64,000 bases of DNA from Chrysomallon squamiferum. Its lineage: Eukaryota > Animalia > Mollusca. The position numbers and the translations under genes were made by a program. This document shows, piece by piece, positions 1 to 64,000 of the stretch. The notes beneath the pieces were generated by a model. That model saw nothing but the letters and a program-made list of their open reading frames with translations, did not search any database and was not told the DNA's origin. Position 1 is the stretch's first letter. Each line of letters begins with the position of its first letter. The stretch is taken from NCBI GenBank assembly GCA_012295275.1, contig CM022670.1, positions 7,688,001 through 7,752,000 on the forward strand, written 5' to 3'.

Positions 1-106
1 AAATAATAATAATAATAATAATAGTAATAATTTGTTTTTATATATTTGGTTGAAAATCAATACCATTGAAATGTTTTCCTGGACTAGCTGGTCAAAAAAA
101 AAAAAA

Positions 107-107
107 A

Positions 108-203
<96 letters not shown>
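107..203. repeat. (AAT)n microsatellite, representative of dozens of SSRs in the window
   Basis: Others include (ACAT)n 4103-4162, (AGAT/AGAC)n 9648-9838, (TTTTTA)n 15675-15806, (GT)n 20108-20156, 38841-38890 and 48029-48074, (CT)n 45898-45965, (AAT)/(ATT)n 47380-47590. Confidence 0.95.
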
Positions 204-205
<2 letters not shown>

Positions 206-310
206 ATAGACATATTTGAAAACAGAGCTGTATTAGACAGACAAATAGGAAAAGATACCTTTAGCTAATTCTTTTGAAAAATAGTATCAAATAGAAAACG
301 GCCCCTATGA

Positions 311-1798
311 TTACTGGGATGTTCCTCCAGCTTTGTCACCAATCTCTGAAACCGACCTGGCCGACGCGTCTACACAGTCTGTCACTTTCTTCGCTGATCC
401 TGATCTTTTAGATACATTAGCAGATGTTTCTAAAATATGGCTTACTTTCTGTGCCGTGTCCTTTACCTGTTGAAAAGAGATTGCGATAGTATTAACGTAT
501 TTATTTACAGCAGAAACAGCTGTGTTACATTACAAAAAGAATACAGCAGCTTAGTTACACGTTGTATCAGTACTGATAAACAAAACGTTTCCGATAATCA
601 TGATAGTTAGGACAAATTAAATGCAAGACTATAACAATACGTCCTGACATTTCCAACATCCTATCTTCACATCTTGAGACATCGCTGTAATCAACAGAAC
701 TATTTTTAATATTGAAGATTGTAATATCTACAGGTTTGTACATTGTCCTATTTTCTTTTCAGTGAATTAAGCAAAATCATTCTCCTTCAGTTATGATTGA
801 TTCTAAATGAGAACAGAGAAAAAAAAAAAAAAAATTGCACAAGGAAAAACCAGTGAGAAACGTTTACGGGGTAGTTTGTGTTCCACAGCCTCGTGTGCAT
901 AGAACTTGACTCAAAGACTGTATAATGAGACAAACTGTTACATTTAAGTCAAAAATATTGATGTAACAGATATCTCTTCTTAAAAACATAAACAAAGTTT
1001 CTTTACAAATGTTTGTTTTGATTGTGAAATCTATCATTTAATTTAAATTACCTGTTTACTGATTTTTTCTCCGTATCTGCACCAGTTGGCAAAGTGTTCG
1101 CAGTTGTTTGTAGCAACATGGTATTCACCAAACTTTCCCTTTCCAAGTTTTGATCTTGCTCTTTTAACGATTTCTTCACTGCTGAATGGACTATACGTAC
1201 AAGTAAGAAATTTAATTCTCAGTTTTAAGTGCTTTATAAATTGTTATACCTTACAGCCAGTTATAAACATCGTTATTGCTAAATATGTACATGAAAACAT
1301 TTGTGATTATTTATTCCTTTTATGTTCTGATTTCTGTTACAGGTTCTTTATTAAAATAATTGATTGAATTGCGATCGTTCAAAAACACGTAAATCTGTAT
1401 TACAATACTTTTAATACTTATTTGTGTATCTTTTTTAAAACTGTTCAAAAATCTAATATGAAATAAAATAATTTTTGACAATTACCTTTTCTTAAACTCA
1501 ATCTCGCACGATGACGTTTCACCTCTGACAGTTTCATAATCTTCTTCTGTAACACTGCTGTCAGTTGTAAAGTGAACAACCTTTCCATTTCCTAGGAAAT
1601 ATATATATATATATACATACATACAGAGATACATACATATATACACATGTGTGCTTATGTGTGTGCTTTTTAGAGGAGAGAGATATGCGTACATACGTAT
1701 AAAAAAAGAAATCGGTATAATGTAAACTTACCGACATAAACGGCAACATGTGAAAACATGCCGCGTGAAAATTTTATTATACATCCTGGTTCTTCCAT
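311..1798 (-). CDS. LRAT/PLAAT (HRASLS)-family phospholipase A/acyltransferase-like protein, array copy 1 (155 aa, 4 exons)
   Basis: Exons 1798-1732, 1591-1486, 1190-1052, 466-311; GT-AG introns, phases 1/2/0. MEEPGCIIKFSRGMFSHVAVYVGNGKVVHFTTDSSVTEEDYETVRGETSSCEIEFKKSPFSSEEIVKRARSKLGKGKFGEYHVATNNCEHFANWCRYGEKISKQVKDTAQKVSHILETSANVSKRSGSAKKVTDCVDASARSVSEIGDKAGGTSQ*. H17/H29/C88 correspond to the LRAT-domain H-box, second His and NCEHF. Confidence 0.9.
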
Positions 1799-2373
1799 TT
1801 TGGAATTTATTCTGGAATGCTTTCGAAGTTATCTCGAGAATAAAATGTATGATACACTCGGTATGTCAACGGCTTACTTTGAGATTTTAACCAACTGAAA
1901 TTCTTCCTGTTTCCTGAGAATAAAACTGAAGTGTCAAAGGTGAAAAATGGCAAAGCACGAATTTCTATTAATTTATTTATCTGTTTACTTATTTATTGAT
2001 TTATTTACTTATTAAACGATAGTGCAAATAAAAAAGTTGAAATTAAAGTAACAACATTTTAATTTTCCATTTATGAAGTAAACGTATTTTTTTGGAAACG
2101 CGCTTAACAAGGCACAAAGGTTTGGCCCTGAATACAATTAAAGTTCTCCCTCCCCATTGATTTTGTATTGTAGTCAAATGGAAGATTACCTACTTCTATA
2201 CGTCACTGTTTAGGTATCCACGTTAGACTATATTTATAGCCCGACCCACACTAACTTTTATCTATACATGTAGGTGTGTGTGGATATGTGTATCTATGTT
2301 TCTATGTATGTATATATGTTGTATGTGAGTGTGTATGTATGTGTTTATGTATTTGTATGTATATATGTGTGTC

Positions 2374-2416
<43 letters not shown>

Positions 2417-4821
2417 AACTATTTTTTGTTTTATTTTGTTTGTATTTTTGGTGTTTTTCTTGTTATTGTTTATTCGTTTTGCTGTTGTTATCATTGTTGT
2501 TGTTGTTGTTGTTTTTTAATTGAATATTCTTTTTGTATTTTGTCACGTATGTATATATGTATATGTATATATATATATAAGCACACACAGACACACATAT
2601 ATAGAACTGGATTTGTTAAATAATGTTTTTAATTTTTTTTTTCTGTAATAACAAGAAATACTTTATGTTATTTACCCTCTTTCATTTTAATATTATAATT
2701 TCACAATTTTAACTTATTTATATACTTTTTTCTAATAATTTATATTTCTATTTAAACTATTTGACAGTGTCTATTCAGCATGTCTAGAACAGCATACCAC
2801 ATAATTCAAACAAGCATTTTATCTTTTTTTAATCATGTGTATTATAATTTGACACAGTAATCGACAAAAATAACCAGCAAATGTTCATTGTTTTAGTAAG
2901 AATAAAACGTACAGCTGATTCTACATTATCATAAAACATAACTAACAAAACACTACGCCAGTTAATATAGTTGTTTTTTAATATTATTTTTGAACGTACC
3001 AAGTTTAATTTCGATTGTAATAAAATGTCTTTTTGTTGAACATTCAGTTATGGTTTGTTGGTTGTTGATATTATTTTAATAATTTATCTTATGTTATGAT
3101 TTCAATAGATTCTCTATAGTCATTAATGCGACCAGTTTTGTTCAGATGAACGCGTGAAATTTCAATAACGTAACCTCATTTAAAAAAATAATATAAATGT
3201 AAAACGATCCCGAAAAACGTCAATATACTAATTACTGCAGAGAAATGATTAACAGATAGATAGATAGTTACATAGATAGATGACATATAGATAGACAAAC
3301 AGACAGACAGATAGACAGATAGATAGATCTTTAACTGTTGAAATGGTTATGAATAATTGTGAGTCACTCTTTCGCTCCTTCGCTTCAAATATGTCTTTAC
3401 CTCTTTATCTGTCTTATTATTTGTCATTTCATTTTCATTTAGCTTTTAAGTTAACCCAGAATTCCTTTGCATGGAAGCAAATACATAGTGTGACTAAACT
3501 GACAACCTGTCTCGATACACCCACTGTGAAACCTCGCGCCCCATTTGCATGTGCTTAGCATTAGTGTAACTCAATGCATGCCAATTTTAGCTATAAAAGA
3601 GATGAGCATGATTAATTTTTTAAATAATAAAAAAGTACGGTACTAATTCGTTATTTAATTCTTAAATACATATATACATACACACACACCGGCCAATATA
3701 TTATTCATTTTTTTCTTTTATCAGAATCAACTACGGAGTAAATTAAAGTAATACAATTTAGAAGGAAGCTTTTTCTTTGTGTTTTTTCTAGCTGCACAGC
3801 TCTGAGATCAAAGGCCATTAGTTTGACCTCGAAAATTGTCAGCTGTTTATATTAGGCTCGTGTATTTCTCGAATATTGTCTTTTTGTTCATAGTTTATCG
3901 TGATCTCTTTGTTAAGCGGAATTGTCATATATCTCTCTATACAAGCATTTGTATTTATGTAACTGATATTCTGATATTCATGTGTCATAAACCGACTTTA
4001 TTCTACCAAAAACAACTTGTCAGATGTCACGAAGTTATATTTTATATTTATTTACAATAACTGAATATATTTTATTTTCTTAATAGAGTAAGGAAAATTA
4101 AAACATACATACATACATACATACATACATACATACATACATACATACATACATACATACATAGAGTCAGACAGACAGATATATACACATACAAACAGCG
4201 GTAGGTTAATAAATAGAAATGCAGAAATTTAAAATTATGTTTTTATGTTACTTTCTAGAATTACAAACCCATCTCCACAATTTGTATAGTGGCTTCTTTT
4301 TTATATGTATATACACCCACATACATATGTAGGCACATACACAAACACATACATAAATACATACACACACACACATATATATATACACATATATACGTAC
4401 ACATGCATACCCACACATATATGTACAGATATACACATACATATATCTACTCTACACATTTGTACTCCTAATAATGTCAGTTTAAATATTTAAATTATAT
4501 AAAGCACACACGATATTAATTTTAAATATTGTACAGTAAACTGCACAGTAATAGTGAAGCCAATATTTGCCTTCGTTTTAAATAATTAAACCATAATGGG
4601 TTTCTGAAACCATATATATTTTGATATTCAGACTAAAAATAACAACAATTACTACGTAAAAGCTGATTTTTTCAAAGACAATCGGAGAAAACTATCTCTC
4701 CGCTGTGATAATTATATCAATGATCCTACAGTTTTAGAAGTAAATCCTACGCTTGAAATCGCTGTATCTGGTCATATGTTGCTTGTGAAACCACTCATCC
4801 GTAGCTTCCATCGAAATGTGA

Positions 4822-5060
4822 TATTTACAGTATATTCTAACATTAAACATTGTGTCATCGTCATGTTTCTGTTTTGTCCTATCTATAGTATGTTCCAATA
4901 TTAAACATTGTATGTTTTTTGTGTTTGAATTTAGTCCTATCTACCGTATGTTCTAACATTAAAGACTGTATGATCTTCATATTTGTATTTTTTGTTATCT
5001 ACAGTATAGTCTAATATTAAACACTGCATGATCTTCATGTTTGTATATTTTCCTATTTTC
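4822..5060. repeat. ~58-bp VNTR (4 units) derived from PLAAT intron-3 sequence
   Basis: ATCTACAGTATATTCTAATATTAAACATTGTATGATCTTCATGTTTGTATTTTGTCCT-like units; 1 unit at ~10125, 2 units at ~30355-30470. Confidence 0.75.
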
Positions 5061-5116
5061 CTTCCAGTGAATCAAATAAAATCATTCTCATTCAATCATG
5101 AATACTTCTGAAGAGA

Positions 5117-5155
<39 letters not shown>

Positions 5156-5523
5156 GTAATAATAATAATAATAATGTGCCAAAGAAGAAAAAAGAAGAAG
5201 AAAAAGCAGTTCTAGAAGACAAAAAAACAATAAAAATGTTTGAATTGACAAGTGCGGTCAATATCCAGATTTCTGTTGATAACATTCAGTGGTGAACAGA
5301 GTGATGATATTCGTTGATATCTGAGGATAAACTTTGCCCTCCCCTCTTATGGACCACATTATGTGCCCAACCTGTCTCAGAGTATCGAGGCATTTATGAT
5401 CAGAAAAAATAATATCAGAAAACTTATCTGACAGATATTTTTAAAACCATATAAAAATAATTCTTTAAAAATGTCTAATTTCATTTTAGAGACTTTTTCT
5501 CTCTCACAGTTAGCTCAAATAAT

Positions 5524-5640
5524 TCTGCTCCTTTTACCATATCTACACCAGCAGTCAAAGTGCTCGCAGTTCTTTCAAGCTACATTGTATTTACCAAATA
5601 TTTTGTGTCCAACTTTTGATTTTGCTCTCTTCACAATTTC
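5524..5640 (-). pseudogene. PLAAT-like exon-3 remnant
   Basis: EIVKRAKSKVGHKIFGKYNVA*KNCEHFDCWCRYGKRSR; in-frame TGA at 5575-5577; no splice sites. A decayed exon-4 trace is present near 4690-4765. Confidence 0.85.
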
Positions 5641-6727
5641 ATTTGTTTTATTTGGTTAATTTAATTTTTGTTCTTTCTTTTTCATCTCTATTTTTTATTT
5701 TTATTTGTTCCTCTGTCTGTCTCTCACAGCGTCTGTCCTTTTCTCCGTCTTTCACTTTTCTAACGCAAAATGTTAAGTAAAATAATACTCTTTAGAAATG
5801 AAGTCGGTTTTATTTGCTATTTTTGAAAAAAAAAAAATAAATTAAAAAAAACCTGTTAACTTATTTTTATTTATTTACTTTTTATTTATCCAGATTTCCA
5901 AAGATAACGCTGTAAAAAATACATTACGTTAAAGTAGCGTCATTTTCCTTATTTTACTGGCAATCGTTTGTCACAGGTCACCAAGAATTGACCTCTTAAT
6001 GTAAATACATATCTCGTTTCCCTTTGTATTGCAGTTAACGGATAGCTACCTATTCTATACGTCGTTCTACTCCTCTAGTTTCTCTACATTAGGTTATAAT
6101 TCTTCGTTCCGGATCATAGAAATGCAGTGTTATTACCCTCCACACAGAGAGAACTATATTCACGTAGTCTGTCCATGTCTATATAAAATGAATGTATTTA
6201 TACATACATATATATATAAAATGTAAGAAAAAAATTTACCACAAATATCCACACATACATACTATTTAAAATGAATCAACAACTTTAAATATTGTAGTCA
6301 AATAATGTTTTATTCTTCGTCAGTTTAAACTTTTACATGGAACAATATTACTAGTCACTAAACCATTTTAACTTTTTTTATTCAAAATATTGTACAGTAA
6401 ACTGTACAGTAATTGTAAAGCCAGTACTTGACTTGGATTTAAACAGTTTGAAAAAAACAATGTTATGAATGGGAAAACACCGTTAACAAATGTGAGGAAT
6501 AGAGATTAAAAGGTATTCAATAAGCCTTTGTTAATTTCCCTAAAACATATATACAATACGACAAAACCTAGCTTGACCTAGCTTTAAACACACTGGTAGA
6601 AAAGAGTGTTATACATTACGATAAATCCTCATTTTCTCTAACACTTCAATATTTATATTAGCACAAAGAAACCAAACTAATAGAAAACGTCTACCTCAAA
6701 ACAAAAAAAAACAAAAAAATATGTTGA

Positions 6728-8234
6728 TTAAAGCAATATTTTGTGAGTAAAGAAAATTAAATTTAAAAAATCGAAACATTCTAGTTTGATCAAAAACGCG
6801 TCTACACAGTCTGTCATTTTCTTCGATGCTCCTGAACTTTTAGATACCTTAGCAGATGTTTCTAATATACCGCTTACTGTCTGTGCCGTGTCCTTTACCT
6901 GTTGAAAAAAGATTGCAATAGTATTAACGTATTTATTTACAGCAGAAACAGCTGTGTTAAATTAGAAAAAGAATACAGCAGCTTAGTTACACGTTGTATT
7001 AGTACTGATAAACAAAACGTTTCCGGTAATCATGATAGTTAGGACAAATTAAATGCAAGACTATAACAATACATCCTGACCTTTCTAACATCCTATCTTC
7101 ACATCTTGAGACATCGCTGTAATCAACAGAACTATTTTTAATATTGAAGATGGTAATATCTACATGTTTGTACATTGTCCTATTTTCTTTTTAGTGAATT
7201 AAGCAAAATCATTCTCCTTCAGTTATGACTGATTCTAAATGAGAACAGAGAGAAAAAATAATAATAAACCGCACAAGGAAAAACCAGTGAGAAACGTTTA
7301 CGGGGTAGTTTGTGTTCCACAGCCTCGTGTGCATAGAACTTGACTCAAAGAATACAGACTGTATAATGAGACAAACTGTTACATTTAAGTCAAAAATATT
7401 GATGTAACAGATATCTCTTCTTAAAAATATAAACAAAGTTTCTTTACAAATGTTTGTTTTGATTGTGAAATCTATCATTTAATTTAAATTACCTGTTTAC
7501 TGATTTTTTCACCGTATCTGCACCAGTTGGCAAAGTGTTCGCAGTTGTTTGTAGCAACATTGTATTCACCAAACTTTCTATTTCCAAGTTTTGATCTTGC
7601 TCTTTTAACGATTTCTTCACTGCTGAATGGACTATACGTACAAGTAAGAAATTTAATTCTCAGTTTTAAGTGCTTTATAAATTGTTATACCTTACAGCCA
7701 GTTATAAACATCGTTATTGCTAAATATGTACATGAAAACATTTGTGATTATTTATTCCTTTTATGTTCTGATTTCTGTTACAGATTCTTTATTAAAATAA
7801 TTGATTGAATTGCGATCGTTCAAAAACACGTAAATCTGTATTACAATACTTTTAATACTTATTTGTGTATCTCTTTTAAAACTGTTCAAAAATATATGAA
7901 ATAAAATAAATTTTGACAATTACCTTTTCTTAAAGTCAATCTCGCACGATGACGATTCACCTCTGACAGTTTTATAATCTTCTTCTGTAACACTGCTGTC
8001 ATTTGTTAAGTGAATGACCTTTCCATTTCCTAGAAAAAAAATATATATATACATACATACAGAGATACATACATATATACACATGTGTGCTTATGTGTGT
8101 GCTTTTTAGAGGAGAGAGATATGCGTACATACGTATAAAAAAAGAAATCGGTATAATGTAAACTTACCGACATAAACGGCAACATGTGAAAACATGTTCC
8201 GTGAAAATTTTATTATACATCCTGGTTCTTCCAT
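6728..8234 (-). CDS. LRAT/PLAAT-like protein, copy 2 (160 aa, altered C-terminus)
   Basis: Exons 8234-8168, 8029-7924, 7631-7493, 6898-6728, canonical splice sites. Motifs SHVAVYVG, KVIHL, NNCEHFANWCRYG. Exon 4 matches copy 1 for 34 codons, then continues in frame as FLIKLECFDFLNLIFFTHKILL*. Confidence 0.85.
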
Positions 8235-9957
8235 TTTGGAATTTATTCTGGAATGCTTTCGAAGTTATCTCGAGAATAAAATGTATGATACACGGCTTAC
8301 TTTGAGATTTTAACCAACTGAAATTCTTCCTGCTTCCTGAGAATAAAACTGAAGTGTCAAAGGTGAAAAATGACAAAGCACGAATTTCTATTAATTAATT
8401 AATTTATTTACTTATTTATTGATTTATTTACTTATTAAACGATAATGCAAATAAAAAAGTTGAAATTAAAGTAACAACATTTTAATTTTCCATTTATGAA
8501 GTAAACGTATTTTTTTGGAAACGCGCTTAACAAGGCACAAAGGTTTGGCCCTGAATACAATTAAAGTTCTCCCTCCCCATTGATTTTGTATTGTAGTCAA
8601 ATGGAAGATTACCTACTTCTATACGTCACTGTTTAGGTATCCACGTTAGACTATATTTATAGCCCGACCCACACTAACTTTTATCTATAGATGTAGGTGT
8701 GTGTGGATATGTGTATCTATGTTTCTATGTATGTATATATGTTGTATGTGTTTATGTATTTGTATGTATATATGTGTGTCTATATATATATATATACACA
8801 TACACACACACATACACATATATGTGTTTGTGTGTGTAACTATTTTTAGTTTTATTTTGTTTGTATTTTTGGTGTTTTTCTTGTTATTGTTTATTCGTTT
8901 TGCTGTTGTTATCATTGTAGTTGTTGTTGTTGTTTTTTAATTGAATATTCTTTTTGTATTTTGTATATATATATAAGCACACACAGACACACATATATAG
9001 AACTGGACTTGTTAAATAATGTTTTTAATTTTCTTTTCTGTAATAACAAGAAATACTTTATGTTATTTACCCTCTTTCATTTTAATATTATAATTTCACA
9101 ATTTTAACTTATTTATATACTTTTTTCTAATAATTTATATTTCTATTTAAACTATTTGACAGTGTCTATTCAGCATGTCTAGACCAGCATACCACATAAT
9201 TCAAACAAGCATTTTATCTTTTTTTAATCATCTGTATTATAATTTGACACAGTAATCGACAAAAATAACCAGCAAATGTTCATTGTTTTAGTAAGAAGAA
9301 AACTTACAGCTGATTCCACATTATTATAAAACATAATTAACAAAACACTACACCAGTTAATATAGTTATTGTTTAATATTATTTTTGAACGTACCAAGTT
9401 TAATTTTGATTGTAGTAAAATGTCTTTTTGTTGAACATTTAGTTATGGTTTGTTGGTTGTTGATATTATTTTAATAATTTATCTTATGTTATGATTTCAG
9501 TAGATTCTCTATAGTCATTAATGCGACCAGTTTTGTTCAGATGAACGCTGGAATTTCAATAACGTAACCTCATTTAAAAAAATGATATAAACGTAAAACG
9601 ATCCCGAAAAACGTCAATATACTAATTACTGCAGAGAAATGATTAACAGATAGATAGATAGTTACATAGATAGATAGACATATAGACAGACAAACTGACA
9701 GACAGATAGACAGACAAACAGACAGACAAACAGACAGACATATAGATAGACAAACAGACAGGCAGATAGACAGACAGACAGATAGATAGACAGATAGATA
9801 TACAGATAGATAGACAGATAGATAGACAGATAGATAGATCTTTAACTGTTGAAATGGTTATGAATAATTGTGAGTCACACTTTCGCTCCTTCGCTTCAAA
9901 TATGTCTTTATCTCTTTATCTGTCTTATTATTTGTCATTTCATTTTCATTTAGCTTT
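6796..9957 (+). repeat. Segmental duplication, direct copy of ~365-3447 (copy 1/copy 2 unit)
   Basis: Near-identical introns, promoter and upstream flank; differences mainly in microsatellite length and exons. Confidence 0.92.
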
Positions 9958-10596
9958 CAAATGTTTTTAAGAATAAGACATATATTGATAAATTAGCATC
10001 ATTTCTTCTTCCTCTTCTTCTTCTTCTTCTTGGCATTTATTGTATTATAATGAATGCACTCAGTGTATCTGGTAATATGTTGCTTGTCAAACCATTCGTG
10101 CGTAGCCTCTGTCGAAATGTGATATCTACAGTATATTCTAATATTAGAGATTGTATAATCTTCATGTTTGTATTTTGTCCTATTTTCTTTTTGTTGAATC
10201 AAATAAAATCTTTCTCATTCAGTAATGACTACTTCTGATCAGAAAAATTAGAAGAAAAAAAAGATAATAATAGTGTGCCAAAGAAGAGAAAAAGGAGAAA
10301 AATCAGTTGACAAAATTTTGTATTGGTAAATAGTGAATGACAAGCGAGGTCAGTATGTGGATTTCTTTTGATAACATTCAGTGGTAACAGACTGATGATA
10401 TTCGTTGATATTTGAGGATTAACTTTGCCGTCCCCTCTTATGGACAACATTATGTACCCGACCTGTCTCAGAGAATCGAGGCATTTATGATCAGAAAAAA
10501 TAATATCAGAAAACTTACCTGACATATATTTTTAAAAGTATATAAAAATTATTCAGTTTAAAGATTTTTTTCTCTCAGTTAGCTCGAATAACTCAT

Positions 10597-10721
10597 CTGC
10601 TTTCTGCTCTTTTTACCATATCTGCATCAGTCGTCAAAGTGTTCGCAGTTGTTTCAAGCAACATTGTATCTCCCAAACGTTTCTTCTTGCTCTCTTCACA
10701 ATTTCTTTTTTGCTGAATGCA
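10597..10721 (-). pseudogene. PLAAT-like exon-3 remnant
   Basis: AFSKKEIVKRAR / frameshift / FGRYNVA*NNCEHFDD*CRYGKKSRKQ; donor mutated to ATGAGT. Confidence 0.85.
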
Positions 10722-10869
10722 ATACAGATATCTGAATATATTGGTTAGAAACTTAATTATTAGTTTTATTTGTTTCATAAATTGTTATGCCTTAAAAACT
10801 AGTTACGAAACCATGTCCATTATTATTAGTATATCTTTTACAAGAAAAGGTTGATTATTATTATATATA

Positions 10870-11180
10870 CAGTGGTACCTTGACTTACGAGTTTAATTCG
10901 TTCCGTAACCGAGCTCGTATCTCAATTTGTTAGGATATCAAATCAATTTTCCCAACTGAAATTAACTGAAATATCATTAATCAACCCCATTTTTTAAATT
11001 ATTTATTTATATATTTATTTATTTATTTAATTATTTATTTTATTTTATTTTATTTTTATTTTTATTTTTTTGAAAATGTATTTATAAATGACAAATATTT
11101 AATAAAAACAAAATAAAATACAATGTAAAGAAATAAATTGGTTTTGTAAAGTGTATTTATCTTGAAGATCAGACAACTTG
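10870..11180 (+). mobile_element. Tc1/mariner (pogo/Tigger-like) non-autonomous element, left end
   Basis: TA|CAGTGGTACCTTGACTTACGAGTTTAATTCGTTCCG resembles pogo/Tigger-type TIRs after a TA target. No right TIR found, so the end coordinate is approximate. Confidence 0.55.
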
Positions 11181-11189
11181 TCACTGAAA

Positions 11190-11355
11190 ATCTGGCTCGA
11201 ATTGTGACTCAAACTCTGGCCAAAATGCTAGCTTACTCTGTGACTCAAACTTAGACACAAACTGTGACTAAAACTCTCGCCCTAATTCTGACTCAAGTTG
11301 TGCCTCACATTCTAGCTCAAACTGGAACTAAGATTCTGAACCTAGATCTGACTCC
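11190..11355. repeat. Degenerate ~12-bp minisatellite
   Basis: Repeated TGTGACTCAAAC / TCTGGCTCAAAC-like units. Confidence 0.6.
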
Positions 11356-11609
11356 ATTTTATTTTAAACTGAAACGAACATAAATTTGGCATGATATTTA
11401 TAAGTCTGAGAAAACGTCTCATAATTCTGTCAATTAGTCGTCTGCTCGTTTTCATACGTCACTTGATTTGATATGTTGTTGAAATCATTACTTTTTCCTC
11501 ATTCTTTAGAGATGAAGTCAGTTTTGTTTAGTACTTGTTTAAAAACTGTTCTCCTGCATTATTTTTATTTATTTACTTATTTGTTTATTTAGATTTCGAA
11601 ATGTACCCG

Positions 11610-12550
11610 GCAGAAAACTTATCTGACAGATATTCTTAAAAACATATAAAAATAATTCTTTAAAAATGTATAGTTTGATTTTAGAGATATTTTTTTTCTC
11701 TCTCACAGTTAGCTCAAATAATTCTGCTCCTTTTACCATATAACAGCTCTAAGTGCTCACAGTTGTTTCAACCTACATTGTATTTACCAAACATTTTATG
11801 TCCAACTTTTGATTTTGCTCTCTTCACAATTTCATTAGTTTTATTTGGTTAATTTTATTTTTGTTCTTTCTTTTTCATCTCTCTATTTTATTTTTATTTG
11901 TTCCTCTGTCTGTCTCTCACAGCGTCTGTCCTTTTCTCCGTCTTTCACTTTTCTAACGCAAAATGTTAAGTAAAATAATACTCTTTAGAAATGAAGTCAG
12001 TTTTATTTGCTATTTTTGAAAAAAAAAAAAAAAAAAAACAGCAAAAAAAACCCCTGTTAACTTATTTTTATTTATTTACTTTTTATTTATCCAGATTTCT
12101 AAAGATAACGTAAAAAATACATTACATTAAAGTAGCGTCATTTTCCTCATTTTACTGGCAATCGTTTGTCACAGGTCACCAAGAACTGACCTCTTAATGT
12201 AAATACATATCTCGTTTCCCTTTGTATTGCAGTTAACGGATAGCTACCTATTCTATACGTCATTCTACTCCTCTAGTTTCTCTACATTAGGTTATAATTC
12301 TTCGCTCCGGATCATAGAAATGCAGTGTTATTACCCTCCACACAGAGAGAGCTATATTCACGTAGTCTGTCTATGTCTATATAAAATGAATGTATTTATA
12401 CATACATATATATATAAAATGTAACAAAAAAAATATATAAATAAATGAAACAAATCATAATAAAAACATACACATAACATTTAAAATCAATCAACAACTT
12501 TAAATACTGTAGTCAACTAATGTTTTATTCAATGTCGGTTTAAACTTTTA
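11610..12550 (+). repeat. Segmental duplication, direct copy of ~5420-6340
   Basis: Near-identical sequence including the pseudo-exon 3; twin spurious ORFs at 6029 and 12227. Confidence 0.9.
11723..11833 (-). pseudogene. PLAAT-like exon-3 remnant (duplicate of 5524-5640)
   Basis: EIVKRAKSKVGHKMFGKYNVG*NNCEHL...; same TGA position; lies in a block duplicated from ~5420-6340. Confidence 0.8.
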
Positions 12551-13093
12551 CATGACTTTTTCAAAGGATTTTAGAATTAATTCAATAAAATGTTTCGAAA
12601 GCATATATAATTTTTTGGAATGTTTTGCTTTTGAAAACATACCTTCTAAATAGAGTTTGAAATAAATGTTTTGTAAATAAATATTTTTAAAATAGGATAA
12701 CAAAATAATAAAAATATAAACGAAAGTCCAAATCACAGTGTAATAAACATTACAATGGTCGACTTTAAATCAACTCGAATCGCTAGAGATAAAATTAGAA
12801 AAGAATGCTATACAATACGACAAAACCTCACTGTCTACGACAATTTTATATTTACATTTTCTAACATAAAGAAACCAAATTAAATGAAAACGTCCCCCCT
12901 CCAAAAAGTGTTTTCTACTAGTATTGATAATATTTGAAACAGAACAGGTCAGTTACTAAGTTAAAAGATATAACATTTTTCTCAATTTCGTGAGCTATTT
13001 CAAAAGATAGAACTGTTCAACTTGAAGTAGTAGTAGTAGTAGTAGTAGTAGTAACTGAAGTTATCATCACTAAGATCTTTATTATTATTATTA

Positions 13094-13140
<47 letters not shown>

Positions 13141-13475
13141 GTTATTATTATTATTATTATTATTACTGTATTACTGTTATAATTTTATCAGATTTCTTTT
13201 CTAAAATCTGTTCCCCGGACTTTGATTATTGAAAATTTAATTTTTTTAATATTTGGCTAAAAATCAGTAGCATTTAAATTCTTCCTGTTATTATATAAAA
13301 ATACTACAAGCAAACAAAGGTTCAGGCAAAAAGCTAATAACTAGTTCTTCAAAATGTTGAAATAATAAAAATGTATACATATTTTCGACAAAAAGCTGGA
13401 TTAGACAGACAAATAAAGAAAATTTTATCTAATTCTTTTGAAAAAACAGTGTCAAACATAAAACTGTCGATGTAA

Positions 13476-14759
13476 TTACTGGAATGATCCTGTATTTTTG
13501 GAAGCAAAGAATGACGACAATCCGCTTGCTGTCGCTGCAGACCCTGTTGATTGTGACGGTGCTCCTACCGCGGCAGATACAGAAGCAGCTGATCCAAATA
13601 ATGCGGCTGTTTTCGCTCCCACTGCTGCTACCTGTTAAAACAACGACGGTATTAACTTATCTATTTATTGCAGTATTCATTTTGGTAAATTAAAAAAAAG
13701 ACTACAGCACCTTAGTTACACGTTATATCAGTACTGGTAAATAAAAGATTTCCAACAATGACGATAGGTAGGAAAACGTAAATACGTGACTACATTAATA
13801 CACACATTCCAACATACTATCTATACATCTTGTATGATTATTTTTTAATATTAAAGACGATTATCTATATGTAGTATTTTATCCCACAGGCTCATATGCT
13901 CTGGACCTGACTTAGAGAATAGAGACTACATAATGAGATAAAATATTACATTAAGTCAAAAATCTTGATCTAACCTGTGTACTAGTTTTCTTATCGTATC
14001 TGCACCAGTTGGCAAAGTGTTCGCAGTTGTTTGTAGCAACATCGTATGCACCAAACTTTCCCTTTCCACGTTTCGATCTTGCTCTCTTCACAATTTCTTC
14101 TTTGCTGAATGGACTGCACATACAAGTAAGAAATGTAATTGTTGGCTTTAATTGCTTCATAAATTGTTATATCTTAAAACAAGTTACAAACATCGTTATT
14201 GCTAAATATTTTACATGAAAAATTTGATTGCTGTTAGAGGTTCTTTATTCAGGTAATATATACACCGAAGTCTGATGGGATTGGACTGTTCAAAACACGG
14301 ACATCTATATTAAAATACTTTTAATACTTATTTGTCTATCTTTTTTTTTTTAAATCTGTCTAAAACTCTACGATGAAACAAAATAATATTTGACAGTTAC
14401 CTTTCCCTAGAATCAACCTTATACGACGACTGACCACGAACAATTTCAAAATCTTCTTCTCTAATAATGCTGTCATTTGTCAAGTGAACAACTTTTCCAT
14501 CTCCTAGGAAACAAAAAATCACGATAAGTCATAGATACACGACAAAATGATATGTGAAGGTTATGAACAGAGATTCAGTTATTTGTATATATCTATATCC
14601 ATATATACATATACATATATATTTATGCAGTATGTATGTATGTATGTATGTATGTATGTATAAAACAGCAAACCACTATAATGTAATCTCACCAACAAAC
14701 ACGGCATAATGATAAATTCTTTCGCGTTTGAATATTATTATATCTCCTGGTTCTGGCAT
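13476..14759 (-). CDS. LRAT/PLAAT-like protein, copy 3 (154 aa)
   Basis: Exons 14759-14693, 14503-14401, 14113-13975, 13631-13476. MPEPGDIIIFKRERIYHYAVFVGDGKVVHLTND...YDVATNNCEHFANWCRYDKKTSTQ plus tail VAAVGAKTAALFGSAASVSAAVGAPSQSTGSAATASGLSSFFASKNTGSFQ*. Confidence 0.9.
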
Positions 14760-15810
14760 TGTTGATTTAAGTTGGACTATTCTCCAAGTTACCTCGTGAA
14801 TGAAACGTATGATAAACTTTGTATGTCAGCTTGTTAGTTTGAGATATTTTGACACTGAAATTGTTCCTGCTTCTAAAGAATACAACTGACATGTATGAAA
14901 CCTCAACTTGAAGTGTCAAAGGTGAAAGATGACTCAGCACGAATTTCCTTTGAACTCTATTTTCTTTTATTATTTATTTATATATTTAGTTATTAAAAGA
15001 TAACGCAAATAAAATATATTAAATTAAAGTAGCATCATTTTAATTTTCTGTTTATGGAGTAAAAGTATTTTCTTGGAAATCGCACTTCACAAGTCACAAA
15101 GGTTTGGCCTTGAATAAAAACAAATTTCTCGTTCCTAATTGATTTTGTATTGCGGTCAAAGGAAAATTACCTTTTTCTATACGTCACTCTATTACATACA
15201 CACACAGTTGTGGGTATGTGTATGTATATTTATGTGTATGTATAAATGTCGTATGTGAGTGTGTTTGTGTTTTTGTATTTTTCTGTATATCTGTGTATAT
15301 AATGTATGTATATATGTGTTTGTATATATATTTATATATGTATTTCTGTGAATAACTATTTTTACTTTTCTTATTGTTTTTATTACTTGTTATTCTTGCT
15401 ATCTTTTTTCTTTTTGTTGTTGCATTGTTGTTATTATTAATAATATTATTATTATTATTTATTCTTATTATAGCTGCATACTAATTAATATTACATTTGA
15501 AAGCTTTCTAACGTTTCTTAATTAAACTATTTCTTTTATATTTTTTCACGTATATGTGTGTTTGAGTTTGTGTGCACGTATACACCACACACACATAACC
15601 CGATTGTTAAATCATGTTTTTACTTTTCTGAAATGATAAGAAAAACTTTATGTAATTTACCCTCTTTTATTTACTTTTTTTTATTTTTATTTTTATTTTT
15701 ATTTTTATTTTTATTTTTATTTTTATTTTTATTTTTATTTTTATTTTTATTTTTATTTTTATTTTTATTTTTATTTTTATTTTTATTTATTTTTATTTTT
15801 ATTTTTTAAT

Positions 15811-15868
15811 GGAGGTATTTCGCATTCCACTGCGCATGTGCCCGTTGTTGGGTAATTCGAGGACGCAG
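15811..15868 (+). mobile_element. Truncated left end of the THAP element (also at ~34339-34395)
   Basis: GGAGGTATTTCGCATTCCACTGCGCATGTGCCCGTTGTTGGGTAA matches the element 5' end; part of a local tandem duplication. Confidence 0.7.
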
Positions 15869-16604
15869 GAAAATTACCTGCTTCTATAAGTCACTCTGTT
15901 ACACAGGTATTCAGGTTAAGTTATATTTATAGCCCGACACTCGTATATGAGTGTGTATGTATGTGTTTATGTATTTGTATGTATATATGTGTGTATTTAT
16001 GTATGTATATGTGTGTCTACATATATATGTATGCTTTCAAATATATATGTATGTATTTCTGTGTATAACTATTTTTGCTTTTATTATATTTACATTTATT
16101 ATTGTTTTTGTTATTGTTGTTATTGTTGTTATTCTTTTTCCTTCTTGTTGTTGTTTCTTTTGTATTTTGTCACGTATATACATCTATAAATACACACACA
16201 CATAACGCGATTTTTAAATAATGTTTCTAAAGTATATTTACTTTTCTGTAATGATAAAAAATACTTTATGTAATATTATAATTATTTATCACTTTTAAAT
16301 TATTTATATATCTTTTAATAACATATATTTTTATTTAAACTATTTTACAGTCTGTTTAGCGTGCCTAGACCACCTGAACACATAATTCAAACCCGTATTG
16401 TAATTTGACACTCTTTATAAATAATGAGCGAATCTGATTTAGAATAATTAAATATTTCAGTTAGAAGAATACGTACAGTTGGTTGTACATTCTTATAAAC
16501 CATAACTAACAAAACACCACAGCAGTTATTTTTTATTTTTGACATCATTTTTTAATGTACCAAGTTTAATTTCTATTTATTGAATATTCATTTTTTAATG
16601 TAAT

Positions 16605-17723
16605 GGAGGTATTTCACATTCCAATGCGTATGTGCCCGTTGTTGGGTAAATCGAGGACGCAAATCGCGAGATCTCGCCAAAATAGCCCTACTTGCAAATT
16701 GGTGGGCAAAAGCAATCATGCTGTAATGGGAGGCCATGACCATTGCTCAGTCATTAACTGTTCCAGTCGCAAAAGTCCGGGAAATGCATACAGAAAACGT
16801 GTGTGGGTAATCGCTTCACATAGAAACGAAAGAGATTTTAATGTTACTGCAAGCATGAGGGTTTGTTCGGCACATTTTTTAGGTATGAAGCTAGTAAACG
16901 ACAAGAAACATATGGACTATATACCAACCCTGAATATGGGAAGTGAAACTGTCTTAACACCTTGGATATCAAAAAACAAATGAAATTAATGACCTGGTTC
17001 AGATAACTTCGGATAACAAGAGTTTCAATTATGTTCTTAATTATTCGGTCTACCGCAACTAGTTGAGGTGTTTGTTGCGTGTAGTCACAAATTCTTAGCA
17101 GGGGTTGTATGAGTATGTACGTGTTTTTCTGAGAATATGATTAAAGGTACAATCTTCAATATAACAGTTATATGCTACACCAAAAATAAATGGTTTGTTT
17201 ATGGTCATTTTGTCATTATTCGGTCAGAGATGTGACTGCAACAAATGTGTAAATAATCTGGCTGTAAATGGTATTTCTACACAGACTTGCTGTACAAACA
17301 AGTTACTGCCCATGTTTGAAGTGCGTCTGTGCGGAATTGGCACCTGCTAACCCTTCATCTGGACCTGAATTGTTTTGAGAGGTGGTTTTTCAATTATACT
17401 GCGTGTGTTTGTGTGTACATAAGCAAACAGGGTCCCATTTTTGTAGTTGGGGGACGACAGGCTCGATAACAGTATTTATGAATAATAATATTAAGCTTAT
17501 ATACATTTATACAGAAAAATATTATAGGTACATGTATATGGCCTTTATATCATCTAATTCGAAATATGTACATGTTAGTTGCCAAAGTTGAGAGGCTTCG
17601 TTATGTCGCCCATAACAACCTGTCTGTCACGCCCCTCAATTTTTAGATAGACTAGTTTCAGTCGAGTTTGTCAAGGGACGTTACTCTTCGCGCGAATGCG
17701 CAATAGGAGTGTGAAATATCTCT
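16605..17723 (+). mobile_element. Non-autonomous THAP-encoding DNA transposon, ISL2EU/PIF-Harbinger-like
   Basis: Imperfect TIRs GGAGGTATTTCACA...TGTGAAATATCTCT flanked by AT on both sides. The internal ORF encodes a THAP C2CH signature (CSVINC...W...RVCSAHF...IPTL). Empty paralogous sites with a single AT at ~3082 and ~9477. Confidence 0.8.
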
Positions 17724-19265
17724 ATTTACATTACGTTTTGTTTTCATTAGCTGTAGTATACTCAGTAACTCGTGCAGTTTTGTTCAACTGACCGCGTGGA
17801 ATTTCGATAACGCTACATCATTTTAAAAAATAATTAAAATTTAATACGATCCCGAAAAACATCAACATAATAATAACTGCAGACCAATGATTAACTGGCC
17901 ATTTAATTTATATTAGAAAACATTACACTTGAAAATAGCTGAAATCTATTTTTTTATATCAAACAACCTTATCAGAAGGATGTAAAAGGAAAATATTTGT
18001 TATAATTTCTGACTGTAAATTTTTTTTTATTTTTGGTTGCTGTAGACAGACAGACAGCAGGTAAATAGAATGATCTATAGATTAATAGATAGAGAAATAT
18101 AAAGGTAGATAAATTGATAGAATTTTAACTGTTGAAATAGTTATGAGTCTCTATCTTTGTCTCTACTTCGCTTGAAATATGTCTTTATCTTTATCTGTCG
18201 TTTTATTTGTCATTTTATGTTCATTTTTAAACGCAGTGAGCTGGCAATTTCTTATGAAGAAGACATATACTGATAAATTAGTTTTCGTTTATTCTTTTTC
18301 TTCTTCTAATTCTTCTATTGTTGCATGTATGTATTCATACTTATATTATTCACGAATGTATTCACATAAAAAAGACTGTCTCATATTGATTCTTTTGAGC
18401 CGGATACATACGTACAAACATATATACATACATACTGGCCCATATATTATTAATTTATTGGACTTTTTAGAATCAAGTGAGCAGTAAACTGAAGTAATAC
18501 CATTTCCACAGAAGGTTTTTCCTTTAAATTGTTTTGTTAGTGACATCGTATGCTTTTCTTAGTGACATAGCTCTGATTTCAAAGGTCATCATTTTTACTT
18601 CGAGATATCTCTTTAGTAAACTTTGAACTATTTTTATTAGACTGATATTTTTGTTGTTGTTGTACTGTGCATTTCTTCGAAATCGTCTTTTATTTTTGAC
18701 TTATCGTTATCTTTCTTCGAACTATTGTCGTACACGACACTAGACTAATATTTGCTTTTCTGATATTTATCTCACTTCAGTTTTGTTATGAGTGATAATC
18801 CGAGGTGTTTGTTTAAAACTGTTTAAATTGTATGTCAGTAAAAAGAGTTTACGTTACAAAACTTTGAAATAGACAATGAACGTTATTCTATCAAAATCAG
18901 TTCAGTAAACCTCAACTAGTCAATTGTGACAAAGGTGTATTTTATATAACTGAATTGCTCAAGTTTGTTTTGATGGCCGAACGGTAACGTTGTCCGCCAT
19001 CGAAGTGCGGGCGAATGGGTGCTTTCTTTCGCCTCTTTATCAGCGGCCTATGACGGTGTTTGTGAGGTTGTGATTGGACTTTGTCCTCCTGCGCCAGTGC
19101 GTTCCCGAATATTGTCTGTGTACAGAGTCTAATCAGACGTAGGTAGGGCAGAGAATATTCAAATCTTAAAATACATATACGTACATACACTGAGACAGAT
19201 ACAGTCATATCTTTTTTTTTGGTTTAAACATTCATTATGTATTTTGTCACGTATCGGTGTGTGTG

Positions 19266-19300
<35 letters not shown>

Positions 19301-19769
19301 ATGTGTGTGTGTGTGTGTGCAAACACATAACTTGATTTGTTAAATAATGTTTTTTTTAATTATATATAGGTTTATATATATATGTGTGATGAAAAGAAAT
19401 ACTTTATGTAAATTTACCCTCTTGCTTTATAATATTATACTTATTTTACCACAATTTTTTCAAATTATTTTTGTATTTTTTCTTAAATTATCTTTTTATT
19501 GAAACTATTTTAGAGTCTCTAATTAACATGTATAGACCAGCTGACCACATAAATCAAACCAGTATTTTATCATTTTTATCATGTGTATTGTAATTTTACA
19601 CTCTAATAAAAAAAAAAAATAAAAAAAAAATTAACCAGCGAATCTGATTTAGAATAATTAATTGTTTAAGTTAGAAACGTATCAAGTTTATTTTCCGTTG
19701 TATTAAAATGATTTTGTTATTTATTCAATATTTATTTATTGGAGGTTTTCGTTGTTGTTCTTGATGATG

Positions 19770-20105
19770 TTTATTTTTATTTATTCTGAATTTGGGACAT
19801 GGTCTGCTGGGGAAAGAATGAACGGCATTACTTTTAGTAAACAGTAAAACAAATAAGAAACATAAAATTAGTATCATTTTAAGTTAAGAGCAGTGTCTCA
19901 TATTTGCTTTTTAATATTAATTCTACAGCAGACAAATATTACAAAGTTTTTTGAATAATGTGTAAAAATTACTCGTCAGTATTCAAAAGACAAAAACAAA
20001 TGTATATATGAAGAAAGAAATACAAAAAGAAAAGGAAAGGAAAGACTGAATAATTAAAGAAATAATAATAACGAAGTAAACTAAAACTGGATTATTTACC
20101 TTAAG

Positions 20106-20150
<45 letters not shown>
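19770..20150 (+). repeat. Diverged copy of the paramyosin 3' region (~38440-38880)
   Basis: TTATTCTGAATTYGGGACRTGGTCTRCTGGGGAAAGAATGAACGGCAT and AAAACTGGATTATT...(GT)n occur colinearly at both loci. Confidence 0.8.
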
Positions 20151-22301
20151 TGTGTGTTGGTGGATCATTTTGAAGAAATCACAGTTAAGTAAATCCTCAT
20201 TCTCGATTCCAAAACTAAAACTAAAAAAACCGTTTGGAATAAATGTTGAATCGGGCAAATGTTAAGACAGAGAGATAAAATAATTTCCCCAATAATTTAT
20301 GTTGACATTAGTAAAATTGTGAAGGAACAATATTTTAATTTACTGATTACCATGAAAAATCCAATAACAACACGTCCCGTTATAGATTACAATAAAAAAA
20401 AACTCAAGTCTAATAGACATTTTAGTCTCAAAGCTATTTTCTGAATAGTATGCCTGTATAACGTCATGTTCCCAAAGGATTTACGAATTAATTCGATAAA
20501 AGGTGCGTAGATCTTTTGAAATGTATTTTTTGGAATGTTTCTGTTTTTAAAATGTTACATATTTTTTTTACAGACTTGAAGAAAAGATACCTTCTAAACA
20601 CTGTTTGAAATAATTTGAATTAGATTCTTGAAATGTATTTGTTTTTAGAAGTGTATTTATATTAAATGTTACATTATTTGTACAATTATAGAAAGGCTAT
20701 TTTCAAAATAGTTATTAAAATAGAAATGTACTGTTTTCTTCTAGAAATGTATAACTGAACAAGTCTGAACGCTCTTGTATATAGCTTTGAAATGTTTTAT
20801 GCATTAAAATATATGTCTTAAAATTTGATAACAAAATAATTAATATACAAGCAAAGGACCAAAGCACACTGCAATAAACGTTACAATGATCAACTTTAAT
20901 TTTTTTCATAATAAAAAAAATGTCCTGTACCAATCCGAGGTTTAATTCTTAAATCCAAACATACATACACGTAGGCCCATTTATTATTCATTTCTTTCTT
21001 TCTTAGAATCAAGTACGCAGTAAACTGAAGTAATGCAATTTCCAGAGAAGCTTGTTCTCTGTGTATTTCCTACTTCTACAGTTCTGACGACAAAGGCAAT
21101 CAGCTTGACTTCGAAAATTGTCAGCTATTTTTTTTATTAGGCTCGTGCATTTCTCGGAAATTGTCTTTTGTTTATAGTTTATTGTGATCTCTTTTTTTAG
21201 CTGAATTGTCACATATCTCACTATACTAGTATTTGTATTTATGTAACTGATATTCATGCGTAATAAACCAAGCTGTTATTCATCAAAATCAGCTAGTGAA
21301 GCGTGACAAAGTTGTGTTCTATATTTCTTTACACTAACTGAATATAATTTATTTCTTAACAGAGGAAGGTATATTCATACAAACATTCAAGCATTTATAT
21401 GTACATACATGCATACATTTATACATACACACACATTCATACATACATACGTACATATCCACATAGACAAACATACATACATACATATGCATACTTACAC
21501 ATACATACCTACATATGCATAAACACATATATGTACACACACACACATACACACAAACACATATCTACTTTACATACTTGAACTCTAATAATGTCAGTTT
21601 GCACGTTTACATGATATAAATCACACACAATATTAATTTTAATTTTAATCTTTCCTTTTCTAAATATTGTACAGTAAACTGCACAGTAAGAAGTAAAGCC
21701 AATACTTGCCTTAGCTTTAAATAAACTGCTTGAAAAGAATGTTGTGAGAAAAAGGGAAAAAAGTTACAAAAATCTGGGCATAAAAGATCAAAAGTTATAT
21801 AATTATCCCATAATGGGTTCCTAAAATGATATATATTTGTATATTAAGATGGTATTATCTACATCTGTCTACTTAGTCCTATTTTCTTTTTACTGAATCC
21901 AAGAAACCATTCTCATTTACAAGATGACTACTTCTGAGCAGAAAAAAAATTAGAAGAAAAAAAGATAATAATAGTGTGCCAGAGAGAAAAAAAGGAGAAA
22001 AATCATTTGACAAAATTTTATATTCGTAAAGAGTGATTGACAAGCGTCGTCAGTATCTGGATTTCTTCTGATAACATTCTAAGGTGAACAAAGTGACGAT
22101 ATTCGTTGATATTTGAGGATAATCTTCGCCCTCCTTTCTTATAGACCACATTATGGACCGGACCTGTTTCAGGGAATCGAGTCATTTATGATGAGACAAA
22201 ATAATACAGAAAAACTGATCTGACAGATAGCTTTGACAACATATAAAACCAATTCTTTAAAAATGTCTAGTTTCCTTTCAGAAATGTTTTTTTCCCTCAC
22301 T

Positions 22302-22420
22302 TTTGTGCTCTTTTTAACCATATTTGCACCAGCTGTCAAAGTGCTTGCAAATGTTTGAAGCTACAATGTACTTAGCAAAGGTTTCAGTCCAACATTCGAT
22401 TTTACTCTCTTCACAATTTC
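22302..22420 (-). pseudogene. PLAAT-like exon-3 remnant
   Basis: EIVKRVKSNVG / frameshift / AKYIVASNICKHFDSWCKYG*. Confidence 0.8.
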
Positions 22421-23209
22421 TTTAGTTTTCTTATTGTTCTTTCTTTTTCATCTCTCATTTTTCTTTTTCTTTCTTCCTCTGTCTCTCAAAGCGTTTGTTC
22501 CTTCCTCGGTTTTTATCTTTTCTTTCACACAATTCACAATGCTAAGTAAGATAATACTCTTTAGCGATGAAGTCGTTTGTGTTTAGTATTTGTTTAAAAA
22601 CTGTTCTCTGACCTTATTTTTATTATTTACTTACTTATTTATTTAAATTTCTAAATATAACGCTGTAAAAAAAAATATATTACATTGAAGTACCATCATT
22701 ATCCTGCCAACAGTTTGTTACAGGTCACCAAGTTTTGTCCTCATAATGTATATACATATCTCGTTTCCCTTTGTATTGCAGATAAAGGAAAATTACCTAC
22801 TTATTTCTATACGTCAATCTAATCCTCAGGAATCTACGTTAGGTTACAATTCTTCGTGCAGAAATCCAATGTTAATAACCCACCAAGCAACAAAGACTTA
22901 TTCACATATCAAAGCTCTGTACATATGTATACTTACATACATATATATTAAAAAACCTAAAAAAAAAAACAATTTAAAAACCTCCACAAGCACATAACAT
23001 TTAAGTCAGTCAACAATTTTAAATACTGTAGTCAGACAATGTCTTTTCTTTTTATCTTTTTTTTCCGTCCGTTTAAACATTCACATCATATAAAGAACAC
23101 ACAATAATATTTGTCATTAAGTCATTTCAACTTTTCTTACTCAAAATATTGTACAGTAAACTGCACAGTAATAGTAAAGCCAATATAATAAAACCTGGTT
23201 TTCTGTAAC

Positions 23210-23505
23210 AATTTTATTTTAATATTTTCGAAGATAAACAAACTAAACTAAAAGAAAACGTCCACCACCACCAAAAATAGTGTTAAACATTTTAATATAA
23301 GCAATGTTTTGTGAATAAAGAAAATTAAATTAAAATATCAAAACATTCTAGTTTTATCAAAGATTTAGTTAATTATAAAATGACTGAAAGGTACAAAATT
23401 TGTGTGAACTCTTTTTAACATCTCTGGTTAGGAATATCATTAAATGATATAACATTCTTTTTTAGTTTCATAAAATGTTTTAAAAGACAGATCTGTTCAA
23501 GTTAA

Positions 23506-23538
<33 letters not shown>

Positions 23539-24480
23539 TTATTTTTAAATATTTGGTTAAAAATCAATAACATATAGATTTTTTCGGTTATAGTTCTTCA
23601 AAAAAGAAAATGATAATAATATATACATATATTTAAAAAAAAAAAAACTGGATTAGACTGACAAATGGAAAAAGAAGTCTTTAGTTAATTCTTTAAAAAA
23701 CAAACTTAAAAGCAGTGTCAAATTGAAAACTGTCTCTTGATTACTGAGGTAATCCTCTAGCGTCGGAAGCTAAGGTTCTTGCAGTCTCGCTGAAAAAACC
23801 TGCAGACGATCCAAGTAGATAACCAGCATATTTAGATACAGAGGCCATTCCCTTCGCCACCGTTGCTACCTGTTAAAAACAAAAAAGATCTTCCGATAGC
23901 ATTAAGTTATCTATTTACTGCAGTACCAGTTTCATTAAATTACTAAAACACTACAGCAGCTTAGTCGCACGTTATATCAGTACTGGTAAACAGAATATTT
24001 CTAATAATGACGATACGTAGGACAAATTAAATACATGACTATTACAACAGACCCTGATCTTTCCAACGTCCTGTCTACACATCTTGTGTCATTGTTGTAA
24101 TCAATAGAAGTATTTTCTAATATTCAAGATGGTATTATCTACATGTTTGTACTTTGTCCTATTTTCATTTTATTGAATGAAGCAAAATCATTCTCGTTCA
24201 ATTATGAATATTTATAAATGAAGGGGGGGTGGAAGTAATAAACTATACAGGAAAAAACTAACCAGAGATGATTAAAAAAATTCATACAGATTTTGTGCCT
24301 TTCAGTCATCTTATAACTAACTAAATGTTTGATGAAACTAGAATGTTTTGATTTTTTAATTTAATTTTCTTTATTCACAAAACATTGCTTAAATTAAAAT
24401 ATTTATCACTATTTTTGCTGGTGGTGGACGTTTTCTTTTAGCTTTGTTTGTTTATCTTCGAAAATATTAAAATAAAATTT
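23210..24480. repeat. ~220-bp inverted repeat pair (23210-23431 / 24258-24480)
   Basis: AAAAGAAAACGTCCACCACCA (~23250-23270) is mirrored by TGGTGGTGGACGTTTTCTTTT (~24419-24439); colinear reverse complement over the whole arm. Confidence 0.88.
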
Positions 24481-25255
24481 TAGCGGGTCTCATTGAGCTC
24501 AAAGAATATGTATAAAATATTACATTAAGTCAAAAACATTGATCTCAAAGATATCTATCATTAAAAGAATGAACAAAATTTCTTTAAAAATATTTCTTTT
24601 GCTCGTGAGATCTATCATTTAAAATAAATCACCTGTGTACTTGATTTGTCACCGTATCTGCACCAGCGGGCAAAGTGTTCGCAGTTGTTTTTAGAAACAT
24701 GGTATTGACCAAACGTGTTTTGTCCAATCATTGATCTCGCTCGGTTCACAATTTCACTTTCGCTGAACGGACTACACATACAAGTAAGAAATGTAATTGT
24801 TGGTTTTAACAGATTCATAAATTGTTATACCATATAAACATTGTTTCTGCTAAATATTTTACATGAAAAATTTGTGCCTGATTATTCCTTTTAGTTTCTG
24901 ATTACTGTTACAGGTTCTTTATTGAAATAATATATACTCCATATTTAGGTGAAATCAGAAATCTACATTGCAATACCTTTTTTGACAGATTTGTTTAAAA
25001 ATCTAATATGAAATAAAATAATATTTGACAATTACCTTTTCCCAGAATCAATCGTATACGGCGATCCATTTCTAACATCTTCAAAATAGTTTTCAGTAAT
25101 AGAGCTGTCGCCGTTTAAGTGAACAACTTTTCCATTTCCTAAAAAACCCCAGAAAATAAATATAAAATAGGAAAGTATTACAAACCAAATGCAAAGTTCA
25201 AGATAATTCAGAGACATATGAGATAATGCATACGTGAAACTTATGAACAGAGATT

Positions 25256-25291
<36 letters not shown>

Positions 25292-25419
25292 GAGCGAGGG
25301 ATATGCATATATATGTATCAAACAAGAAATCAGTATAATGTAAGCTTACCAACATAAACCGCGTCATGATGGAAGAATGGGTTGCGTTTGAATATTATTA
25401 TATCTCCTGGTTCTGGCAT
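23741..25419 (-). CDS. LRAT/PLAAT-like protein, copy 4 (146 aa, most divergent)
   Basis: Exons 25419-25350, 25138-25036, 24771-24633, 23869-23741. MPEPGDIIIFKRNPFFHHDAVYVGNGKVVHLNGD...YHVSKNNCEHFARWCRYGDKSSTQ plus VATVAKGMASVSKYAGYLLGSSAGFFSETARTLASDARGLPQ*. Confidence 0.9.
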
Positions 25420-26204
25420 TGTTGATCTGAGCTGGAATGTTTTCGAAGTCACCTCAAGAACGAAACGTATGATAAAACCGGTTTGTCAGCTTGTTCGTTT
25501 GAGATCTGCTTAAACTGAAATTCTTCCTGCTTCTCAGGAATTAACACTTAACTCGAAATGTCAAAGGTGAAAGATGATTAAGCATGAATCGTGATTTCTT
25601 GTCTAATTGATATGAAATGTGAAAAGCACAGTGTGTAACAAAAAATTAAGATATCAAAAAAAAGAAGAAGAAAAGCTTTCTAGTGTCTGAGTTTGTTTAT
25701 ATTTGTGTGTGTGTGTGCGTGTTAATGAACAATTTTTTTTCTTGTATCTTTCAATATCAGTCTGTTCATTTCTCTTGTCTCTCTAAATTGTAATCAGTAG
25801 ATGAACAATGATATAATACTAGTTAGAGGTGGAATGAATTGTTTCGGTTATGTCTTTCAAACTCTAATTAATTTATTTATTTATTTATTTTATTTTATTT
25901 TTATTTATTAGAAGATAACGCAAATAAAGTATATTAAATTAAAGTAGCAAAATTTTAATTTTCTATTTACAGAGTAAACGTATTTTCGTGGTAAACGCAC
26001 TTTACATGTCATAAAGGTTTGGCTTTGTGTAAATATACTTCTCAAAGGAAGTTAAAAGTCGAAGGAATTTTTGATCATTTTTTGGAAGCATTGTTTTATT
26101 TTAGGCAAGATAGGGCCAGAATATTAACCTTTGTGTTGTCATTTGGACGAAAGACATCACATTATTAAGGGGCATGCAAGTATTTCCCTTATCTTTAGAA
26201 CATT

Positions 26205-26860
26205 TTAAGTTAACCCAGAATTCCTTTGCATGGAAGCAAATACATAGTGTGACTAAACTGACAACCTGTCTCGATACACCCACTGTCAAACCTCGCGCCC
26301 CATTTGCATGTGCTTAGCATTAGTGTAATTCAATGCATGCCAATTTTAGCTATAAAAGAGATGAGCATGATTAATTTTTTAAATAATAAAAATGTACGGT
26401 ACTAATTCGTTATTTAATTCTTAAATACATATATACATACACACACACCGGCCAATATATTATTCATTTTTTTCTTTTATCAGAATCAAGTACGGAGTAA
26501 ATTAAAGTAATACAATTTCCAAGGAAGCTTTTTCTTTGTGTCTTTTCTAGATGCACAGCTCTGAGGTCAAAGGCCATTAGTTTTACCTCGAAACTTGTCA
26601 GCTATTTTTACTAGGCTCGTGTATTTCTCGAATATTGTCTTTTGTTCATAGTTTACGTGATCTCTTTGTTTCGCAGAAATGTAACATATCTCACTAAACT
26701 AGTATTAGTATTCATGTAACTGATATTCATGCGTCGTAAACCGAGCTGTTACTCTGTGAAGATCCACTAGTCAAATGTGACGAACCTGACTTTTATATTT
26801 CTTTACGCTAACTGAATATAATTTATTTTCTTAATAGAGGAAGGAAAATTCATACATACA
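26205..26860 (+). repeat. Direct copy of ~3445-4110
   Basis: TTTTAAGTTAACCCAGAATTCCTTTGCATGGAAGC... almost identical over several hundred bp. Confidence 0.85.
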
Positions 26861-27429
26861 TACATACATACACATATACACATTCACACACATACATACC
26901 TATATATGCATACACACATATATGTACACACATGTATCTACTTTACATACTTGTACAACATTATGTTAATTTTAATTTTTTCAAAATATTGTTCAGCAAA
27001 CTGCACAATAATAGTAAAGCCAATACTTGCTTTAGCTTTAAATAAACTGCTTGTAAAGAATGTTGTGAGAAAAAAAAAAGTGGGCATAAAAAATCAAAAG
27101 TTATATAATTATCCCATATTTCTGGGTTTCTAAACCGATATATATTTGTATATTGAGATTGTATTATCTGCATGTTTCTATTTTGTCCTATTTTATTTTT
27201 AGTGATACAAAGGGAAACCGGTTTCATTTAATCATGACTACTGCTGAGCAGAAAAAAAAAATTAGAAGAAAAAAAGATAATAATAGTGTGTCAGAGAGAA
27301 AAAAGGAGAAAAATCAGAAACACTGATCTGACAAATAGCTTTGAAAACATATTAAAACAATTCTTTAAAAATGTCTAGTTTCATTTAAGAAATGTTTTAT
27401 CTCTCTCACTTATAGTTAAAACAACTCAT

Positions 27430-27550
27430 CTGTTTTGTGCTCTTTTTACCGTATCTGTAACAGTTGTCAAAGTGCTGGCAATTGTTTGAAGCTGCATTGT
27501 ACTTAGCAAAAGTTTCGTGTCCATCTTTCGATTTTACTCTCTTCGCAGTT
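27430..27550 (-). pseudogene. PLAAT-like exon-3 remnant
   Basis: TAKRVKSKDGHETFAKYNAASNNCQHFDNCYRYGKKSTKQ; donor mutated to ATGAGT; no acceptor or upstream exons. Confidence 0.8.
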
Positions 27551-27842
27551 CTTTAGTTTTATTTTGTTCTTTCTTTTTCGTCTCTCTTTTTTCTTTTTCT
27601 TTCTTCCTCTGTTTGTCTCTCAAATAGACATTCAAAGTTAATTAACTTTTTGATCTTTTATTTTTTAAATATTTAGTTAAAAAATGGGTAGAATTTAAAT
27701 AACTAGTTCTTCAAAATGTTTAAATAATAATAAAATATGTATATATTATTAACAAAAGCTAGAATTAGACAGACAAAATGAAAAAGAAACTTTTAGCTAA
27801 TTCTGTTCAAAAATGGTGTCTAACACAAAACTGTCTCTGTAA

Positions 27843-27998
27843 TTAGTGGAATGTTCCTATAATTCTGGAAGCAAAGAGGGATAATATTCCGCTTCACGTC
27901 GCTGCAGACCCTGTTCATGCAGACAGTGCACCTAGCGCGGCAGATCCAGAACCAGCTGATCCTAATAAAGCTGCTGTTGTAGCTCCCACTGATGCTAC
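27843..27998 (-). pseudogene. PLAAT-like orphan exon 4 with intron-3 remnant (exons 1-3 deleted)
   Basis: VASVGATTAALLGSAGSGSAALGALSA*TGSAAT*SGILSLFASRIIGTFH*; colinear with copy-3 exon 4 (156 nt); acceptor CAG>CAT; two internal TGA. Confidence 0.85.
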
Positions 27999-29909
27999 AT
28001 GTTAAAAAAAATGGATCTTCTGATAGTTTTAACTGAAGTATCAGTTTTGTTAAATTACAAAAACACTGCAGCAGCTTAGTTACGCGTTGTATCACTACTG
28101 GTAAACAAAATATTTCCAGTAATGAAGATAGATAGAAAACATTAAATACATGAGTATTACACCACACCCTGACCTTTTCAACATCCTATCTATACATCTT
28201 GTGTCACTGTGGTAATCCACAGAAGTATTTTCTAGCATTAAGGATGGTATTATCTACATGTGTGTACTTTGTCCTATTGCCTTTTAATCAATCAAGCAAA
28301 CTCGTTCTCATTTAGTTATGACTACTTCTGAATGAGATCACAGAGGAAAAATAATAATAACTTGTACAAGAAAAAAAAAGGAGAAAATTATACAAAATAT
28401 TATATTAAGTCAAAAGTACTGATCTCGTAGAAATCTATTTTTAACAGCATAAACAAAATTTCTTTAAAAATGAAATATGATTAACACAAGTGATAAAGGT
28501 TTGGCCTTGAACAAAAATACATTGTCCTTTCCCCACGGAGTTTCTGTTGTAGTCAACGGAAAATTACCCACTTCTATACGTCATTCTGTTACTTGGGTAT
28601 CCAGGTACGGTTATATATATTTTTTTGTATAGAAATACAATCTTAATAGCCCTACTCACACACCCTTATGTACGTGTGTATGTGTGTGTGTGCTTCTATG
28701 TATGTATATGTGAGAGTGTATGGATGTGTTTATGCACTTCTGTGTATATCTGTATGTTTATATGTAAATACCAAGGATATAAATTCAAGAAGGTTTTATT
28801 CATTCTTGAAATAAATACTGTAAACAATCTTTTGCTAATGCAGACATTATTGAAGTCTGGGTTGTTACTTACATACACGACTTAACATAACCTAAACGTA
28901 ACTAACATTACAATGGTCAACTTTAAGTCAACTCGAACCTAGAGACAGATTTAGAAAATGATTAATTTTTTTAATAAAAAACAAAAATGTCCTTTAATTC
29001 TTAAATACATACATACATACACACAGATCCATATATTATTCATTTATTGATTAGGATCTGGTACGCAGTAAATTAAAGTAATAAAATTTTCCTAGAAGCT
29101 TCTACCTGGAAAACTTTCTTCTTTGTGTGAATTTCCTAGTAGCATAGCTCTGACGTCACAAATTATTCGTTTGACCTAGAAAATTGCTAGCTATTTTTAT
29201 TAGGCTCGTGCATTTCTCGGAAATCGTCTTTTCTTTATAGTTTATCGTGATCTCTTTGTTTCGCGGAATTGTCACATATCTCACTGCAGCAGAATTTGCA
29301 TTTATGTTCATTCAACCAAAAACAACTAGTCAAGTGTGACGAAACTATATTTTATATTTCTTTACACTAACTGAATATAATTTATTTCTTAATAGAGGAA
29401 GGCAGTTTCACACAAATATGCATACATACATATACATACATACATACGTACATACATACATACATATATATATCCATACATAGATACATACACACACATA
29501 TATACCTACATATGCATACGCACGCATATATCTACTTTACATGCTTGTACTCTAATAATGACGGTTTAAATGTTTACATGGTATAAAGCACACACAAATA
29601 TTAATTTAAATTTTAATTTTAATTTTTCCTCTTCTAAATATTGTACAGCAAACTGCACAGTAATAGTAAAGCCAATATTTGCCTTAGTTTTAAATACACT
29701 GCTTGAAAAGAATGTTGTGAAAAAAAGAAAAGAAAACGCTATGCAAATGTGGCCATAAAAGATCAAAAGTTATATAATTAACGCATAATGGGTTTCCCAA
29801 ACCATACATATCTTTATATTAAGATTAAAAAAAAAAAAAAAGAAAAAAAAAGAATAGCGTAAAAGCTGATTACTTTAAAAACAAAGTCACGGAGAAAACT
29901 CTCTCTGCA

Positions 29910-30656
29910 CTAGGATAATTCCTGTAATGGTCCTTCAGCTTTAGAAGTAAACTGTGATGACTCTACGCTCGAAATCGCTGTCGCTGCTGTAGATGTTGAT
30001 GATAATCCTTTCATTTTTCATTCTGAATCAAATACGCCGAATACACTAGCTGCAGCTTTTCCCACTGTTGTTACGTTTTAAAACGAAAAGATCCTGCGGT
30101 AGCCACTTACTGCATTATCGGTTTTTTTTAAATCACAGAAAGCGGCCTGAATTCAAAATGTTTGCAATAATGAATACAAACAGCAAAACATATAAATACA
30201 AGACTACCATGACGTGCCGTTCACCAATCTAGAGCCCTGTTATATACAAGAGAAGCAGTTTTATAGGCTTGGAGCTGCGGTTTCGTTATTATTGTATAAT
30301 AATGCACTCAGTGTTATTTGTGAAACCATTCATCATTAGCCTCTGTCGAAATGTGTATCTACAACATATTCTAATATTAAACATTGTATGGTCATCATGT
30401 CTGAATTTTGTCCTATCTACAGTATATTTTACAATTAAAAAATGTATGGTCTTCATGTTTCTGTTTTGTCCTATTTTTTATTTTATTTTATTTTATTTTG
30501 TTTTCTCTCTCACTATTAGTCAAAATAGCTCATCTATTCTGTGCTCTTTTTAGCATATCTGCACCGGTTGTCAAAGTTGTCGCAGATACTGAAGCAATAT
30601 TGTATTTACCAAAAATTTCATGTCCAACTTTAGACTTTTACTCTCTTCACAGTTTC
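29910..30656 (-). pseudogene. PLAAT-like pseudogene (exon-3 and exon-4 remnants)
   Basis: Exon-4-like 30074-29910 VTTVGKAAASVFGVFDSE*KMKGLSSTSTAATAISSVESSQFTSKAEGPLQELS*; decayed exon-3-like 30656-30534; splice sites lost. Confidence 0.75.
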
Positions 30657-31931
30657 GTTAGTTTTATTTCTTAGGTCTTATTTTTGCTCTTGCTTTTTCA
30701 TCTCTCTTTTTTCTTTTTCTTTTTTCCTCTGTCTGTCACCCAAAGCGTCTGTCATTGCTCTGTTCTTCATTTTTCTTTCTCACAATGTTAAGTAAGACAA
30801 TACTATTGAAGTCAGTTTTGTTCAGTATTTCTTTAAAAAAAAAAAAAAAAAATAGAAATGTTCTTACATTATTTTTATTTGTTTACTTTTTATTTATTTA
30901 GATTTCTAAAGATAACGCTGTAAAAGAAATACGTTTCATTAAAGTACCGTCATTTTCCTTAATAATTTGACAACCGTTTGTCACAGGTCACCGAGTTTTG
31001 ACCTCGTAATGTAAACACATATCCCGTTTCCCTTTGTATCGCAGTCAACGGAAAACTATCTACTTCCATACGTTATTCTGTTCCTCAGGAATTTACGTTG
31101 GGTTATATTTGTTCGTTTCAGATCAGTAAATCCATTATTAATACCCCTTCTCAAAGAATTATTCACATGTTATGTCCATGTATGAATATATAATTTAAAA
31201 AAACCCATAAAAACAAACAAACAAAAAACAAACAACTTATCCATAAACACATAAGATTTAAAATGAGTCAACAACCTTAAATAGTCAAACAATGTTTTAT
31301 TCTTGGTCGGTTTTAACGTTTACAAGACATAAAGAATACACATACCTGCCATTAAAACATTTTAACTTTTCTTTTTCACAATATTGTTCAGTAACCCGCA
31401 CAGTTCTATATTTATATTTTCTAACTTAAAGGAATCAAATTAAAAGAAAACGTCAACAAAAAAAAGTGTACAAGGTTTTCAGCCAATATTGATAAATAAG
31501 TTAATTGAAGAAATTGTTTGTGGATAAAGAAAATTACATTTAAAAAAAAACTAAAAACATTCTAGTTTCATTAAAAATTTATAGTTAGTTTTTAACTGAA
31601 TGAAAGGTACAACATTTAAAATAATTAATAAAGCACAATTAGTCAAAATGACGTGTAAAGTTAATTGACTTTTTGATCTTTTATTTTTTAAATATTTCGT
31701 TAAAACTCAGTAGAATTTGAATTGTTCCTGTTATTACATAAAAATAACACAAGCAAACAAAGGCTTCAGGTAAAAAGCAAATAACTAGTTCTTCAAACGT
31801 TTTAAATGATAATAATGTGTACATACATTTAACAAAAGCTGGATTAGTCAGACAAAACGAAAACAGGAACATTTAGCTAATTATTTTCGAAAATAGTGTC
31901 AAATTACTGGAAACTGTAATTACTGGAATGA

Positions 31932-33379
31932 TCATGATTTTCTGGAAGCAAAGCGTGATGCTTTTTCGCTTGATCCCATTGCAAGCCCTGCTAATGCAGT
32001 CGGTGCTCCATCTGTGGCAGCTTGAAAAGCAAATTTTCCTAAAGATTCTAACGCGCTCAGTCCCGCTGCTGCTACCTGTTAAAAAAAAAGGATCTTCTGA
32101 TAGTTTTAACTGATCTATTTACTGCAGTATCAGTTTTGTTAACTTACGAAAACACTGCAGCAGCTTAGTTACGCGTTGTATCAGTACTGGTAAAAAAATG
32201 GTTCAAGTAATGACAATAGATAGAAAATATTAAATACATAAGTATTACAACACACCCTGATCTTTTCAACATCCTATCTACACATCTTGTGTCATTGTTG
32301 TAATCAACAGAAGTATTTTCTAATACACAAGATAGTATTATCTACATGTTTGTACGTTGCCCTATTTTCTTTTTAGTCAATCAAGCAAAAATCAGTCTCA
32401 TTCAGTTATGACTACTTCTAAATGGGAACACAGAGGAAAAATAATAATAATTTGTACAAGAAAAAACACTGAGAAAATTATACAAAATATTACATTAAGT
32501 GAAAAATACTGATCTCACAGATATATATTCTTAAAAGCACAAACAAAATTTCTTTAAAAATCTTTGTTTTGATCGTGACATCTATCATTTAAGTTAAAAT
32601 ACCTGTCTACTGGCTTTATAATCGTATCTGCACCAGTTGGCGAAGTGTTCGCAGTTGTTTGTAGCAACATTGTATTCACCAAACTTTCTATTTCCAACTT
32701 TTGATCTTGCTCTCTTAACAATTTCTTCTTTGCTAAATGGACTGCACATACATGTAAGAAATGTAACTGTTAGTTTTAACTGCTTCATAAATTGTTATAT
32801 CTTAAAACAAGTTACAAACATCGTTATTGCTAAATATTTTACATGAAAAATTTGATTGCTGTTAGAGGTTCTTTATTCAGGTAATATATACACCGAAGTC
32901 TGATGGGATTGGACTGTTCAAAACACGGACATCTATATTAAAATACTTTTAATACTTATTTGTCTATCTTTTTTTTTTTTAAATCTGTCTAAAACTCTAC
33001 GATGAAACAAAATAATATTTGACAGTTACCTTTCCCTAGAATCAACCTTATACGACGACTGACCACAAACAATTTCAAAATCTTCTTCTCTAATAATGCT
33101 GTCATTTGTAAGGTGAACAACTTTTCCATCTCTGGGGAAAAAGAAAAAAATAAAACGATAAGTCATAGATACACGACATAATGATATGTGAAGGTTATGA
33201 ACAGAGATTCAGTTATTTGTATATATCTATATCCATATATACATATACATATACATATATATTTATGCAGTATGTATGTATAAAACAGCAAACCATTATA
33301 ATGTAATCTCACCAACAAACACGGCATAATGATCAATATTGGTGCGTTTGAATATTATTATATCTCCTGGTTCTGGCAT
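31932..33379 (-). CDS. LRAT/PLAAT-like protein, copy 5 (~149 aa; possibly a young pseudogene)
   Basis: Exons 33379-33313, 33129 (or 33131)-33030, 32741-32603, 32075-31932. Triad intact (DHYAVFV, VVHL, NNCEHF). The exon-2 acceptor has lost 1 nt relative to copy 3 (ccccagAGATGG), so it is in frame only via the distal AG. TGA at 31932-31934 lies four codons before the ancestral TAA. Confidence 0.7.
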
Positions 33380-34643
33380 TGTTGATTTAAGTTGGACTAT
33401 TTTCCAAGTTACCTCGTGAATGAAACGTATGATAAACTTTGTATGTCAGCTTGTTAGTTTGAGATCTTTTGAAACTGAAATTCTTCCTGCTTCTAAAGAA
33501 TACAACTGACATGTATGAAACCTCAACTTGAAGTGTCAAAGGTGAAAGATGACTCAGCACGAATTTTCTTTTATTATTTATTTATATATTTAGTTATTAA
33601 AAGATAACGCAAATAAAATATATTAAATTAAAGTAGCATCATTTTAATATCTGTTTATGTAGTAAAAGCATTTTCTTGGAAATCGCTGTTCACAAGTCAC
33701 AAAGATTTGGCCTTGAATAAAAATAGATTTCTCGTTCCTAATTGATTTTGTATTGCGGTCAAAGGAAAATTACCTTTTTCTATAAGTCACTCTATTACAC
33801 AGGTATCCAGGTTAAGTTATATTTATAGCCCCACCCACACACACACAGTTGTGGGTATGTGTATGTATATTTGTGTGTATGTATAAATGTCGTATGTGAG
33901 TGTGTATGTGTTTTTGTATTTTTCTGTATATCTGTGTATATAATGTATGTATATATGTGTTTGTATATATATTTATATATGTATTTCTGTGTGTAACTAT
34001 TTTTACTTTTGTTATTGTTTTTATTGCTTGTTGTTATTCTTGCTATCTTTTTTCTTATTGTTGTTGCTGTTGTTATTATTAATAATATTATTATTATTAT
34101 TTATTGTTATTATAGCTGTATACTAATTAATATTACATTTGAAAGCTTTCTAACGTTTCTTAATTACACAATTTCTTTTATATTTTTTCACGTATATGTG
34201 TGTTTGGGTGTGTGTGCACACACACACCACACACACATAACCCGATTGTTAAATCATGTTTTTACTTTTCTGAAATGATAAGAAAAAATTTATGTAATTT
34301 ACCCTCATTTATTTACTTCTTTTTTTTCTTTTTGTAATGGATGTATTTCACGTTCCACTGCGCATCTGCCCGTTGTTGGGTAATTGGAGGAGGCAGTTGA
34401 TTTTGTATTGTAGTCAAAGGAAAATTACCTGCTTCTATATGTCACTCTGTTACACAGGTATCCAGGTTAAGTTATATTTATAGCCCCACCCACACACACA
34501 CAGTTATATACATATGCATGTATGTGTGTATGGGATGTGTGTGTCTATGTTTGTACGTATGTATAAATGTCGTGTGTGTGTATGTATGTGTTTATGTATT
34601 TTTATGTATATATGTATGTATTTATGTATGCATATGTGTGTCG

Positions 34644-34683
<40 letters not shown>

Positions 34684-35233
34684 TTCTGTGTATAACTATT
34701 TTTGCTTTTATTATATTTATATTTATTATTATTTTTATTACTGTCGTTATTCTTGTTATTCTTTTTTCTTCTTGTTGTTGTTTCTTTTGTATTTTGTCAC
34801 GTATATACATCTATAAATACACACACACATAACGCGATTTTTAAATAATGTTTCTAAAGTATATTTACTTTTCTGTAATGATAAAAAATACTTTATGTAA
34901 TATTATAATTATTTATCACTTTTAAATTATTTATATATCTTTTAATAACATATATTTTTATTTAAACTATTTTACAGTCTATTTAGCGTGCCTAGACCAC
35001 CTGAATACATAATTCAAACCACTATAGTCATTTGACACTCTTTATAAATAATGAGCGAATCTGATTTAGAATAATTAAATATTTCAGTTAGAAGAATACG
35101 TACAGTTGGTTGTACATTCTTATAAACCATAACTAACAAAACACCACAGCAGTTATTTTTTATTTTTGACATCATTTTTTAACGTACCAAGTTTAATTTC
35201 TATTGTATTAAAATGTATTTTTATTGAATATTC

Positions 35234-35274
<41 letters not shown>

Positions 35275-37110
35275 TAATGGAGGTATTTCACATTCCAATG
35301 CGTATGTGCCCGTTGTTGGGTAAATCGAGGACGCAAATCGCGAGATCTCGCCAAAATAGCCCTACTTGCAAGCAAATTGGTGGGCAAAAGCAATCATGCT
35401 CTAATGGGAGGCCATGACCATTGCTCAGTTATTAACTCTTCTAGTCGCAAAAGTCCGGGAAATGCATACAGAAAACGTGTGTGGGTAATCGCTTCACATA
35501 GAAACGAAAACGATTTTAATGCTATTGCAAGCAAGAGGGTTTTAAGGTGGGAAGCCAGTGAGCAACAAGAAACATATAGACTATATACTCAACCTGAATA
35601 TGGGACAGGATATTGTCATAACACCTTGGATATCAAGTACAATAGTTTCAATTATGTTCTTAATTATTCGGTCTACCGCAACTAGTTGAGGTGTTTGTTG
35701 CGTGTAGTCATAAATACTTAGCATATAATGTTTATAAATATGTACGTGTTTTTCTGAGAACATGATTAAAGGTACAATCTTCAATATAACAGTTATATGT
35801 TACACCAAAATAAATGGTTTGTTTATAGAGTTTTTTTAAGCATAAAGTATGTATACTTGTGCGTGTTTGTCCTAATTACAGCGAACAGTATACTGTAATT
35901 AGACAGGTAACTGGTTTTAGCCAATAAGGAAATACGTTAGCTCACATTTCGTTAACCAGATTTAGTTAACCATGTTGCTGTATGTTTTGTTTGTTGAACA
36001 TAGTATGTGGTCATTGTTCGGTCAAAGATGTGTCTGCAACAAAGGTGTGAATAATTTGGCTGTAAATGGTATTTCTACAAAGACTTGCTGTACAAACAAG
36101 TGACTGCCAATGTTTGAAGTGCGTCTGTGGGGGATGAGCAGCTGCTACCCTTTCAATTATACTGTGTGTGTTTGTGTGTATATAAGCAAACAGGCTCCCA
36201 TTTTTGTATTTGGGGACGACAGGCTGGATAACAGCATTTATGTATAATAATATTATATTAAGTTTATGTATACATTTATACAGAAAAATATTATATGTAC
36301 ATGTATATAGCCTTTATATCATCTAATTCGAAATATGTACATGTTAGATGCCAAAGTTGAGAGGCTTCGTTATGTCGCCCATAACATCCTGTCTGTCACG
36401 CCCCTCAATTTTTAGATAGATTAGTTTCAGTCGAGTTTGTCAAGGGACGTTACTCTTCGCGCGAATGCGCAACAGCGGTGTGAAATATCTCCATTTACCT
36501 TACGTTTTGCTTTCAGTAGCTGCTGTATACTCAGTAACTCGTGCAATTTTGTTCAACTGACCGCGTGGAAAATCAATAACTCTACATCATTTTAAAAAAT
36601 AATTAAAATTTAATACGAACCCGAAAAACGTCAACATAGTAATGACTGCAGAACAATGGTTAACTGGCCATTTAATTTTATTAGAAAATATTACACTTGA
36701 AAATAGCTGAAATGTATTCTTATACCAAACAACCTAATCAGAAGGATGTAAAAGGAAGAGATTTGTTATAATTTCTGACTGTAAAAACATATTAAATTAT
36801 GTTGCTTTTTTCGGAAATATATATGACAAACAGATAAACAGATATACACACAGACAGACAGACAGACAGACAGGCAGGCAGGTAAATAGAATGATATATA
36901 GATTAATAGATAGAGAAATATAAAGGTAGATAGATAGATGGGTTTTAACTGTTGAAATGGTTATGAGTCTCTCTCTTTCTCTCTCCTTCGCTTGAAATAT
37001 GTCTTTATCTTTGTCTTTTTATTTGTCATTTTATGTTCATTTTTAAACGTACTGAGACGGCAATTTTTATGAAGATATATACTGATAAATTAGTTTTCAT
37101 TTTTTTTCTT
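32740..37110 (+). repeat. Segmental duplication, direct copy of ~14110-18300 (copy 3/copy 5 unit)
   Basis: Near-identical intron 2, exon 2, intron 1, promoter, THAP element and its flanks. Confidence 0.9.
35279..36492 (+). mobile_element. Second copy of the THAP/ISL2EU-like element (carried by segmental duplication)
   Basis: AT|GGAGGTATTTCACA...TGTGAAATATCTCC|AT; same flanks as 16605-17723; THAP ORF frameshifted and partly deleted. Confidence 0.8.
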
Positions 37111-37125
37111 ATTCTTCTTTTTCTT

Positions 37126-37224
<99 letters not shown>

Positions 37225-37302
37225 TAGTATGATGATGATGATGATTAATTACTAATGATGATTAAGGAACAAACACATTGAGTAGCGAAGCTCCAATGAC
37301 AG

Positions 37303-37308
37303 TTTATT
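37303..37308 (-). terminator. Candidate poly(A) signal for paramyosin
   Basis: AATAAA on the minus strand followed ~25 nt later by a GT-rich tract (TGTGTTTGTT); one of several candidates. Confidence 0.35.
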
Positions 37309-38839
37309 GACAATGCGAGGATAACATTTACATTGTACATTAACAAAAATTCATTCAGTATAGCAGATTGAAAGTGCATTTTATAGCAGCATGTGAAACA
37401 ACATTCTGTAGTAGACTTCGTTTCCTTATTTCAAACATGACCTTGTTAGTCTCGTTGTCACCTACACTCTTGTCTAAATAAAGCAACGGTAATGAGGTGA
37501 CCGAGACTAGACACAAACGTCAGCTGTAATATTTGAATCGTTTTTATTCGAAAACGAACTTTTTTTTTTTTTTTTTTTTTTAGTTTTTTGTAATATATAA
37601 TTCTTTACTTTTTTATATTTTTGATTCGGTTTATTAACAATTATGTTACAATCGCTTTGTCAGTCAAATAAAAACAAAAACAAAAAAAGAGAAAGCATCA
37701 TCAATGATGAAAAAAATGTACTTCCGTTAGCTTTCGTGAATTTCCGTTTCTCTAAATATAATAATTCGTATCCCAACGTTGAATAAATACAGTTCACAGA
37801 CAGACGGACGCAACATGGCACGCGCATGCGGACAAGAGCTAAACAGTCCAACCGATAATCTCTGCGTCTCTGTTTGACCCCTTCGTGTCACGGAGAGGCT
37901 GCCAGGTTTTCAGCAAAACCTGAATAAATATCACATGATTTTATACTTCAAAAATAAAGAAAGAAAATAAAAAATAAATATTGCACAAAAGACATGTTAA
38001 ATAATTACAATGAACAAGAGCAAATACATTCAGCCGTTTCTCTACATCTAGTAAAATAATATTTCCCTGGAAAGCCTTTAAACTTGCTTTATGGTTAATC
38101 CTCATCCGGGTTCTTTTTTCCACAGCTCTTGTCTCATCTTGGAAGACGTCTGACTGATGCATGTCGGGAAATATGTTCGTGGATTGTACTACTTTATTAA
38201 TTTTCTCTAATCGTGTCAGTTGTAGATCATCTACGGCAAAGAATCTTTCAAATGTTCCACGAAAGGAAAAACACAAACAGTTCCATTGTATATTGTCCAA
38301 ATACATTTAGCACATATATTGCTAACGCAGTCAACATTTTGCCATAAATATGAAAGTTAATTTACAATTTTTAATTTATTATTTATAATTTTAATTTTTA
38401 ATTTTTTTTTTTTTTTTATTTTTTTTTTTAATTTTTATTTATTTATTTATTCTGAATTCGGGACGTGGTCTACTGGGGAAAGAATGAACGGCATCTGAAA
38501 AGAGAGAAATAGTAATCATATAATGTTAGTTTTAGTAAAACTAATAATGAACTTAAATTAGTTTCATTTGAAATTTAAGACTGGAGCAGTGCGTCATATT
38601 TTGTTTATATTGTCTGAGAATGTCAATATAATTTTTATTTTTTTATTTTTTTAATATTTTTTTTTATACATATGAAGAAAGAAAGAAAGAAAAAAATACA
38701 GAAAGTAAAAGAAACGAAAGATTGAATAATTAAAGAAATAATAAAAAGTAATAATAAAGAAGAACAAAACAAGAATATAAGCAATTCACACGCGAAGAGA
38801 AATAATAAAACTGGATTATTCCCCTTTAGTGGAATGTGC

Positions 38840-38892
<53 letters not shown>

Positions 38893-38979
38893 TGTGTGTG
38901 TTTCGTTGTTTGTGTGAATTTGTCTATGTGTGTTTTTCACTGATAGTATAAGGCCAGAAGGAAAACACACCTATATAAT

Positions 38980-41360
38980 TTACATCTTGACAATTCTCAT
39001 GTGAGTTTCTCTCGTCACGGACATTGATCGGGCTCTGCGAACAGCGCCGAGGTTCTTTTCGGCGAGATCGGCTCTGTGCTCGGCATCTTCGATTATTTGC
39101 TGAGCTTTGCGGTATTTGTTCATTGTAAGATTGGCTACATCCTCCTGAAAACAAAACAGAAAAAGATGCACTCGTATAAATAAATTAATTAATAAAAAGC
39201 TATTACTGTAACAAGAAAATTGAAGGATGACATACATTTTAAAAGATCATGACGAGAACAAAAAATCAGTAACAAAAAAATTAGGAAACCTATGCTGGCA
39301 TCAGTATAAACCGTGTTGATAGCAAAACATTGATTGACATCAATATAATCTTGTTAACATCAGTAAGGCCGTTGTTGACAGCAGTAACACTTTTGCCAAC
39401 ATCAGTAAGACCTTTGTTTACATCAGTGAAACGTATGTTCACACCAGTAAGCCTTTTGCTGCCATCAGTAACACCTTTGTTGACAACGTTTAGATCTAAA
39501 CTGAAAACAACACCCAGCACTAATACTTACGGCCTCCTCAATCTGTCTCTTAAGCGTTTTTATTTTAAGACTGAGTTGGTCGTTGACGCTCTGAAGCTCG
39601 GCCACCATTCGGTGATCTTCTTCAGCCAAAGCCATAGCCTCTTTGTACTGGCGTTCTGCTTTGCGCATGTTGGCAATGGCTTCCCTAACACGGCGTTGTT
39701 CGGCTTCCAGTTCGGCTTCCAGATCACGAACCTGGAAAGGTTTTTAAAAACAAATTATTATTCTCTGTCATAGCAATGGCGATATACCAGCGTAAACTTA
39801 CACAGTGATGTGTAAATCTACCGTTTGCTTCAGGTTTTGAAACAACATCTTTATTTAGTTTAAATGCAGACGTCGTAAGCACTCAACGGATAATAAAATA
39901 GGCCATAACGATATAAAAAATATATATATATTTTATATTTTTTCTTGCTGTAGGTCTGTTAACTAAACAATACATATGTAAAATACTGAATGGATTTCTT
40001 ATATTGAAAAATAAGAATCTGTTTTATTACATTACCATCGTATCCTGCCATGAATTAATTTACTTTCATCATTTTAAACATATACGCAATCTGTCGAATA
40101 TTCTATATATAAAACCAGCGATACCAAGAAATAATCAAATATCAATTTACCCTGGCTTGCAGCTTGGCAACCATTCTCTTTCCTTCTCTCTGGGCAAAAG
40201 CTTCAGCTTCTTCCAGTCGGACGGTAATTTCACGGATTTCAATCTCAAGCTGTTTGCGGAGGGATTCGGCGTTCTTGTAGTTCTCTTGTTCCTGTCTAAG
40301 TTCATCGGCGAGACGCAACATCTCCTGGTGAAGGCGGTCGGCTCGTTCCTCGGCAGCGCGCTGAGCGTTGATTGCCTCGTCCAAGTCGGCCTGCATGGAA
40401 GCAATGTCGCCCTCCATGCGTCGCTTCTCGTTGGTGAGGACGGTGACCTGGAGACTGATTTCAGTGAGGCGTGATGACGTGTCAGCCAACTCGTTCTCGG
40501 CATTTTTGCGTGCTCTCTCAGCCTTGGGAGAGAAAAATAATAATTAGAAGAAGAAGAAGACGAACAAGAACAAGAAGAAAAATGACAACAGTTAAGAAAA
40601 AGAAGAAGGTGTCAGTTTATGAAAGAAAATATTAACGGTCGGTTCAGTGCTCTAATATAAAAGTCGCCAACGATTCTACTCATTTAAACTGAATAAAATT
40701 AATACTAACTCATCTTTTTAACGACATCTTTAACTTTTAGTGATGTTCTCTTTTCTATATATTTGTTTGGTATAGTGTGATTCTTTTTTCTTCGTTTTTT
40801 TTTTTTTTTTAATTTGGTTTTAAGAATATACAAAAAAAATCCATCAAAAGTGTTGATATCAAAAGTGTGATAACTTCAAAAGTTTAGGTGAGCAACTCAC
40901 CGCTTCAAGCATGGATCTCACGTCTTCCAGTTCCTGTGTGACTGTGATGCGTTTTCGTTCAGATATGGCAAGTTGGCCGCGGAGGTCATCAGCCAAACGA
41001 CGTTCCTCGTCCAGAAGAACCTCGAGTTCCTGTAACAGAAACAAACAATTCAGATCTAACCTTTGAGCAAGAGACTTGATCTTACGATCTTAGAGTCGTC
41101 CTGAAACGAAAGATATACACAGCACATTCTCATTTAAATCAGTAACTGATATTTCGCAGTTAGCACAATAGGGGAACTGATACTTTCCATCTTTGAGTCC
41201 TCGAGTGTTCCAAACAACTTCTGAATTCAGTGTTTAACTGACAATCTAAGATGTAATTTATGTAACTTATTTTCGACATATAGAATTATAATATTTTTAA
41301 ATAATATTTTTAGAAAGACTTAAAATGACGCTTTCATGTTATTTTGTTTTTGTTCCTATT

Positions 41361-41407
<47 letters not shown>

Positions 41408-44107
41408 TATATTTATTTATTTATTTTATCTTATTTTATTTTTTATTATTTTATTTTTATTATTATTATTATTATTTTTTATTTTTTATTTTTTATTTTT
41501 TTTTTGTTATCTTGAAATAAAAATAATTGAAATAACGGTGAACTGCACTATTTTCATAACCATTTTAATCATTTGAAATGTATTCAAATTTTGAAAGCTG
41601 CCTGTAGAATCACAATCAATAGCTATTCTTCTTTTATCTGGTATTCTTTAACTAGACAGTTGTTTAGAATAAACAAAAAAAGAAATTAAAACGAGGATGT
41701 CATCTGAGTTGATAAAAGACTCACTTTGACTCGCTGTTGAAGAGATTTGATCTGTTTAAGGTACTCGGCGTTAGCTTTGTTGGCGTTGTCAAGGGCACCC
41801 TCAAGTTCCCGGATGTCGGTCTCGTACTTCTTTCTGATTCTGTTGATCTCCGTCTTGTACCGGGTCTCCACCTCGATCAGGGTTCGCTGGAGTTCATCAA
41901 TAGCACGTGCGCTGCTTCTCCTGTAAAAGAAAACATTCACGGAACATTAAGTTTATAGAAAACAAAAATATATAAAACGGTCAGTTTGAAAAATAGAGAA
42001 AGCAACAGAAGATGTTCCGTTCATAGATCACAGACCAAAAATAGACAATCTGTTTACAATAATACGCAGCAAGATAAAAACTGTCAGTTCATAATGTAGA
42101 GGTTAAGATAAGAAAATTATCTATAGATGTATTTTTTTTAATGACAAAAGGAAAAGGCATCGTGCCACATCATCTTAGTCAGGGTGTTGTATTAATGTCT
42201 ATTAACGCCTTTGTTATAATTATGAGTAATGACTGAAAGGATGAAAGTATTTAAAAAAAAATAAAAACTGATTTAAGCACTGAGCTATCATACATATATT
42301 TTTGTTACTAACTTGATATTCTCAATCTCTTCATCCTTCTCTCTCAGTCTGTTCTCCATCTCACTTCGGAGAGTGGCCAGGGCGTTCTGGGCGTTGGCCA
42401 GTTTGTTTTCGGCATCACGGAGAGCCTCTTCGGTGTCTCTCAGAGAGGCTGCCAGGGCGTCGCGTTCAGCCTCAAGCTGGGCGCGTAGCTGTCTGAGGTC
42501 AGCAAGCTCGCGGTTGGCGTCCTTCAGAGCATGTTGAGCCTCACGTAGCTGATCTGTAAACGACAAACAGTCACAGCGGTTTTATAAAATAACACTTTGT
42601 GTTTGCAAACAAAACCTGCATATACAAAGGAGAACGAACATATTATCTGTCATACAGTGTAGTTATTAAAACTCGTAGTAAATCTAACAAAGAGTAACAA
42701 AAATAATCTGTGTATGATTTCCCTATCACCACTAATGAATATGTGTACATTGCAGTTATTTGATATCTTAAATTATTAAATTAGTATCATTACTAATGTA
42801 TACAGTATCAGTGTATCATTGTATTTGTATACAGTAGCTGTATGTGTTCAATATCATTATGTAATATTCAGTAGCTGTACAATGTGTACATCATTATGTA
42901 ATATTCAGTAGCTGTACAATGTGTACAATATCAGTGTATTGTATACAGCCGCTGTATAATGTGTACAATATTACTGTATTGTAGATATCTAATATCATTA
43001 TTAATGCTTTATAATATAACATCGGTTCACCTGAGAGATTCTTGTTTTCTCTCTGCAGATTGTCGTTTCTCTCAGTGAGTTCGGCGATCTGAATTTTCAG
43101 CCTGTGAATTTCAGCCTCCAAGTTGGCTTTGTCTGCGCGCAGTGCGTTGTTCTCGGCGGTCAGGTCGTCGCACCTCTTCTGCAGCAGACCGTTCTCGTTC
43201 TCCAGCTGCCTGTTCCTCTTTGTCAGATCTTGTACGATGATTTGGATCTGAAAACAGAACGAACGGATTGAAAAAAAGAAAAATGGATGGATAGACCGAA
43301 AAATGAATAAATGAATGAATGAATGAATGAATGAATGAATGAATGAATAGATGGATGGATGAAAGGCTGAGTGAATTAAAGGATGGATGGATGGATGGAT
43401 GGATGAATGGAAGAATGGATGGATGGATTGATGGATGGATGTTTAATGATACGTCGATACATTTTAATATTAGCATTATCAGGTGTTGATTCTGCATTTT
43501 CTTATAGACTGATGTCATTGGAGAGGAAACCCTATTTTTATTTAGGAATGCTTTTCAAATATATTAGCATGAAGGAATATTTTATAAGCACCGTCCCAAA
43601 GACATGATAGCACATACCCAAAACATTCAGCTATATGCCATGGTAATGAAATAAAACAATCCAGCGTAAGATCACAGGTGAACTGATAAAAACAAAAAGG
43701 TACATTAAACTCTTTACTTTAATAGTAACAAACAGAATACAAAGTACATTTGACTTTAACCATAATCTTTGCAAGAATTTTTTTTTGTTTTAGGGGGGAA
43801 GAACTCGACGAACAGTTTCTTGTAAAAGGCTGAATTCTGCATCAGAATCTTTATTTTTGGAAAGCAAGAAAAACAAGCAATCTGGTTACTCACGTTTTCT
43901 ATTTCGATGGTGAGTTCCTTGATTTCAGCAGACAGTTTATTTTTGGTTTTCTCGAGATTGCTGCAGCGAGCACGGAGAGTGTCGTTTTCACCTTCCAGCT
44001 CTGCAATTTTGGCATTTAGTCGGCGTCTGTGAAATAACGAAGCATTCTCATGTCGTAAAAAGATATCTACGTGTGTGCGTGTGTGTGCGTGTGTATGTGT
44101 GGGTGTT

Positions 44108-44159
<52 letters not shown>

Positions 44160-45779
44160 CACGGTATAAATCTTGTATCTTCTTGGTACAAAGGTGCAAA
44201 AATATGTTCGAGAATATGTTCAGTGTTTTAATAACTTTAAATAGCTTTTCTTTTCTTTCTTTTTTTTTTATTAGAATTTTTTTTCTTTAAGAAAAGAAAA
44301 AACTTCGAAAGACTTATTTACGTTTCTAAATGCTTGTTTTAAATATTTTTTATGTTTCTTTACTGGCCTCTCATCCCATTTTCCCAAAACAGAACCAAAA
44401 AAATGAACGTTCGTAAGCCAAACTGTTATCAACACAAAAAAATCAAAGAAAATTAACTCTGAACTTATTTAAGTCAAACAAACAAACAAACAAATAAATG
44501 AAATAAACAAATAAATAAATAAAACAAAATAAATAAATAAAAATAAATAAATAAATAATGAAATAAATAAATAGTGAAGTGAAATGAAACAAAATAAAAT
44601 AAAAATAAGTAAAAATTCATAATTACCTGGTGTCCTCAAGCTCTTCTTGGCGGGCGAGGATTTCTTTGTCGAATTTGGCTTTGAGGGCAGAGTACTCTGC
44701 GCTTATTCTGGAGACTTGTTGGCGCAGAGAGTTGGCTGCCTCAGATTCCTCTTCGTATCTGGCGTTCAGGTTGTCGTAGTCAGCGTGGAGACCCTGTAGC
44801 TGCACCTGGAGATTCTGTCGTTGCTGAAAACGTCAAATTAGACGTGAAAATCATTTAAGAATTCCTTTAACATTCGTTGATTTGTCTATGTTAAAATGAG
44901 CAACATGTCAGAGAAGAGATTTAAGTAATCTGAAATTACTTTCACATTCATACATATGTAATTAGCTGTGGCAGAAGTAGTTTGCTAAGCTGAATCATTT
45001 ATTTCTAGATCATGACGCAAAATGACTAGGGGATATAGAGTAAAATTTTCATTTTAACAATTTTTGTCTTTATTCATCAAAAACATTTTAGTTATATAAG
45101 TCTATTTGGAACAAGGATAACACTTGAAGAATCATAACTGTACACACTAAAATGACTTTATTCTATTATTTGGAACCACAATTAACCATATTTTTTAATG
45201 AAACTTTTAACTCGTTCAATCTGAAATACGCTTTACCCTTGATTCATCATCCAAGCTGCGCTTCATGTCGTCCAGCTGGGCCTGTAGTTGAGACTTGGCC
45301 TTGGCGAGAGCCTGGTTAGCGCTGTCAAGTTCCTGAACTTGGTGTTGAAGATCGAAATTTTCCTGAGTCAGACGTGTGCGGGATGCGTTGCTTTCGTTGA
45401 GCTGTCTGGTGAGGTCATCAACTTGACCCTTCAGAGCTCTGTTGGAGGCATCCAGGGAGTCGAGTTTGCTGTCCGCTGAAGCTTTGGCCTTTGCGAGGGA
45501 ATCGACCTGAGTCTGAAGACTGTCGATCTCAATGATCAGCTGCTGTTTCTCCTTCTCTGCTCGGTTCTTCTGCTTGGTGACGTACTCTAGCTGATCAGTC
45601 AAGTCGTTCACAGTCTCGTTGTGTCGCTTGCGTAGACTCTGCTCAGCGCTCTCGTGGGACATGATTGCCAACTCGAGATCCTTGCGAAGTTTGGACAGCT
45701 CAGACTCGCGCTTCTTTGCAATTTCCAGCTGTGCAGAGAACCAGAATTAGTGTCTTAATTGATTTGTTATGTAAATTAC

Positions 45780-45822
<43 letters not shown>

Positions 45823-45894
45823 TTAAAATAATAGCTATCATTAATTTCTAAATATATATCTATGCTCTCGTTCTACCTTTCACTTTCTTTCATG

Positions 45895-45968
<74 letters not shown>

Positions 45969-47471
45969 CCCCCAATAAACGTTAATCTCAAACTGAGTTG
46001 AGCTATTTTTTAACGCGATTTCACTGTTTTCATACAAAATAGTCAGAGAACAAAGATCGCACTGTTTTGCAGAGATCTGTTGTTGATAATCTTTGTTATA
46101 TACACCACTGTGATACATAACGCAACATTCTCTTTATTTTCTTCGACCCTTAGAAATGTAACAAGTAATAAAGCTTTACTACTAACATGTTGTATCGAAA
46201 CACTTCCTTGTTCATCCAGTCTGTCTTGAACTTGTTCCAGCTGGAAAAGTGTCTCGGCAAATTGTTTTTCAGCCTGGATAACAAAACAAAGAATAAATTA
46301 GAAATAAGAGACATATCGAACTTGTGAAGACTCTTTAAAACAAAGACTGTAATCAAATATTGGCTGTCATAAAAGAAATAGAAACAACTCGTTAACATCT
46401 GTGTTTTTTATTTTCATTACATATGATTCCAAATATAGGCAAAAAAAAACCAATAACAACTACAACATTAATAATAAATACAACAAAAACACAGTAATAA
46501 CAATATTCTTAATAATAATAAGAAGAAGAAGAAGAAGAAGATGAAGAATTATATTTTTTTTTTTTTCTTTTATTCTTAAAGATTTAGTAAACACTTTTTA
46601 ATACAATTTACTCCTACTTTATATCAAGCTAAAGAGGTGATGTTGGAATGGTTTAAACAGTCTGCGCAACATTCTTTTATATTGTTCTGGCTACAACTAT
46701 GAACTCACCCGGACACGAGCATCTCTTTCGAAATCAACCATATCCTCAAGCTCCCGGATTCTGGCCTGAAATAAAGAGAATGAGAACATTTTTTTTAAAA
46801 TTTTCTTGCACTGTAAATGAACTGCGGCAAGTTTGATATAACGTTTGTGAAAAGCTTTGTTTATATAGAAGGACATTAAAAACTATTATTGTCCACAGAC
46901 AAATATATATATACCACAAACCACACACACAAACACACACACACACACACACACGTAACTACCAACAACTGTGTTTGTGTATCGTGCGTATATATGTGTA
47001 TATAAATATGCAAATACATATGTATTTACATACCTCGGAACATACGAATACACATATATAAGTTCACATATATATAATATATATATGAACACAGACAAAC
47101 ATACAATTAAATACACACACACATACATACATACATATGATATATTAATATTTGTATAAATGCAGTAAATATTTCAGTTACATTTCAAAACAGTTCAGTT
47201 AATTGTTAAAACATATACAAATAAATAAAAAGGTGAAAACTGCTTTAAGTCTTTGATAATGAAAACGAGTTAAGATAACAAGAAAGAAACTAAAGAGACA
47301 AATAAGCAAGTTATTAAAGTGAACAAAACAAAACAAAAAAAGTAAACAAACAAAATATACAATAAAGCTAAATAAAACAAATAATAAAATAATAATAATA
47401 ATAATAATAAGTATAATAATGATAATAACAATATAAATAATAATAATGACAATAATAATGACAATAATGAC

Positions 47472-47554
<83 letters not shown>

Positions 47555-48026
47555 GTTATTATTGTAGTTATTATTATAGTTATTATTATTACTAATATAA
47601 TTAAGGCAAAATAAATCTAAACAATTAATATGTAAATTTATGCAGTAAGATATAAACATTTATTTTTTTTCCGTTTCAAACACAACTGAAATCTATGCAT
47701 TCTAGACATAACAAACGTGAGTATCATGCATTTCCATGCAAGCAGAAAGAGATAAGAACGCATGTGGTAAGGTGGAAGAACAACAATCACAAAGAAAATC
47801 TTGCTCATACAAGCATATGGCTGAAGGATGCGAAATCTATCAGACTCATCTATATACAATTGACGTGTGTGTAAGCGACCTTGGTAAATACCAAGGTTGA
47901 AATACCGTTACAGCCAACACTTCTGAAAAATGATATGCAGTTCTATAAGCTAGATTAGTGTTTGTATGGGCACGCGCTGGTGTGGATGTATGAGAGAGGG
48001 TGTGTCTGTGTGTATCTGAATGTGTG

Positions 48027-48077
<51 letters not shown>

Positions 48078-51000
48078 AGTCAAAAGGTCTATGACTTTTT
48101 ATTGGCAAAGGTAGGCCAAAAAGGTGTAAATGTTTGTTTTTCAGTAGCAGCTGTCTGCCTTTCTAATAGGCGTGGGTGTATAAAACACAACTATGACGTC
48201 ATTACGGTATTTTATATCTGCTAGGTAGGTGATGGTTTACTAAACTGAAGACAGGTTGGGGAAATTCTTTTGAGGGTGCGCTGTAGCTACAGAAATGTGA
48301 CCATCTGAATAAATAATTCACTTTGAAACATTCCTATATGTGAAAAATCCCTACAGAATGTTGATAGATTCAGTGGGGCAAAAATAGATTGGGATACCTT
48401 GATTTTGCAATTTGACATTTTCTTTCTATTTTTTTTTAAAGAAACTAAAGGAGAAACATGTCTTGACATAACTTAGATTTCGACAAGACAGTTTGTAAAC
48501 GATCTATTAAAAGCACTGCAGGAACGGGAAAAATACCTGTAAATAAAAAATAAAAAAATTAAAAAAAAAAGTAAAATCGAAAAATCTTTCTTTGTACCTA
48601 ATTTAGACAGACTCTTCAACACCACACATTCAAGTGTGCAACCAAGGATAGGGAAATTCAGTGACAATTCTGATTGGTAGATGACAATCAGACGACTGAT
48701 TTTCATTGGATAAAGGATGAGACTACACACGTGATTGGCCGAAGGATCACAGTTTCATATTGGACGAGGATCACACCTTTTATACAATACCTTAAGACGA
48801 TTCTCATCCTCCTGAAATAAACGTTTCTCTGTGACCTGAACCCTCGTCTCTGATGAATTAACGTTTTTAACATTCGACACGTTAGATGACTCTTTGTGAA
48901 CCTGACAAGCAAAATTATTCACAAAATGCAGTTAATGAATGTAGTCACTATAGCAACCAACAGGCTGGTGTGGCAGTGCAGCAAAGTGTGACGAATAATG
49001 GACTTCAAAATTTAATATACATATGACTTCAGATACAATATCTTATGAATAATTTATGATTTTTTATTTATGTTGTTTGTTTCAATCTTTTTTTGACCAA
49101 ATTAAAAGTAAAGTAAAAAAAAAAAAAAAAAAATCTGTTTCTCAAATCCAGGTCCATTATTGGTCACACTAATAACGTGCTATGTAGATTACAACATGTC
49201 GGCCGTTAAAGCTAGCATTAGTGAAAGAAACGTTGTTAATTTTATGCCATTAAGATTTTGTTTTATTTTAATATGTTGCATGTACCTTTAGTGACAGGAC
49301 TAAATGATGTAAACACATTTTAAATATTTGTTTTTGCTAATATTAAAAAAAAAACTGTTACTGACAAAATATCTAGTAATGTTGTCATAGTATCGTGACG
49401 TCATCTCGTACAAAAAGCATCACAATGACAGGATAATTATTTTGCAAACGCTGGAGTATACTCAGTTCCTTAGGGATTTTTGTTTTTGCATTTTCTTTTT
49501 ATATAATATTATAACCAGTTTTATAATAATAATAATAATAATAATATCCATCTTGAAACTTTCTGTTTTACTGTTCTATTTTATTAGCAGACAAGAAAAA
49601 TAGTATTCCTCAGCATGTATTTAGACCATTTCTCTCTCACTAAAGGTACATTATATGTATTCGAGAAACATTATTTAAACTAAACAGTTAAATACTGATA
49701 AAGCACTAGTGAAGAGAGATTTAACGATAATATAAAATTAGCGTGATTAATCTTATATTAGAAAAATAAATTTAGTTATAAATTATTAATGTAGTTATCA
49801 TCATTAAGTCATCTGCGTAGATCTGTTTCGAAAGTTAAATTGAAAATAAGGTTAAAATATTCATAGCTAATTGTCGAGCTTACGGAAACTTTACGTTTAT
49901 TAACTTTATAAATACAATATAATTTTTACTAATGAAAAGAAAACTATGCTTTGGAGAACAAACATAAAAAATTAAATTAAATTAAATAAATTCGATAATA
50001 ATTACGCGACCGTGAAATTATCATTATATCTAAAATGCTATAAATGTTATATTATTATTTTATGTATTTGCTTATATGATTGTTGATTATTATTACTAAG
50101 AGAAGATTGGTAGTTGTAGTAGTAGTAGTAGTAATAGTAGTAGTAGTGGTAGTAATAGTAGTAGAAATAATTAATAATTAAAGAAAGCCTACTATATCTG
50201 TATTCGAAAAAAATATTACAATTTCAGCAACCGATGCTCAGTCACAACCAATATGCGTAACTGCTGTAAGCTTACAAATAAAATAACTGAAACATTAAAA
50301 ACAAATAAACTATCCTATCCGCATGGTTCAATGCATTAAGGATACCTATAGCCATTATTTATTTTTCTTATTTATGCTTTTGTATGAAACATTATTTTTA
50401 CATTGTATTTACTTTATAAGACGGATAGTCAGGGGAAAAAAAAAAAAATAATAATAATAATAATATTTCGTTCTTCTGAAAAAATAAAATAAAATAAAAT
50501 AAATAATTTCTTTTATCGCATTATTTTATTCCGTTATCATTTTACACACAGAAGGGAAACTCTTTTTTTACCTCGTTGTCGTTAAATTACTTAAGTTACT
50601 AATTTTCTGATCTCCCTTTTTTTTTCTTTTTTTTTTTTTTTTTCTTTTATAACCCTTTTAAACTGACGGCTCGTTTGTTTCTGTTTCTAATTTTGTTTAC
50701 CGGTGTACATCTGACAAAGCCAAGGTTTCGTGAGCTCATACAGACAACCTGCATTCCCAACTTAGCTAGATTCCGCGCCGATTAACAACTTACTTCTTGG
50801 CGCCGAAACGCAAGCGCCATAAAAGGAGCAAAGATGTACTAAAAATAGACAAGCGGAGAGCGTGTTCGATTCGGAGATTCCCTCGTGTTTATAAACTGAT
50901 AAAAAATTTAAAGATTCCTGGGTGTGTTTTTTTTTTCCGAAGAAACACGCTGACATACACTGCGTGACCCAGTGCTTGTTGTTGTAGAGGAGTTTGTTAA

Positions 51001-54000
51001 AGTGCTGGAAACCTGACCAACTGAAGAAGGTTATCATCTTCTCTCTGCTAGATGCTGTGTTACGTCTGTCGTGTGATAATCAAAATGCAGCTTTTTTCTC
51101 TTTACAGATATCTTTTAATGGAGGATAAGTGTTCTAGGTGGTTTTTTTTTTTCCTTACTTGTTCTGGAATAGCTGACATACCGAAGTACCAATTAATTTT
51201 ACAGATAAGCAAGACATCGTCAGTACTAACAAGGTACATAGAAATCTAAGTTACGTACCTTTTACTTCATATTCCAGACATTACTGATCAGATTTGTTCA
51301 GCCATAGAGTTTCGTTTAATGAGGTTATTTTCCTTTTTTATTATTAAATACAACGTAACTACGGTCAAACAAAAGTCTTTGTATTTGTCATCTACGAAAT
51401 CAAGTCTCATTAAAGCGTATTTTCTTTTTTAATTTTATATGTGATGTCTGACAAACACGAATGTGGCCGTCCATCTCTCTCTCTATATATATATAGATAT
51501 AGATATAGATATAGATTATCATTATTATTAAGTATCTACACTGTTGTGTATTTTATTATTTAAAAATATTTCGTTTGTTAGAGATCATATATATATATGT
51601 ATATATGTATATATGATTTCTAACAAACGAAAGAGTGGCTGACTTTTTATAGATAATATCTTTATTTGATTTTAATTGATGTGGTATAATCATTTAGTAA
51701 TACCCGTCTTTATAGGTAAAAATAGCTTCTACAACAAGTAGTCGTTATATTGGACTTTTCTTTCTATATTTAGCATTTACGGATCATCTGTTGAGCAAAT
51801 GTTCAAAATGATAATGAGATATATAAAGATAGCATAGATAGCAGCCTGATTACAATCAGTAAGAACTGAAATACTATTCGTTGTTGTTGTTGTTGTTGAA
51901 TTGCAGAAATACTGTTAAGAAAAAATTAATATCATTTGTTTGCAATTTTTGTGACATAATTTAGAACGACTCTTTTGTATTTATTTCAAAATGTTAAGAA
52001 GTTAAATATCTGTGACTTGTTTTGTTTAAGATTTCTCATCAAACTCTTAAAAAAGAGAGCTCTAACTTCTTAATTCATTTCAGTTACTTAATTCTGAGCA
52101 TATTATTAAAAAATAATTTTTAAATAATAAAATGCACAACAGTGTTGATTTTTAATAATAATAATAACAATAGCAATAATAATAATAATAATAATAATTA
52201 ATAGTTAATAATAAAATAGCCAACAACGACGAAAGTTATTAAAGACGAAATAACTAAATAAAATCAAAAACATCAATTCAGAATTAATCAATCTTCAGAA
52301 CTATACGAAGGCGAAATAATTCTTGCTGATAATGTTATTTCCATAACCCGTGTTATTGTATTTTTTTTGTCTTCTAACATTCCAGTCGATATATTTATTT
52401 TTACAAAGCACTAAATAAGAAAGGAATGATTAGGGAGTGTCGGTGAAACTATGTGTGTGTATCAGCGAAAAGTATTTGTTACCAACAACCTTTATCAGTC
52501 TCCGTTATTAACGTAGGTCAAAAAAGTTTAGGAATGAGAAACATCAGACGGAAAATTAGCATCGCTGGCACGTTACCAAGCAACGTCTTCGCGAAATAAG
52601 CCCGCGTTGCTAGGGAAAGTTGTTCTATTTTTAGCTACCAGTAAAGCTACACCTACAGGTAATTTCTCCAAGATCCACCGGCAATGCCCAAATGAGGTAA
52701 GCGGCCATTGGCACGGTGAAGTGCATGTCAGGCTGCTGACGAAGCAACTCGTGAAAGCAATTGTTACTTCTTTCGATATTCACTGTAGTAAAGCTTCCTA
52801 ACAGGCGAATAAATACGTGGAGAATTCTTTTAATAAAATTCACTGCAGATTTGCTCTTGTTTACTGTTCTGTTTCGAGTATTTACGGCGTCGGATAAGAG
52901 CTTATCTAACCTGAATGTGATGTTTAGAAAATAAACCTGACTCGAAAACGGATAAGAAATGAGATAAAAAATAAAAATAAAAATACTACTACCTATACCG
53001 CTCTTGTAAACATCGCGTTATACCCTCAGTTGATTAAAATAAAATTTAAAAAAATCGTAATTTAAAAAAAAAAAATTAAACGTTTATATTTTAAATTGTT
53101 ATCTACAGCATTGTCAGAGCAATGTATAATTTTATAAATATTTAGATTTTACTTCCATTAGACTATTTTATCAAATATTTACATATATCTTCCAATGAAA
53201 GAAACAGCCCTCATTATAAAATAGTGACTATAAAAACAAATAACTTTAAATACTTAGGCCTATACGATACTATCATTATCCAGAAATAAACAAATTTGTT
53301 CTACATAGGTTAACATATATCATCCATACGTGTTCACATGACATAAGCATGTGTGTGTACGTTATCTTTAAACACACAGTAATATACGAGAACATTTTTT
53401 TTCATTTGATATGGGGTGTTTTTTTTTATGATTCCTCTGCGATAATTTACCACACTTATTACTGATTTGATTTATTAGTTTGAGCAGAATTTTTGTTTAG
53501 TTTTATCTGTTGTTTCGTCAGTCTTTGCAGAAATGTTTTGTTTCTTTGGTAGTTTTATTTTGTTTGTCCAAACTTGAATTAAATACAGATATCATTAAAT
53601 GACTTTGTGATTTTACCTTTTTTGTAAAGTAATTTAAAAATATAAACAGTATGCGATATACAAAAGCGCTCTGTAAAATGTAATAAATAAATAAATAAAT
53701 AATACTATTCAATAATATAATATAATATAATATAATAATGTGAGAAATTAACAATAAAGTAGAATAACACTGTAAACAAGTAAATATTCAAGTTAGTAAA
53801 GTGTACTGGATAATATTAAAACTATAATGTCGAGTTTCTGATTATGGAAATATAAAATCAATGGCCACACTGTTACTTCCCTGTGATGTTATTTCTCAAA
53901 AACATGATAATGTTTAACCTTATCTAAACCTAGTTACCTTAAATAACATCCTCAAAATGTTAAAATACTCGACTTCTTGTAAACACGTAGGAGGTCAAAA

Positions 54001-54779
54001 GGCAAATATATATTTTTTTCATATAATTAAATTTTTGAAAATTACTTTTGACTTCTAGAAATTTCCATATATATTTCCGCATTCTAGGTTTTCCCTTTTT
54101 AATGTTATCAGTGTTTAATTAGCTCTACATCAACACTTTTTTAATGTAATGGTTTCAAGAAATAATGTTATGGTCACGTGACAGTTTGTAAGCCATAAAT
54201 ACCTACGTCATTAATTATTATATGATTAAAATGGAAGTACGGGTTATCATATACTGACCATGCTGTTTTAATTTAGAACTAGAAATAATATTTTTCGAAT
54301 AACAGAATAAAATTATTATTTGTTTAAGGTAATAAAAGCAGAAGCATTTTGTTATGATGTCAAAGGCCTGTATTAATGTTTAGTTAATTTTAAAATGAGA
54401 AGAAAACGTGAACAAGATCATTCTCTATATTAATTTCCACAGTAGCATAAATAAAATCAAAATTATTATTACATAACTATTTTCTAGTTAATGAATTTTA
54501 TTAATTTAAGATTCACACAAATTAATAACAGAAAAACGTACTAACGAAAATAACATGAATCAATATAAATAAATGTATAAATAAATAAAAACTGGGAGAT
54601 TAGTAAGCAGATCTTTTTTTGCAGTTTTTTTTTTTTTTTTGGTTTAATTTTTGTTACAACAAACATAGGCCTACCTCGAGCCTGTTTTGCGTAGCCGGTG
54701 AAGTTCCACGGTACACATTGTACGTCCGTGTTATCGTTCGCTTGGAAATGCTGTGGCTGACGTCGGAATCGTAGTCCAT
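38980..54779 (-). CDS. Prm: Paramyosin (863 aa, 13 coding exons)
   Basis: Exons 54779-54675, 46765-46709, 46273-46187, 45728-45237, 44823-44627, 44026-43894, 43247-43031, 42553-42313, 41920-41725, 41029-40901, 40522-40151, 39731-39531, 39144-38980. All GT-AG and phase-compatible; total 2592 nt. N-terminus [43 protein letters not shown], continuous myosin-tail coiled coil, C-terminus [18 protein letters not shown]; no motor head. Confidence 0.96.
39335..39487. repeat. 21-bp minisatellite in paramyosin intron 12
   Basis: About 7 units like AACATCAGTAAGACCTTTGTT. Confidence 0.8.
50817..50848. promoter_or_regulatory. Intronic muscle module: CArG + MEF2
   Basis: CCATAAAAGG (50817-50826) and CTAAAAATAG (50839-50848) 12 bp apart in a CpG-rich patch; another perfect MEF2 site CTATTTTTAG at 52625-52634. 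Confidence 0.55.
51569..51632. repeat. Short palindrome/hairpin
   Basis: TTTCGTTTGTTAGAGATCATATATA...TATATATGATTTCTAACAAACGAAA. Confidence 0.75.
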
Positions 54780-54900
54780 ATTGGCGGCGGGTTTGGGGCA
54801 CGACTGAAGATCACAACAACGCTATGGTAAGGTCGAAAAGGTTCTGAGACACAAACCACAAGATCAACACCGGTTCTGCCTGACAACGTAACGCAAAGCG

Positions 54901-54985
54901 GACTGAACAGAACGCCCGATCCAAAATTCCTTAAATACCCTATACATAGCAATATATACGTAAATACGCTTCCGCTAGAGGGCGC
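54901..54985 (-). promoter_or_regulatory. Putative paramyosin core promoter (Inr, TATA-like, CTCF-like site)
   Basis: TCAGTC (Inr TCAGTY) at 54906-54901; TATTTAA at 54937-54931, ~33 nt upstream; CCGCTAGAGGGCGC at 54972-54985 matches the CTCF core; locally CpG-rich; ~125 nt above the ATG. Confidence 0.6.
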
Positions 54986-55271
54986 GCTCGCTGGAAGAAT
55001 GTTCCTGGCGAGGTAACCCGATACGCCTTTCGCCTGGTACCAATTGGCGGATGCTATCATCGGCCTTATTTACTAGAGAGCTTTTAATAAAGTTAATATT
55101 ACGACAGATAGTGAAATGTTTGGCAATATTTTTATTACATTTTCCTGTCCTCATAAAATAATATAGGTATTGAAATAAAATAAAATATATATAAATATAT
55201 ATATATATATATGTGGTTTTTTTTTCTTCATGTTGTTATGCAGTGATTATGGGTGCATGGCAACGCATGCG

Positions 55272-55281
55272 CCATATATGG
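55272..55281. promoter_or_regulatory. CArG box (SRF) upstream of paramyosin
   Basis: Perfect CCATATATGG, ~370 nt upstream of the putative TSS of a muscle gene. Confidence 0.55.
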
Positions 55282-56024
55282 CAGGGGGCCTGCCCTCCGA
55301 ATAGGTGAGTAAGACAACCAAGTAATACAGACAACAGAGGCAGAGACGTCTATAGCGATTTACCTTGAAACTATGTGGATCCAAATATGTCCCTAACAAC
55401 GCTGGCGTATAGCAAAAGAAATATATTTAACAACTTATTGTATACTTTTAAAAAAAAAAAATTGACCTGAGCTGTTTCTAACTATTTTTCTTTTCTGAAA
55501 AAAACTCGGGCAGACTGGCAGCGAGAAGGTTTTGTGTTTCATGTGTGTTAGATCGGTTTAGCTGTTAGTTTCGAACACGTAGAGAGATTATGTATGAATT
55601 AATACAGCGTGAATAACCGGGGGACTGGAGAAATCGCATTGTCATGATTTTTTTTTTGATTTTTTAAATTACTTTTTTTTTTTCAAATATAAATGAAAAT
55701 GTACTTACTTTGATACATACATATATATACACATGGTTGCATGCATGTATACATATATACGTACAATCTTACATACATACATATTATACACATTCATATA
55801 CATACATACATACATAAATACATACATACATACATACATGCATATAAACATATGCATACATTAAATATATACGCACACTTTCGTACATCCTTAGATCCAT
55901 ACATACATTTAGATATAATTATAACAAATTTACACCAAATCGTATCATACATTATTTTCATTTATAACTTATTATTATTTTGTTTTAAATTTTCTTCTGT
56001 TTGTTAATTTATTTATTTGTATAT

Positions 56025-56063
<39 letters not shown>

Positions 56064-58739
56064 TTTGTGTGTTTGTTTCTTTATTTCGTTGCTTCTATAT
56101 TTTTTATTTTCTTAAATTATTTATTTATTTTTATTTTTTTTATTTTTTTTTTTTTTTTTTTTTTAAATTCCTTATGAAGTTTCACTCTGATATGAAAACA
56201 AGATTTCAAACCTAAAAGATTAACATCAGAATATTAATTACATTTTCGATACAAATTATAAAATGAATTGTCTTCATTATAAAATATATTTGTCTTCTAC
56301 GGGTGAAGTATCCCATGTTGTATTGTCAAATAGTTTCCTCTTTTCAAAAAAAATTCATAATTATATCTAACACTTATTAATGGCCGGGTAGGAAGAGTCT
56401 TCAAACTAATATTTATTTAGTCGGTCATTCGTTACGTTTAAACGTGGTCATTTAGTGTATCTATGGTATCCAATGTACAGTTACGTGACGTGTGTTCCCG
56501 TGTTTTAGAGTCGTTGCTGTTAAACTGCTGACTTGCGAGTCGAAACGGAACAGGTTACGAAAACGGACTGTGTATTTGGAAGTAATCCAGCCCATTGGTT
56601 TCCATGGAAACGTCAGTGTTTTTGCCGAGCCAGTCAGACATACCTGTAATGCATACAGTAATAAAGAAATGAAATAAAAGGGGAAAAAAAAGAAAGGAAA
56701 AGAATATGCATTTCAAAGCAGGAAGTTAAAAAATATTTTTTATACTTTGAAATTAAATATAGATAAATTTAACAACGGCAGTAATAACAAAATCATAACT
56801 TTGATGATAATTGAAATACTGTAATAATAAGAGGAAATACATCCATTTATCATTAACAAGTGACAGACTTTTCATCTTTATACACTAATAAAGTTGTGGA
56901 CTTTCTTTTTCTTTTTTCCTTCTTTTTTTTTTTTGTAGTTATTGTTCTTTTTTCTGCTGCAGCTGTTGTACTTTTGTTTTTTTCTCTTTCTGTATTCATT
57001 AAAATTAATATAAAATGTCTTTTTTTCTTCTTCTTCTTCATTTCGATTATAATTAAATATTATCGTTTAAGGAAGTAACCACAAACGTTTTGTCGAATAA
57101 TGTTTTGTTATGCTTAAACAATTCGATGTATATATATGTTAAAACTTAATATTAAAATGTGTTGTAGTAATGGAAATAACTCTATGAACACGATGGTATG
57201 TCTCACTCGTGCATTCTATCCACTGGGCCACACGATTTTCCTTTAATGTAGCTATAAAGATAACAGTAAATATTGTTTTGACATACGAAAGTGAGATTAT
57301 ATTTGACTGGTTAGATATTTCCTATACCAAAGCTACTGATATTTGTCAAACATAAAAAAAAAAAATATATATATATATATATACACATAAGCTCTATAGA
57401 TAATTTTATGAGAGTATGAGTCACTTTATCAGCGATTTGCATCTTAGGGAATACTTTTTTGGGGGGTTTAGGAAGAGAAAAAAAATAATGAAGTATTGTA
57501 GAGATTTCTTCTCAAACAGATGGAAAAGAAAAAAAAAATCTTCTAACAAGTTTCGGCTCCTCATAGCTAAGTTCAGAAAGTTTCTAAATCCAAGTTAGAT
57601 GCCGAAAACAGCTGCATATCATCCTTACTGGATGAAAAATAAAAAAACATCTTCTTAAGCCATTTAGAAGGTTTTGGTAAACAGACGTTTTGACAGACAA
57701 TACAAGAACGTTTCTAAGATTAACTTTCATAACATTAACGAGGCTGATCGTCAAGGATTATGCAGAGGGTGATGATGGCTGGCAATCGTGGTGGAATGCT
57801 GCATGTTGCTATTAGTGTTAGTAATAAAGTGCATCTGGATGCTGCACAAAGCATTCATATTGCTTTATATGGAGAAAATACTCCAGATTTTGACTGATAT
57901 CAATAGTTCTATAGTAGTAACTAAAATACATAAGTGATATATATCAACAGATGTTGAATGTTACTGGTGAAATATATGCTTTTTTTTTTTTTTTCTTTTC
58001 TTTTCTTATTTTAATTCTTCTTTTCGTTTTTTTTTTTAATTTTTATTTTTTTTTTTTTTTAATTTTTTCTAGTTCTTCTTTTTCTTCTAATGATGATATG
58101 AGAGAAACAAATAACAGCTTCTTGAACTAGTCTTCAGTAAGCAGAGTTGTGCTTTTTACATCTACCTTCCCTTGTCTTAAAAATAGATACAACGTTTTTC
58201 TATAATAACAGTGGCGGGGCAATGACTGGAACGGGAAATAACATCAACGATTAAGCTGAGAGAGCTTGACCCAGAGGTCAATCAGCCGAGACACTCTTTC
58301 CTGATATGATGTTTCGAAATACAACGAACGTCATGTTAATTGCATCGTGTAACTGAGTTACCTGGTGTTTATTAATATTAATAACATCAATTCCTACATG
58401 TTGCGTTTCATATTAACTTAGTAACATTTCGACACTGTTATTTGTGTTGATTTACTGAGAATATACACAGTGCATTAGTTAAACTGTTATCATATCGTAC
58501 AACATATTCGCGCAGTAAACGAATATCCCCCGACATTCCTTAACTAAATTCCACGTAATAGGTGAATGCTAATTTTCGCGCAGTGCATATTTTTGTTTAT
58601 ATTTGTTATGTATAGTGGTTGCCTCACACTGAATTAGTTGCGACAGGCGGTAATGTTAACTTGTATATCGTGTTTATATTAACCAGAAATATCGTTGCAA
58701 AAAACGAAATTTTAATTTTTTTTTTTTTTTTTTTTTTTT

Positions 58740-58911
58740 GTCAAGATCGAAAAATTCTTATTGCATATTATGCAACACCTTTTTGATTCTTTAATTCTTT
58801 TCTTATCTTGCTTTCTTTTTTTTTTGTCAAGATCGAAAAATTCTTATTGCATATTATGCAACACCTTTTTGATTCTTTAATTCTTTTCTTATCTTGCTTT
58901 CTTTTTTTTTT
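58740..58911. repeat. Perfect 86-bp tandem duplication
   Basis: GTCAAGATCGAAAAATTCTTATTGCATATTATGCAACACC... starts at 58740 and again at 58826. Confidence 0.9.
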
Positions 58912-59687
58912 CTTTCTTTTCTTCCTTCCTTGAATTTAATTAAATATTATTTTATCCTGTAACAAAATCAGGATTTGAGTTTAACTTAATAAGAGGGTTC
59001 AAAGATCAATTCATTTTGCTGTGCCCATTATTTTTTTTCCCGTTTCAGCCTTGACTTGTTTTGGCTTGTGCTATTATGTTTACCGGAAAACTGGATATAA
59101 AAATTCCTTGTGTAATAGAGATAGCTTTCTTTTCTTATTGTTGAATCGCTTTAATGAAATTAAATATCTAATGTATTATGACGTCACTAAAAAAAAAAAT
59201 AATAAAACAAAAAATAAATAAAACAGCACACATGTTTTTAATTAAAAATTAAAAATTTGCTGTCATATCACGAACCATTTATTTTTTTTTTTTTTTTTTT
59301 ATATAGTTTTGTATTTTCTATGACGAATAAATGGAAGTCTATTAAAGAAACATATTTAATATAAATATCTGGTAATTATTTTGTTATAATTGATATCTTT
59401 CTGACGCCACATGACAAATTATTTTTAATATAAATAATAAAATATTATTTATCATGAAAATTTTTTTTTTCGACAATAACGTGCATCTCGTTATCAGTAA
59501 TAATTGTGGTAATCTGTTTTGGGTTTTATTAGACTTGGCTGATCCAGTACAGATGTGTGTGATTGATAGAATTAGTGGTGAAGAACAAACAAGCAAATCT
59601 ACCAATAAACAACTAGTTTCCTTGTTTACACAATTTACTTTGTTTACACTCGGTAATCTTCATTTAGTATTAGGCCGTCGGCCTATT

Positions 59688-59955
59688 ATCCATTTTACCT
59701 AAACCCCATTTTGCCTTTACCCATTTTGTGTACATCCCGTCTTCTCTAAACCTATTTTGCCTACAACTCACTTTTGCTTAACTCATTTTGCCTGCAACTA
59801 AATTATTCTTAATCACTAACTATTGTCATTTTTTTTTTATCATATTGTAAGTAGACTGAATGCAAATATACAAAATTTAAAATTTTAGGTTTTATGGTTG
59901 TCGTCAAAGTGATGGTAGGCAAGGTGTTTGTAGTAAAATGGTTCTAGGCAAGGTG
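59688..59955. mobile_element. Degenerate foldback/MITE-like element with short subterminal repeats
   Basis: CATTTTGCCTA-like units on the left (59690-59795) and inverted TAGGCAA/TAGTAAAATG units on the right (59915-59952). Confidence 0.45.
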
Positions 59956-62900
59956 CTCTAAAAGATATGGAATGAATGTTCACTATTTTAAGTAATAGAA
60001 TAAAATACATTTTTCCTATCTCCAGTTATCTATCAATTAGTGTCAGACATATTAGTTAATTATTGTTATTATTAAAACAAGGAAGTTTGTAACTGTTGCT
60101 CTGTCTGTTACCATTTAAAAACTTGAAATAACAGGCACGAAAATTAACACTGTCTGGATCTTAATACATTCCAGTAGAGAGGAAGCCATTCACACCGCTG
60201 GACTTTATAATTAAAAACAATATTATATTCTTTGGTAAAGTTTCAGATTTTAGGTTTGGGATTTCGCTTCGAGATTTTTTCTTGCCGTCCGCCAGTCAAT
60301 GGACTTACGTTTTAGGCTAACCTAAGGCGTATATATATAGGATACACAGTGAAAGTATCAGCACTTTTCTGTATTAGTCTTTGAGTGGAATAGAAAAAGG
60401 AAATGACCTAGAGGTTTATGTTATTATTTTTGTGGATTAGTTTGAGAGAGAAGATGGCGTAGTGATCTATATAAGTGTTGTAATGGAATAGTTAGAGGAG
60501 ATCGCATATTTGTATGATAGCTTCCAAATGACCTCTGACTTAAACCCCATAGCAGGACGGGTTCCCAATTTCTACTAATCCACATAATCCACAATGTCTG
60601 GCTTTATCCCACATTACAGTAGATAAAACTATTCTAATTCTCTCTCATCGGAACTCCTGACTGTGTAACGAAAAAATATTGAACATTCAGAGAGTGCACA
60701 AGTGTAATGTAATAGAAACGTAGCATAGAGTATAAATTTATACAATATTACATTATTTAACATTCGATTTACATATGATTACAGAAAGTCTATGTCTGAC
60801 AAATGCAGCATGTAATTAGTTCGGTACTAGTACAAGCTGGCATCAGCTTGCTGGCAAACCTTCGACTGACCATCACAACATCGTTAATTTAAAGCAATAG
60901 CCAAGCTGTATACACATCAGTTTATGACAAGACACATCGCAGTCTGAACCGTACGAATGTAGATAATCTGACAAGCAGTTAAGAGAGAGTGCATCACTAT
61001 GTGGAAAATTCCGTTTTGATCCCTTGTGATTTTGTAAGAAAAAAAAAATTACTCTGCTTGACGAGTTGAGTAAAATTTCAGATGGTTGATTTTTATGAGA
61101 ATATCTTTCGGATAAATTCTTCTGAACTATAAATGCACATTCTGTTGCTAGAGTCAGTGTATCCAGTGCTTGGAACAATTCCAGAATGCAAATTGGTCTT
61201 TATCAACATATGTTTGTAAGTGATGAGTCGCCCTTTGGATCAGTGTTAGAGCACAAAGCTGGGAAATGACAGGTATTTGGATCAAACCTGATCAGTGTGT
61301 GTTGTACTGAATTAGTTTGTGTCACTTTAATAGAAACATGCCTCGTTTCCTAAAGGCCGTGCGTTCCCGCTATTAGAAAAAGAGTAGGCTGTGTTATGAT
61401 TCTACCAGAGTTCCTCTTTCACTAAGTACTGATCTTAACCAAATTTAAAATTTACGACATCATACAACTGTATGCATTGTTAAATAAAACATCTCTTCTG
61501 TTTTGTTCGGGATCCTTTACCTTTCATCGTAGAACTGTCACTCGTTCTAGAAAGTCACTAGCCTTATTCATTAAGCAGCAGATTAGAATTAGTCTACAAA
61601 AAGTCAGCATTGTTGTCGGTTTAAGGCAAGGTAAACCTGAAATAATTATAAACAACTGTCTGTCTCCGTAAACCTCGTTAGTAGATGTAATTGTATACCA
61701 GTGTACTGCAACAAAAATACAAATGCACACGAACAAACGGAACGATGATTCTCCAGCAGAAAGTTCAAATGTCCAGTGCACACTGTGTATCAAAATATTT
61801 TGAGATATTTTCTTTGTAAATGCATGTCACATATCATACCTATTATTCTAGATACATTTATCACTAGATATACTATATATCTCAAATATCATTACGTGTT
61901 CATGTCGTAAAAATATATCATTACATGGAGTAAACGTAATTATCACAAAATGATATGTCATGAATATACTAGTGGTTATAAAAGCCAGTTGATTATAATA
62001 TCTACTTTATATATTATTAAATACGTTTGGGCTCTGTAGATAATTTGATATATGGCGTACAATTGCATCTAACCAGATCATACAGCGTACATATGTATAT
62101 GATTGCATATATCTCACAGAGATTTCAGTTGAGGTTCTGATATATGACCAAGTTATTTCACTAGATAAATTACAGAATGATATTTCCATATCCCTTACAT
62201 GTCCTAGATGTCTGCCAGATTGTAAGAAATACGTAAGTGATTTGAACAGATACAAAGTCCGACACGAAAACTCTGGTCTATACATTCAGATCACATCGCT
62301 AAACACCTACTCAAACTGAGTTTTGGGTAAGCAACCTTTAGAGATAAGGTAATCAAAAGACGACATTTCGCCCACAGCAGAAACCCGATGACGGGGGATA
62401 TACGCGAATTAGCAAACATCTTTTAGTCGTGTGAGAACGAAACAACAGTTCCAGCTCGAGTTTTTCTTCGACTGACATTTGCAGGTGATGGGAACGTTTA
62501 CTAAATCATTCATTGATGTGTTCGACACCTGCCGCAGAGGCCCGATTAAGGTTAAAGAATACTAAACGTGTTCATAAAACAATGTGTACTGTAATGTATT
62601 TTGCAGATATATTTGCAGTTCATCCGATTCTGCATAATTAAATATACATACATCGATAATTAGGTCTGTAAGTGTTTCTAAAAACATGCATTCACACAGA
62701 TACCTTTACATAAATACAGACACACACAGACTTGCGCGCACACACACACGTTTCAGGCTAAAATACTACACATTAATAACAATACAACACTATAACTAAA
62801 AGCAGTATTAGAAGGACTTAGGGAGTGATAATTTTATCTGTGTTATATTAATTCTGCTGGACGAGTGCGAAGCCAAGTACAAATGGTGAAGTATCGTATG

Positions 62901-64000
62901 ACTAGAACTAAGAAATTGCTAACAGATGCTATTGCGTGTTTTCCTCACTACAGGTATGAACAACACGCAGCACACTGTATAATACCTATGAGGGCTAATG
63001 CCATGTCAGATAGTATTAAGCGGTTTTATCAATCTGAGATAAATTAGATATTGAATTGGTTCTGTTTTATTTAGAGCAGTAGGACAGATTAACAAAATAT
63101 TTACAAACTGAATACACATTGATTATTAATATACATACTTACATTCAGACATGCATACACACACACATACACACATATATACACACAGACACACATTTAT
63201 ATATATTTATTTTTGAATACATGTATATTTTGACGTAAGTAACTAGATAAATTTATATTAATTATTACATAATACATAAAAACATACATATATGCATATA
63301 TACATTCAGACTGACAGAGATTAAGAAAGAAATATACACAGATAGAGAGGTAGTTAATTAGAAGGATGACGGAGAGACGGTCGGATGGATGGAAGGATTG
63401 TTCAGGAATTAGGTACGTAAGTAGACAGACGTACAGAAATATAGGCAGAAAGAGAGGAAAAAAAAGAAGAAGAAGCAGAAGAAAGACAAGACAGATGGTG
63501 TGTATATATATGTTATTTGTGAAATACAGTTATTACACTAGTTAAAGACGTGTTTTGTAAGTATGTATGTAATGTTTGCTTTACGAATGTCCAAAAGAGG
63601 GAAACTCACAACTAACGTGCGTGATTAAGCGAATGCACACAGCTATTCACTTTGCGTGCATGTATTGCTAGTACAACATTCAACAAATAACTGACTATAT
63701 TTCCAGCTGTTCTTTTTTGTGTGTGATTGCATCGTAGCATGACGGTTTTCTACCATGTCAACGTTAATAAGGAAACTAGAGTGATGTATGTATGTGTAAA
63801 TGTGTGTTCATATCTGTCTGTCTGTCTGTATGTTACTATGTGTGTTTGCGTGTATGTTTATCGACATATCAATCCAACAACCCATCTACCCACTCACCCA
63901 CAATCCCATTTTCATTTATCCATCTTTCCATCCTTCTATTTCTATCCATATCTCTCTGTCTGGCCATCTGGCTGTTTTTAAAGGAGAACAATTGGATTAG

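What the first reader, a model, noticed from the sequence alone, without database searches (positions are those of the whole stretch)
311..33379. Expanded, rapidly diversifying LRAT/PLAAT (H-box/NCEHF) gene array: candidate lipid-enzyme defence repertoire
Seen: five complete 4-exon genes and at least seven remnants in ~33 kb, same strand and same intron phases, with an intact His-His-Cys triad and no signal peptide. Known: vertebrate PLAATs are phospholipase/acyltransferases; PLAAT4/RARRES3 is an IRF1/interferon-linked restriction factor, PLAAT3 is a picornavirus host factor, PLAAT3/Plaat1 destroy organelles in the vertebrate lens, and some picornavirus 2A proteins share the H-box/NC motif. 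Inference: birth-and-death expansion with variable active-site loops and tails fits a host-pathogen arms race. An alternative, if this is a cephalopod, is convergent use in clearing organelles from the lens or other transparent tissue. I know of no description of such a molluscan array but cannot search.
Basis: partly seen in the sequence, partly recalled or inferred. Interest (0 to 1): 0.85.

Follow-up and report, generated by a model that had tools for sequence, protein, structure and literature searches.

The report
Lipid-enzyme array with fast-evolving tails
A mollusc, likely a snail, carries four or five side-by-side copies of a gene for a predicted membrane-lipid enzyme whose tail has changed its amino acids three to four times faster than its silent sites, likely because the tail aims the enzyme at membranes contested by microbes.

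Summary
The array is real, but smaller than reported. Five 4-exon LRAT-domain (PLAAT-like) gene bodies lie on the minus strand just downstream of paramyosin. A, B, C and D splice in frame. E is one base short at exon 2 and stays in frame only via a second AG. B's tail is cut by a junction, and A/B may be alleles or very young copies. There are eight remnants, but the six exon-3 ones form one clade, mostly copies of one dead fragment. New result: exon 4 (the C-terminal tail) aligns without frameshifts yet diverges about twice as much as its flanks; dN/dS is 3-4 (LRT p 2e-5 or lower; 0 of 400 neutral simulations in each of 4 settings). The tails have lost the hydrophobicity seen in relatives. 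About 40% of core sites are fixed. The nearest named relatives are vent-snail (Gigantopelta) proteins, so the cephalopod-lens idea has no support. Best reading: cytosolic phospholipase/acyltransferases whose membrane-targeting tails were diversified by selection, likely in conflict with microbes; activity, expression and the antagonist are untested. PLAAT expansions occur in other animals; I found no description of this tail selection. The scan had not noted it elsewhere.

The parts
311..1798 (-). Gene A, 155 aa; exons 1798-1732, 1591-1486, 1190-1052, 466-311; hydrophilic, amphipathic-looking tail
   Evidence: GT-AG, in frame; Pfam LRAT 1.4e-12; contigs of X1 and X3 lie on its exons; tail hydropathy -0.05
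6728..8234 (-). Gene B, 160 aa; exons 8234-8168, 8029-7924, 7631-7493, 6898-6728; tail homologous only to 6796, then read-through giving a hydrophobic end; allele or very young copy of A
   Evidence: 90 of 3025 aligned bases differ from A; listed contigs of X2 and X3 stop matching at 6796
13476..14759 (-). Gene C, 154 aa; exons 14759-14693, 14503-14401, 14113-13975, 13631-13476; Ala/Ser/Gly tail closest to the inferred ancestral tail
   Evidence: contigs of X1 and X2 cover 13481-14015 with 6 and 0 differences; dN/dS 0.84 against the dead exon 4 at 28 kb
23741..25419 (-). Gene D, 146 aa; exons 25419-25350, 25138-25036, 24771-24633, 23869-23741; one extra codon and Asp beside the first His; 27-base in-frame deletion in the tail
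   Evidence: not checked in other individuals
31932..33379 (-). Gene E, doubtful: exons 33379-33313, 33131 (or 33129)-33030, 32741-32603, 32075-31932; frameshifted with the first acceptor, 149 aa with the second; stop four codons before the shared stop; 5' half nearly identical to C, 3' half not
   Evidence: not checked in other individuals
5532..5642 (-). Exon-3 remnant with a stop codon
   Evidence: nhmmer 6e-23
10589..10768 (-). Exon-3 remnant with stops and a deletion; keeps part of intron 2; sister to the other five
   Evidence: nhmmer 1e-28, tree
11749..11835 (-). Exon-3 remnant with a stop codon
   Evidence: nhmmer 2e-16
22310..22422 (-). Exon-3 remnant, frameshifted
   Evidence: nhmmer 7e-18
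27423..27550 (-). Exon-3 remnant, 5' truncated
   Evidence: nhmmer 5e-18
27824..28250 (-). Dead exon 4 (two stops, lost acceptor) with the end of intron 3; intron closest to E, exon closest to C
29894..30083 (-). Second, more decayed exon-4 remnant
   Evidence: nhmmer 1.5e-13
30546..30658 (-). Exon-3 remnant, frameshifted
   Evidence: nhmmer 3e-16
38980..54770 (-). Neighbour: paramyosin gene, same strand, upstream of the array; part of its 3' flank is copied at 18.0-20.2 kb
   Evidence: Pfam Myosin_tail_1; exon map; self-BLAST

Best explanation
This is a lineage-specific tandem array of PLAAT-like genes whose C-terminal tail exon shows positive selection (dN/dS 3-4), and the products are predicted cytosolic phospholipase/acyltransferases whose tails likely decide which membrane they attack, likely in conflict with intracellular microbes. 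Shown here: gene structure, the Cys-His-His motif, fixation of about 40% of core sites, excess amino-acid change in the tail and in loops beside the first His and the Cys, loss of tail hydrophobicity, and mosaic copies. Inferred from vertebrate PLAATs: the Cys forms an acyl-enzyme with a phospholipid chain and releases it to water or an amine/hydroxyl acceptor, and the tail docks the enzyme on a damaged or microbe-holding membrane. Inferred only: unequal crossing-over makes new copies, selection rewrites the tail from a hydrophobic anchor to weaker or amphipathic helices, and each copy thereby gains a different target membrane or escapes a microbial inhibitor.
For: Tail exon differs at 33-58% of bases between lineages against 17-28% in flanking intron and 3' flank, p<1e-4 in 8 of 10 gene pairs (pairs not independent). 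dN/dS 1.96-3.47 in 10 of 10 pairs, p<0.05 in 8; synonymous sites run near the intron rate; codon-model omega 3.0-4.0, p 2e-5 to 3e-7 in 9 of 9 settings. Neutral simulations with AT bias and CpG boost reached the observed pN-pS gap in 0 of 400 runs in each of 4 settings. Core M2a over M1a p 0.005, top sites 13, 14, 77, 100. A vs B: 23 of 415 coding against 25 of 1015 intron differences, p 0.005. 4 of 4 X1 differences that I translated in A's exons change an amino acid, two at sites that also vary among copies. Window copies form one clade, the Gigantopelta trio another (100/100 each). Tail maximum hydropathy -0.05 to 1.26 for A, C, D, E against 1.97-2.18 in 4 of 4 named gastropod relatives. The proxy model has the PLAAT3 fold (E 3e-8, TM 0.82 by target). 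Literature: the C-terminal hydrophobic domain is required for translocation to damaged membranes (PMC10102619); trimming it moves PLAAT3 between peroxisomes, mitochondria and ER (PMC9338259); RARRES3 is recruited to the Toxoplasma vacuole and opposed by a parasite enzyme (bioRxiv 10.64898/2026.09.12.751112); an Aplysia PLA2G16 homologue sits in a module with RIG-I and MPEG1 (PMC8195618); two HRAS-like-suppressor genes are 46- and 22-fold enriched in the symbiont organ of the scaly-foot snail (PMC7142155 supplement).
Against: No expression or activity data for these genes. Positive selection does not name its cause. PLAAT constructs lacking the hydrophobic segment failed to deform organelles, so weak tails could mean weak or no membrane attack, above all for A. 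Core omega overall is 0.76-0.80 and not different from 1 (p 0.24-0.34); the site test fails for three sequences (p 0.13) and recombination can inflate it. The amphipathic signal is modest: shuffle p<0.05 in 3 of 5 tails, uncorrected. E may be dead, D has an atypical first-His motif, and B's tail is truncated. The snail genes enriched in the symbiont organ could not be tied to this locus: their listed neighbours are an LSAMP-like and kelch genes, and 'paramyosin' is absent from those tables. The 4 of 4 amino-acid-changing differences are what chance would often give, and only 40 of 117 rows were displayed. The codon models are my own code on five sequences.
Confidence: 0.5

Rival explanations
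1. Adaptive specialisation without microbes: after duplication the tails were selected to send each copy to a different organelle or lipid pool (membrane remodelling, N-acyl lipid signalling, lipid droplets), or the selection comes from reproduction.
For: Fits every sequence result, including omega above 1. Tail edits alone relocate PLAAT3 among organelles. C keeps a near-ancestral tail while A/B, D and E each changed in bursts, as expected for one-off neofunctionalisation.
Against: Change continues in the youngest pair (A vs B coding excess) and recurs at the same codons (13 and 82/83), which suits repeated rather than one-off selection. Copies also keep dying.
Confidence: 0.27
2. Relaxed selection on redundant duplicates drifting toward pseudogenes; the fast tail reflects a low-complexity, GC-rich exon in an AT-rich genome.
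For: Core omega 0.76-0.80, not below 1 by LRT. E is possibly frameshifted, B truncated, D atypical; 8 remnants. Exon 4 is 45-50% GC against 30-33% in intron. Two of three Gigantopelta copies lost the second His and one the Cys.
Against: Drift cannot give dN above dS: 0 of 400 in 4 of 4 neutral settings. Differences pile up at codon positions 1 and 2, not 3. Frames stay open with only an in-frame deletion despite up to 58% divergence. About 40% of core sites have omega 0.
Confidence: 0.12
3. The copies are haplotypes or assembly duplicates, not paralogues.
For: Holds possibly for A vs B: 3% apart; the X2 contig placed on B has A's base at 5 of 5 listed sites, X1 contigs placed on A have B's base at 4 of 6; one X3 contig joins A's whole exon 4 to a B-like intron 3 and exon 3. 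C and E are 0-2% apart through most of intron 2.
Against: A/B, C/E and D differ by 15-30% in introns. C and E differ by 21% in intron 3 and 33% in exon 4. The flanking blocks repeat at 64-94% identity in a nested pattern. At least three lineages cannot be two haplotypes.
Confidence: 0.07
4. Convergent use in clearing organelles from a cephalopod lens or other transparent tissue.
For: Vertebrate Plaat1/PLAAT3 do this.
Against: Nearest named relatives are gastropod; paramyosin has no near-identical or cephalopod-named hit among 23; lens clearing needs the hydrophobic tail, which these copies lack; a developmental role does not predict omega 3-4.
Confidence: 0.02

Closest known systems
Vertebrate PLAAT1-5 (HRASLS; PLAAT3/PLA2G16, PLAAT4/RARRES3, PLAAT2)
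   Same: LRAT domain; Cys-His-His with NCEHF; best solved-structure hit HRASLS2, 4dpz, E 5e-5 on exon 3 alone; fold of the 48%-identical proxy matches PLAAT3; a tail follows the catalytic domain directly.
   Different: Core about 20 residues shorter between the second His and the helix (exon 2 has 34-35 residues for Pfam positions 25-81; His-to-NCE spacing 56-57 against 57-106 in 67 homologous domains); no N-terminal extension; NCEHFA for NCEHFV; tails mostly not hydrophobic enough for a membrane span; tail under strong positive selection, whereas mammalian plaat3 showed none (PMC10760033).
Gigantopelta aegis PLAAT-like proteins XP_041348599.1 (P0035), P0204, P0205
   Same: Best full-length hit for 4 of 5 window proteins (43-48% identity); same short loop and an insertion before the Tyr preceding NCEHF; also a small species-specific clade with degenerate members.
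   Different: Separate expansion (each group 100/100; sister relationship not resolved); longer hydrophobic tails with a basic end; none of 7 annotated LRAT genes shares a contig number with either paramyosin-like gene.
Tandem LRAT-domain loci of amphioxus and halibut (P0002 XP_034432933.1, P0003-P0005, P0001)
   Same: Repeated LRAT units in one locus: 8 matched stretches in P0002, 2-3 in the amphioxus proteins.
   Different: Annotated as fused multi-domain models; selection on tails not examined here; not orthologous to this array.
LRAT proper and picornavirus 2A H-box/NC proteins
   Same: Same permuted NlpC/P60 superfamily; Aichivirus 2A is a weak fold match to the proxy (E 0.024).
   Different: No long insertion after the second His (the LRAT-specific insertion is recalled, not tested against an LRAT sequence); spliceosomal introns and a cellular neighbourhood exclude a viral origin.

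Membership tests
LRAT/PLAAT (Pfam PF04970) | Profile match above the curated cut-off | tested here: met
   5 of 5 exon-3 translations score 44.6-48.4 bits against 24.3
LRAT/PLAAT (Pfam PF04970) | Cys-His-His triad with NCEHF motif, His before Cys | tested here: met
   A, B, C, D and the in-frame reading of E; definition from PMC10102619. D's first-His context is atypical
LRAT/PLAAT (Pfam PF04970) | Circularly permuted NlpC/P60 fold | tested here: inconclusive
   Met for the proxy P0035 (pLDDT 76.5; PLAAT3 E 3e-8, TM 0.82 by target); the window's spliced proteins were not folded
PLAAT1-4 type | C-terminal hydrophobic (transmembrane) segment | tested here: not met
   Max 19-residue hydropathy A -0.05, D 0.73, E 0.89, C 1.26, B 1.52 only through read-through; relatives 1.97-2.18. 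Cut-off of about 1.6 is recalled. PLAAT5 also lacks a predicted span
PLAAT1-4 type | Long flexible loop between strands 3 and 4 | tested here: not met
   Four residues after the His-x motif, 8 shorter than Aplysia; shortest end of the spacing range
PLAAT (all) | PLA1/2 and N-/O-acyltransferase activity | not testable with these tools
   needs an assay
PLAAT (all) | Cytosolic, no signal peptide | tested here: met
   N-terminus starts at the first strand; no 19-residue window above 0.93 there; hydropathy only, no dedicated predictor
LRAT proper | LRAT-specific insertion and retinol esterification | tested here: not met
   No room for an insertion in exon 2; activity untested; the feature itself is recalled
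Immune gene family under birth-and-death with positive selection | Lineage-specific tandem copies with pseudogenes | tested here: met
Immune gene family under birth-and-death with positive selection | dN/dS above 1 at an interface | tested here: met
   tail omega 3-4; that the tail is an interface is inferred
Immune gene family under birth-and-death with positive selection | Expression in immune or barrier tissue, induction by infection | not testable with these tools
   no RNA data could be laid on these genes

The most novel reading that the evidence does not exclude
The array is a diversified set of vacuole-attacking lipid enzymes in a symbiont-bearing vent-type snail: each copy's tail is a recognition module tuned by selection to membranes around bacteria, letting the host open, digest or police symbiont- and pathogen-holding vacuoles. 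It would be the invertebrate counterpart of RARRES3 at the Toxoplasma vacuole, with the arms race written in the targeting tail rather than the active site.
Probability: 0.2. Interest if true: 0.82.

Novelty: new variant of a known kind. Interest (0 to 1): 0.52.

Why it matters
How PLAAT enzymes pick their target membrane is tied to the C-terminal tail but poorly understood. Here one locus offers four natural tails, selected to differ, on closely similar cores, so tail-swap experiments can test targeting directly. If the driver is microbial, it extends lipid-based cell-autonomous immunity, known from human RARRES3 and PLAAT3, to molluscs, and offers a candidate mechanism for control of intracellular symbionts. 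If not, it is a clean case of adaptive change in a subcellular targeting signal.

Tried and rejected
No whole genome is held, so genome-wide copy number could not be counted. No RNA holder was listed for 300-1900; this says nothing about expression. In one search the stretch 8.1-9.6 kb (5' half of B) had little or no cover in 4 of 4 runs, X3 had little over C's exon 4, and X9 little over A and B, while X1 and X2 contigs at 10-14 kb had about half the depth of those at 4-7 kb; this would fit presence/absence variation, but holes and contig depth prove nothing with this tool, so it is not used as evidence. D and E could not be checked in other individuals. The first homologue search with exon 3 returned 1 hit from 1 candidate and was uninformative. 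A B/E gene-conversion tract in exon 3 was tested: 3 sites group B with E there, but the region is conserved in most pairs (3 of 90 differences B-E, 4 of 90 A-B), so it is only a hint. The first tail dN/dS used a protein alignment that misplaced D and was replaced by the DNA-guided one; one search had exon ends off by three bases and was corrected. Linking the window to published snail gene IDs by neighbours failed. 59 of 60 spare ORFs had no Pfam match. The Atlas search gave only LRAT clusters. Earlier-finding look-ups gave one unrelated bacterial note and two blanks. Horizontal transfer was considered because unnamed metagenome proteins score nearly as well, but the window genes group with animal proteins (96/92) and have introns. 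No complex prediction was run: no partner is claimed.


Full report
Observation. The window is AT-rich animal DNA (about 30% GC). A profile search finds exactly five copies of exons 1 and 2, eleven of exon 3 and seven of exon 4, all on the minus strand. Five gene bodies, A to E, can be built with GT-AG introns in phases 1, 2, 0. Each exon 3 scores above the Pfam LRAT cut-off and exon 3 of B best matches human HRASLS2 among solved structures. A, B, C and D are in frame. E is one base short at the start of exon 2 relative to C; the first AG gives a frameshift, and only an AG two bases on restores the frame at the cost of a conserved Gly. B's last exon is homologous to A only up to 6796 and then runs into unrelated flank. 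D carries Asp next to the first His, seen in 0 of 67 homologous motifs. The array lies directly downstream of a paramyosin gene.

Are the copies real? A/B, C/E and D differ by 15-30% in introns, inside blocks repeated at 64-94% identity, so at least three lineages are true paralogues. A and B differ at 90 of 3025 aligned bases. Eight of nine listed runs, from two studies, hold part of gene A's stretch. In the four runs laid, contigs cover A's exons and C's exons 2-4, but they mix A and B: the X2 contig placed on B has A's base at 5 of 5 listed sites, X1 contigs on A have B's base at 4 of 6, one X3 contig joins A's full exon 4 to a B-like exon 3, and listed X2 and X3 contigs stop matching at 6796. 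A and B are therefore alleles placed in tandem or very young, exchanging copies, and B's hydrophobic end is likely particular to this haplotype or assembly. D and E were not checked in other individuals. C and E are 0-2% apart through most of intron 2 but 21% apart in intron 3, where E is closest to the dead exon 4 at 28 kb: E is a mosaic. The six exon-3 remnants form one clade and five share one truncation point, so they were mostly copied along with the repeat unit.

Selection. Exon 4 aligns across copies with no frameshift, only a 27-base deletion in D, and ends at a shared stop position. Yet it differs at 33-58% of bases between lineages against 17-28% in the flanks (p<1e-4 in 8 of 10 gene pairs; not A-B, not C-E). 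Synonymous sites run near the intron rate while non-synonymous sites run about twice as high: dN/dS 1.96-3.47 in 10 of 10 pairs, and 3.0-4.0 in a codon model under 3 trees and 3 frequency settings (p 2e-5 to 3e-7). Neutral simulations with AT bias and CpG boost never reached the observed gap (0 of 400 in each of 4 settings). C against the dead exon gives 0.84, so C kept an old tail while A/B, D and E each moved away. The core averages omega 0.76-0.80, not different from 1, made of about 40% fixed sites and a class near 3-4 (p 0.005 for five sequences, 0.006 for four, 0.13 for three). The top sites lie just before the first His and in the loop before the Cys. These models are my own code on few, recombining sequences.

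Relatives. Exon 3 matches 1688 of 1.84 billion representatives at E 0.001; 150 were listed. The best full-length match for 4 of 5 window proteins is a PLAAT-like protein of the vent snail Gigantopelta aegis (43-48%), which has two further paralogues, both lacking the second His and one the Cys. The window's five and the Gigantopelta three are separate clades; a sister relationship was not resolved (30 rows). Paramyosin's best hits are 63% identical and include Batillaria; none of 23 is named as a cephalopod. The host is likely a gastropod; the species was not established, and the lack of a close Gigantopelta paramyosin hit leaves even the family open. Of 10 proteins looked up, 6 carried names: halibut (8 matched stretches), four amphioxus, one nematode. 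LRAT-domain repetition is thus not rare in animals.

Anatomy. A model of the Gigantopelta proxy (pLDDT 76.5) matches PLAAT3 (E 3e-8) and shows a helix right after the core. Its tail, its paralogues' and Aplysia's reach hydropathy 1.97-2.18; the window's native tails reach -0.05 to 1.26. A, B and D look amphipathic (shuffle p 0.03, 0.009, 0.04; C and E not; uncorrected). The loop after the second His is very short.

Mechanism. Shown: conserved catalytic motif, selected tails, mosaic copies. From known biology: PLAATs use the Cys nucleophile, and translocation to damaged membranes needs the C-terminal domain (PMC10102619, passages); trimming the tail moves PLAAT3 between organelles and losing the hydrophobic segment abolishes organelle deformation (PMC9338259, passages); RARRES3 goes to the Toxoplasma vacuole and is opposed by a parasite enzyme (bioRxiv 10.64898/2026.09.12.751112, abstract and outline). 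In molluscs, an Aplysia homologue is co-expressed with RIG-I and MPEG1 (PMC8195618, passages), and in the scaly-foot snail two HRAS-like-suppressor genes are 46- and 22-fold enriched in the symbiont-housing gland and a third differs between populations (PMC7142155, supplement rows). I could not show that any of these is at this locus. Inference: selection rewrote the targeting tail, most plausibly in conflict with microbes (0.5); organelle or reproductive specialisation is the main rival (0.27).

Prior description. Ten paper searches (listings only unless named here) gave no account of a molluscan PLAAT array or of selection on its tails. The main texts of PMC7736800, PMC7895826 and PMC7142155 hold no 'HRAS'. 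The expanded-family table of PMC7142155 had no HRAS or LRAT row; one supplement was too large to read and file 13 was not searched for these terms. PMC7895826 annotates 7 LRAT-type genes, two adjacent. Supplements of PMC7736800 were not searched. PMC10760033 (passages) reports C-terminal divergence in some vertebrate plaat1 and plaat3 lineages but no selection across mammalian plaat3. Most subscription journals are outside the library.

Verdict. A real, lineage-specific PLAAT-like array of four or five genes. The family and its tendency to expand are known; the strong positive selection on a de-hydrophobised targeting tail is the new element. New variant of a known kind, interest 0.52.

Noticed in passing
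window 16570-16980 (+) and its copy 35278-35682 (+): THAP-domain-like open frame (Pfam E 8.5e-5, just under the cut-off) duplicated with the C/E unit; the second copy diverges by a frame change; likely a transposon remnant.
   Followed up: partly
window 38980-54770 (-): Paramyosin gene of at least 12 exons, only 63% identical over its largest exon to the best of 23 hits, which points to a poorly sampled lineage or fast evolution.
   Followed up: partly
window 10860-11560: High-copy interspersed repeat (summed contig depth in the thousands in 4 of 4 runs, many loose ends at its edge) inserted among the remnants; type not determined.
   Followed up: no
window 23210-23431 and 24258-24479: A 222-base inverted copy at 92% identity brackets exon 4 of gene D; one arm lies in intron 3, and a similar element sits near 6620-6795 beside B's junction.
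   Followed up: no
window 18044-20157 against 36866-38883: Part of paramyosin's 3' flank was copied with the C/E unit, which marks the extent of that duplication.
   Followed up: partly
P0204, P0205 (Gigantopelta aegis): Both lack the second catalytic His and P0204 also the Cys, yet keep long open frames with hydrophobic tails: possible pseudo-enzymes.
   Followed up: no
P0002 (halibut XP_034432933.1): 1125-residue model of repeated LRAT domains without tails between them; a real multi-domain protein or a merged tandem array.
   Followed up: no
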